Source of the DNA: Eledone cirrhosa
Lineage: Eukaryota
DNA length: 64,000 bases
Reading direction: 5' to 3'
Assembly: GCA_964016885.1 (NCBI GenBank)
Contig: OZ024741.1
Coordinates: 203,856,001 to 203,920,000 of the forward strand
The notes under the pieces were generated by a model. It was not told the origin of the DNA. It made no database searches and saw only the letters and a program-made list of their open reading frames with translations. Each line of letters starts with the position of its first letter. Position 1 is the first letter of the stretch. Both the position numbers and the translations under genes were made by a program. This document shows, one piece after another, positions 1 through 64,000 of the stretch.

Positions 1-724
1 ACAACCACCAGGTCAGGTCTATTGTGTTCCAGTTTTTTGTCCGTCTGTATCCTAAAATCCCACAGCACCTTCACCTGATTGTTCTCCATCACCGCCTCTG
101 GCCTATGATCATACCATTTCTCAGAATGTGGTAAATTGTTTACTTTGCACAGGTGCCAGTGGATCACCCTGCCCATCACATCGTGTCTCCAGCCCTTATA
201 TGGGTCTGGGCTAGGTGTTTACACTCGGACACAATGTGAGCCACAGTCTCCTCTCTCTCTCCACAGATCCTGCACAGTGGGCTAGCCTCCTCCTTGTAAA
301 TATGGTGCTTCAACCACTTCGTTTTGAGGGCCTGCTCCTGTGCAGCCATTAGCATTCCTTCTGTAGCCTTTTTGAGGTCTCCTCTTCTCAACCAGTTCCA
401 TGTCTGTGGATCTCTAAATTCAGTTTTCTCAAAGAAGGTACTATGAAGGGATTTTCCCTTAAGGCTGCTCTTCCTCCTTGATGTTATTTCCTCCTTGGAC
501 ATCCCCTGGCCTACTGTCCCCTCCTTCAGTACAGCTCTGAGCATTGGCTCCTTACTATAGGTCACGTATTTGTATAGGTTGTTTTTCTCCATCTGAACAC
601 AGTCCTCTATGCTGATAAGACCTCTTCCACCCTCAGATCTCCTTAGGTAGAGTCTATCGACATCACTCCTCTTGTGGAACATGTTGTAGATAGTCAATAG
701 CTTCCTAGTCTTCCTATCCATTTC

Positions 725-728
<4 letters not shown>
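1..728 (-). mobile_element. R4/Dong-like non-LTR retrotransposon, family A copy A1 (5'-truncated; continues past window start)
   Basis: Translation DRLYLRRSEGGRGL...CRICGEREETVAHIVSEC (CCHC finger), with REL region HNRPDLVV at the window edge; nearly identical to 16504-17980; 5' junction fused to (ATT)n. Confidence 0.9.
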
Positions 729-776
<48 letters not shown>

Positions 777-782
777 ATTATT
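728..782. repeat. (ATT)n microsatellite
   Basis: Direct; source of the poly-Ile in ORF 176..841. Confidence 0.95.
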
Positions 783-962
783 AGCAGTACCGGTAGAGGG
801 TCGGACGCCATGCTTTCCAGCATAGTTACGTCTGAGTTCAAATCCCGTCGAGGTTAACTTCGTCTTTCATCCTTACTGGGTCTATAAAATAAAGTACCAG
901 TAATGTACTGGATAATTGCTGGCCTTGTGCCAAAAATAGAAACAATTATTATTATTATTATT
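783..962 (+). mobile_element. Cephalopod-type tRNA-derived SINE with (ATT)n tail
   Basis: B-box-like GAGTTCAAATCCC, core TTTCATCC..ATAAAATAAAGTACCAG, ends AGAAACA(ATT)n; many related copies in the window. Confidence 0.85.
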
Positions 963-3900
963 GTTCTTTGAGTCACAGTCATTGATGTTATTTAACTGGA
1001 AAGTTTTGTTGAAATGAATATCAAGCCGCTACCTGCAGCCTCAGATATTCAGGACGTATCGGAGGGTTCTTGCTGTTCCCAGCAAGCATGCCTTTTGAAG
1101 TGTTCCAAAAAGCGGGACTGGACTATCTTTCTTTAACCATCATTGGAAACTCTTTGAGATAGTACCTAGTGCTCCTATGACAATCGGGACGACTCTGACT
1201 TCATGGCGGTTCCAAATCCTTTTTAACTCCCACTTTAAGTCCTGGTATCGGTTAATTTTCTCCCTCTCCTTTTCTTGCACTCTCGTGTCAAATGGGCAGG
1301 CTACATCTACAATCAGGCACGATCTCTTTTCCTTGTCCAAAACCACCAGGTCAGGTCTATTGTGTTCCAGTTTCTTGTCCGCCTGCATTCTAAAATCCCA
1401 TAGCACCTTCACCTGATCGTTTTCTATCACCGACTCTGGCTTATGCTCATACCACTTCTCAGAATGTGGTAAATTGTTTACTTTGCATAGGTGCAGTGGA
1501 TCACCCTGCCCATCACATCATGTCTCCAGCCTTTATAGTGAGTCTGGGCTAGGTGTTTACACTCGGATACAATGTGAGCCACAGTCTCCTCTCTCTCTCC
1601 ACAGATCCTACAGTGGGCTAGCCTCCTCCTTGTAAATATGGTGTTTCACCCACTTCGTTTTGAGTGCCTCTATGCGGATAAGACCACTTCCACCTTCAGA
1701 TCTCTTTAAATAGAGTCTATCGACATCACTCTTCTTGTGGAACATGTTGTAGATAGTCAATAGCTTCCTAGTCTTCCTATCCATTTCTTTTTGTTCAGCA
1801 ACATTCCATTTCAGAATTCCCGCACTCTACTTAATAATAGACACAGCTCGGGAATATTCACTGCACTTATGACATTCCTACTATTTAGACGTGATTTTAA
1901 TACACTCCTTACTCTCCTTATGTACTCAGATCTTATCAATTCCTTCATTTTTTTTTTTGTTCTTGATGTCATCTGCCTCCAGAGCACCTAAATATTTGTA
2001 TCCTTCAGTGTCAATTTCCTTTATCATCTCACCTGTTGGTACCTGGATTCCGTTTCTTCTGATCAATTTACCCCTTTTCATCACTAGGACTCCACACTTA
2101 TTAATAACAAATTGCATACATATATCATTGCTGAAAATATGGACAGTGTCAACAGGTACACCCATCTCCTTCTCACTCTTCCCAAAGAGTTTAAGATCGT
2201 CCATGAAGAGGAGGTGGTTGATGGTATGCTCTCACTTTTCGCAGTATAATGGTCAGGGGTATCAGGGCAAGGACAAACAACAGAGGGGACAAACTATCTC
2301 CCTGGAAGATACCTCTCTTGATCTTCACGCCATCCAAGGATTCTCCACCCGATGTTAATTCTGTTTCCCAGGACTTCATACTTTTGCTCAACAACTGTCT
2401 GATGTTATCTGCCACCTTTAAGATCTCTAGGCTTTTGGTTATCCAAGAATGAGGTACCATGTCGAATGCCTTTTTGTAGTCTATCCATCCCATGGCAAAA
2501 CCAGTGTGTCTCCTCCTGCAATTCCTCATTACCATTTTATCAATAAGTAGCTGGTCTTTTGTACCACGGGACTTCTTTCGGCATCCTTCCTGTTCGTCCG
2601 GTAACAAGTTGTTTGTGTGGAGGTGATGGTAGATTTCCTCAGACACAATGCTTGTTAACAGTTTCCACATTACGAATAGACATATCATAGGTCTATAGTT
2701 GGTAACATCATTACCCTTGATTCGGTCTTTCATTACCAGGACTGTGGTACCCTTTGTCAACCACTCTGGTACCTCACCCGACATCAAGCAGTCATTGAAC
2801 ATGGTTGTCAGTTTCGGGTGGAGGGATGTTATATTTTTAATCCAATACCCCTGCATACCATCTGGGCCTGGTGATTTCCAGTTGGTTAGTTTTCTGGCCT
2901 TCCCTTTAAGCGTTTCAACTGTGATACTTAAATCACTTTGTTGGTGTGCTTGTTCACTCATCTCCTTTTGTACTGTCTCAATCCACACTGCCTGATCATT
3001 ATGTTCAACATCCTGCTCCCATATTCCTCTCCAGAATGTCTTAGTCTGTTCCGCCTCAGGGATCAAGTCGTTGCCTCTTTCTTTCCCTTCAAGCTGCCCA
3101 AACAACATCTTCTGGTTGTTGTCAAACATGCGGTTCTGCCTATACTGACTGACTCTGCTCTCACAACGCCTAATCTTTGCACTCTTTGCTACAATGCGTT
3201 GCCTCAGTTCCTCTATGATAATATTTAGCTTTTTCCTCCTAGTTTTGTACTTTATTTCCAGTCTATTTTTAGTGTCTATGTTTTGTAGTGTCCCATTCAG
3301 TAGGAACTCAAACTTTCCAATGTCATTTCTCATTTCCCTGATTTGACCATTCAGTCGTTTCTTCCACCAAGGTTCTGATCTTTCTTGTTTGTTGTTTCCT
3401 CTCGCTTTTATGCCAAGTAATTTCCTCACCGCATTTGCTGTTGCTTTGAGGATATTGTTGCATTGGTGAAGGTTCCTCGCCTCAAGGTATGGGATGACTT
3501 TGTTTACCTTAGCTGTTGTTTCTTTTAACTTTTTCCTGTCTACAAATCTTAGGTTCATAGGTTTTCCATTATCATTGTTCATTTCATCTACTACTAAGTT
3601 TAGGATATCAACCAAATTTTGTCCTAGCCCGTCAGCATTCATTTCCTCAATGGCGGCATCTTTGTTCCAGGTGTTATTTATGTCAGCATTCAGGTCATTG
3701 TCTGCTTCGGATGCTTCCTCAGGTCTCTCAACCTCTTCACCTTCATTTCCCACTGACTCGTTTGCCTGGCATACTCCACTCTCCATTTCCAACCTAATCT
3801 CTCTGCTCAGTTCCTCCAGTTCCAACCTGCTTATCCATCCATTAGTTCTTATTACCCGAGCCTGCCCGGCCAATTTTTGTTCATCTAATTTAAATAAACC

Positions 3901-4220
3901 AATCTCGTTCCAGATGTTATGCATCCGTTTCCTATAGCCTTTTTCCTTGGGGTTACTCTTCAGGTAACATTGCATAACAGTTCTATTCAATTCTTTCGTC
4001 CAGTTGGTTCTTGTCCCTTTCCTTCTTCTTCCTCCAACACCATCAGTATTTGGATGACAGTCTCCTCTTCACCGTTATTCGAACTGTTTAGATTCGACAT
4101 TTAAACACTCATATCGAGGATTGGTGAAAGTATAGTTACATAACCACCGGTGATTTCATCACCCCCCAGTGATTTCATCACCACCGGTGATTTTAGCGTG
4201 GCACCATCGCGCTGTAGATG
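963..4220 (-). mobile_element. R4/Dong-like element A2, near full length (5' boundary approximate)
   Basis: N-terminal WTKELNRTVMQCY..GYRKRM; RT motifs [35 protein letters not shown]; REL RPDLVV..IVDVACP..KINRYQDL; internal deletions. Confidence 0.9.
1041..4101 (-). pseudogene. Disrupted RT-REL polyprotein ORF of A2
   Basis: ORF pieces 2191..3990, 1926..2204 and 1140..1430 are colinear parts of one R4-type ORF ending LRYVLNI*. Confidence 0.85.
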
Positions 4221-4514
4221 AACATAAATAAATAAACAAATAAATAGATAAAAACTTTAAAAAATAAACATAAGTTTCATTGTATGTTTGAATATCTGAC
4301 TTAGTTTTTTTTGTTTGTTTGTTTTTTTCCTTTGCGTTTTTCGTTTTTCAAGGCCAGTAACATCGGTTACTAGTGTTGTTGTTGCTGCTGCTGCTAAGGG
4401 AAGTAGGAGTTGTTGTGTTCAAAATTTTTGAAATTTGTATTTGTTGTTGCGTTTGCTTCTGTCTGTGTTCTGTTCTATAATTTTTCGACTTGTTGCTTAT
4501 CATTATTATTTTTA

Positions 4515-4618
4515 TTCCTTTCATCCTTACGGGGCCGACAAAACAAAGAACCAGCAACACACCGGGACAATTGCTGGTTCCGTGCCAAAAGCAGAAACAA
4601 TTATTATTATTATATTAT
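4515..4618 (+). mobile_element. SINE 3' half with clustered T>C changes and ATT tail
   Basis: Aligns to SINE copies at 49050-49140 and 61565-61650 with about 10 T>C changes in about 70 bp. Confidence 0.75.
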
Positions 4619-5179
4619 AGTTTAGATTTGACATCGTTTAAACTAAACATTTTGAGAGAGTTTAGAGATTGGTCTTGTTGTTGTTGTTAGCTGTTTGACC
4701 GAGTCACTAACCCAGTCTATTTATATCTTTTGGTACCTTCCTCGCTTCTTTTCATGTGTAGCGGCACTACCACCATCCCTCTCTTAAGTAGTGAGGGAAT
4801 AGTGGTGGTAGCGATGTTACAGTGGTGGCGATGGTAATGGGATAGCAGTACTATAGGGATGGTGCTGGTTTGTACTTGGCTAGATTTTTTATGGTAGTGG
4901 GGATGGTGATGATGGCGGCGGTGGTGAAGTTATTTGGCTGTTGTTTTCTAGCCATTTTCGTTTCTGACTATAACATTTCTGGTACAAAATTAAATATTAA
5001 ATATTGGAGCCCTATGCCATAATGTGATGCGTTGCCACTTCCTAAGAGTTAAAGACTGATATCTTATGTTCCATTTGTAATAAGAATTATTCTATCACAA
5101 TTGTTTTAAATATGTAAAAACAAAAACTTACGTAAGCGATTCCATAACACTCTATCCACCATGTGCAGTGTGGGTATGG

Positions 5180-5453
5180 TGTGGCGTGCGGTGGCCGGGG
5201 GGGGGGGGGGGGGGGGTGCTCGACCGGAAGGGGTTTTTGAGTGCTCGACCGGAAGGGGTCTTTGACCGGAAGGACGCTCGACCGGAAGGGCCAGGAGAGA
5301 GCCTCTCTCTGGTGGTGACCAGCATACGGTGAGGACGCGTTTTGGGCAGCTCCCGGTTTTAAGCAGTCGGACGCACGTGGAAGAGGAGTACCTGCAGTGG
5401 AATTTAGCGGCGCCTGTGAAAAGCGGTAAGTGAGATAGCTTTTTCTAACCACA
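5180..5453 (+). mobile_element. 5' LTR of a Ty3/Gypsy element
   Basis: TGTGG...CCACA inverted termini; four internal GACCGGAAGG repeats; PBS-like TTCGGCGACT follows at about 5460, then gag. Confidence 0.7.
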
Positions 5454-5467
5454 AGCTATTTCGGCGA

Positions 5468-5502
<35 letters not shown>

Positions 5503-5526
5503 ACTTGCCGCAAAACAAATCAGAAG

Positions 5527-6288
5527 ATGGCGACAAGACTACGGATGAACGAAGCTATCAGGCCATTCACCGGGGAAGGTGATGTTGTCGCTTGGCTGCG
5601 GAAGGTTCGGCTGGTCGCGGGCTTGCAGAAGATAGAAGACGTGGCCGGTCTCATTGCATTGTACCTCGAGGGTGACGCGTTGGTACTCTTCCTTGAGTTG
5701 GACGAGCACAGCCAAAGAGATGTGCAGAAGATTGAGAGGCGTCTGATGGATGCATTCGCCGAGGGACCATTGGCGGCTTTTGCTAAGCTGGCGAGAATCA
5801 GGTGGAATGGTGAGCGCGTCGACATTTTCGCAGCGGAAATAAGGCGGTTGGCTATGTTGGCGGGCTACCAGGCAGAATGCGAACGCACGGTGCGGTTGGC
5901 ATTCATCAATGGATTTCCGGACGACATAGCGGTGAAACTGCAGCAAGTCCCGGGGTACAAGGAGATGGAAATGCGTTCACTGGTGGAACAAGCCCGGATC
6001 ATAGCGGAAGATGCCAAAAAGAGTGTCGCGGCGATAGCGACTACGGAGGCTCAGGACACCTGGCAGCGAAATGGTCAAAGGGAGGCAACCTCGGCACGCG
6101 GCCGTTCGCGAGAATTTAAGGGCCGCTGTTTTAGGTGTCAGGGCCCGCATATGGCTAGAGACTGTAGAGAATCGAAGCCGGATATAATCTGCTACCGGTG
6201 TAAGCGACCAGGCCACATCGCTACTAACTGCGACCAGGGAAACGGTCCAAGGGGAACTACTGCGCCGGTAGTTGCCCCTTACGAGTAG
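5527..6288 (+). CDS. gag: Ty3/Gypsy Gag
   Basis: Intact 253-aa ORF; capsid-like PFTGEGDVVAW; two zinc knuckles CFRCQGPHMARDC and CYRCKRPGHIATNC. Confidence 0.85.
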   Translation: MATRLRMNEAIRPFTGEGDVVAWLRKVRLVAGLQKIEDVAGLIALYLEGDALVLFLELDEHSQRDVQKIERRLMDAFAEGPLAAFAKLARIRWNGERVDIFAAEIRRLAMLAGYQAECERTVRLAFINGFPDDIAVKLQQVPGYKEMEMRSLVEQARIIAEDAKKSVAAIATTEAQDTWQRNGQREATSARGRSREFKGRCFRCQGPHMARDCRESKPDIICYRCKRPGHIATNCDQGNGPRGTTAPVVAPYE

Positions 6289-6294
6289 CGGCGC
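6237..6294 (+). promoter_or_regulatory. -1 ribosomal frameshift signal (G GGA AAC plus H-type pseudoknot)
   Basis: Heptamer 6237-6243 in the gag frame; stem 1 6249-6260/6268-6280; loop GCGCCG pairs with CGGCGC 6289-6294; the -1 frame is open into the protease. Confidence 0.75.
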
Positions 6295-6765
6295 TGCCGG
6301 TGGTGGAAGTCTTCGTGAGGGGGAAGCCACAGCGAGCCCTCGTGGATACGGGCTGTACGACGACACTGGTGACCGCGGGGGTGGCGCAGAGGTGGGGAGG
6401 GAAGAGCAGCGTAAGGGCAGTCGACGGCAGGAAAATTGAATGCCGAGGTCGCAGCGAGATGGAAATAGCGGTACGGGGAAGGAAGATAAGGCTTTCCGCC
6501 ATCGTGGTAGACAGTGTGGTGGATGGGATCGGCGTGGTTATGGGCATGGACGCGATTGGCCGTCTAGGGGGGCGTCACGGTGAACAATGTCGGTGTGTCG
6601 TTTGGCGCCGCTGCATCGGTATGCGCTGTGAGTGCACGTCATGAGAACCAGAAGGCCCACGAGGGGCAATACCCCGCTTACACTGTACAGGACAAGGACT
6701 TCAAGGCCGTGTTTGATGGGCAGCGATGGGTTGTTGAGTGGTACTGGAAGGGAGAACCACCAACA
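6243..6765 (+). pseudogene. Retroviral-type aspartic protease (pol 5' part), truncated before RT
   Basis: ALVDTGC and VVMGMDAI motifs; frameshift near 6570; homology ends after WVVEWYWKGEPP. Confidence 0.8.
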
Positions 6766-9700
6766 GTGATGAGTAGGAGGGCAACGTCCGTGGCACCCGT
6801 ACCAAGGCCACGGACAACTAAAGCAGCAGCATCAGTGGCGGCAACACCAATAGCTACATTTGAAGTAGCTACACAAGCAACAAAATTGCCGAAGAGGGCT
6901 CCATTACCACCACCAACAGCCGTGGAGCACATACCCCTCCCAGACGCCACAGAATCCGACATGGAGTTTGAGGCGGGAGTGAAGTGGCAAACGGTCTGCC
7001 ACAAAAAAAACCCCCAAAAAACCCCCTTAGCTTCGCCCTCCAAAAGCGAAGGCACACAAAGAGGGGTTAAGGCAGCAAGGAAACTTGCAGCAACATCACC
7101 ACCATCACCATCACCACCACAAGCACCACCGCCAACAGCAACCACACCACCACCAGCATCACCAAAAACAACAACAGCGCAAACAAAACAAAACACACAC
7201 ACCAAACAGCAACAAGAAGAAAACAGCAACAAAATCACCTCTCCCCCCAAAAGGTACACAGCCATAAAAATGGCAAAAAAAAACTCATACAATATATAAA
7301 GCAGCACACAGACATCACAGAAAAAACTACTACACCACACCAACACCAAGAACTCTCCCGCATCATTGAAATCTCAATAGAACAGTATACACTTTTAAAA
7401 CAAAAATTCCACAACGTAGTTGGAGACTTCAGCGGGTCGGTTACCAAGAGGATATACACTTACATCCTCTTGGAAACACCCATGACCAGCCAAAGGGACG
7501 GTTCTACTGTCCCTTTACCACACGATCAAGGTAAGTGACCCTTTCTCACTTGCCCCGTTTCTCATCCAACATGGCCGTACTCAGAATAGGCAGTATAAAT
7601 GCACGTGGCCTGGGGTCATCTTGGAAGCAGGGTCACCTGCTCAACGACCTCAGGTCACTAAACATAGATGTGGTGGCCATCAGCGAGACCAGAATCTCCG
7701 AAGCACGAGCCTTCGCATCGATCTTCGGCGGCTACGATGTATGCGCATCTCCCAGCCGTCCAGGATCGGGGGGAGGGGTTGCCGTCCTTTTTCGGAGAGG
7801 CTTGGATCTCGCCATACGGGCCATCTTCCTAAACCCAGAAGGTAAGTCGGTGGTGCTGGACGTGACCGGCACAGAAGGCAACGCTTTCAGGCTAGTAGCC
7901 GTCTATGCCCCGACAGGGACAGGACGACCAGATTTCTTTAGACGTCTAGAGACCTTTCTGGGCGACTGGAACGGTATCTTGGATGCAGGCTGGGATTGTG
8001 TGGGGCTAGTAGATAGGAGAGGAGGGTGCAAGAGCCTCACCAACCTGCTCAGACGTTTTGAACTGTCTGACAGGTCTCGACTGGATCACCCGAATGTGCC
8101 AATGTGGACATGGACAAACCGCATCGGGTCATCCAGGTATTCTGCAGGGAATTAGATAAGGCTAGTATAAGTTGTCCACAATTTAAAATAGTCGACTACA
8201 CAGACCACAAATTTTTGATCTGTGAGATCGACATAGACAGACTTCATAGACAAGGACCCGGTTACTGGAAGCTGAACGCGTCTTTCCTGGCGCGCAAAGC
8301 CTACAGAGACCGGATTAGCATATTAGTTAAGCGGACGTTGACGGGAGCGGTCGTCAATAACAGGTGGTGGTTCGCCCTGAAAAGGGCAATTAAAGTAGAG
8401 TCGATTAGGATTAGCAAAGGACTAGTGATAGAGGAAAATAGAGTAGAGGGAGAGCTAGTCAGAAAGCTAGAAGAGGCGTTTAGGACAGGCATCGCAACCG
8501 ACGTGCTTGCGGCGAGATTGGCACTCGACCAATTCTTCAACGCAAAACACGAAGACTGCGTTGTCAGAGCTAGAGCACGTGCTCTGAAACACGAGGGGAC
8601 AAAAGCCGTCCAATGGGCCCGGGTGGCAGAGGCGCGACGTGGCAACAAAGCCACAATTCGGTCTTTATCTGACCAAAACGGGCGCGTGTTGCTCGAACCG
8701 AGCAGATGTGTGAAAGTTTTCAGCAGCACTTTGCTGAACTGTTCGGGAGCAGCGGCGGGCCGGATCGGAGTATGGACTTCAGTGCATACCTCGACGGGCT
8801 GCCTCGGGTCTCGACGACCGCAGCACAGTGTTGCAAAAAGCCAATAACATCCGGTGAAATACGAGAAGCGATGGCTAACTGCACGAGGGGTAAATCGCCA
8901 GGTTTGGGTGGTCTGCCCTACGAGCTTTATGCATTTATGCCAGACTTGTTCGGTGACCTCTTGGCAGACGTCTACTGCAACTGGCAGCAGAACGGGAGCA
9001 TTCCCAGTTTTGTGAGCGAGGGAGCGATGGCGCTGTTGAGAAAAGACCCGAACAAGGGGAATGTTATCGATAACTTCAGGCCCATAACCCTGCTAAACGC
9101 AGAGTTCAAGATTTTGGCCAAGGTGTTAGCAACGAGGTTGGCGTTTGTCGTCAAGGGTCTGGTGGGAGAGGCGCAGCCATGTGCCATTCCGGACAGATCC
9201 ATACACGACAACCTCCACCTCATGCGATATACCATAGAGAGACTGGTTAAGGAACCTGGCACGGGTGGGTCTTTGATCAACTTGGATCAATCTAAAGCAC
9301 TTGATATGCTCGACCATCGGTACGTGGCGGCGGTCCTCGAGGCAGCCGGTTTCGGGCCCGTTTTCAGCGACATCTGCTCAGTTGTGAGGGTGAACGGTCA
9401 CCTGTCGCAGCCGTTCAGCATCATGCGCTCGGTCCGCCAGGGTTGTCCCCTCTCGTCCCTCTTGTATGTATTGGCTCTCGAGCCGTTACTGCACAAACTG
9501 GGGGCAATGAGGGGCGTCCCACGCCAATTAGTATGCGGGAAATCCGAGTCGGCTTAACCCTACGACGTCACCGTCGTGGTTTCGAGCACCAGACACTTCC
9601 AGATGCTCGGCATCGCTCTCAAGGAATACGAAGCGGTGCAAAGATAAACCAGGAAAAGTCGGTGGGCTTGCAGCTCGGCACCTGGAGAGGCAAGTCCATG

Positions 9701-10893
9701 CCGTCCGACGCGTGGAGGACTGGGCATGCCATGGCTGATGATACGCAAACATGCGCTGAGGTTGCGACATCTCTGGTTCTTTCTTGACGGTGAACAGGTG
9801 TGGTCGCCGTTCACCAGGCACGTTTTCCCACATCTCGTCTCCTTGACGGAGCTTCAGTCCTAGTTCAGGAAAAGACCGAGGATAGTGCTTGGAAACTGGA
9901 ATGTCTCCAGGCGCTCACTGACCTCTGCCAGCTGGGCACCAGTATCGGTGGAACATCCACCTCGGCGTTCTATAGAGGACTAGTGGAGGGGAAGAGCGAC
10001 GACGTTCTCGGAGAGATCTTGGGCGTCGAAGAAGATCAGCTGTGTGCTCTCTTCCGGAGAACTTTCAGCCCAGGGCCTATGGAAAACTTCCAAAAATCCC
10101 TGGCCTAGCAGTGCTACCGGGGAGCGTTGCCGGTTCGAGATAAGCTCTACAGGCACTGAAGTGCCGTCAGCCGAGCCTATCCGAGATGCTCGCAGAGCGA
10201 CGAAACCATCGTGCACGCACTCGTTCAGTCCCCGAGCATTGCTGACTTGTGGAGCTATGTCGAACAGTTGCTGTCGTGTGTAGGACTGATCCGGTTATCG
10301 ACTGAGTCCATTGTGCAGATGGACTCGCCGTCTTCCTTCGAGGGGGAAGGACAGGCGGTTTTTATCTGCCTGGTATCCATAGCGAAAGATATTGTGTGGT
10401 GGACAAGGTTGAAAGGGTTAAAGACAGACACTTTCCTCTTCGGCGAATCCCTAATTAACTTTTTCAAGTTTCACTTGAAGAGGAAAATCAGGGTGGAGAG
10501 GCAAGTGCTGCCTTCTAGCAAGTTTGTTGAAAGGTGGGTGAATGTAGCGAGAATGGTCCGAGTGAACGGGACCGCTCTGAATATACGTCTGTAGTTTGAG
10601 AAATGGAAAAATTGAGAGAGGGCACTTGCCCTGGTGGTCAGGGTGGCCGTGGTCTTTTGTGTGGTTTCCGCCACGAGTAACCCTCGGAGGTTTCCCCCCT
10701 ATTGGGGAATGTTTCATTGTTTCAATTTTCATTTTTATTGTTTATATATATATATATATATATGTTTCTATGTCCTTTTTCTTTTCTTATATAAATAATA
10801 AAAATCTTTACACGCACAAAACCCACAACGTACGGTCGGGTGCCGTCTGTAATGTTTTTCTTGATGTCATCCCTTGTGGCCAATAAATAAATC
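6766..10893 (+). mobile_element. Tx1/L1-group element B1 (5' end joined to Gypsy)
   Basis: Pro/Thr-rich ORF1 C-terminal part, ORF2, and 3' UTR ending TTGTGGCCAATAAATAAATC then (ATT)n. Confidence 0.85.
7571..10594 (+). pseudogene. Tx1-like ORF2 (APE-RT-Cys finger), disrupted
   Basis: LRIGSINARGL, ISET, VYAP, GDWN, TDH, GPGYWKLN, NFRPITLLN, VRQGCPLS. Confidence 0.85.
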
Positions 10894-10917
10894 ATTATTA
10901 TTATTATTATTATTATT

Positions 10918-13020
10918 GTTCTTTGAGTCTCAGTCACTGATGTTATTTAACTGGAAAGTTTGTTCAAATGAATATCAAGCCACTACCTGCAGCCTCAGAT
11001 ATTCAGGACGTATCGGAGGGTTCTTGCTGTTCCCAGCAAGCATGCCTTTTGAAGTGTTCCAAAAAGCTGGGCGGGACCAATTTTCTTTAACCATCATTGG
11101 AAACTCTTTGAGATAGTACCTAGTGCTCCTATGACAATCGGGACCACTTTGACTTCATGGCAGTTCCAAATCCTTTTTACCTCCCACTTTAAGTCCTGGT
11201 ATCGGTTAATTTTCTCCCTCTCCTTCTCTTGCACTCTCGTGTCGAATGGGCAGGCTACATCCACAATCAGGCACGATCTTTTTCCCTTGTCCAAAACCAC
11301 CAGGTCAGGTCTATTGTGTTCCAGTTTCTTGTCCGTCTGTATCCTAAAATCCCACAGCACCTTCACCTGATCGTTTTCCATCACCGACTCTGGCTTATGC
11401 TCATACCACTTCTCAGAATGTGGTAAATTGTTTACTTTGCATAGGTTCCAGTGGATCACCCTGCCCATCACATCATGTCTCCAGCCTTTATAGTGAGTTT
11501 GGGCTAGGTGTTTACACTCGGATACAATGTGAGCCACAGTCTCCTCTCTCTCTCTCAACAGATCCTACACAGTGGGCTAGCCTCCTCCTTGTAAATATGG
11601 TGTTTCAGCCACTTCGTTTTGACCGCCTGCTCTTGCGCAGCCATATTATTCCTTCTATAGCCTTTTTAAGGTCTCCTCTTTTCAACCAGTTCCATGTCTG
11701 TGGATCTCTAAATTCAGTTTTCTCAAAGAAGGTACTATGAAGGGATTTTTCATGAAGGGTGCTCTTTCTCCTTGTTGTTATTTACTCCTTGGACATCCCT
11801 GGTCTATTGTCCTCTCCTTCAGTACAATTCTGAGCATTGGCTCCCTACTATCAGTCACGTATTTGTGTAGGTTGTTTTTCTCCATCTGAGCACAGTCCTC
11901 TATGCTGATAAGACCTCTTCCACCTTCAGATCTCCTTAAGTAGAGTCTATCGACATCACTCCTCTTGTGGAACATCTTGTAGATAGTCAATAGCTTCCTA
12001 GTCTTCTTATCCATATTGTTTTGTTCAGCAACATTCCATCTCAGAATTCCCTCACTGTACCTAATAATAGACACAGCTCGGGAATTTACTGCACTTATGG
12101 CATTCCTACTGTTCAGATGTGATTTTAATACGCTCCTTACTCTCCGAATGTATTCAGATCTTATCAATTCCTTCATTTTTTTGTTCTTGATGTCATCAGC
12201 CTCCAGAACACCTAAATATGTGTATCCTTCTTCTGTATCAATTTCCTTTATCATCTCACCTCTTGGTACCTGGATTCCGTTGCTTCTGCTCAATTTACCT
12301 CTCTTCATCACAAGGACTCCACACTTACTAATGCCAAATTGCATACATATATCATTGCTGAAAATACGGACAGTGTCAACAAGCACATCCAACTCCTTTT
12401 TCTCACTTTTCGCAGTATAATGGTCAGGGGGATCAGGGCAAGGATAAACAACAGAGGGGACAAACTATCTCCCTGGAAGATACCTCTCTTGATCTTCACG
12501 CCTCCCAAGGATTCTCCGCCCGATGTTAACTCTGTTTTCCAGGACTTCATACTTTTGCTCAACAACTGTCTGATGTTATCTGCCACCTTGAAGATCTCTA
12601 GGCTTTTGGTTATCCAAGAATGAGGCACCATGTCAAATGCCTTTTTGTAGTCTATCCATCCCATGGCAAGACCAGTGTGTCTGCTCCTGCAATTCCTCAT
12701 TACCATCTTATCAATAAGTAACTGGTCCTTTGTACCACGCGACTTCTTTCTGTTCGTCCGGTAACAAGTTGTTTATGTGGAGGTGATGGTAGATCTCCTC
12801 AGACACAACGCTTGTTAACAGTTTCCACATTACGGACAGACATGTGATAGGTCTATAATTGGTAACATCATTACCCTTGATTCGGTCTTTCATTACCAGA
12901 ACTGTGGTGCCTTTTGTCAACCACTCTGGTACCTCACCTGACATCAAGCAGTCATTGAACATGGTTGTCAGTTTCGGGTGGAGGGTTGTTATACTTTTAA
13001 TCCAATACCCCTGCACACCA
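10918..13020 (-). mobile_element. R4/Dong-like A3, 5'-truncated, RT catalytic motif deleted
   Basis: Homologous to A2; 3' end abuts (ATT)n 10894-10917; lacks the LFMDDLK segment at about 12400. Confidence 0.9.
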
Positions 13021-13132
13021 TTGACAGAATCTTCCTTAGTATATGGGCAGTTCCCATTAGTACTATCTTTTGTATTTCTCCTATACGCGGGTTTCCTGGG
13101 ATTTGCGATAAGTAATCATTATTATTATTATT

Positions 13133-13490
13133 GTACTTTGAGTCTCAGTCATTGATGTTAGTTAACTGGAAAGTTTGTTGAAATGAATATCAAGCCACTA
13201 CCTGCAGCCTCAGATATTCAGGACGTATCGGAGGGTTCTTGCTGTTCCCAGCAAGCATGCCTTTTGAAGCGTTCCAAAAAGCGGGGCTGAAAATACGGAC
13301 AATGTCAACAAGCACATCCAACTCCTTCTCACTCTTCCCGAAGAGCTTAAGATCGTCCATGAAGAGGAGGTGATTGATGGTAATCTCTCCCTTTCCCAAC
13401 TTATATCCTGCTCTCACTTTTCGCAGTATAATGGTCAGGGGGATCAGGACAAGGACAAACAACAGAGGGGACAGACTATCTCCCTGAAAG
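13133..13490 (-). mobile_element. R4/Dong-like A4: 3' end joined directly to the RT core
   Basis: 3' end to about 13286, then [19 protein letters not shown]; (ATT)n on both sides. Confidence 0.85.
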
Positions 13491-13508
13491 ATTATTATTA
13501 TTATTATT

Positions 13509-16481
13509 GTTGTTATTCCTTGAATCTCAGTCATTGATGTTGGTTAACTCGAAAGTCCGTTGGAATGAATATCAAGCCACTACCTGCAGCCTCAGATATT
13601 CAGGACGTATCGGAGGGTTCTTGCTGTTCCCAGCAAGCATGCCTTTTGAAGCGTTCCAAAAAGCGTGAAGGGGCCGATTTTCTTTAACCATCCCTGGAAA
13701 CTTTTGGAGATAGTCCCCAGTGCGCCTATGACAATCGGGATCACTTTGACTTCATGGCAGTTCCAAATCCTTTTTACCTCCCACTTTAAGTCCTGGTATC
13801 GGTTAATTTTCTCCCTCTCCTTCTCTTGCACTCTCGTTTCGAATGGGCAGACCACATCCACAATCAGACACGATCTTTTTTCTTTGTCCACAACCATCAG
13901 GTCAGGTCTATTGTGTTCCAGTTTCTTGTCCGTCTGTATCCTAAAATCCCACAGCACCTTCACCTGATCGTTCTCTATCACCGCCTCTGGCTTATGCTCA
14001 TACCATTTCTCAGAATGTGGTAAATTGTTTACTTTGCACAGGTGCCAGTGGATCACCCTGCCCATCACATCATGTCTCCAGCCCTTATAGTGGGTCTGGG
14101 CTAGGTGTTTACACTCGGATACAATGTGAGCCACAGTCTCCTCTCTCTCTCCACAGATCCTGCACAGTGGGCTAGCCTCCTCCTTGTAAATATGGTGTTT
14201 CAACCACTTCGTTTTGAGGGCCTGCTCCTGCGCAGCCATTAACATTCCTTCTGTAGCCTTTTTAAGGTCTCCTCTTTTCAACCAGTTCCATGTCTGTGGA
14301 TCTCTAAATTCAGTTTTCTCAAAGAAGGTACTATGAAGGGATTTTTCATGAAGGGTGCTCTTTCTCCTCGTTGCTTTACTCCTTGGACATCCCTGGTCTA
14401 TTGTCCTCTCCTTCAGTACAATTCTGAGCATTGGCTCCCTACTATCAGTCACGTATTTGTGTAGGTTGTTTTTCTCCATCTGAACACAGTCCTCTATGCT
14501 GATAAGACCTCTTCCACCTTCAGATCTCCTTAAGTAGAGTCTATCGACATCACTCCTCTTGTGGAACATCTTGTAGATAGTCAATAGCTTCCTAGTCTTC
14601 TTATCCATATTTTTTTGTTCAGCAACATTCCATCTCAGAATTCCCTCACTGTACCTAATAATAGACACAGCTCGGGAATTTACTGCACTTATGGCATTCC
14701 TACTGTTCAGATGTGACTTTAATACGCTCCTTACTCTCCGAATGTATTCAGATCTTATCAATTCCTTCATTTTTTTGTTCTTGATGTCATCAACCTCCAG
14801 AACACCTAAATATTTGTATCCTTCTTCTGTATCAATTTCCTTTATCATCTCACCTCTTGGTACCTGGATTCCGTTGCTTCTGCTCAATTTACCTCTCTTC
14901 ATCACAAGGACTCCACACTTACTAATGCCAAATTGCATACATATATCATTGCTGAAAATACGGACAGTTTCAACAAGCACATCCAACTCCTTTTTCTCAT
15001 TTTTCGCAGTATAATGGTCAGGGGGATCAGGGCAAGGACAAACAATAGAGGGGACAAACTATCTCCCTGGAAGATACCTCTCTTGATCTTCACGCCTCCC
15101 AAGGATTCTCCGCCCGATGTTAACTCTGTTTTCCAGGACTTCATACTTTTGCTCAACAACTATCTGATGTTATCTGCCACCTTGAAGATCTCTAGGCTTT
15201 TGGTTATCCAAGAATGAGGTACCATGTCGAATGCCTTTTTGTAGTCTATCCATCCCATGGCAAAACCAGTGTGTCTCCTCCTGCAATTCCTCATTACCAT
15301 CTTATCAATAAGTAACTGGTCCTTTGTACCACGCGACTTCTTTCGGCATCCTTTCTGTTCGTCCGGTAACAAGTTGTTTATGTGGAGGTGATGGTAGATC
15401 TCCTCAGACATAATGCTTGTTAACAGTTTCCACATTGCGGACAGACATGTGATAGGTCTATAGTTGGTAACATCATTACCCTTGATTCGGTCTTTCATTA
15501 TCAGAACTGTGGTACATTTTGTCAACCACTCTGGTACCTCACCTGACATCAAGCAGTCATTGAACATGGTTGTCAGTTTCGGGTGGAGGGATGTTATATT
15601 TTTAATCCAATACCCCTGCACACCATCTGGGCCTGGTGATTTCCAGTTGGTTAGTTTTTTGGCCTGCCCCTTAAGAGTTTCAACTGTGATACTCAAATCA
15701 GTTTGTTGATGTACCTGTTCACCGATCTCCTTCTGTACTGTCTCAATCCACACTGCCTGGTCATTATGTCTAACATCCTGCTCCCATATTCCTCTCCAGA
15801 ATGTTTTAGTTTGTTCCGCCCCCAGGGATCAAGTCGTTGCCTCTTTCTTTCCCCTCAAGCTGTCCAAACAGCATCGTCTGGTTGTTGTCGAACATGCGGT
15901 TCTGTTTATACTGACTGACTCTGTTCTCGTATCGCCTGATTTTTGCACTCTTTGCTACAATGCGTTGCTTCAGTTCCTCTATGATAATATTTAGCTTTTT
16001 CCTCCTAGTTTTGTACTTTATTTCCAGTCTATTTTTAGTGTCTATGTTTTTTAGTGTCCCATTCAGTAGTGACTCAATCTTTCCAATGTCATTTCTCATT
16101 TCCCTGATTTGACCACTCAGTCGTTTCTTCCACCAAGGCTCTGCTCTTTCTTGTCTGTTGTTTCCTCTCGCTTTTATACCAAGTAGTTTCCTCACCGTAT
16201 TTGCTGTTGCTTTGAGGATATTGTTGCACTGGTGAAGGCTCCTCGCCTATGGGATGACTTTGTTTACCTTAGCTGTTGTTTCTTTTAACTTTTTCCTGTC
16301 TACAAATCTTAGGTTCATAGGTCTCCCACTATCATTGTTCAATTCATCTACCACTAAATTTAGGATGTCAACCAAATCTTGTCCTAGCCCGTCAGCATTC
16401 ATCTCCTCAGTGGCCGTATCTCTGTTCCAGGTATTATTTATCTCAGTATTCAGATCATTGTCTGCTTCGGGTGGTTCCTCC
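13509..16481 (-). mobile_element. R4/Dong-like A5, 5'-truncated, RT catalytic motif deleted
   Basis: ORFs 13592..14986, 15160..15753 and 15806..16195; (ATT)n on both sides. Confidence 0.9.
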
Positions 16482-16503
16482 GTTAATTATTATTATTATT
16501 ATT

Positions 16504-17978
16504 GTTATTGTTATTCCTTGAATCTCAGTCATTGATGTTGGTTAACTGGAAAGTCCGTTGGATTGAATATCAAGCCACTACCTGCAGCCTCAGATATTCA
16601 GGACGTATCGGAGGGTTCTTGCCGTTCCAAGCAAGCATGCCTTTTGAAGCGTTCCAAAAAGCGTGAAGGGGCCGATTTTCTTTAACCATCCCTGGAAACC
16701 TTTGGAGATAGTCCCCAGTGCGCCTATGACAATCGGGATCACTTTGACTTCATGGCAGTTCCAAATCCTTTTCACCTCCCACTTTAGGTCCTGGTATCGG
16801 TTAATTTTCTCCCTCTCCTTCTCTTGCACTCTCGTGTCGAACGGGCAGGCCACATCCACAATCAGGCACGATCTTTTTTCTTTGTCCACAACCACCAGGT
16901 CAGGTCTATTGTGTTCCAGTTTTTTGTCCGTCTGTATCCCAAAATCCCACAGCACCTTCACCTGATTGTTCTCCATCACCGCCTCTGGCCTATGCTCATA
17001 CCATTTCTCAGAATGTGGTAGATTGTTTACTTTGCACAGGTGCCAGTGGATCACCCTGCCCATCACATCGTGTCTCCAGCCCTTATAGTGGGTCTGGGCT
17101 AGGTGTTTACACTCGGACACAATGTGAGCCACAGTCTCCTCTCTCTCTCCACAGATCCTGCACAGTGGGCTAGCCTCCTCCTTGTAGATATGGTGCTTCA
17201 ACCACTTCGTTTTGAGGGCCTGCTCCTGCGCAGCCATTAGCATTCCTTCTGTAGCCTTTTTGAGGTCTCCTCTTCTCAACCAGTTCCATGTCTGTGGATC
17301 TCTAAATTCAGTTTTCCCAAAGAAGGTACTATGAAGGGATTTTCCCTTAAGGCTGCTCTTCCTCCTTGATGTTATTTCCTCCTTGGGTATCCCCTGGCCT
17401 ACTGTCCCCTCCTTCAGTACAGCTCTGAGCATTGGCTCCTTACTATAGGTCACGTATTTGTATAGGTTGTTTTTCTCCATCTGAACACAGTCCTCTATGC
17501 TGATAAGACCTCTTCCACCCTCAGATCTCCTTAGGTAGAGTCTATCGACATCACTCCTCTTGTGGAACATGTTGTAGATAGTCAATAGCTTCCTAGTCTT
17601 CCTATCCATTTCTTTTTGTTCAGCAACATTCCATCTCAGAATTCCCGCACTGTACCTAATAATAGACACAGCTCGGGAATTTACTGCGCTTATGGCATTT
17701 CTGCTGTTCAGATGTGACTTCAATACGCTCCTTACTCTCCGAATGTATTCAGTTCTTAACAATTCCTTCATTTTTTTGTTCTTTATGCCATCAGCCTCCA
17801 GAACGCCCAAATACTTGTATCCTTCCTCAGAGTCAATTTCCTTTATCATCTCACCTGTTGGTATCTGGATCCCGTTACTTCTGCTCAACCTACCCCTCCT
17901 CATCACAATGACTCCACATTTACCAATACCAAACTGCATACATATATCACTGCTGAAAATACGGACAGTGTCAACAAG

Positions 17979-17980
<2 letters not shown>
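16504..17980 (-). mobile_element. R4/Dong-like A6, 5'-truncated
   Basis: Open 463-aa C-terminal half (thumb, CCHC, REL); (ATT)n on both sides. Confidence 0.9.

Positions 17981-18051
<71 letters not shown>
17980..18051. repeat. (ATT)24 microsatellite
   Basis: Direct. Confidence 0.95.
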
Positions 18052-18853
18052 GGCGACCTACGTAGGAAATCGTATTATCATGAGCTCCGCAAAGGTTTGT
18101 TGTTTTCAGTTGTTTCAAATTTCCAGTTATGGAAAATTTTTGTTAAGTGTTTATAAGTTCACATATATTGCTTTCTGAAAAGGACACTCAATAATATTGG
18201 GGCCTTGAGCCCAATCTTTAAACTTTTATAATTATCAAACAAAAACTTTCTTTGAAAAAAACATGGACGACTCTCAGCCACACAAAGCTGACAGCCTTCT
18301 TAACAAACCAACATCTTCCACCACCACCACCCCCACCATTGTATACATTATTACGGTTGCCAACACTAAAAATATAAGCAGTGGCATTAATTTAAATTTG
18401 TCACATGCAGACATTCATTTCCGGCCATTACCAATAACTGCAGGTGTTAAAGCCGCCACCCCACCAGCACAATGCCAAAAAGAACAACCACCACCACTAA
18501 TACCACCACCACCACCACAGCGACAACAGAAACAAAAAATAAATTATTATCTCGTGACATCAAAATCTATTCACCCAGAATCGACTCTTCCACGCCGAAC
18601 ACCACTGATACCACCACCACCACCACCACAACTGAAACTAAAAATAACAATAACAACAACAGCAACAACAACAACAATGAGAATAACAACAACAACATCA
18701 ACACCAGCGCAAAACAAAATCTGCCGTTTGCCAAAGCAGCCATGAAAAGCGAAACAATCGAGGTAAGCCAGGATGAATTGAATGAAGCCAAGCGAATGGT
18801 AAAAAAAGATGGGTACAGGGCCAGTCCCCCCCCCCCCCCCTCCATCTAATAAA

Positions 18854-20283
18854 ATGGAGCATCGGCGCCTATGCACCGTGTCATATCGGACGATAAACAC
18901 AAAATCACGCCGAGTGGAACGGGCATCCGAGTCCCAGATACAAAAAGCTTTGGAACATGTGTGGGCGAAAAAAAACCACATCAGACGTGGGCAGAAATAT
19001 GGAACCGTGGATGTGTTCTTTGGAACCCCACAGGAAGCCAGAGAGCACTCCGTGGCCCCATTAAGAAGTGACGACTTCACACTCGTCCCAAGCTATTGTG
19101 GTCAGAGACTCGTGAAGATCAGGGTGACCCACGTTCCGCCGGCCATCGAAATTCCCTGGCTCATGGCTGCCGTCCTCGCCGACATCGGGGCCAATTCGAA
19201 AATAATTGAGTAAACAAAAGAGAAGCAGGACTGGTCTGGATCTGGGATGGAGCTCCTGATCCAAGCGGACCAAAAGAACATTGAGGAAATTCCAGAGGTT
19301 ATAGACCTCAATGACGGTAGCCACCTCACCGTAATCGTTGAAGGTAGAAGGCCTAGGTGTGGCGTTTGTGGCGAAGGAACCCACCTAAAGGCTTTCTGCC
19401 CTCAGGCTAAAAAGTTGAAGCCACCTCTCCTACCAACCCCAGTGACTCAACCATAAAAACCAGCAGCAGAAATGGCAGCAACAACTGTAGCAGCAACAAC
19501 AGAAGCAACTGTAGCAACAACAATCCCAGCAACTGTAGCAGCAACAGTAGCAAAACCAACACCACCACCACCCACCGCGCCAGAATTAGCACCAGCGCCT
19601 CCACCATCCACCACCCCACAACCATAACCAACGCCTATGGAGGATTTTTCCACTCCCCGACCTATTGCAATTGGAGACAGATTGTGACGACGAGGAGGAG
19701 TGGGAAACTGTATCTGGAAAAAAGAAAAAAAAAAGAACCCAAAAAAGAAAAAATCTTCTTCCTTCGCCCTCCAAAAACAAAATGCAGGGGGAAACATAAA
19801 AAAAAACAAAAAAGTTAAGACAGCTATGCCACCACCGACACCAACATCACCAGCCACATCACCACAAACACCAACACCATCACCATTATTAACCCCAACA
19901 CCACCATCGCCAACACCACAAAAATTACCAAAAAGCGAAACAGAAACAAACCCACAACAAACGCAAACAAAATAAAACAACCAAAACGATACACACTACA
20001 CAGATTCGATTTGAACAACCAATTATTACACTACATCCAACACAACACCAGCATCACAGAAAAAGACTACACAACACTCCAAAAATTCCCACCACCTCCA
20101 CACATACAAATCACTCTCATCACACAGAAAACGTACACGGCACTAAAACTAAAATTCACCAAGGACATCGGAGACTTCCGACAAACACTCTCCAGGAGGA
20201 TTTATAAGGACATCCTTCTGGAGGAGGCCACAAGCAGTGAGAAGGATGGAAAAACCATCCTTCCTCTACGGGAAGTGAGGTAA
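18854..20283 (+). pseudogene. Tx1 ORF1 (zinc knuckle), disrupted; start uncertain, possibly 18263
   Basis: Colinear with B3 ORF1; CX2CX4HX4C; stop 36 nt before the ORF2 ATG. Confidence 0.7.
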
Positions 20284-20319
20284 TGTGGTCTTTCCCATCT
20301 TCTTCCACTCCTTTTCAAC

Positions 20320-23300
20320 ATGACCTCACTCAGAATAGGCAGCATAAATGCGCATGGCCTGGGGTCGTCATGGAAGCAGGGCCACCTGCTCAACGACCTC
20401 AGGCCACTAAACATAGATGTGGTTGCCATCAGCGAGACCAGAATCTCCGAAGCACGAGCCTTCGCACCGATCTTCGGCGGCTATGATATGTACGCATCTC
20501 CCAGCCGTCCTGGATCGGGGGAAGGAGTTGTTGTGCTTTTTCAGAGAGGTTTGGATCTCGCCATACGGGCCATCTTCCTGGATCCAGAAGGTAAGTTGGT
20601 GGTGCTGGACGTGACCAGCGGAGACGGGCAAGCTTTCAGGCTAGTGGCCGTCTATGCCCCAACAGAGGCAGGGCGGCCTGATTTCTTCCGGCGTCTGGAG
20701 ACCTATCTTGGAACGTCCCACTCTTTAGTATTAGTGGGCGACTGGAAAGGGATCTCAGACGCTGGGACTGTGTGGGATTAGTGGATAGAGGAGGAGGGTG
20801 TAAAAGCCTCGCAAACCTGCTCAGACGGTTTCAACTGTCTGACAGGTACCGTCTGGATTTCCCGAATGTGCCAATGTGGACATGGACAAACCGCATCAGG
20901 TCATCCAGATATAGGGTATTTTTGTAGGGAAATAGATAGGTCTAACATAGGCTGCCCACATTTCAAAATAGTCGACTACACGGACCACAAATTCGTGATC
21001 TGTGATTTGTGAGGTTGACTTATATAGGCTTCATAGACAGGGACCCGGCTACTGGAAGCTAAACGCGTCATTAACAGCGCGCAAAGCCTACAGAGACCGG
21101 ATTAGCGAACTAGTTAAGAAGGCGTTGACGGGGGCCATCGTCAACAACAGATGGTGGTTTGCTCTGAAAAGAGCGATTAGAATAGAGTCCATTAGGTTTA
21201 GTAAGGCTTTAGCAATAGAGAAAAATAGAGCAGATGGAGAACTAGTTAGAAAATGAGTAAAGGCATCGCTACCGACGTACTTGCGGCGAAATTGGCCCTT
21301 GACCAATTCTTCAATGCAAAGCTCGAAGGCTGCGTTGTCAGAGCTAGGGTGCGTGCTCTCAGACAGAGGGGACGAAAGCCATTCAATGGGCCCGAGTGGC
21401 GGAGGCGCGTCGTGGCAACAAAGCCACAATCCGGTCTTTGGTGGACCACGACAGGCGGATAACATAGATAATTTTAGGCCCATAACTCTGCTAAACACAG
21501 AGTTCAAGATTTTGGCCAAGGTGCTAGCAAAGAGGTTGGCGCTTGTCGTAGGTGGTCTGGTGGGAGAGGCGCAGACATGCGCCATTCTAGACAGGTCCAT
21601 CCACGACAACCTCCACCTCATGCGATACATCGTGGAGAGGGTAGCTAGGGAACATAGCACGGGTGGGTCCTTGATCAATTTAGATCAGTCGAAAGCTTTC
21701 GATAGGGTCAACCATCGTTATCTGGCGGCAGTCCTGAGGGCGGCTGGCTTTGGGCCCGTCTTCAGAGGCTGGATCGCTGCCATGCACAGCGATATCTGCT
21801 CTGTGGTGAGACTGAACGGTCACCTTTCGGAACCGTTCAACATCATGCGCTCGGTCCGCCAAGGATGTCCCCTCTCGTCCTTCTTGTACGTATTAACTCT
21901 CGAGCCATTACTGCACAAACTGGAGACGTTGAGGGGGCTCCCGCGCGAAGTAGGATACGGAAGATCCGTGTCAGCATATACGGAAGATGACACCGTAGTG
22001 GTGTCGAACGCCAAACACATCGAGGCGATCGGCACCACACTAAGAGAATACGAAGCTGTGACAGGAGCAATGATCAACCAGTAAAAGTCGGTGGGCCTGC
22101 AGCTCGGCACCTGGAGAGGCAGGTCCATGCCGTCCAACAGCGTCGTCGGGCGCTGGACGGACGGACCGGTTAAATTGATAGGGGTCTGGTTCGGTTCGGA
22201 ACTCCAGACGGACAAAAACTGGGATGAGGTGACGAGCAGGGTGGCTTCTCTCAACCAGAAATGGGCAGAGAGGAAGCTATCCCTGACAGGTCGCGCGGAG
22301 GTGACGAATGCGTACATCGCGTCCGTCATCTACTACCGCCTGACCGTCGTGCCTTGTCCTAAGCCTCGCCTGACTGCGCTGGAGCGTTTGCTCTTTCGCT
22401 TTTTGTGGAAGGGACGCGCTCCGATGGTCAGGTGGTCCATCTGCTGTAAACACCCGCTACGTGGAGGGCTGGGCATGCCGTGGCTGATGATGCGCAGACA
22501 CGCGCTCAGGCTACGACATCTCCACCTCTTCCTCGACGGTGATCAGGTGTGGTCGCCGTTTTCTAGAAGCGTCTTTCCCCAGCTCGTCTCCTTGACGGAG
22601 CTGCAGTCCTGGGTTAAGCGAAGACCGAGAGGGAGCGCTTGGAGACTGGAATGTCTTCAGGCGCTCACAGTCCTCGACGATTCGGGCAATGTGATCGGTG
22701 GAAACTCCACCTTGGCGTTCTATAGAGGATTAGTGGAGGGGAAGAGTGACGACGTACTTGGGGAAACTCTAGGCGTCGACGAAAATCAACTACCCAATGT
22801 CTTCGGAAGAACTTTCGGGCCGGGGCCTATGGACAACTTCCAGAAATCCCTGGCCTGGCAGTGCTACCGAGGAGCTTTGCCAGTTCTGGATAAACTCTAC
22901 AGGCATGGAGGTGCCGTCAGCCAGGCATGTACGAGATGCGTGCAGGGCGATGAAACCGTCTTGCACGCACTCGTCCAGTGTCCGAGCATTGCTGACTTGT
23001 GGGTTTATGTCGAACACCTGCTGTCGCGTGTAGGAAGGATCCGGCTATCAGCTGAGTCCATCGTGAGGATTGCCCCGCCCTCTTCCTTTAGCTGGGAAGG
23101 GCAGGCAGTTTTTATCTGTCTGGTGGCCATGGCGAAAGAGATAGTATGGTGGACACGTTTGAAAGGGCTGAAGACGAGCACTTACCTCTTCGGTGATGCC
23201 CTGATTAACTTTTTCAAATTTCATTTGAAAAGGAAAATCAGGGTAAAAAGGGAAGTGCTCTCTTCCCAGCATTTTGTTGAAAGATTGGTGAGCGAGGCAA

Positions 23301-23344
23301 GAATAGCCCGAGTGAATGAGCTTACTCTGAGTATGTGCCTGTAA
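20320..23344 (+). pseudogene. Tx1 ORF2 of B2, disrupted
   Basis: APE motifs, DQSKAFDRV, VRQGCPLS, AYTEDD, CTRCVQGDETVLHALVQC; internal deletion near 21456. Confidence 0.85.
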
Positions 23345-23604
23345 ATTGAAGGTGGAAAACTGGGAGAGGGAATTGCCCTGTTGGTCAGGGTCACCGTGGC
23401 TTTTTTAATGGGTTTTCTCCATGATTTTCATCGGAAGTCTCCCCCCTATTGGGGAATATTCTTTTTTTTTGTTACATCCTCTGTATTTGTTTTCTTACAG
23501 GCAGAAATGCCCATTTCTACCGTCCTGTACTGTCCTTAATGTCTTACTTTGTGTAAACCTTTGTGGTTAATAAAGAAAGCATTATTATTATTATTATTAT
23601 TATT

Positions 23605-26600
23605 GAGTCTGAACAGACGTCTTTTTGCTCGCTCTCGTATGTTTATTTATTTACCTGTCAAAACTTATTTAATGAATTTCTTGTTGTTGTGTAAGGCATA
23701 CAAGCCCTTGGACTTTGCCCTGTGAAGGGGAAAGAATAATATTTGGGCCTTTTGGCCCAAATATTTGAACTCTTTTACATTTTAAAAAAATTATCGAAAG
23801 AAAAAAAACAAAAGAAAACATGTCTGAGCCATGCGTTATGTCTGCTGTCGTGCAACAACGACGTAGAAGTTGAGAGGAGCGTTACGGCGAAATTAACAGA
23901 AATTGATACACCAAACACCACAGTACGGCACCATTTCGGTGTTGTTCAAGTCAGAAGCCCTCGCTGTGAAACACGCTATGACTCCTTGCAAAACCAGCAA
24001 GGTCATAATGTACCCCTCCCACATGGGAAAAAGAACGGCCCGTCTCCGCATTTCCAGAATCCCACCAGGACTTGACATGTGGTGGCTTCTGGGATGTGCG
24101 ATTGTGGAGGGAACGGATACCGTCCCGATAGAAGTGACAAGAAATGCCAGAGAGGACTGGTCCGGGGTTGACCTGGAGATATTTCTCCAGATCAGGCCCG
24201 AGAATGTGAAGAGAATCCCGGACCACATCAGCCTTCAGAATGGGACGGTCATTCATATTATGACCGAGGTCAAAAGGCCGCATTGTTTTGTTTGTGGGGA
24301 AAAATCCCATTTGCGAGCCTTCTGCCCTCAACTGCTGAAAGATGCAAGGGGTCGAAGGGCTCCTCTGCTGCCGACCCCAGGGAGAGGACCACAACCAACA
24401 CCAGCACCGACAAAACCACCAACAACAACATCAATAGAAAGACCACCAGCAACATTGACCACCCGGGGGGGAAACCAGGAAAGTTGTCAAATTCCCCCTC
24501 CCCCAAAAAATACACACACCAATAAAAAACATAAACACACACACAGCACACTTACAGACACAGACCCCTCATCAAACAACCTAAACAGTAGTGAAGATGA
24601 GGGAAAACCAAAATCCCCCAAAATACAAAAAAGAAACACAAAAAGAAAAAAAAATCAAGAAATAACAACATCACCCACTATAAAAAAATGCAGACACCAC
24701 CCACGCGAACATATCCCCAATAACACCAACATCAACACCACCATCACCATCACCAGAATCCCCCAAACGCAAACAACCTAAACAGACGCAAGAACAAATA
24801 TACACACAAACATCTGAAATCACAGACACCGCACTCACTACAAACACAGACACAACCGAAACAACACCATCAAAACCATCACCAGCACAGCCACGCAAAC
24901 AAATACAATCCCACCAACAAAATATACAAAACTTTGTGCTCGTCAGGAGGGCCAACAGGGAACTGATGGCCCTCGTAGCACGAAGTGAAGATGTACAAAA
25001 AGAGGGGGAAATTTTTATATCGAGCACATTTCGCGTGCCGGAAGATTTGTTTCTGGTGCGAATGTCGCTCGATTTATACAAAGAGATACGAGACGTGGGA
25101 ACCCCGAACGTAAAACACACTTCAAGACTTTTAAAGGGGTTCCCAAAAGAAACCCCACCAACTATGGCGGTCGAACCACCCGACCTTCACATGGCCGTAT
25201 TAAGAGTAGGAAGTTTAAATGTTCGAGGCCTGGGATCGTCCTGGAAGCAGGGTCACCTGCTCAACGACCTCAGGTCTCTAGAAATGGATGTAATTGCCGT
25301 CAGCGAGACCAGGATTTCCGACACGCGCGCACTAGCTCCCATTTTCGACGACTATCAGATCTTTGCATCTGTTAGTCGGCCGGGAATGGGAGGCGGGGTG
25401 GCAGTGTTGTTTAGGAAAGGCCTGGATCTCGAGGTAAGGTAGATCTTCCGGGACCCGGACGGGAAGTTGGTGGTCTTGGACGAGAACAATAACGAAGGTG
25501 GTGCCTTTAGATTGGTGGCCGTCTACGCCCCTACTGGGGCAGAACGGCCGGACTTCTTTAGGCGCCTGGAAGCCTTTCTGGGTACGTCTCGCCCTTTACT
25601 GTTAGCGGGGGACTGGAACGGCATCTTAGACGCATGCTGGGACTGTGTGGGAGTATCCGATAGGAGCGGGGGTGCAAAAGCCTCAAGAACCTGATCAGCT
25701 AGTTCCAACTGTCTCACAGGTACCGACTAGATTTCCTTAATGCGCCAGTGTGGACCTTGACTAACTGCATAGGGTCATCTAGATCGTATATAGACAGGAT
25801 ATTCATTAGGAAAATAGACAGAAATAGTGTAAGCTGTTCACATTTTAAAACGGTCGCCTATTCAGATCACAAGTTTGTGATCTGTATGATCGACCTAGAT
25901 AAGACGCGTAGGTTAGGACCTGGTTACTGGAAGCTGAACATCTCATTTCCGGCACGTAAGGCTTACAGGGACCATGTCAACAATTTAGTTAAGAAAAGGT
26001 TGACAGGGGGAGTCGTCAACAATAGATGGTGGAGGGCTCTCAAAAGAGAGAGATAGGGTAATGTCGATAGAGTTTAGCAAAGAAGTAGCGTTAGAGAAAA
26101 ATAGAAAGGAGAGGGAGTTGGTAAATAAGTTAGACGAGGCTATTGGTAGTGGCATTGCAACTAATGTGCTAGCGGCGAGAATGGCATTAGACGATTTCTT
26201 CAATGCGAAACAAGAAGGTTGCATTGTCAGAGCTAAGGCGCGTGCTCTGAGAAACGAGGGAATCAAAGCTGTTCGATGGGCCCGCGTGGCAAAGGCGCAG
26301 CGTGGTAATAAAACCACGATTCGGTCTTTGACAGGCCGAAATGGACAAGAGCTGAGCGATTCCAAGTGGATGTGTGAGGCCTTTCGCCAACATTTTGCTA
26401 GGTTGTTCGGGGGAAGTGGTGGGTCAGAGGTGGTGGCGGACTTCAGTCCCTACCTCGATGGCCTGCCGCAACTCTCGACGGCTGACGCTGGGCGCTGCGA
26501 AAGGCTGATTACTTCAGCCGAGATTCAGGATGCCCTTGTCGGCTGCCCATTCAGGATGCCCAAGTCACCCGGTTTGGATGGTCTGCCCTACGAGCTTTAC

Positions 26601-28784
26601 GTAAATATGCCACACTTGTTCTCCAATTTCCTCGAAGCGCTCTACTGCAACTGGCAGCAGAAGTGACGCTAATAAGGAAAGACGAGAACAAGAGTGACAC
26701 AGACAATTTCAGGCCCATAACTCTGCTCAACTCAGAGTTTAAGATTTTGGCCAGGGTGTTAACGAAGAGGTTGGCGCTTTGGTTGGGGAGGCGCAAACTT
26801 GCGCAATCCCAACCAAGTCCATACACGACAACCTTCACCTGATGCGATACATCATAGAGAGGGTAGGGTGTAAACCTGGCTTCGGTGGGGCTCTGATCAA
26901 TTTAGATCAATCGAAAGCATTCGATAGGGTCGAACATCGGTACCTGGAGGCTGTCCTCAAGGCGGCTGGCTTCGGTCCCGTCTTCAGAAGCTGGATCGCT
27001 GCAATGTACAGCTCGGTGGTCAAAATTAATGGTCACCTCTCGGAACCGTTTCAGGTTTCCCGATCGGTCCGTCAAGGGTGCCCTCTCTCCTCCCTTCTGT
27101 ACGTATTGACTCTCGAGCCTTTACTGCAGAAGCTGGGGCTGTTGAAGTGCATCCCGCTCGAACCGGGACGCGGAAAGGCTGTGTCCGCTTATGCGGACAT
27201 CACCGTGTGGGTGTCGGACACCTCAGAAATCGAGGTGGTCGGCAACTTATTGGAGGAATATGAAAGGGTAACGGGAGCAAAACTTAACCCGGAAAAGTTG
27301 GTGGGCTTGCAACTCGGCACCTGGAGAGGAAAGTCCATGCCGTCCAACAGCGTCGTTAGGAGCTGGACGGACGGACCGGTAAAGTTGCTCGGGGTTTGGT
27401 TCGGGCCAGACCTCCAGGTGGATAAGAACTGGGACGAGGTGACAGGCAGGGTAGCCAGTCTCACCCAGAAATGGGCTGGGATGAAGCTATCACTGAAAGG
27501 TCGGGCGGAGGTGGGGAACGCGTACATCGCGTCCGTCATCTACTACCGTCTGACTGTCGTCCCTTGCCCTCGTTCGCGCTACGCCATCTTGGAGCGGCTC
27601 CTCTTCAAATTCTTGTGGAAGGGTCAGGTTCCGGTGGTGAGGCGGTCCATCTGCTGCCAGTACCCTCTACGTGGAGGGCTGGGCATGCCGTGGCTAATGA
27701 TGCGTAGACACGCGTTGAGGCTGCGGCATCTCCAGATATTCTGCCTAAACGGTGAACAGGTGTGGTCGCCGTTTGTCATACGGGCCTTTCCGCAGCTCGT
27801 CTCTTTGACTGAGCTGCAGTCCTGGGTCAAGAAGAGACCGAGACTGGGTGACTGGCATCTGGAATGTTGCCAGGCACTCACTGCCCTCTACCAGGCGGGC
27901 AATGCGGTCAGTGGAACTTCCACTCTCGAGTTATATAGAGGGTTAGTGGTGGGAGAGTGCTACAACGCACTCGGAGAGGCTCTGGGAGTCGACGAAGTCG
28001 AACTAACCAGTCTGTTCGGGAGGACTTTCCAAAAATCCCTCGCTTGGCAGTGCTACCGGGAGGCACTGCCGGTTCGAGATAAACTCTACAGGCACGGAAG
28101 TGCTGTCAGACGGACCTGCCCGAGATGCACGCAGAGCGACGAAACCGTTCTGCACGCACTCGTCCAGTGTCCGTGCATTACTGACTTGTGGAGTTATGTC
28201 GAACAGCTGTTGTCGCGTGTAGAACGGATCCGGCTATCGGCCGAGTCCATAGTGATGATCGACCTGCCGCCTTCTTTTGGCCAGGAAGGGCAGGCAATTT
28301 TCCTCTGTCTGGTGGCAGTAGCGAAAGAGGTTGTATGGTGGACGAGGTTGAAAGGACTGATGACAGAGACTTTTCTCTTCGGCCAATCCCTCATCAACTA
28401 TTTCAAGTTTCACTTGGAAAGGAAGGTGAGGGGGGAGAGAGAAGTGCTTCCCCCCAGTACATTTGCTGAAAGGTGGGTGAATGTGGCGAGAATGGCCCGT
28501 GTGAGTGGGCCTACTCTGGTCATGCGCCTGTAAGTGGGTAAATTTGAGGAGGAGAGGGGTGCCCTTCCAGGGTGCTCTTGAAGCGTCGGGTCGTTCAGGA
28601 TTGGTGGGGTACCTGAGCGAACCCTGGGTGGTCATCCCCCCTATTGGGGAATTTTTCTTGTATATTTCTTGTTACTTTGTTATTGTTATTCATATTGTTT
28701 ACTCGATTTTTCTATAAAACCCCACTGTCCCAGTCTTTTGTATTTTCACCTATATGTCGGCCTTTGTGGCCAATAAATGAAATC
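23605..28784 (+). mobile_element. Tx1-like element B3, probably full length
   Basis: ORF1 with KRPHCFVCGEKSHLRAFCP; ORF2; ends TTGTGGCCAATAAATGAAATC then ATTATT. Confidence 0.88.
25191..28533 (+). pseudogene. Tx1 ORF2 of B3, disrupted
   Basis: MAVLRVGSLNVRGL; 584-aa open C-terminal part with SAYADI and CPRCTQSDETVLHALVQC. Confidence 0.85.
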
Positions 28785-28815
28785 ATTATTGGTAGTAGTA
28801 GTGGGCGGTAGCAAG

Positions 28816-29008
28816 GGCGGTGGATTGGCAGTATCGGTAGAGGGTCGGACGCTATGCTTTGACGTTTAGAGTTACGGCCCTTGCCATTCTGAGTTCAAAT
28901 CCCGCCGAGGTTAACTTTGCCTTTCATCCTTACGGGGTCGATAAAATAAAGTACCAGTAATGCTCTGGGTTATTTCTGGCCTTGTGCCAAACGTAGAAAC
29001 AATTATTG
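28816..29008 (+). mobile_element. tRNA-derived SINE, full length
   Basis: GGCGGTGGATTGGCAG head, GAGTTCAAATCCC, core, AGAAACAATT tail. Confidence 0.85.
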
Positions 29009-29034
29009 GTAGTAGTAGTAGTAGTAGTATTAAA

Positions 29035-29260
29035 TGGGCAGAGTAGTATTAACAGAGTCGTTGATGCAGAGCGTGCCGGATGTAGAAATATGTGTTCCGG
29101 CTTTTTACATTCTTAGGTCAAATCTCACAAAGGTCACACTTTGCCTTTCATCATTCCGAGATCGATACAATAAAATACCAGTCAATTACTGGGGTCGATT
29201 TAAACAACTTTCCCTCCCCACGAATTACTGGCCTTATGCCTACAATAGAAATACTTATTA
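29035..29260 (+). mobile_element. Older SINE variant
   Basis: TTTGCCTTTCATC..ATAAAATACCAGTC..TGGGGTCGAT..CTGGCCTT. Confidence 0.7.
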
Positions 29261-29500
29261 AAGTTGATGTTATTGTTGTTTTTATTGTTTGTGTTAATGT
29301 GCACATTAGTAATGTGACCATCTCTTCCCATCACTCGAATAAAGGAAAAATGTCGAATTTTAAGGGAGAAGTTGAGAAATATTGCTTGTCAAAAGTATTC
29401 AAACAAATCGTATTTTGTCCCCATAAAGTAAGCGAGGTGGACACACAAACTGTATTTCGTCCCTCATGATATAAGCTTGTTGGACACACAAACTGTATTA

Positions 29501-32180
29501 TCTCACAAACTACATGGTAAACAGTGTGGTCTCATAAACTACATGGTAAACAGTGTGGTCTCACAAACTACATGGTAAACAGTGTGGTCTCATGAACTAC
29601 ATGGTAAACAGTGTGGTCTCACAAACTACATGGTAAACAGTGTGGTCTCACAAACTACATGGGGAACAGTGTGGTCTCACAAACTACATGGTAAACAGTG
29701 TGGTCTCACAAACTACATGGTAAACAGTGTGGTCTCATAAACTACATGGTAAACAGTGTGGTCTCATAAACTACATGGTAAACAGTGTGGTCTCATGAAC
29801 TACATGGTAAACAGTGTGGTCTCAGAAACTACATGGTAAACAGTGTGGTCTCATAAACTACATGGTAAACAGTGTGGTCTCACAAACTACATGGTAAACA
29901 GTGTGGTCTCACAAACTACATGGTAAACAGTGTGGTCTCATAAACTACATGGTAAACAGTGTGGTCTCATAAACTACATGGTAAACAGTGTGGTCTCAGA
30001 AACTACATGGTAAACAGTGTGGTCTCATAAACTACAAGGTAAACAGTGTGGTCTCAGAAACTACATGGTAAACAGTGTGGTCTCATAAACTACATGGTGA
30101 ACAGTGTGGCCCCACAAACTATAAGGTAAACAGTGTGGTCTCACAAGACTTAAGGTAAACAGTGTGGCCCCACAAACTACATGGTAAACAGTGTGGTCTC
30201 ACAAGCCTTAAGGTAAACAGTGTGGCCCCACAAACTATAAGGTAAACAGTGTGGTTTCACAAGCCTTAAGGTAAACAGTGTGGCCCCACAAACTACATGG
30301 TAAACAGTGTGGTCTCACAAGCCCTAAGGTAAACAGTGTGATCCCACAAACTATAAGGTAAACAGTGTGGTCTCACAAGCCTTAAGGTAAACAGTGTGGC
30401 CCCACAAACTATAAGGTAAACAGTGTGGTCTCACAAGCCCTAAGGTAAACAGTGTGACCCCACAAACTATAAGGTAAACAGTGTGGTCTCACAAGCCTTA
30501 AGGTAAACAGTGTGGCCCCACAAACTACATGGTGAACAGTGTGGTCTCACAAGCCCTAAGGTAAACAGTGTGGCCCCACAAACTACATGGTAAACAGTGT
30601 GGCCTCACAAGACTTAAGGTAAACAGTGTGGCCCCACAAACTATAAGGTAAACAGTGTGGTCTCACAAGCCTTAAGGTAAACAGTGTGGCCCCACAAATT
30701 ACATGGTGAACAGTGTGGTCTCACAAACCTTAAGGTAAACAGTGTGGCCCCACAAACTATAAGGTAAACAGTGTGGTCTCACAAGACTTAAGGTAAACAG
30801 TGTGGCCCCACAAACTACATGGTAAACAGTGTGGTCTCACAAGCCTTAAGGTAAACAGTGTGGCCCCACAAACTGTAAGGTAAACAGTGTGGTCTCACAA
30901 GCCTCATGGTAAACAGTGTGACCCCACAAACTACATGGTAAACAGTGTGGTCGCACAAGCCCTAAGGTAAATAGTGTGGCCCCACAAACTACATGGTGAA
31001 CAGTGTGGTCTCACAAGCCCTAAGGTAAATAGTGTGGCCCCACAAACTACATGGTAAACAGTGTGGTCTCACAAGCCTTAAGGTAAACAGTGTGGCCCCA
31101 CAAACTATAAGGTAAACAGTGTGGTCGCACAAGCCCTAAGGTAAACAGTGTGGCCCCACAAACTACATGGTAAACAGTGTGGTCTCACAAGCCTTAAGGT
31201 AAACAGTGTGGCCCCACAAACTATAAGGTAAACAGTGTGGTCTCACAAGCCTTAAGGTAAACAGTGTGGCCCCACAAATTACATGGTAAACAGTGTGGTC
31301 TCACAAGCCTTAAGGTAACCAGTGTGGCCCCACAAATTACATGGTGAACAGTGTGGTCTCACAAGCCTTATGGTAAACAGTGTGGCCCCACAAACTACAT
31401 GGTAAACAGTGTGGTCTCACAAGCATTAAGGTTAACAGTGTGGCCCCACAAACTACATGGTAAACAGTTGTGGCCCCACAAACTACATGGCGAACAGTGT
31501 GGTCTCACAAGCCTTAAGGTAAACAGTGTGGCCCCACAAACTATAAGGTAAACAGTGTGGTCTCACAAGCCTTAAGGTAAACAGTGTGACCCCACAAATT
31601 ATAAGGTAAACAGTGTGGCCCCACAAACTATATGGTGAACAGTGTGGTCTCACAAGCCTTAAGGTAAATAGTGTGGCCCCACAAACTATATGGTGAACAG
31701 TGTGGTCTCACAAGCCTTAAGGTAAATAGTGTGGCCCCACAAACTATATGGTGAACAGTGTAGTCTCACAATCCCTAAGGTAAACAGTGTGGCCCCACAA
31801 ACTACATGGTGAACAGTGTGGTCTCACAAACCTTAAGGTAAGCAGTGTGGCCCCACAAACTATATGGTAAACAGTGTGGTCTCACAAGCCCTAAGGTAAA
31901 CAGTGTGGCCCCACAAACTACATGGTGAACAGTGTGGTCTCACAAGCCTTAAGGTAAATAGTGTGGCCCCACAAACTATATGGTAAACAGTGTGGTCTCA
32001 CAAGCATTAAGGTAAACAGTGTGGCCCCACAAACTACATGGTGAACAGTGTGGTCTCACAAGCCTTAAGGTAAATAGCGTGGCCCCACAAACTACATGGT
32101 GAACAGTTTGGTCTCACAAGCATTAAGGTAAATAGTGTTGCCCCACAAACTATAAGTTAAACAGTGTGGTCCCACAAAGT
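29501..32180. repeat. 29-bp tandem repeat (about 90 units) that becomes a 58-bp dimer
   Basis: Unit GGTAAACAGTGTGGTCTCACAAACTACAT (period 29516 to 29545); from about 30100, GGCCCCACAAACTA and GGTCTCACAAGCCTTAA units alternate. Confidence 0.95.
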
Positions 32181-32409
32181 ATTAGGTCAATGGTGTGTTC
32201 TCAAAAACGTTTCAAAACTTCCGTTAAAATAAAATCAAAAAAAATATTTTTTATTTGAGTTGTGTTTGAAAAACACAACTCAATAATAACAGTGGCAATA
32301 ATATACAACTTTCCAGAGGTTAATGACTGAAGCAAATAATTGTATTGTATCCTAGGCTCTCAAATGCTGATAGAATCGTTGGAGCACCGTTGTGATATGC
32401 TGTGCACTA

Positions 32410-33950
32410 GTCATCTTCACCAGCCGTGGTTGCGTTCCCGATCTCGTGTCTCTGCTAATGATTTGCCTGTCCACTCTTTGATGTTGTCTTCCCATATATT
32501 TTTCTGGCCACCTCTGTTTCTCACTTCCTTTCCTCAGTTACTTGAAGGAATATCTTTGCAAGGCCATTTGATTTTGTTGCTTGACTATACTATCTGAATT
32601 TTCTTTTGTTCACTAGCGTAAGAAGGTCTTTATTGGGGCCAACGTGATGTTGGATTGTTTTACAAACCTGCAGGTTTGTTATATGGTCTATGTATGAGAT
32701 GCCTCAGACGTTGCGGTAGCATCTTATTTTTTAGTCTCTGTATCTTTATCTATATCTCTGAAGTGAGGGGCCATATCTCCCATGCGTACAAGCAAATGGA
32801 GAGTACCAGCGCTTGCAGGGGTCTAATCTTGTTATTCATTGTTATGTTCCTTCTTTTCCCTGTTGGTTTGATTTTGGTTAGTCCAGTCATTATCTGCGCA
32901 TTTCTTGAAAGGATTTCTGGTTTTCGTCCTGTATCATTAAAGATCACCCTCAGATATTTAAACTGCTGCACTGTCTCTAGTTTTTGTCCTTGTACAGAGA
33001 TGTCTGTAGGGATGACACCGTACGTGTTTGTCATGAGTTTGATATTTTCGGCATTCCAAACACGGTGAAGGCTTTATCAAGGTAATTAACTGAGTCGACT
33101 AATTCATCTTCTTTTCTTGCCAGGTCAACAATCTCGCTTGCAAATCTTAAGATTGTGATGTTACCTCCCTTCAATGTTAACAGTGTCCCCATGATCTACA
33201 AGGCATCAAACATGATCCTCTAAAAGAAGATATTTCATAGTGTAGGAGGACGGAGGCAGACTTGGCGGGCGGGTACAATGTTATGGTACCATTTTCCAAT
33301 GGTGTTTAGTACAAGTATTGCACTAGTTGCTTTGACATAAAGCTGTTGTGCCAAATGTTAAATTTCATCAGAATAGCCCATAGAGCATCATGTCAGACTC
33401 GACCAAAGGCCTTCTTGGAGTCAATGAAGACATGGTACAGAAGATATTTCTCACAGAAGGTGCGGAGGCTGAAGATATATCGGTAGTGCTTCTAAATTTA
33501 CGGAAACCAGCTTGATCCTAAGCTATGATGGTATCTGCCTGGGGTCTTAGTCAATTAAGCAGTCCAGCAGATATGAACAATACTCTTTGAATTTGTTTCG
33601 ATCTAGCATTATCACTCAAAGATCCGTTAAATTTCCTCCCGTGTCAGCACATAGCATATCCAGATACATTGTTGCAGGACGACCTCTACTTCTATGACCG
33701 TTTATTGATTGCCTCTCATGTCTCTATAGACTGATGTTTGGTTTTAACTGAATCTTTTATTGATCTTTTGCCTTTCAGCCACTAACTTCGGATATCGAAG
33801 TTTCTCGTTAACAACTTCCAATTCTTGTTTGAGTCTGATCAACTTCTATTGGTGAGTTTTGCTTGTACTGTCTACAAACATCATTTCTAATTTTTTCACT
33901 TTTTGTTAGTGTCGAGCGCATCTTTTGGTTTTGGTTTACATGTGATAAGC
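32410..33950 (-). mobile_element. Degenerate RTE-like LINE
   Basis: KLETVQQFKYL..NKIRPLQALVLSICLYAWEIW; remainder heavily decayed. Confidence 0.65.
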
Positions 33951-34443
33951 ATTATCACATGAACGACAGCTTTTCGTAGATTAGCGATCTTTTTTTATTT
34001 TAGCAACACAATGGCCTTGGGGGTTTGTTTTCTTTCTATTAACATATCTAATATCACATACTCTCAGTTCTTGAATAATCGTCCCACCCCGCTTAGTAAT
34101 TTTTCAGATTTTATCCAACCCCACCGCTCATTTAATTTTGTTAATCTATCTCCAGCGAAATTTTATTGTGACTCATATCGATACAGTAGCTGGATAATCT
34201 AATAATAATTATATTTTAAATCAAAAAAACATTATGACATAAAAGAACATTACAAGAAATCCCATATTTACAAACGTACACTATACAATTACCAATCTCC
34301 CCACCTCCGTTTATTCCTCTACCCCACACACTTCTAAGAATTTAAGCAAATGTCTAACTCCCCCTCCTCGCTTCTAAACCCCCCCCCCCCCACCATTATT
34401 TAGGGCCTGAGAGTAGATCATGCTTTACAAGTATGTATGTATG

Positions 34444-37400
34444 TTCTTCTGGTTTTATAATTTCATAATTTTTTTCTCAATAGAGAGTCGGTTTCTAACA
34501 TAGACACAAGACTCTCTCATTGGAATTTACACATCAACTAGGTAGATATGTATGTATGCATGTGTAGATATGGATGTTATTGTATGTGTGGATGTGTATG
34601 TTTTGAGTTGTATGTGTGCATGTGTATATGCTTTGTATCTGTACATATGTATATGCAGTTATTAGATGCAACATTTTTGGAATGTTTTACATATTTTTAC
34701 TGTTCCATTAATGGATTGAACTTGTAACTTACTAACTAGTTGTGTTCTTTCTGTTCCTGTGAAGCCTATCTTCTCAAGATTTGTATTGAGGCAGTTACTA
34801 ACATACCCCAGTGCACCAATAATAACAGGCATAAATCTGAAGGTGTAATCAGGGTGGAGTATCTACAGATTTCTCATCAGTTCCGCATAAATTTTCTCCT
34901 TTTCGCTAATCTTTGATATTATATTGGCATCTGCTGGGCAGCTAATTTCCACTACTGTGCATGTTTTCTTCTACCTGTCCCATATCATGATATCTGGTCT
35001 GTTATGCCTGCATTTTATTGGGGTTTTTACTGGCACATTCCACCAGTACTCTTTCATATTATGTACATGGATGTCTTCCACATTGTTGTAATTTTTAATG
35101 TGTTTATTATCGGGGCTATCTTTTTTACGAACTGCATCGTACAGTGTTTTGGCCACTACATCATGCCTCATAGGTTAATAGTACCGCGATGACATTTTGG
35201 ACAGCTGCTGATGACATGGGTGATATCCTCGATGTTAGTTCTGCAGAGTCTGCTCTTGTTATCACATCTAGGTGTTTTGCCTGCATCCCTATCTCTTTTG
35301 TGAATCAGGTATTTCGTGCTAATCTCCTGTTCCTTGATTGCAAAAGCGTATCCTTCAAAGTGGGAGCCAATATAGCGGTTGTTGGTCCAAGATAGACTAC
35401 TTTCCTTATCTATATTACTCTCACTCTGGAGCTTCCTGGCAACATATCGATGCATGATTTTTTGCTGATAGGCATGCAGTTTTTCATCCATGGATTCACT
35501 GCGAAACTGCTGAGCGACATCCCTGGGTGTGAGTTTTTGATTATCACACAGGGAATATCTCTCAAGGAGTTCCTTCCCAACTCTCATGATCTTATCTGTT
35601 TCATGCAGATAGACTTGCTCGAGAAACGGGCTCCTACGCTTCGAGGTTCGTAGATGATGTCGGAGAGATGTGATGCGACATTCAAATGTTGTCTGGACTG
35701 ATGTTAGGCCTCTGCCTCCCTGCTTACGTTTCAAATAAAGGCGGTCTATGTCACTGTTGATGTGGAAGTTTCCGGTGTTGTTCAGTATTTTACGAGTTCC
35801 AACATCAACTGCTCGGATTTCGTCTATCGTCCAATTGAGTATTCCAAACGTTGGTGTTAGGACAGGCACAGCAAACACATTGTGAGCCATTGTTTTGTTT
35901 TGCGCAGCGAGTGCCGATGACCAAATCTTTCTTAATCGGGTGTAGTATTCCCTGGTTACGCGTTCCTTATTACAGATACCATTATAGGATATGTTCTCAT
36001 CTATCCCAGGTATCTGTAGCAGTCCTCATCAGATATTGGTGAAACAGTAAGGTCATTGATGACAATGTTACTAGATTGGGTTGTTATTTTTCCTCGCTTT
36101 ACAGTCATACATGAACATTTATCTTGGCCAAATTCCATTCCTATATCCTTTGAGAACGTTGTAACCAGGTCAAGATTTTTCTTCATCCCATCCATGTTCT
36201 TGGCATAGAGTTTCAGATCATAGGATCATATGTTCGTGTGAACCAATGATTTATGCTTCACATTTCTGGAACAGAAAGGACAAGGGGTTTAATGACAGGA
36301 TGAATAATATCACAGAGATGATAATAATGTCTGGGACTTTAGCAATTTGGAGGGCCTCTATCATCCAAGAGTGGGGAACAGAATCAAAAGCTTTCCTGCA
36401 GTCCAGCCAGACTGTAGCCATATTCTTCCTAAGTTGTCGCACCCCCGACATCGCAGTTTTGTTGATTAGGAGTTGTTCAGCACATCCCCAAACCCCTGTC
36501 TTTCCAGCTGCTTGTTCATCTGTGATGATGTTATTATTTTCACAGTGATCTTAGAGGAATAGGTTCAGGTAGGCTGTATACGTCTTATACATCAGGTTCT
36601 GGCATGCAATGGGTCGGTAGTTTTTTTTGCCAAGTGGGTGTCTTTGCTCTTGGGGACCAGTAATGTTTGTGCTAATGTCAACTATTCTGGTATAAGTGTA
36701 TCTCCCTTAAGAACTTGTTGGTAGAGGTCAGTAAGATACCTCCGATAGAATATCAGTTTTTTTTTGTACCAGTAGCCGACAATCACGTCTCTTCCTGGTG
36801 TTTTCTTATCTTGGAGTTTTCCTATCACAGTTTCAAGAGTACCCTCACTTATTTCGTATGTTTTTGTTGTAGTGTAGGAGCAAGAGTTCTTTCGTTCGGA
36901 TTTCTCTTAGCCACACTGCATCTTGGTTGAAATTCTTCTTTCCACTCCATATTTTTCTCCAAAAGGAATCTATGTCTTTCTGGGATGGGGCCTCAGTGAC
37001 ACTTATTATTTTGCCCTTCATATCTCTATAGACTGATGTTTGGTTTCGTCTGAATCTTTTATTAAGCACTTTTCTTTCATCTACCTTCTTCGGGTATCGG
37101 CGTTTTTCGTTAACAGCTCTCAATTCTTGTTTGGGGGTGATCAGCTTATATTGAAGAGTTCTGGTTCTACTGTTACCAAACATCGTCTCTATTGTATTTT
37201 TCACTCTTTGTTGGTGAGGAGTGAGGTTTTTTTGTGTTTGTTTGCATGTAAGGAGCATTGTCACATATCCTATGGTTTTTTGGTAGGTCAACGATCTTTT
37301 TTTTATGTTAGTTATATATGATGGTATTTTTGTTAATATCTCTGCTATCACCAAGATAATGCTTCACTGTCGTTGATAGTGCATATAAACAGGCGTTGAT

Positions 37401-38391
37401 TTGCCAAAATGTTGGGGGTTTTATCGGTCGTAAATATTCATCCCCTATTTCGTTAATAACACGTAGTATTTCATTATTTGTTTTTTTATTAAACATTATC
37501 GTTTTAATACGTTCAGCAAGAGAGATATTTATACATGAATTAATTTCTCTCTGGAAGATTTCGTTGAGGGAAATTTTTAATTGTTTATACTTTTGATTAT
37601 TATCATTAAGATAGTATTTTCCGCAATAGTGGAGGTAGACTCGGATGGTACACGTGGTGTCAAATTTCTTCGATTATTATTATTATTTCTTCGATTATTA
37701 TTATTATCGATAGTGTTTTCCCCAGCATTCGAGGTAGACTTAGATGGTACACGTGGTATCAAGTTTCTTACAGGCATAGTTGTTTCAAAGCACTGTTCGA
37801 CCTGGCTGCTAGGAAGTCTAGTAGCATGGCGACATGTAGCACGTGTTGTTGATCCCATGTTTGTTGTGAGGGACTTACAATTAATAATATTTATCTTATT
37901 TTTACGTTCAACAAACGTCGCCTGTTGGTGTAATTGTTTCGCCGCGTAGGGATTTAGCTCTGGGTGCATTTCGTCCCAGTGTAGCTTCATTCTGTTCATA
38001 TAGCCAATGGAGGGATTGTTTTTTGCCATTTTATAACAATTAAATAAATTATCATTAAGTTCGCAATAATTTCGGTTTCTTCTGTAGCTACAACTGAATA
38101 AATTTTGTTTACCTTTCTCGTTGTTTTTCTTCGGTACTTCCTTAATGTTGTTGTTGTTGATGTTGTGTTTAGCCATGCTAATTGTAGCAAATCCTTGTAA
38201 AATGAATTATGTATTTAGTCGGATATCTCTACGAATTCGAATAAAATGTGTCTTCAGTGGATATTATTAGAAGAATAACCAGTTATTCAACATGACTGGT
38301 AGTTGTGGCATTACTGTCGGAGATAGTATTCATCTTAAATTTAATGAGTAGTCTCCCACACCAAAATATGCGACTGATCGCGTTGACTGAC
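34444..38391 (-). mobile_element. R4/Dong-like family C copy C1, near full length, flanked by (TATG)n
   Basis: GYMNRMKLHW..KQLHQQA N-terminus, WLDCRKAFDSVPH, DRLYLKRKQGGRGL, RHD, HNRPDIMIWD; TATG repeats at both ends. Confidence 0.88.
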
Positions 38392-38649
38392 TATGTATGT
38401 ATGTGTGTATGCATGTAAGTATGCATGCATGTATGCATGTATGAGTGTATGTGTGTATGTGTGTATGTATGTACGTGTGTATTATGTGTGTGTGTGTGGT
38501 GTGTGTGTGTATAAATGTTTGTATCTATGTATATGTGGACATATATTTCAAAACACTGACATATATACACATTTACGTAGTTGATATCTTGTTTCTATGT
38601 TAGAATCCAGCTCTCTCACTATTGGTGAAAATTTATAAAATAATAGTCT

Positions 38650-38850
38650 CTGATTCAGGCACAAGGCCAGCAAATTTGGGGGGAGGGAAAAATCGATTAA
38701 ATTGACCCCATTTCATTACTGGTGCTTTATTTTATGGACCCCGTAAGGATGAACGGTAAAGGTAACCTCGACGAGATTTGAACACAGAATGTAAAGGGAC
38801 GTAACTCTATGCTGCAAAACGTGTTCTCCGACGCTCTACCGATACTGTCA
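38650..38850 (-). mobile_element. SINE
   Basis: Reverse complement of SINE core and head. Confidence 0.75.
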
Positions 38851-38899
38851 AAAACCAGAACATATATACCTACCTACATACATACATACATACATACAC

Positions 38900-39430
38900 A
38901 GAGAAGAGAGTAACTAAAAAAAAATAATTTATAAAAGATTCAGACGAAACCAAGCATCAGTCTATAGGAATATGAAGTGCAAAGTAATAAATGTCACTGA
39001 GGCCCCATCCTCAAAACACATAGATTTCTTCTGGAGTAAAATATGGAGTAAAAAGAAGAAATTTACCCAAGATGGAGTGTGGCTAAAAAAAGCCAAAAGA
39101 ACTACTGTCCCTACACTACAACAAAAACATACGAAATAAATGAGGATACCCTTGAGACTGAGATAGGAAAGCTCCAACATAAAAAAAGAACATCAGAAAG
39201 AGACTTGATTGTAAGCTAGTGGTACCAAAAAACTGACATTCTATCGGATGTATCTAATCAACTTCTACCAGCAAGTTCTCAAAGGATATACCATTGTGGT
39301 TGACATTAACACAAACACTACTGGTCTCCCAAAACAAAGACACCCAATTGGCAAAAGAAAATACCGACCCATTGCATGCCAGAACCTGATGTATACAGCT
39401 TTCTCTAAGATCACTGTGAAAATAATAACA
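38900..39430 (+). mobile_element. Family C internal fragment (C3)
   Basis: Matches reverse complement of about 46310-46830 with deletions (KYRPIACQNLMY); preceded by (CATA)n. Confidence 0.7.
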
Positions 39431-39617
39431 TATGTATGTATACATGTATGTATGTATTTATGTGTGTATGTATTTATGTGTGTATGTATGTGTCAAGTTG
39501 CTCTTGAGCACTACTGGTAAAATGTAGCTCAGTACATGTCACACGGTCGACTCCTCGACGTCTAAACCGGCAAACGCACCAAGCTTACTTATGTGTGTGT
39601 GTTTGCACGTATACATA

Positions 39618-40090
39618 TGTAGTGACTACATTCCGTGAGCTCATATACATACTCCGTGCGTTATTTGGCTCAGCCCAGCCAATGACCGCCAGCGGAGGAG
39701 AACGTATCTCTACGCGCCCTGAGGGAAAAATTCCCGCGTTGGCTCGGAAGATCTCTCTCTCTTGCAGCCCGACAGCGCTAAGGTAAACAACTGCTTTTCT
39801 TTCGCCGTGTAATCACTGGCCAATATGTAACACAACAATTTAACCACGGCCTGGCAACACTTCAGCCAGTAGACCGTGCCTTCTAAAAATCTTAATTCGT
39901 TTGTTTTATTTCTCTTGGCATGCCAGCTCTACTCAGCTCAACCTTTGTTAATAAATAACATAAAAACAAGCTAAAGTCGTTGTCGATATTCTTATATCTT
40001 TCTACCAAACTGGTTACTCATGGCGCTATAACTATTACATCACTACTTCGATAACTCTGCTAAACTGGTAATTATAATAGGACTACTACA
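39618..40090. mobile_element. Possible solo LTR
   Basis: TGTAGT...ACTACA termini, CpG-rich, CCAAT and AATAAA inside; no clear TSD. Confidence 0.3.
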
Positions 40091-40239
40091 TCTATATAAT
40101 ACTGCTAAGACGGAGGAGTATATAAGTATGAAATGCTCCTTAAAATATATATATACACACCAACCATTCTTCCTGTTAAACATATATATGTGTGTGTGCG
40201 TGGGGGGGGGGGGGCGCGCAGGGACATAGAAATATTTGG

Positions 40240-43123
40240 TTTGATGCCCCAGGTTAGCCTACCAGGAGTGAAAGACCCTTGGTCCGTATTAGGACATCAT
40301 TCTAGAAAGAAGACTCTAATGTAAAACCTGCGTCTCGATGGCAGCCAATGATGTCGAAGTGTTCTTCTCTTTGGATACATGTCACTGTTGTTCAGAGAGT
40401 GGGATTAGTATAGTGCAATGCTTTTCTTCACTTAAAAATATGTCAAGCACAGGCACCGCGAAATCTAAACATCTTTCACCTGTGTTGCATGAGCATGGTT
40501 GGCCGTAGTCGAAAAAGACAGAACACTTAAAAACTATTAACTCAAACAATGATGTATTAGTCAATGGCAATATGGGCTCTGGAACAAGAAGTGATAGGAC
40601 CAGGTCTTCATCTGGCTACTGCGAGAAACCAAAACCAAAACCAAACCTTTTCCACGTCGGTTGCTGGAATGTTCGTACATTGTTAACTTATAAACCTACA
40701 TTGTCTCGCCCTGGTCAGTTATTGTCGCGAGTGAGCTTCAACGTTATAATATAGAATTTGTATCCTTGTCTGAAACGAGGTTTGTTGAGAAACGTCGTTT
40801 TCAGGAACGGTCTGGTGAATATATTTTGTATTCGATTGGAAGGTCAGATGCAAGAGGGCGGGCTGGAATGGCATTTGCTGTTACAAATACAATTGCTTCC
40901 AAACTAGATGCGTATTCACATAGGTTCTCTGACCGGCTCATTTCTATGATGGTTCCACTATCCAAGGACAGGTTCGTTACAGTTATGAGTGTATATGCTC
41001 CGACCATGTGTGCTACGGAGGACGAAGAACTTGCATTTTATCCATTTTTAAAGGAACTTATCCGGAAGATCTCCCGATCTGATGAAAATCTCATACTTTG
41101 GGCTTTAATGCTAGAGCTGGAAAAAACCATAGACCTTCGGTGTGATTAGTAAACATGGGATTAGAAAATGTAATAGTAATAGCTTGTTCCTCGTGCAAAT
41201 GTGCCAGGAGCTAAGTCTTTGTATAGCTAACACGTTCTTTCAGCACAAGGACAAGACAACTTAGATGCATCCAAGACTAAAACAGAGGCACATAATAGAT
41301 TTCGTTCTTGTGCGTAGACGGGATGTTCGGGACATCTGTGATGTCCGTGTGTTGTCTCGTTCACACTAAAGTAAAATTTATAAGGAAGTCGAAAACACGA
41401 GTAAGCGTTGTTCCAAAGAAATTCAACATTACTCTGATTTAAAATTCTTCAATAAAGGTTGAGCTGATGAGAAGGTTATATGAGATTCAATGTGATGACA
41501 CATGAGAATATTTCGAAACTTCGGTTTCTAATATGTCTCTTGGTTGTATTGATAGGAAACATCAACATCAAGATTGATTGAATGAAAATGCGGAAGAGAT
41601 TGAAATACTACTTAATGAAAAGAAGACAGCGTTGACGAGGAGCTGAAAGGAGCGAAATATTGTTAGAGGAGGCGAAGGCTAACTTACAGCGAAATCTCCG
41701 TAGCGTTGCAAGTTGCATGGTGGAAAAGTAAAGCGGGGGAGATTCTGGCTGCAGCTGATGCTAACAATAGATGTGATTTAGCAACTTATTACGAGAAATC
41801 TATGGTCTTTATTCTTCTCCGAAATCTCAGAATGGCAACGGAGAGAGCAAAACGACATCCTTTTGAGATGGAAGGAGCACTTCCAAGGACTTTTGAATAG
41901 GCCCTCTCATGTCAATGGGGGGTTTGTTGATTCAAATCCTAATTGACCTACAAATGATGTACTAGTAGAAAAGTCTAGCTTAGAGGAATCGGAAGTGGCT
42001 GTAACATAACACAATAATGGAAGGTGACCAGGGATGGATGGTATTTGTACTGAGGTGCTGAATTGTGAAAGTTGAAACATTCATCGGCCTTTTACAAACC
42101 TGATACGTAAGGTTTTGGAGTTTATAAAGGAAAAGGCGTGGTAATTCTCGTAGGCTAGCCTTCCTATCAGTTGTGTGGAAAGTCTTGTCTAGGATCATAC
42201 TAGACAGATTGCTTGATAACATCACTGACAATGTAGTGTGGCAACTAAAGGAGAAGTGCACTGAGCAAGGAATGAATTTCTATCACGCCTTTGTTGATTT
42301 GACAAAGGCTTTTGATAAGGTGAATAGGACTGTTTTAAAGAAGATTCCAACTAAGCTCGTATCAGTTCTGAAGAGTTTTCATGATGGTATGGAAGCTTGT
42401 GTCAATCTATGTGGACAAGTGACATATCCGATTTATGTTGAAAATGGGGAAAAACAGGGTGATATACCAGAATCTACTCTGTTTGCATTTTTCTTTATGG
42501 TATTTGAGAATTGCACACATGGGATTTATATCAAGTATCGTACGACAGGTAAGATGTTTAACGAAAGTATTTGCTACTTTATACGTGAATTTTTGTATGC
42601 AGATGATTGTGATCTTGTGCTCACTCTGATAATGATATGCAGCACCTGATAGATTCTTTTTCAGGGGCATGCAACGCGTTGGGTCTGACAACCAGCCTGG
42701 CTAAAACAGTTGACATGTATCAACCTATCCGGGAAAGAACTTCACAAACCCTACCATTTATAAGTGACAAAAAAATTGAATGTTGTGGATAAGTTTGTGT
42801 ATTTAGGCAGAACAGTTAACATGATACAGACTCTTGATGGTGAAATCTCCCTGGTGTTGACAAGGAGTTTTCACTGATACAATATGTATATTGTCTTCAT
42901 TGTTATATGTGTGTGAAACTCGGGTCATATACCACGACAATATAGAAAAAAATGCTTGAACATTTTCATCAACAGGAACCCAAAGTTGGAGTAACGTTCA
43001 TGACTGCAGCATATGCTGAGAAGAATGTAAGTCCTTAGCAGGACTAAGGTGTAATGTTCGTGTCACCCATGTGTGAGAAAAGAATCAAATAATGGCAATT
43101 CTCGAAATCGAGATGCAGCCATC
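40240..43123 (+). mobile_element. RTE-clade LINE, degenerate, ending GCAGCCATC then (ATGT)n
   Basis: GCWNVRTL, SETR, SVYAPT, FVDLTKAFDKVNR, FLYADDC; 5' UTR shared with the elements at 43137 and 47570. Confidence 0.85.
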
Positions 43124-43136
43124 ATATATGTATGTA

Positions 43137-43215
43137 GGGCCACTCTTGAGTGCTACTGATAACATGTAACCCAGTACAACCTGTCGCATGGTCGGGTCGT
43201 CGGCGACTAAACCGG
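43137..43215 (+). ncRNA. Candidate HDV-like self-cleaving ribozyme (degenerate)
   Basis: P1 GGCCA/TGGTC; P2 CCAGT/ACCGG (ACTGG in the paralog); loop CC with GG; P4 GTCG-TCGG-CGAC; J4/2 CTAA; located at the element 5' end. Confidence 0.5.
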
Positions 43216-43604
43216 CAACCCCACCATGTTTACTTGGTAAGGAGGGAGATTTTAGACACCCTGCAGGACAAAAAACAAAACCTGACAAAACGCGGAAGAA
43301 CTCATAAGAGTCAACGGCCATCCAAAAGTGTGTAAATATGTATAAACATATGTACCGCGTGGTTAAACCACTGGCAGTGAAGAACCCCTAGCATTTGTCA
43401 GGGCATTCTTCTAGGAGATGGCAACTCAGGAAACTGGGATAACTCCGATATAAAACCTGCAGCTCAGTAGTTGCCGATGATGTTGATCTTTTCTTCTTTT
43501 CGGGTCATAGATACTGTCGCTCAGAGAGTGGGATGGCTCAGTGCACTGTTTTACCTCACTTTAAAAAAATTTTCACGCACAGGCATTGCACGATAGAATT
43601 AATT

Positions 43605-43737
43605 AATTGTTTCTACTTTAGACACAAGGCCTGCAATTACCCAGTACATTACTGGTACTTTATTTTATCGACCCCGTAAGGATGAAAGGCAAAGTTAACA
43701 TCGGCGAGATTTGAACTCAGACTGTAAAGGGACGTAA
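43605..43737 (-). mobile_element. SINE with 15-bp TSD
   Basis: ATAGAATTAATTAAT at 43593 and 43737. Confidence 0.85.
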
Positions 43738-43970
43738 TAGAATTAATTAATAATTATTAATAATGGTATATGGTGCAATGGCCATACTCGATAACGAGGG
43801 GACAGCCATCATGTATGTATGATGCAAGACCTGAGGCCAGGGAGATCCATAGTTGTCGTCAGTGTGTGACGGAGCACAAGTCTCTAGCAGGCTTGAAAAT
43901 CCATATCCGAGTGTCACACATCTGAATCTGACAAGCGATTACAATACTCTCAGCAGAATTTGCAGCCATC

Positions 43971-44048
43971 ATGTATGTATGTATGTATGTATGTAGGTAT
44001 GTATGTATGTATGTATGTATGTATGTATGTATGTATGTATGTATGTAT
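43971..44048. repeat. (ATGT)n microsatellite, tail of an RTE 3' fragment
   Basis: Directly follows GCAGCCATC. Confidence 0.9.
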
Positions 44049-44049
44049 A

Positions 44050-47000
44050 TTCTTCTGGTTTTATAATTTCACAAAGTTTTACCAATAGAGAGAGAGTCGG
44101 TTTCTAACATAGACACAAGACTCTCTCATTGGAATTTACACAACATCAACCAGGTAGATTATGTATGCCTGCATGTGTAGATATGGATGTTATTGTATGT
44201 GTGGATGTGGATGTTTTGAGTTGTATGTGTGCATGTGTATATGCTTTGTATCTGTACATATGTATATGCAGTTATTAGATGCAAAATTTTTGGAATCTTT
44301 TATATATTTTTACTGTTCCATTAATGGATTGTACTTGTAATTTCCTAACTAGTTGTGTTCTTTCTGTTCCTGCGAAGCCTAGATTCTCAAGATTTGTATT
44401 GAGGCAGTTACTAACATACCCCAGTGCCTCAATAATCACAGGTATAAATCTGAAGGTGTAATCAGGGTGGAGTATCTGCAGATTTCTCATCAGTTCTGCA
44501 TAAATATTCTCCTTTTCACTAATCTTTGATATTATATTGGCATCTGTTAGGCAGCTAACTTCCACTACTGTGCATGTTTTCTTTTACCTGTCCCATATCA
44601 TGATATCTGGTCTGTTATGCCTGCATTTTATTGGGGTTTTTACTGGAACATTCCACCAGTACTCTTTCATATTATGTACATGGATGTCTTCCACATTGCT
44701 GTAGCTTTTAATGTGTTTATTATCGGGGCTATCTTTTTTACGAACTGCATTGTACAGTGTTTTGGCCACTACATCATGCCTCATAGGTAGATAGTACCGC
44801 GATGACATCTTTGGACAGCTGCTGATGACATGGGTGATATCCTCGATGTTAGTTCTGCAGAGTCTGCTCTTGTTATCACATCTAGGTGTTTTACCTGCAT
44901 CCCTATCTCTTTTGTGAATCAGGTATTTCGTGCTAATCTCCTGTTCCTTGATTGCAAAAGCGTATCCTTCAAAGTGGGAGCCAATATAGCGGTTGTTGGT
45001 CCAAGATAGACTACTTTCCTTATCTATATTACTCTCACTCTGGAGCTTCCTGGCAACATATCGATGCATGATTTTTTGCTGATAGGCATGCAGTTTTTCA
45101 TCCATGGATTCACTGCGAAACTGCTGAGCGACATCCCTGTGTGTGAGTTTTTGATTATCACACAGGGAATATCTCTCAAGGAGTTCCTTCCCAACTCTCA
45201 TGATCTTATCTGTTTCATGCAGATAGACTTGCTCGAGAAACGGGCTCCTACGCTTCGAGGTTCGTAGATGTTGTCGGAGAGATGTGATGCGACATTCAAA
45301 TGTTGTCTGGACTGATGTTAGGCCTCTGCCTCCCTACTTACGTTTCAAGTAAAGGCGGTCTATGTCACTGTTGATGTGGAAGTTTCCGGTGTTGTTCAGT
45401 ATTTTACGAGTTCCAACATCAATTCCTCGGATTTCGTCTATCGTCCAATTGAGTATTCCAAACGTTGGTGTTAGGACAGGCACAGCAAACACATTGTGAG
45501 TCACTCTTTTGTTTTGCGCAGAGAGTTCCGATGACCACATCTTTCTTAATCGGGTGTAGTATTCCCTGGTTACGCGTTCCTTATTACAGATAGCATTATA
45601 GGATATGTTCTCATCTATCCCCAGGTATGTGTTGCAGTCCTTATCAGATATCGGTGAAACAGTTAGGCCATTGATGACAATGTTGCTAGAGTGGGTTGTT
45701 GTTTCCCCTCGCTTTACAGTCATATATGAGCATTTATCTTGGCCAAACTCCATTCCTATTTCCTTTGAGAACGTTGTAACCAGATCAAGATTTTTCTTCA
45801 TCCCATCCATGTTCTTGGCATAGAGTTTCAGATCGTCCACAAAGAAATTATGGGTTAGGTTCGTATTTCTGTCCTCCTCTGAGCCAATGATGTATCCCTC
45901 ACATTTCTTGAGCAGAAATGACAAGGGGTTTAATGACAAGATGAATAATATCACAGAGAGATTGTCCCCCTGAAATATACCCCTGCAATATTTTATTTTA
46001 TCAGTGAAAATAGAGTCCTCCCTCTCTGTCTTTAACCTTAGGATAGTAGCCCAAGAAGAAGACAGCCTCTCTATGGCTCTGACAATAATGTCTGGGACTT
46101 TAGCAAGTTAGAGGGCCTCTATCATCCAAGAGTGGGGAACAGAATCGAAAGCTTTCCTGTAGTCCAGCCAGACTGTAGCCATATACCTCCTAAATTGTCG
46201 CACCTCCGACATCGCAGTTTTGTTGATTAGGAGTTGTTCAGCACATCCCCAAACCCCTTTCTTTCCAGCTGCTTGTTCATCTGTGATGATGTTATTATTT
46301 TCACAGTGATCTTGGAGGAATAGATTCAAGCAGGCTGTATACATCTTATACATCAGGTTGTGGCATGCAATGGGTCGGTAGTTTTTTGCCAAGTGGGTGT
46401 CTTGGTTCTTGGGGTCCAGTAACGTTTGTGCTAATGTCAACCATTCTGGTATAAGTGTATCTCTCTTGGTAGAGGTCAGTAAGATACCTCCGATAGAATA
46501 TTAGTTTTTTGTACCAGTAGCCGACAATCATGTCTCTTTCTGGTGTTTTCTTGGAGTTTTCCTATCACAGTCTCAAGGGTACCCTCACTTATTTCGTATG
46601 TTTTTGTTGTAGTGTAGGAGCAAGAGTTCTTTCGTTCGGATTTCTCTTAGCCACACTGCATCTTGGTTGAAATTCTTCTTTTCACCCCATATTTTTCTCC
46701 AAAAGGAATCTATGTCTTTCTGGGATGGGGCCTCAGTGACATTTATTATTTTGCCCTTCATATCTCTATAGACTGATGTTTGGTTTCGTCTGAATCTTTT
46801 ATTAAGCATTTTTCTTTCATCTACCTTCTTCAGGTATCGGCGTTTTTCGCTAACAGCTCTCAATTCTTGTTTGAGGGTGATCAGCTTATATTGGAGAGTT
46901 CTGGTTCTACTGTTACCAAACATCGTCTCTATTTTATTTTTCACTCTTTGTTGGTGAGGAGTGAGTTTTTTTTGTGTTTGTTTGCATGTAAGGAGCATTG

Positions 47001-47553
47001 TCACATATCCTATGTTTTTTCGTAGGTCAGTACTCTTTTTTTCTATTTTAGTTATATATGATGGTATTGTTTGTGGTGTTTTGTTCTTGTTAATATCTCT
47101 GCTATCACCAAGATAATGCTTCACTGTCGTTGCTAGGGCATATAAACTGGCGTTTATTTGCCAAAATGTTGGGGTTTTTATCCGTCGTAAATATTCATCC
47201 CATATTTCGTCAATAACACGTAGTATTTCATTATTTGGTTTTTTTATTCACCATTGTCGTTTTAACACGTTCAGCAAGAGAGATATTTATACATGAGTTA
47301 ATTTCTCTCTGGAAGATTTCGTTGAGGGAAATTTTCAATTGTTTATACTTTTGATTATCATTATCGATAGTATTTTCCACAACAGTCGAGGTAGACGCAG
47401 ATGGTACACGTGGTGTCACATTTATTCGATTATTATTATTATCGATAGTGTTTTCCCCAGCATTCGAAGTAGACTTAGATGGTACAGGTGGTGTCAAGTT
47501 TCTTACAGGCATAGTTGTTTCAAGGCGCTATTCGACCTGGCTGCTAGGAAGTC
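44050..47553 (-). mobile_element. R4/Dong-like family C copy C2, 5'-truncated, flanked by (TATG)n
   Basis: Highly similar to C1; retains THNFFVDDLKLY; REL IMIWD..EVSC..KENIYAEL. Confidence 0.88.
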
Positions 47554-47569
47554 TATGTATGTATGTATG

Positions 47570-48110
47570 TTGGCGACTAAACTGGCAACCCCATCAAGGT
47601 TTCTTGGTGAGGAGGGTGACTTTGGACATCCTGCAGGACTAAAAACAAAACCTGCCAAAGGGCAAAGGAGCTCTTAAGAGTCAATGGCCATCCAAAATCA
47701 CCGGGAGAGAGGATCTCTTAGCCTTTGTCAAGGCAGAATTCTAGGAGAAGGAAAACTCTGATATAACACCTGCAACCCTGATGGTATCCAATGATGTTGA
47801 CTTGTTCTTCTTTTTGGTAAATATCATCTTGCTTAAGAGAGTGGGACTGGCTTTGTGCAGTGCCTTTGCTCACTATAAAAGCTTCACGGCACAGGCATTG
47901 CTTTATATCTGGAGATCTCTCTGCACTAGTCGTCACATGGTACCATGGGCCCAGCACTATGTGTCAATAATTGTCACAAGTGTAGTGTTTGTACCAGAGT
48001 TTTCAAGTCGCTGGCTGGACTAAAAAGTCACACTTGTTCAGCGCATCGGTAGGGGTTCTCCTACATGGATATAAAGTAGTGGCCGTACTCGAAAACGAGT
48101 TGGCAGCCAC
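47570..48110 (+). mobile_element. Non-autonomous RTE derivative
   Basis: Starts GGCGACTAAACTGGCAACCCC, homologous to 43202 onward; ends GGCAGCCACC then ATGTATG. Confidence 0.65.
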
Positions 48111-48150
48111 CATGTATGCATGTATTTATTTATGTATGCATGTATGTATG

Positions 48151-48860
48151 TTCTCTCTTTCTCTTAGTTTTGAGTTTATTTTTGACCAGTCACCTTCCCA
48201 TTCGCAAGGTTGTAAAGAAAAGAAAATTGCCATCGTCTCTTGTGTAATAATGTTTTACAAATTCTAAAGATTCCAGATATTCCGGCCATTTATAGCTTAT
48301 GAATTAAGGATCTACGTTCTTTCTCCACAAAGTTATATTTTGGTTATATTTTGGTTATATTTTGGTCTAGCTGGTTGGTATATAACATGTAGCTGCAATA
48401 ATAACGAGTATGAAGATTAACTGGATTTGCAAAATCTTCATCAGTGATCCGTAAATATTCTCATTTTCTTGCATTTTCTTACTACACTGACACCAAATGG
48501 GCAGTTGACCTTTACAACAGAACATGTTTTTGATGTGTAGTCCCAAACAACAATATTAGGCCGATTGTGCTTTAATTTATTGGCAGTTTGTTTTTTGTTT
48601 TTGTTTTTTGTTTTGTTTTGTTTTGTTTTTGTGTGTGTGTGTGTGGGGGAGGGGTCCACGAGTATTCGTTTGAACCATCAGCCACAACATATTCCTACAT
48701 ATTTGATTTCATTTCCGTCTTCCAGATCGTTTTAGCTATCACATCATGCCTCATGGGGAAGAAGTGACGAGAAGACATTTTTTCACAGTTGGCAATAATG
48801 GGGCTAACATCTTCAATCTTGGTTTTGTCACCTACTGTTTGTAGTTGTGGGGTGTTTGAC
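48151..48860 (-). mobile_element. Third REL-type (R4-like) family, 3' fragment
   Basis: FFPMRHDVIAK and HNRPNIVVWD..VNCPF; 3' end abuts TATG repeats. Confidence 0.6.
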
Positions 48861-49009
48861 GATAAAAATGATGATGATTATGATAAAATATATTTGGGTA
48901 CACAGACTATTCAAAATATTCGTGTTAGTTGGTATGCAAGCTCAATTCAGGGGAAATCATTTTGTTACAATATTTAAGAGTTATTTCCCTTACACTATTT
49001 ACCTCTTTT

Positions 49010-49345
49010 TACGTCCCTTTACGATCTGAGTTCAAATCCCGCCGAGGTTGACTTTGCCTTTCATCCTTACGGGGTCGATAAAATAAAGTACCAGTAATGC
49101 ACTGGGTAATTGCTGGCCTTGTGCCTAAAGGAGAAACAATTATTTACCTCTTTTTTGCGGTGGATTGGCAGTATCAGTAGAGGGTCGGACGCCATGCTTT
49201 CCAGCATAGTTACGTCCCTTTACGATCTGAGTTCAAATCCCGCCAAGGTTAACTTTGCCTTTCATCCTTACGAGGTCGATAAAATAAAGTACCAGTAATG
49301 TACTGGGTAATTGCTGGCCTTGTACCAAAAGTAGAAACAATTATT
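49010..49345 (+). mobile_element. Two tandem SINEs
   Basis: Two SINE cores; ATTTACCTCTTTTT occurs before, between and after them. Confidence 0.85.
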
Positions 49346-49699
49346 TACCTCTTTTTTTTTATTTCAATGAATATTGGATATTAGCTTCTGAAACTATGAC
49401 GTATATTTAACCTTTCATTGCCATGTTTCTAATTAATAATCTTTAAAATAATGAAGGATTTAAAGGATTTAGTGAAACAATTAAATTTCTTATTATTAAG
49501 TTGGTGTTTTGAACATAACAAAGGTTTCTAGTTAAATATAACTTTCTCACTTTTTTGCATAAAAAAACATTTTATGGAACAAAAAAATATCGCATAACAA
49601 GATTAAATAGAAGTTCATACATATAATTAATTATTACTAGGAACTTTATAATATAATACAGAAAAATATATAATCAAAGTAAGAAAACAAACATCAGTT

Positions 49700-50700
49700 C
49701 AACACTAAGTGCGTTAAACGGTCACACACCACAAGGGTCATCCGCAATTTTGTGTGCAAGCCAACAGTCTCGCAGCAGTTCCGCGGGTGATGGCATGGCT
49801 AAGGCGCTGAAACAACCAAGCACTCTCACGGGCATCACCTGACACATCGGTAACGTGAGCCGCGCCCAGCTTCACCAAACGTCTCGAACGCCACAGGTTT
49901 GAAAAAATAGTTGATAATTCCTGATATTCTAGGATGTTATTCCGTTCGGCTACGGAAGCAGTGATCCTCACATTTACCACGGCATCCAGGCACAAAGGGT
50001 AAGACCATCTGGTCCCTTCCCATCAATTCTGGATAATCCAGCCGGCTCCAGAACTGAGGGAATGTTTACCCGAGCTAGGGCTTATTTAATGATCAGGTTT
50101 AACTCACTGTGGCGAGTAAAGCAACCAGCATTGAGGCGGCAAGTCAAATCATGGAGGCCTATTGAGTTCAAGGGGCCTACCACATCGACATCTCAGGTCC
50201 CTACTGACATCGACTCCCATTATGAGTGCAATGGAAATGCGGAGCCCGTCCAGACTGAGAAGACCACCAATGTTGGCCACAGGCAGGGCATCAACCCAAT
50301 CCCCCAAGAATTTTGCGCTTATAGAAAATAGGCTACACCTTGAAAATTGATCAGATTGATCAAAGAGAGAGTTGAAGGTATCACGAGAACACAGATTGCC
50401 CCATACTCTCTACTTCCGTCTATCCTCATCAGTATCAGGAACCGACAGACCTAGCTCTCTCCACTGTAGTAGAGCTTCATCCATCTCCCTGTTGAAATTA
50501 CTCTATGTTGGAAAGGAGAGGATGTTACCTATTAAAGTGGGGAAAGCGTGGATGGAGGAAACCGAGACCTCCAAACCGTTTGGGCAAGGCAGCCTGGTCA
50601 CAGGACTCTTGAATTCACTGAAGATTAAGTCGTCAACTTGTTGGAGAGAGCACGAGGATCTATAGGAAGGAGTAACTCTGAGGAAATAAAATTTAGAACT
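49700..50700 (-). mobile_element. CRE-like REL non-LTR element, degenerate 3' part
   Basis: LFQRLSHAITRGTAA C-terminal motif; upstream RHSELN and GPDG motifs read on the minus strand. Confidence 0.65.
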
Positions 50701-50864
50701 CGACAAGTTATTCCTAAGTTTTAAAATCTTTGGTGAGGCTCAATAGGTTTTTTTTTTAAGTTGCTTGAGGTTAGCCAACTTAAATCGAAAGTTAGCCTTT
50801 GGCTTGTTCAGTTATGCTTCAAAAACTGGCTTAATAATGAGAAATTTAATAATATTAATAAACC

Positions 50865-51020
50865 CAGATCTGCCAACCTCTAAAAACCCCCATAACATGG
50901 AGAAATGGGGAGATTTTACATAATGAAAGCTATACTCATTTTCACAAGAGAAGACATCTCTCGCTCACCCCAAATTGGGTGGGAGATCTCCCCGTTGGAC
51001 GGGGAGAGTTAACTGGTCTG
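50865..51020. mobile_element. hAT-like MITE
   Basis: Imperfect TIRs CAGATCTGCCAAC / GTTAACTGGTCTG; TAAACC on both flanks. Confidence 0.5.
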
Positions 51021-51544
51021 CTAAACCCCTCCAAATTCTTAATTATTTTCAAGATTATTTGAAAATCAAAGGCAATACTTTTCATGAAAAATATGGTAAT
51101 GAAGGCGTTAGAGTGATTATATTTATCTAAACACCTTCCGTCATAATTTTATGTAAGAACATTTGTTACATGATATCCCAAATACCAACATAACAATTTG
51201 TTATATTACTAAATCTCTCCAATTATGCTCGGATTATTTTCAAGGTTTTTTTTTTAAAATCATTGGCAGTGTCTTAAATATATATTCCTTTCTCAAGTAA
51301 ATTAATATTGCAAGTATGTGAAACAGTTTCATACACGGGCCCAACTCAAATTAATCTATCGTTTATATTTCCTTTAATACCATCTTTTCTTGCAGGCATA
51401 GCCATGAGGTTAAGGAGTGCTCTTCGCAAGCATGTAGTTCTTGGTTCTGTCCCACAACGAGTGTCTTCTATAGATATGGATTGACAAATACCTTGGAAGT
51501 GGAATTTGGTAGAAACTGAAAAAGTTGTATGTATGTGTATATAA

Positions 51545-52472
51545 ATATTGTTATGTTTGGGAGGGTCATGCTGCCAATAAAAATACACTCACCTGTTGGA
51601 TTTCACTTCAATTTATTATAAACTAGCTGGGGTAACAGCCTTCGCCCGGGAGAAGAGTTAAGAGAAGATGGATAAAAGAGAAAACGACTGTATTGGATGT
51701 GTTGTCTGATGTGAGGTGAGACCGTAATGTGTGTGAGTGTGTGTGAGAGAAACAAAAAAAAAACAATCATAAAACTTCCTTATTAGGCTGGGGGAGTAAA
51801 CTGCCGATTAAATGGTAGCATCGGCCTTGGATCTTAAATGTTGTGAAATAACCATAGTCAGTAAGATCTTTTTCAGGTGAAAAGGACTTCATTAGAAACA
51901 CAGCAATATACCGCATAACATTGCTTCTGAAGTGTTGCTTCGTTAGTACGGTCTGTAAGTAGTATATGGATAAAAGCTGGAGGGTAGATTAATTTCAAAT
52001 AGTATCAATTTTTCTTTGTTCTGTAAAATCAAAGACTGTAAAATGACTTTATAAAAGCTAACGCAATATTGTTAAACCTTCAACTGATACTTTGATCAGA
52101 AGCAATGTTATGCGGTATATTGCTGTGTTTCAGATGACGTCCTTTGGATCTGAAAAAGATCTTACTGACTATGGTTATTTCACAACATTTAAAATCCAAG
52201 GCCGATGCTACCATTTAATCGGCAGTTTACTCCCCCAGCCAAATAAGGAAGTTTTATTATTGTTTTGTTTATGTCTCTCTCACACACATTACGGTCTCAC
52301 CTCACATCAGACAACACATCCAATACAATCGTTTTCTCTTTTATCCATCTTCTCTTAACTATTCTCCCAGGCGAAGCCGGGTACCTCAGCTAGTTTGTAA
52401 TAAATTGAAGTGAAAACCACCAGGTGCATATGTTTTTATTAGCAGCATGGCCCTCCCAAAGTATAACAATAT
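51545..52472. repeat. Inverted repeat with about 380-bp arms, each containing a Helitron 3' end and a RepHel fragment
   Basis: Arms 51545-51930 and 52096-52472; FQMTSFG..FKIQGRCYHLIGSLLP; GGCGAAGCC hairpin followed by CTAGT. Confidence 0.8.
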
Positions 52473-52502
52473 CTGTTTCAACACAAGTTTTCAGATAAGA
52501 AA

Positions 52503-53353
<851 letters not shown>

Positions 53354-53429
53354 CACCCACATATATATATACACACACACATATATATATGTATACACAC
53401 ACACACATTTATATATATAAAGGAGACGA

Positions 53430-53630
53430 TCGACTTTCGTCAAATCGGACCGAGGGAACAATGTTTCCGTTGGTCTTTCCAATGCTAATACTATCTATCG
53501 GTCGCAACTCCAGGTAGAAGGAGCAACGTGAAATAAAGTGTCTTGCTCAAGGACGTAACGCATCACCTGGTCCAGGAATCGAACTCACAACCTTACGATT
53601 GCGAATCCAATTCCCTAACCACACGCCTTC
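53430..53630 (-). mobile_element. tRNA-derived SINE, second family
   Basis: Reverse complement gives GGTTAGGG..GTGAGTTCGATTCC..CCTTGAGCAAGACACTTTATTTCAC. Confidence 0.7.
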
Positions 53631-54019
53631 ACTATATATATCACTATATATATTCACTATATATATATATATATATATATACACACGTATATATAAGGGC
53701 TTTCGAGTTTCATTTCATATTATATACATGTCTGTATATTTTAATTATTTAAAAATTAGTTTTAATTGAACGTGACCCAGCGGGTCACATGTGGTCTAGT
53801 TATATCTATATCAATCCAAGGCCAAGTACTGTGGGTGCAATCGAGATACGCAGCATATACTGGGAATTTAAAACCTGTCGAGGTCCACGACTCTCCACTT
53901 CTGAATATAGCCGAGTTCTTCCAGGGAAAGAGGGAAGAGAGAAAGAGGGGGAAAGAGACTGGAGTGGCACTTCATTGTTAAACTCAGAAGAGAGCAAAGT
54001 TGACCTCAGATGAATGTGA

Positions 54020-54360
54020 ACCTACTGTACCACCCCACAACTACCTATGCCACAACCCCACAACTACCTGCACTACACCCCCACCACTGTTTATATTACC
54101 ACCACGAACACTACCTGTATTACCATACCACCACAACCTATACTGCAACCACTACCTACATTATCACCCCCACCACTACCTATATTGCCACCCCCACCAC
54201 TACCACTACTGCCTATGCTACCACGCTCACCTCTACCTGTACTACAACCCCACCACTACCTATACTACCACCTCTCCACTACTTATAATACTGCCACCCC
54301 CACCACTACCTATACTACTACCACTATCTCTACTACCACCCTACTGCTACCTATGATATA
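54020..54360. repeat. Degenerate CAC/TAC-rich minisatellite
   Basis: Recurrent CACCCCACCACTACCTAT. Confidence 0.75.
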
Positions 54361-54399
54361 TTTCTACCCCAACTACTCAATTCTCATTACCATTTAGAT

Positions 54400-54606
54400 C
54401 AGGCATGACAAACTGACCGCATGTGGCCCTTTACAAGCACACCTGCGGTCCGCACGAAGGTTTTTACAGCGCGAGCATGTTTTATCTTCATAATATAAAA
54501 TTTTTAAAATAGTTGTAATGTGAGCAATTAGTTGTCATGTGTGGCCCTCAGACAACATATATGTGACCCATGTGACCCTTGGGGGACCCTCAGTTTGTCA
54601 TGCCTG
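54400..54606. mobile_element. hAT-type MITE (207 bp)
   Basis: 16-bp perfect TIR CAGGCATGACAAACTG; 8-bp TSD ATTTAGAT/ATTTAGAG. Confidence 0.85.
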
Positions 54607-54911
54607 ATTTAGAGTATATCACTCAATACCATTTAGAGTACAGTGTGATACTTGAATCCATTCAAAGTACAGTGTCACCCTCAGCGTCACCTGTGGGCCG
54701 ATGGAGGGGGCCACGTTTGTCGATTCTTGTGACAAGTGTTCCCGTCGTCTAACCAATGGAACAACCTGTCCACAATATTGCCTGAACATTCCACAGTCTT
54801 ATGTACCCTTCAGGAGCAGCGGAAGCATTTCTGAATTGGGTGGTGGGGTGCACATTTGGTCAATTTAGTTGTTGTGATTTACTTTAGCTGTTATCACATA
54901 TCAACCAAATT

Positions 54912-55102
54912 GGCGGTGGATTGGCAGTATCAGTAGAGCATCAAACACCATGCTTTGCAGCAAAGAGTTATGGCCATTTACGTTCTGGGTTCAAATCCCG
55001 CTGAGGTTAACCTAGTCTTTTATCCTTACGGGGTCGATAAAATAAAGTACCAGTAATGCACTGGGTAATTGCTGGCCTTGTGCCAAAAGAAGAAACAATT
55101 AT
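54912..55102 (+). mobile_element. SINE, full length
   Basis: Same family as 28816. Confidence 0.85.
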
Positions 55103-56039
55103 CAAATATCAACCAAGATATAAAAAAAAACGTTGATATGCGATAAACATAACATGTATATAAATTATAGCACATATACAAATAGATGTGTGTTTTGGTA
55201 GTTTGGGGAGAAAAATATAATTATGGTGTTATGGCCCCTCTCCCCCTCCTAGTTCCCCTGTCCTTAACGTAATTCTCAGTGCGATTCAGCATGACACAAT
55301 ATGTGCAAGGTTTGCCTTTTGAATTTCAAGCGCAACTAATTGTTGTTGCTTTGGGAGGGGGGGTCAGTTGTGAGGACTGGAGGATAATGGGGAAAAAAGG
55401 GATTTTGTTCAAGGACACAACCCTTTACTGTGAATTGAATTGTGAACCAAACACTCTAACCATTAAACCATGTTATGTGGTATTTCCAACAGGTTGTTTA
55501 TTGCACCAGACTCAACAGCATTGAATCGTAAACAGGGATATCTCAGACCTGCATTCTTTTTCAACTGAAAACCACCAACATGAACATCTCAGCCCTCAGT
55601 TCTTCAATCGAAGATCGACAATTGAAAGCTCACCTTAACATCACAGCTCTCTATTTTTCTTCAACTGAAAACCTGTAATTTGATTGAAACAGGGACATTG
55701 CTGTTCTCTACTCGTCGTCAGTTGGTAAACAAGGAACATCTCACCACTTCCTTATTCGTCAGCTGAAGATCTATAATCAATAGTCTTCGTAGATACTGCA
55801 CCATTCTCTGTTATACGACACCATAGACAACTGCAAATACTTCAGTCATGAAAAACCAGGCAGTGGTAGTCTGTAATATTGCAGTTTATGCTTGGAGTTA
55901 GATTCAACATCAAAGACACATGCACCTCAACTGGTTTCAATCTGTAAACTTATGTCAGAATAGAAGAAAATAAGGTAAAATCAATCCATTATGATGGTGG
56001 CGAGTGTGTTGGCTGGTGGATGTGTTGCTACTTCTGTGT

Positions 56040-56360
56040 GAAGGCGTGTAGCTTAGTGGTTAGTGTGTTCGGTTCACAATTGTAAGGTCGTGAGTGCGAT
56101 TCCCAACAACACACCGTGTCTTTAAGCAAGTCAGTTTATTTCACATTGCTCCAGTCCACTAAGCTTTCAAAAAAGAATGGGTAGTACCTGTAATTCAAAG
56201 GGTCAGCCTTGTCATACATTGTGATATGCTGAATCTTCCTGAGTTTTAAGTGAAGGCTACACGTGTGTGTGGAATACTCAGCCACATACATGTTAATTTC
56301 ATGAGTAGTCTGTTCTTCCGTTGGTCGAATCAACTGGAACACACGTTGTCAGAACTAACA
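56040..56360 (+). mobile_element. tRNA-derived SINE, second family
   Basis: A-box TAGCTTAGTGG, B-box-like GTGCGATTCC, TTTATTTCACATTGCTCC. Confidence 0.7.
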
Positions 56361-56431
56361 CAGGTCCAACACTCACACATACACACAAGCACTGCTACTG
56401 CTGCTATATTGGTGTTAGTTTTACGTGTAAA

Positions 56432-56592
56432 AGGCGGCGAATTAGCAGAGTCGTTAGAACGTCGGTTAGAATGCTTTGCGGTATTCATTTTGGCCATCTG
56501 CTCTCTGAGTTTAAATCCCGCCGAGGTCAACTTTGTCTTTCATCCATTCGAGGTCGATAAAAAACGTACCAGTCAAGTACTAGGGTCGATTC
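56432..56592 (+). mobile_element. SINE
   Basis: GGCGGCGAATTAGCAG head and core. Confidence 0.75.
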
Positions 56593-57749
56593 TTCCTCTA
56601 TATCTCTTTCTCACTTCTACTCTCTTACTATCTATCCTGTTCTGGAAGAAATCTGCTGTATTCAGACCTAGAAAGGGATGGGGTCCATTGGGTTGTTAAA
56701 ATGCCCTATAAACGCCATATGTCAATATGGCGCCCCTACGACTCCCTCGGGAGTTACGGGACCATGCCATGCCATTACGTGTAAAAAGTGTTGATAACTG
56801 AACATGAGTACTTCAGAATGTGGTCAGCTCAATTGCTACAAGGGTGGCACAAGGAGTAAGCTAGCAATAAAGATATGTGCCACTTGTAAATCTTTATGGC
56901 TAACACTATAAATGTGAAACAATAATAAGTGGAGTCTCGTTTAAAGTCATTCAAGAGAAAGATTCTTTTATATTCTTATTTACTAAATTCATTCATTCCT
57001 TTATACAGCTACGCCTTTCTTTCGTTCCGTATTTCATTCTATCGGCTTGTTTTGTTTTTCTATGCCTCCCCTTCCTTCTCTTCTACTTCTGTCTTTCTCC
57101 TTTTTCTCTTCCCACTTAGTTTCCTTCGGTATTCTTGACATTTTTTCTTTTTCCTTTTCTCTCTGACGTTTTTTCTTCTTCCTCTTTTATCTATATCCTA
57201 TTTCAATGTTGATAATTCAAACTTCTGTTTCCCCCCTCCCTTTCTGTCTCTCACACACACACTATCCCTGCAGTCACGCCCACACTTACATACTTCCAAC
57301 GCAACTCAAGCCAACCTTCACTATCAGTCCAGTCAACTGTTATCTTAAAGCTAAGCCCCTGCCTGTCTCCGAGGTTCCGTTACTTTAATAATAGTAGTAG
57401 TTGCAGCATTCCACTCATATATCTCTCTCTCTCTCATCCTCCTCCTCTTCAACCTCCAGAGAAGCATTCAGTGTGTGCTTCCTAGTTGTCGCGTATTTAC
57501 TGACTTGTATTTCTCCCTTCAAATAGCATGGCAGTATTAGGAAGTGAAAAGCAACAGCTGTCACCTCACCACACGGTGTAGCTTTAAAGAAAAAAAAAGA
57601 GGAAAAACAGAAGAAAAATTACTTATTTTCTCGAACACCTGCCAGAGCTGTCCCAAGCTGGCGGACGAGTTAACTTCACAACTAATATACCCAGCGACAG
57701 CAGAGTCTGTCATCTCTCCGCTTTACTTTGGACATCCAACTAAAGAATT

Positions 57750-57847
57750 ATGGCAGCAGTACATGAGGGACCCGAATATGGTATCGGTGATTTTGTTTTA
57801 CTATCAGAACTCACCCTCGATAGTTTTATGGACAATTTAAAAACTAG
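57750..57847 (+). CDS. Myo1d: First coding exon of a class I unconventional myosin (Myo1D/Myo1G-like)
   Basis: MAAVHEGPEYGIGDFVLLSELTLDSFMDNLKTR resembles the myosin-I N-terminus (G.xDFVL....x.FM.NL..R); ends at a canonical AG|GTAAGT phase-2 donor; subtype assigned from recalled similarity only. Confidence 0.8.
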
Positions 57848-59730
57848 GTAAGTTTATATGGCTAGTGATATTATTGACAATCTTCAGCCTTTTTTCCTTT
57901 CTTTCCTTTTTTTTTTTTTTTTTGCATACCAGTATTTTCTTTCTTTTCCCTAAGTTAGGGAGTGATTCATAGAGAACATAATTAGTCTGTCAAAGCGCTA
58001 ACAGAATGACCATTATATAATTTCTATTGTTGTCATTTGTGTATAATGCGGCGTTTTGCGACAGGTAAAATACATAAGGTTAATTGTCAATGGAAATATT
58101 AGTTTTTAATGCTGTTCTTGTTTATCGCGATGTCTGAATTAACACAATATCATTTAACTCTTCATTGCTTAGTATCTACTCGAAATAATTGTCGTTATCA
58201 TTATTATAAAATAAAGAAAGCATTATTGTAAGATATCGAATTGTTCATTCAATATATAAAACCGTGTACAAAAAGACATGCAGTTTGGTGAAATAGTCTG
58301 TAGCAAATGTTTACCCCGGTTATCTGTTTAGCAAGGTTGAAGTAAAAATATTTAAGCTTCGATGCCAACCAAAGTCTGCGATTGTCTTTCAGCCAGCTGA
58401 TCGATGTCTACAGACGTGATCTCGGCAGTTTAATACACGAAACCCACGGGGAAAATAAATGCTGTTCTCTTAATATTGTCAGTTCATATTTTTGAATACA
58501 TAGACTAGAGATAAACTTGAGGTGATATAATTAAATTATTAAAAACGTTATCAATTAATGTAAAACTCGATCAAGTTTGTAAATTGGAATGCTGCAGGTA
58601 ATTGGTTGTGAAGCTACAATTGCTAGGCAACTGTTGAATTCACACTGATTTATTATTATTTTTGTCGTAAAATAAGATTTCCATTTGACTGCCAATAAAC
58701 AAGCTTACAATATAACATATTCATGGAAACTGCTTTATCTTTATTTTTGAAAGTAGGGGAGATTTTTAAAATATTGTTGGTGTTTTTGTGGGAAAATTTA
58801 AATAAAACGTTTATTTCGGCGCCTAAATCACTTGACTTTCAACATGCCTCTATTGACACTATGCTACAATGACTTAAATAACGACAACAAATGTATACTT
58901 GGAAACAATATGAACTGACGGTGACAATAGTGGTGAGAGGTGCTGCTGTTGTTATGTCATTTTTTCTCAAGCAAGGTTTTTATTATACGTAACTAGAGCT
59001 TTACATGACTGAGGTAGATGTCACCAGCAAGCAAGGTCATATATATGTCCTGGGGCGGTGTCAAGTTCGAGGTAGACAAGACGTCTCCGGTGTTTAGCTT
59101 CCGATCATTAATTTCTGGAGATGAAGACAGCGAAAGCTGAGTGTATGCTTCTCTTAGATCCTCTGCGTATATTTTTATCCGTAGCAGACTATAAATACAG
59201 TGTAGAATGAGGATGTGAGGGGGATATGATGGTTACACGTGAGCATCTATCTTCATTCGTATATAGAAACGTGTGTTGTGCAGTAGCAATACAGCCTCTC
59301 TTACATCCAAGTCTGCATGTCGCTGTGCACCACACACAGATGCACGTGTATTTATTTACTTAACTCACTCTCCTTATATATAGTCCCTCCTGTATTACTG
59401 GTATTAACATATTTGCTGAGCAAGATATTTCTATAGTCTTTGCCACATTTCTAAAATTATAACAATCTAAAATCATTGTAATAGTTCTCTGTGCACTGCA
59501 TTGCCTTTACACTGCTTTGTCTGCCCACTATACCACCTTCCTACTATACCACCTGCCTACTACACCTCCTCCACCACACCTTACCACCAAATAATCAATC
59601 ACCTGTACACAGACTGAGAGAAGCACACGCGTTGTCTCATATTTTTGGAGTCAAGTTCCTAATTTAGTAGTGATCACATAAATACACTTTCACACTGTTA
59701 TCAGAAAGAAAATTTTGTAATGTCGAAACT

Positions 59731-60060
59731 AATACAGGTTTGAACTGAACTCTCCACACTAATGTAGTTCCAACTGAACTCTCCACACTAATATAGGTCC
59801 AAATTTAATCCTCCAAGTCAATATAGGCTTGAACTTATCCTTCCAACTCAATACAAGCTCAAACTTAACCTTCCAAGTTAATACAGGCCTGAACATAAAC
59901 TTCCAAGCCAATACAGGCCTGAACATAAACTTCCAAGCCAATACAGACCTGAACTTAACCCTCCAAGCTAATACAGGCTTGAGCTGAATTCTCCTAAAGA
60001 GATATAGGCCCAAACTTAACCCTTCAAACTAATATAGGCCTGGACAGAACTCTCTAAAAG
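59731..60060. repeat. 30-bp minisatellite (about 11 units), intronic
   Basis: AATACAGGCCTGAACATAAACTTCCAAGCC-like units at an exact 30-bp period. Confidence 0.85.
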
Positions 60061-60369
60061 TGAGAGGCAATCTTTTCATTGTTACATCAGTTTTCATTTT
60101 CTCGGAGTTTATGTTAAGGAAGTGTTACTACAACACAAATCTTTGAAGCATGTTCTGCAACTCAGTGTTTCATATTCCCTGTGTCTGAGAAACGTTTGTA
60201 ATAGGTTTTTTTAAACATATTATGTGTTCCAAGTCTTTTAACCATCATTTAGTATTTGACACAAAATTAGATTTAGAATTGCACATTAAAATAATCACAG
60301 CTATTTCTCAAACATTAAACTAACTTTACATAGAAATATCAACTTTATCATTAATTATGAAGCAAATGC

Positions 60370-60655
60370 ACCCTGTACACTCTGTAAAGTGGTTGGTGAT
60401 AGGAAAGGCATGCAGCTGTAGAAATTAGTCAAACAAAGGTTTGAGAGGAGCTTTCAGTTGTGTCAAAGACTCATTTGTGCTGCTTTTGTAATAACCTGAC
60501 AATCTCTGATAATCTCTGTAGAGTGTGGGAATGTATGTGAAATTCCGTCCTAGCTGGTCTGAGAGGTCGGTAGCTACAATTATGTGCTGTCTTGTCTGCA
60601 ACGATCCAGCTAACCCTTGCTAACAGGGAAAATAGACATTAAATAGTGATGAGGA
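60370..60655 (+). mobile_element. Degenerate SINE-like element of a third type
   Basis: GTGGTTGGTGATAGGAAAGGCATGCAGCTGTAGAAA ... GACATTAAATAGTGATGA; recalled resemblance to an octopus repeat. Confidence 0.4.
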
Positions 60656-60931
60656 TTGAAGATATTTTTGGTCATCTATAATAAAATATGAATTATCTGA
60701 CAGTCACAAAATATATAGTTCAATTACCCACTTAATGACCATTCCAAACGTCTACTGCAATATCACTGCAATGATATTTGGGAGAGCTGGCAGCCACAGC
60801 TTCATCATAGCAATAGGTCTGTTATAAAATTTGTTAAAATAAGATTGATACAACTCACTTCTCTCAAAACATACATGTAATAATCACAGTTTATATAATG
60901 AATATTATTTACATATAAATACAATATATAT

Positions 60932-61152
60932 AATTGTTTCTACTTTTGGCACAAGGCCAGCAATTATCTCTACATTACTGATGCTTTATTTTATCGACCC
61001 CGTAAGGAATGAATATTATTTACATATAAATAACATATATATCATAAATTTTATTTTTAACTTTGCCTTTCATCCTTACGGGGGTCGTTAAAATAAAACA
61101 CCAGTAATGTACTGGGGTAATTGCTGGCCTTGTGCCAAAAGTAGAAACAATT
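60932..61152. mobile_element. Inverted pair of SINE 3' halves
   Basis: Minus copy 60932-61010 and plus copy 61059-61152. Confidence 0.8.
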
Positions 61153-61564
61153 ATTTACATATAAACATAATTTGTATATTGAATATGATTTGCAAATAAA
61201 ACAAATCAATAGAAATTAATCAGAGAAAAAAAGGAAAGAAAATGGGAGATGGTTGAACACAACAGGGAATGTTTGTGTTTCCCTTTTAAAAAAATTGAGG
61301 CTAGTCAAGACATCCATGGCACTACCTCAGGTGGTGGTGGATCCTTCAATTACACACCACAAAGAATATTGATGTTTCCTTCGAAAATGTTTAAGGCAAG
61401 ACAAGACAGTCACACAAATTATTAATGTCTTTATTTTGTTATGTTTATTTATTTACTTTGCTGCCCATCATTAAATAATAATAATAAAATAATAATGAAA
61501 CTATTGTGTACAGTGCTCAGGTGTACTACAACTCGTCAAAGGTGCATCTATAGTACATAGAATA

Positions 61565-61685
61565 ATTATTTCTACTTTTGGCACAAGGCCAGCAATTATC
61601 CCAGTGCATTACTGGTACTTTATCGACCCTGGAAGGATGAAAGGCAAAGTTAACCTCGGCGGGATTTGAACTCAGACCATAAAGG
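61565..61685 (-). mobile_element. SINE
   Basis: Reverse complement of SINE core. Confidence 0.8.
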
Positions 61686-61959
61686 TCTCTCTCTGTCCAT
61701 TAATTCTGCTGATATACCATTGATTACGATATTCTTCCCAAGTAATTTCAGAAATATACTATTTGTCTATCCTAGAATATTTATTACAAATATACAAATA
61801 AGTACACCTCATTTCATCACTAAGTTAACCCTCTTGTTACTATATTTCTAATGTAAGACACTGCCTATGGTTTTCAAATAATTTTCAAAATAATCAAGAA
61901 TTTGGAGTTATTTTGTAATAAAACAAACTTTCTTATCAAGCTGATCTTTGGAACTAAAT

Positions 61960-62235
61960 TATAATAGTTTCTACATTTGGCACAAGGCCAGCAATTTGAA
62001 GGGAAGAAGGAAAGTTGATTAAATCGATTCCAGTGCATGACTGGTACTTTATTTAGCAACTCCATAACGGTGAAAGGCCAAGCTATATTAAATTATAATT
62101 GTTTCTACTTTTGGCACAAGGCCAGCAATTACCCAGTATATTACTGGTACTTTATTTTATCAACCTCGTAAGGATGAAAGGCAAAGTTAACCTCGGCGGG
62201 ATTTGAACTCAGATCGTAAAGGGACGTAACTATAA
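61960..62235 (-). mobile_element. Two adjacent SINEs
   Basis: Reverse-complement cores at 61960-62085 and 62096-62235. Confidence 0.8.
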
Positions 62236-62879
62236 ATTATAATGGAAGATTTTTAAAAAACATTTTAATCTGTTCAATACCAAATTGCCTCAAACTGCCT
62301 CTGTTTCTATAATACAAAACTGTATATTTTATGTAAAAACTTTCCATCATGGTTTTATGTAGGAACCTTTATACAGCTAAGTGCTTCACCAAGTCTAAAT
62401 CTAGTGCTGGCTGAACTGTATTCCGAGAAAATTCTAGACATTCTCTTCTTAATTCTGTTTGTCATCTAAAAGTAAATACTGTTGATATTTCTCCCTTCAT
62501 TATTATGTAGGTGTAATTCATCTTTATTTTTAAGTTTACCTGCCAGCATTAGCCAAACAAGTGTTAATCTGTTGGATCAGAACTTGTTTGGATACAAAAT
62601 AGACAAGCTAAATCTGTTTAAGAAATTCCTTACAATTTACAATATCATTTTAGGTTTGTTTGTTTAATTTATTTTCTTGCAGTAAACTAAATGCAGCTGT
62701 AAATATTTTAAAACTTTCTTTTCCTAAGATGTTAGATTATGGGGAGGGTCAGGCTGCCAAATACCCAAATAAAAAATCATCAAATCAGCTCAAGGAAACA
62801 ATGTTTATAGATCTTTCCATTTCTGACACTCTTTACTGGTTATAACTCCCAAAGGAGGAGAGATTTGAACAATTTTGTT

Positions 62880-63030
62880 AATCCACTGCTCCTGGACTAA
62901 TACTTTATTTATCAATTCTGAAAGAATGAAAAGTAAAGTTCAAATTTCAATGAGATTTGAACTCAGTGCTGTAAGCCAAAACAAATACCAAGACATTTAA
63001 TCTGCTACTCTAATAACTCTGATAATTCAC
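62880..63030 (-). mobile_element. Degenerate SINE
   Basis: TACTTTATTTATC..GAATGAAAAGTAAAGTTC..GATTTGAACTCAG. Confidence 0.55.
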
Positions 63031-63764
63031 AATGTTAGATTAATTCATTGAAATAATATAATAATCCTGCCATTATGGTCTTTGTAGAGAAGAAACTCAG
63101 GTACAGTAAGACCTTAACAACCATATAGTCTATTGACTCTATAAGCAGCGAAATTGCAATTAGTATCAAGTTTGAAACAATGTCTAGCTCTCTACCTTCT
63201 TTATCTAAGATTCATGTTAATCTTTTTCATATTAATTCACCTGAAATCACCTCATGTTCTATGATAAAAATCTGTCAATTTTAAAGTGTTTATATATTAA
63301 AAAAAAAACTTCCTTCTTACTAAGAACTTTTGCTATTAACCAGCTTAATAACGAGAAAGTTAGTTATATTACTAAATCTCTTCAAATTCTTATTTTTAAA
63401 TTCTTATTTGAAAATCATCAGAAATATGGTCACAAAAGGGTTAATATTAAAATGTAAGAACCTTTTAAGTTATGCTCCAAACACCAGCTTAAAAAAGGAA
63501 AAGCTTAAACGCTATATCAGGGATATATATTGACTAATATAGATTATAGCTGTAAATTACCTGAAAGGGCTATGTAATGAACAGTAGGTGAACTTAAGGA
63601 TGCTTATCATTACAGGTGGGTAGATCTATTTCTATAGAGATTGGTAACCTCTTAATATCACTTAGTGGTGTGTAACTACCTCCACCACCACTGTACATCC
63701 TGGGGAGATTAGAACAGAATCTTAATAAAATTAAGGACAATAGTGTTTATGGTTTAATTATGAT

Positions 63765-63870
63765 TTCTAATTTTGGAACAAGGCTAGCAATTTTCTGGGA
63801 TGGGAATATATTTTATCTACTAGGTTGATGAAAGTAAAGTTGATATCAACAGGATTTAATCTCAAACTTA
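63765..63870 (-). mobile_element. Degenerate SINE
   Basis: ACAAGGCTAGCAATTT..GATGAAAGTAAAGTTGA. Confidence 0.5.
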
Positions 63871-64000
63871 ACCCTTTAGTATTTACATTACTCTATATAT
63901 ACTATTATATTTTCGTGGTAAAGACTTTCTCACATAATATCAAATTTAGGAAATTTTGATATTATTTATTTTGAGAACAATACCTTAATATCAGTATGAG

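Follow-up and report, generated by a model that had tools for sequence, protein, structure and literature searches.

LINEs of two types, one with a restriction-like endonuclease (RLE) and the other with an APE-type endonuclease, lie against the same ATT repeats with opposite polarity in the genome of the octopod Eledone cirrhosa, and the question raised by this locus is whether these repeats are a true target and why the two types face opposite ways. The window analyzed here, that is, the whole stretch of 64,000 nt (GenBank assembly GCA_964016885.1, contig OZ024741.1, positions 203,856,001 to 203,920,000, forward strand), contains six RLE-type (R4/Dong-type) copies on the minus strand and three APE-type (Tx1-type) copies on the plus strand, just as a preliminary description of the letters had reported. 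The answer that we regard as quite probable is that Tx1-type LINEs and an abundant SINE insert into (ATT)n or ATTATT in one direction and R4/Dong-type LINEs in the opposite direction, likely because the Tx1 enzyme nicks the strand reading AAT and the Dong enzyme the strand reading ATT.

The Array and Its Elements

The features of the array are collected in Table 1. ATT touches 15 of the 18 ends of the nine LINE copies, and no poly(A) tail, as already remarked in the preliminary description, is present at any of their nine 3' ends. The plus strand carries, between -7500 and 29010, 13 runs of (ATT)3 or longer and no run of (AAT)3 or longer. An ATT run had been claimed at nearly every junction, and the positions listed for it do carry ATT, but three LINE ends are without a run and that at 28785 has two units only. 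These three are all 5' ends, namely those of copy R2, of T1, which is joined to a gag-protease fragment of an LTR retrotransposon, and of R3, which is joined to a 96-bp piece from a second R4-type family; full-length 5' ends are found in two Tx1 copies (T2 and T3) and one Dong copy (R2). The array had also been described as spanning 29 kb. It is, however, broken at about 4284-6769, where unannotated DNA is found together with a piece of a SINE and with the fragment of the LTR retrotransposon, which is outside the ATT system, so that there are two clusters of one polarity. Its onset lies upstream of the window, the left cluster reaching about -7425 (about 7.4 kb). The nine LINEs of the original inventory stand, but the SINEs, one of them between the runs at 729 and 945, and the second R4-type family had been left out of it.

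Table 1. Elements and repeat runs of the ATT array, in window coordinates.
Feature	Position	Strand	Remarks
R1, R4/Dong-type LINE	1..728	-	5'-truncated; 3' end 380 bases upstream of window, beside (ATT)6
(ATT)15 run	729..773	+	
SINE	783..944	+	start approximate; terminates ...GGCCTTGTGCCAAAAATAGAAACA ahead of ATT
(ATT)6 run	945..962	+	between 3' ends of SINE and Dong copy R2
R2, Dong-type LINE	963..4283	-	5' limit approximate; full-length 5' end; internal deletion near 1669; 5' junction without repeat run
SINE 3' fragment	4502..4611	+	flanked by (ATT)3 and (ATT)4
LTR-retrotransposon fragment	5215..6769	+	start approximate; gag (zinc knuckle) and aspartic protease; directly joined to T1
T1, Tx1-type LINE family 1	6770..10893	+	about 1.54 kb of 5' end missing; 5' junction without ATT; broken ORF2 (APE, RT)
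(ATT)8 run	10894..10917	+	common to T1 and R3, tail-to-tail
R3, Dong-type LINE	10918..13021	-	5'-truncated; 5' side joined to family X
Family X piece, second R4-type family	13022..13117	-	96 bp; matches copies at other loci with up to 100% identity
(ATT)5 run	13118..13132	+	
R4, Dong-type copy	13133..13490	-	short; internal deletions
(ATT)6 run	13491..13508	+	
R5, Dong-type LINE	13509..16485	-	5'-truncated
(ATT)6 run	16486..16503	+	
R6, Dong-type LINE	16504..17979	-	5'-truncated; ORF open through zinc finger and restriction-like endonuclease
(ATT)24 run	17980..18051	+	
T2, Tx1-type LINE family 2	18052..23580	+	full-length 5' end; CCHC knuckle in ORF1; frameshift in ORF2 (APE-RT-zf); internal deletion
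(ATT)8 run	23581..23604	+	T2 3' end to T3 5' end
T3, Tx1-type LINE family 3	23605..28784	+	full-length 5' end; internal deletions; broken ORF2
ATTATTGGTAGTAGTAGT	28785..28802	+	left copy of 18-bp target-site duplication of SINE; two ATT units only after T3
SINE	28803..29001	+	full length
Right copy of 18-bp duplication	29002..29019	+	array ends here

A Dong-type copy elsewhere (L174) has a CCHC motif, CRICGEREETVAHIVSEC, and a restriction-like endonuclease motif, RPDL..VDVA..E..K..Y, after the RT and no APE; its C-terminal part gives a weak alignment to the endonuclease region of the R2 element, whose RT is the best solved match. Homologues retrieved for the Dong-type protein bear no element names or generic ones. 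AAT repeats come next at 30 of 30 Dong 3' ends, these ends having been found by an exact pattern, and the 15 visible 5' junctions have (AAT)3 in 13 cases and (ATT)3 in none. Family X copies elsewhere are flanked by (AAT)n, which therefore serves two R4-type families at least, and (ATAC)n apparently serves a third.

The preliminary description supposed a single Tx1 family, whereas the window copies T1, T2 and T3 represent three, with 70-81% nucleotide identity. Exo_endo_phos, RVT_1 and zf-RVT were matched in the window Tx1 pieces (Pfam), and a CCHC knuckle, CX2CX4HX4C, was read in the ORF1 regions of T2 and T3, although the T3 ORF1 piece matched no Pfam family. An intact ORF2 of 1139 aa occurs in copy L194, and the best solved match of the Tx1-type ORF2 is human L1 ORF2p (E 1.7e-52), with R2 at 3e-21. 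The ORF2 domains point to the L1 group; the name Tx1-type is a provisional one drawn from architecture and target preference, the outgroups of the RT tree being unnamed or generically named sequences only, none of them labeled as Tx1, Kibi, Koshi or Keno. A count restricted to T3-type ends gave 2,539.

Polarity at Shared ATT Runs

In 405 sampled ATT runs, which are a non-random sample since most loci were found via element searches and many lie at one end of one contig (C1), Dong was minus in 96/96 and family X in 24/25 cases, while Tx1 was plus in 276/283 and the SINE in 120/122. Moreover, 53 runs lie between a Tx1 element and a Dong or X copy, and all of these pairs are opposed. The orientations, which might have proved random genome-wide, are therefore not random at the sampled runs. 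That the Tx1 and Dong endonucleases nick opposite strands is likely, because target-primed reverse transcription and the pattern of the duplications imply it.

ATT as Target of the Tx1-Type LINEs and the SINE

ATT might have been only a tail of the Tx1 elements. Genome-wide, however, in-phase (ATT)3 stands directly upstream of 579 of the 621 full-length 5' ends of the T2 family, against a background of 10 in 57,000 positions, and ATT was found at 5' ends in varied contexts for T2 (30/30) and T3 (30/30), the window's own copy being included in each set. The 5'-truncated copies have ATTATT within about 25 nt upstream in 27/51 cases and the opposite-polarity AATAAT in 2/51, the background of ATTATT being 2,135/57,000 (3.7%). 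The pure-tail model is rejected on account of the T2 5' ends and these truncated copies, and ATT is a target of Tx1, more than a tail. In addition, the excerpted text of PMC4494074 gives same-repeat flanks of more than 20% as the criterion of target preference, and the present proportions are 579/621 for T2, 27/51 for truncated copies and 16/20 for the ATCT lineage described below.

The preference is looser than that of Dong and is one for ATTATT, with which duplications also start. The Tx1 elements had been called "ATT-specific", which holds in that ATT is a real target, but a long microsatellite is not strictly needed, and (ATT)3 abuts the junction in 12/51 truncated copies. Likewise, regeneration of ATT on both sides was confirmed for full-length Tx1 (44/45) and for Dong (13/15), but not for about half of the truncated Tx1 copies: 24/51 have a 5' junction without ATTATT, mostly without duplication, and later deletion may be the cause of this. 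Target duplications of 10-20 bp starting with ATT are seen with the SINE and with some truncated Tx1 copies.

The SINE is abundant in the genome and has the same site and polarity as the Tx1 elements. Its 5' flanks are ATT-type in 78/105 and AAT-type in 1/105, and duplications other than pure repeat accompany 81/176 copies (control, 68/526), their lengths clustering at 12-18 bp with a fixed phase at the start. These duplications start with ATT and then run into unique DNA, which means that this ATT is host sequence. The tail of the SINE also appears to resemble those of the Tx1 elements: end-anchored scores were 20-22 with T1, with T3 and with the ATCT lineage, which shares the SINE-like tail equally with the ATT families, 14 for the T2 copy used and 0-1 for Dong, and 3 of 1,262 background 27-mers reached 20, all three being SINE-end-like. 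In an unanchored test of this short likeness, p was about 0.02 with either T1 or T3, and 0.24 with T2. Neither snRNA nor tRNA was detected in the SINE head (Rfam).

It might be argued that Tx1 itself adds ATT at both ends, as a tail at the 3' end and as a leader at the 5' end, that the endonuclease is loosely AT-preferring and that the arrays are passive accumulations. Pure ATT at full-length 5' junctions even where the 3' flank is not pure, the many truncated copies without 5' ATT and some duplications that start with ATATTT or ATAATT (loci L063 and L067) speak for this explanation. Truncated copies cannot bear a leader, yet more than half have ATTATT in the right polarity; the SINE duplications contain host ATT, and young full-length copies have long ATT runs on both sides, all of which make the explanation improbable compared with a true ATT target.

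The ATCT Sister Lineage

One Tx1-type lineage has (ATCT)n at 16/20 5' junctions. In a quick tree it is sister to T3 (SH-aLRT 98) and nested among the ATT families, and the ORF2 of the ATT and ATCT lineages are 67% identical. Most copies of each of T1-T3 have I at position 194 of the endonuclease, in a hairpin loop, and the ATCT copies have S there (6/6). The loop as specificity switch is a candidate only, because 37 other endonuclease positions also differ and one T3-binned copy has S194; no single endonuclease position cleanly splits ATT from ATCT copies.

This last result would suit another explanation, in which AUU-ended RNA pairs at nicks or breaks that the unstable repeat already contains, and such pairing rather than endonuclease preference sets the targeting. 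In the human L1 endonuclease, too, loop grafting altered the specificity in a non-modular way, and the authors favor a readout of DNA structure (PMC1950540). However, the duplications of 12-18 bp with a fixed phase are as expected of enzyme-set nicks, and 3' junctions with one or no ATT unit (L063, L067 and L274) conflict with an obligatory long AUU tail, so targeting by RNA pairing is even less probable than the addition of ATT by Tx1.

Proposed Mechanism and Origin of the Array

Under the preferred reading, a true target with nicks on opposite strands, target-primed reverse transcription would start at AAT-strand nicks for Tx1 and at ATT-strand nicks for Dong. Each insertion would leave the repeat on at least one side, so that one seed run could grow into a same-polarity pile, and Tx1 enzymes would move the SINE via a putatively common 3' terminus. 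Full-length Tx1 RNA would begin with a few AUU units and the cDNA of this leader would anneal upstream, hence the nearly always pure ATT on the 5' side of full-length copies. Such an (AUU)n leader is likely, to judge from junctions in which the 3' flank is duplicated in 0/6 informative full-length copies, the set consisting of 6-7 copies, two of them heavily deleted. Finally, one sister lineage would have exchanged its ATT target for ATCT.

Local duplication or misassembly in place of separate insertions is very improbable, and local duplication is rejected as the origin, for although R1 and R6 share 98.8% identity across 729 bp and no contig piece (three runs) spans even one element, the truncation points, 3'-end variants and neighbors all differ, the Tx1 copies belong to three families of 70-81% identity, and junctions of these types are seen again at dozens of unlinked loci. 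Independent insertion, as asserted from the beginning, is consistent with the differing truncation points and flanks. Nor is the locus unique, such arrays being common in the genome.

Relation to Known Elements and Meaning

These elements are not a new class, because Dong elements in TAA repeats and Tx1 elements in further microsatellites have already been published. According to the excerpted text of the papers, Dong of Bombyx mori, DongAg, and also DongBg of the snail Biomphalaria lie on TAA microsatellites (PMC3812793), Dong belongs to the R4 lineage (PMC3774820), and Kibi uses (TC)n, Koshi (TTC)n and crocodilian Tx1 (TTCC)n or (TTTC)n (PMC4494074, citing Kojima and Fujiwara 2004). Dong-R4 is, in addition, abundant and recently active in octopus (PMC13282606). 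The Eledone copies with RT, C-terminal CCHC and restriction-like endonuclease, and with the TAA-phase repeat on both sides, resemble these Dong elements, for which a mollusc precedent thus exists. They differ from the known accounts, as excerpted, in that at least two R4 families share (AAT)n and one is apparently on (ATAC)n, and in that no APE element in the same runs is mentioned there. B. mori Dong has an HDV-like ribozyme; a custom descriptor without positive control gave 0 matches at the 5' ends of seven Tx1 and Dong sequences from Eledone, and Rfam searches of the element sequences returned only two chance-level matches.

Like Kibi, Koshi and crocodilian Tx1, as far as the excerpts describe them, the Eledone Tx1-type element is a two-ORF APE-RT LINE of the L1 group preferring a microsatellite; unlike them, it targets ATT or ATCT and has a cephalopod host. 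In the literature, Repbase being outside the search, no ATT- or ATCT-targeting Tx1 was found, and the choice of microsatellites by APE-type LINEs is called poorly understood in the excerpted part of PMC3812793. The Eledone SINE is comparable to crocodilian SINEU with Tx1-Mar (PMC4494074, excerpt) in having the Tx1 target preference and tandem insertions around the duplicated target, but its target is ATTATT instead of Mariner and it also appears to resemble the last 25 nt or so of the LINE. The proposed leader recalls R2 with upstream 28S on its RNA (PMC3774820, excerpt), where the uniform 5' junctions are ascribed to target sequence with which the RNA begins and to the annealing of its cDNA; however, the R2 leader is set by a ribozyme, and that of Eledone Tx1, which belongs to a different clade, is proposed from the junctions.

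A broader view can be offered only tentatively and may well fail: octopod retroelements would divide microsatellites by strand and motif, Tx1 taking ATT and the derived ATCT and R4 taking AAT and ATAC, with AUU leaders laying new runs at two-unit sites and Tx1 enzymes driving the abundant SINE. If this is true, the elements create landing pads for one another as well as part of the microsatellites of the genome, and the ATT/ATCT pair maps a target change in an APE-type LINE. Intact ORF2 copies are at hand from two close lineages with different targets, junctions can be read in hundreds of copies, and the other strand of the ATT repeat probably serves an unrelated restriction-like enzyme, so target choice is directly testable by domain swaps. 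The 2026 octopus annotation maps transposon-dense clusters, and the word "target" is absent from it (PMC13282606); the sharing of ATT runs would be a mechanism for such clusters in octopus genomes, and the Tx1 families are a candidate partner LINE of a very abundant SINE.

Organization of the Array

The order of the elements in the window, which is drawn from a 3.0-Gb assembly, was obtained from self-comparison, open reading frames (ORFs) and Pfam domains, and was checked against fuller copies elsewhere in the genome. As in the preliminary description, all six R4/Dong-type LINE copies (Dong, R1-R6) are on the minus strand and all three Tx1-type copies (T1-T3) on the plus strand. That nearly every junction is ATT holds for 15 of the 18 LINE ends (at one, two units only) and fails at three; all 13 runs of at least three units read ATT on the plus strand. 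T1-T3, however, are not the single family supposed but three, 70-81% identical and on separate branches of the reverse transcriptase (RT) tree. Every LINE copy in the window is broken, and intact T2 ORF2s of 1139 aa are present elsewhere in the genome.

Elements in and beside the array (window coordinates; negative, upstream; SINE, short element of the same ATT runs; X, second R4-type family, flanked elsewhere by (AAT)n)
Feature	Position	Strand	Remarks
Left cluster	from about -7425		(ATT)10, inverted-5' Dong copy, (ATT)18, full-length T2, (ATT)6, R1
Dong copy in L191	about -7392 to -5713		Inverted 5' segment; ATT runs at both outer sides
Dong R1	1-728	-	
(ATT)15, SINE, (ATT)6	between R1 and R2	+ (SINE)	
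Dong R2	963-~4283	-	5' end full-length, without repeat run there
DNA without annotation, SINE piece	between R2 and LTR fragment		
LTR-retrotransposon gag-protease fragment	5215-6769		Fused to T1, running directly into its ORF1 region across a few common bases, perhaps through a deletion or through a truncated insertion
Tx1 T1	6770-10893	+	Then (ATT)8
Dong R3	to 13021	-	Fused to 96 bp of X; then (ATT)5
Dong R4		-	Then (ATT)6
Dong R5		-	Then (ATT)6
Dong R6		-	Then (ATT)24
Tx1 T2	18052-23580	+	Then (ATT)8
T2 hairpin	18190-18215		Strong, GC-tipped, shortly before ORF1
Tx1 T3	23605-28784	+	Then ATTATT
T3 hairpin	23735-23765		As in T2
SINE	after ATTATT of T3		18-bp duplication; closes array
Satellite	29516-32177		58 bp (29-bp subunit), ~46 copies, 92% matches; starts ~500 bp past array end
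Third R4-type family	34431-37660	-	
Third R4-type family	38916-39431	+	
Broken LINE	40694-42646	+	Endonuclease-like and RT pieces unlike array families (possibly RTE or CR1 type)
Third R4-type family	44051-47420	-	ATAC repeats also at 5' side

The plus-strand elements carry an ORF1 with a CCHC knuckle and an ORF2 with APE, RT and zinc finger, whose best solved match is human L1 ORF2p, and the minus-strand elements carry RT, CCHC and a PD..D..E..K motif, with R2 as best solved match. The Tx1 and R4 names are provisional, based on architecture and target and on octopus annotations listing L1-Tx1 and Dong-R4. Among named homologues of the plus-strand LINE protein, one in Argonauta hians scores highest (73% across the RT region), which makes an octopod host likely; the next-closest Tx1 RT relatives (P0006-P0099) are mostly ENA proteins of about 50% identity, closer than fish or turtle matches. 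Hairpins similar to those of T2 and T3 occur in the 5' UTRs of T1 and of the ATCT lineage, a Tx1-type sister lineage described below. In five loci (L219, L220, L226, L228, L232) T1, T2 and T3 sequence alternates inside one element, which suggests recombination or template switching between families. For silkworm, mosquito and snail, PMC3812793 places Dong on TAA but files it as APE-type; this filing is contradicted by PMC3774820 and by the sequences here.

ATT as Target

ATTATTATT lies directly upstream in 579 of the 621 genomic matches of the T2 5'-terminal 21-mer, against a background for this type of flank of 10 in 57,000 positions (20 evenly spaced 10-kb regions). An ATT run also precedes the 30 best T2 and the 30 best T3 5' ends without exception (each set containing the window's own copy), a few with one mismatch and in varied contexts. 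The 5' flanks thus carry ATT, so it is not only a tail. The ATT specificity first proposed for Tx1 is a preference, as truncated copies show. Of 111 Tx1-type 3' ends, 18 full-length and 51 truncated copies remained after removal of 11 unmatched to T1-T3, 20 with the 5' end beyond the locus, and 11 more that belonged to other ORF1 subfamilies or had an N gap or a chaining error. Among the truncated, ATTATT occurs within about 25 nt upstream in 27 and AATAAT in two (background 3.7%), and (ATT)3 abuts the 5' junction in 12, against 16 of the 18 full-length copies. In several of them, duplications extend into unique DNA and start with ATTATT, ATATTT or ATAATT (L063, L067, L079, L165). Because of these flanks and duplications, the Tx1 site is host ATTATT, best inside a run, with a preference looser than that of Dong. 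AAT repeats follow every one of 30 Dong 3' ends sampled in genome order, and the 15 visible 5' junctions show (AAT)3 in 13 and (ATT)3 in none.

Polarity and Proposed Mechanism

Orientation is not random genome-wide in a sample biased toward these elements, namely 405 non-redundant runs of at least four units outside the window, from all loci studied. Abutting ends are minus for Dong (96/96) and X (24/25) and plus for Tx1 (276/283) and the SINE (120/122). Since a tail is unable to account for 5' ends, these were counted separately, and the expected polarity is found in 35/35 for Dong, 10/11 for X, 135/137 for Tx1 and 58/58 for the SINE. In all 53 runs that separate a Tx1 from a Dong or X copy, the two neighbours have opposed orientation, and most of the ten exceptions to polarity lie where AAT and ATT runs meet. 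The Tx1-type 3' motif, ATCT lineage included, occurs 21,684 times in the genome (control 98), one Dong 3' 21-mer 3,848 times, and an X-T2-Dong cluster (L256) in one of 20 evenly spaced sampled regions; the window is a long case of a common arrangement.

In target-primed reverse transcription the strand nicked first is the complement of the element's sense strand. From this rule and the orientations, the Tx1 nick would fall on the strand that reads AAT and the Dong nick on the one that reads ATT, as proposed in the preliminary description. Each insertion would split the run and keep repeat of the same polarity alongside, so that piles could grow from one seed run.

The 5' flank is near-pure ATT in 44 of 45 full-length Tx1 copies having both ends. 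The 3' flank is not pure ATT in 10 of the 45; four running into a SINE were set aside, and in none of the six informative copies left, nor in the window's T3, is the 3' flank duplicated at the 5' side, unlike in the SINE, where this is often so. Blunt insertion might produce such junctions, and so might recombination among copies at a later stage. Because the 5' flank is near-pure ATT without a copy of the 3' flank, the simplest reading, with roughly an even chance of being right, is that full-length Tx1 RNA carries a short (AUU)n leader, whose cDNA would anneal upstream. The (AUU)n leader is proposed by analogy with R2, where the leader is 28S sequence on the RNA and upstream annealing of the cDNA is proposed in a portion of PMC3774820.

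The SINE

ATTATT comes next in 124 of 176 SINE copies with a 3' end. Duplications of at least 8 bp are found in 107 of the 176; 81 of these are not pure repeat (control, 68/526 mismatched pairs) and are mostly of 12-18 bp, and the 5' flanks of the 105 copies with a 5' end are ATT-type in 78 and AAT-type in one. The final ~25 nt are similar to the Tx1 terminus (CCTTGTG..AA...GAAA): with end anchoring, T1, T3 and the ATCT lineage score 20-22, the T2 copy chosen scores 14 and Dong 0-1. Of 1,262 background 27-mers three score at least 20, all SINE-end-like. An unanchored test is weaker (shuffles 46/2,000 for T1, 482/2,000 for T2, 40/2,000 for T3). With site, polarity and terminus in common, the ATT-targeting Tx1 families are likely the driver of the SINE. 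It makes up 2,942 of 200,000 sampled bases, and no published octopus SINE matching it was found. In a T2 subfamily (L198, L199, L201, L202, L208, L240, L275) a SINE occupies a constant position 5' of ORF2 (reference 1889-1904), with a duplication of ~15-20 bp starting ATTAAA, so a master copy with an internal SINE continued spreading.

Families at Other Microsatellites

The shared Tx1 3' motif followed by (ATCT)n has 947 exact matches in the genome. One locus (L180, G000:C1:12373476-12381476) is a tandem pile with TATC runs between copies and an open ORF2, 67% identical to T2; L291-L310 are further loci. A sample of 20 copies in genome order shows ATCT repeats at the 5' junction in 16 and ATT in none (background 1%). 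A quick tree of RT sequences (46 rows, with a thinned set of ATT copies, SH-aLRT support only, octopod clade base not resolved) places the ATCT copies as monophyletic (99) and sister to T3 (98), with T1+T2 apart (91), and because of this a change from ATT to ATCT would be the simpler direction. Residue 194 of the endonuclease, which lies in the hairpin loop examined by PMC1950540, is I in the majority of copies of each ATT family and S in the ATCT lineage; 37 further positions also differ, and one T3-binned copy has S at 194. The third R4-type family, with ~30% protein identity to Dong, ends in (ATAC)n, and several copies lie together in L227; it is likely an (ATAC)n-targeting R4 lineage.

Relation to Known Elements

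The cited work behind microsatellite-targeting Tx1 is reportedly that of Kojima and Fujiwara in 2004. No ATT- or ATCT-targeting Tx1 and no target preference of cephalopod LINEs were found in the portions of the literature covered, including PMC4640811, PMC4824008 and PMC8967140; Repbase and Dfam, beyond this scope, may already record these targets. In the text portion covered of the octopus annotation PMC13282606 the word 'target' occurs 0 times. The portion of PMC4494074 covered places Kibi on TC, Koshi on TTC and crocodilian Tx1 on TTCC/TTTC, and also describes SINEU. The observation is real, largely as first read, with the corrections given. Compared with known microsatellite-targeting LINEs, the new features are two Tx1 targets, ATT and ATCT, a partner of opposed strand on the ATT repeat, and a SINE that is likely a passenger.
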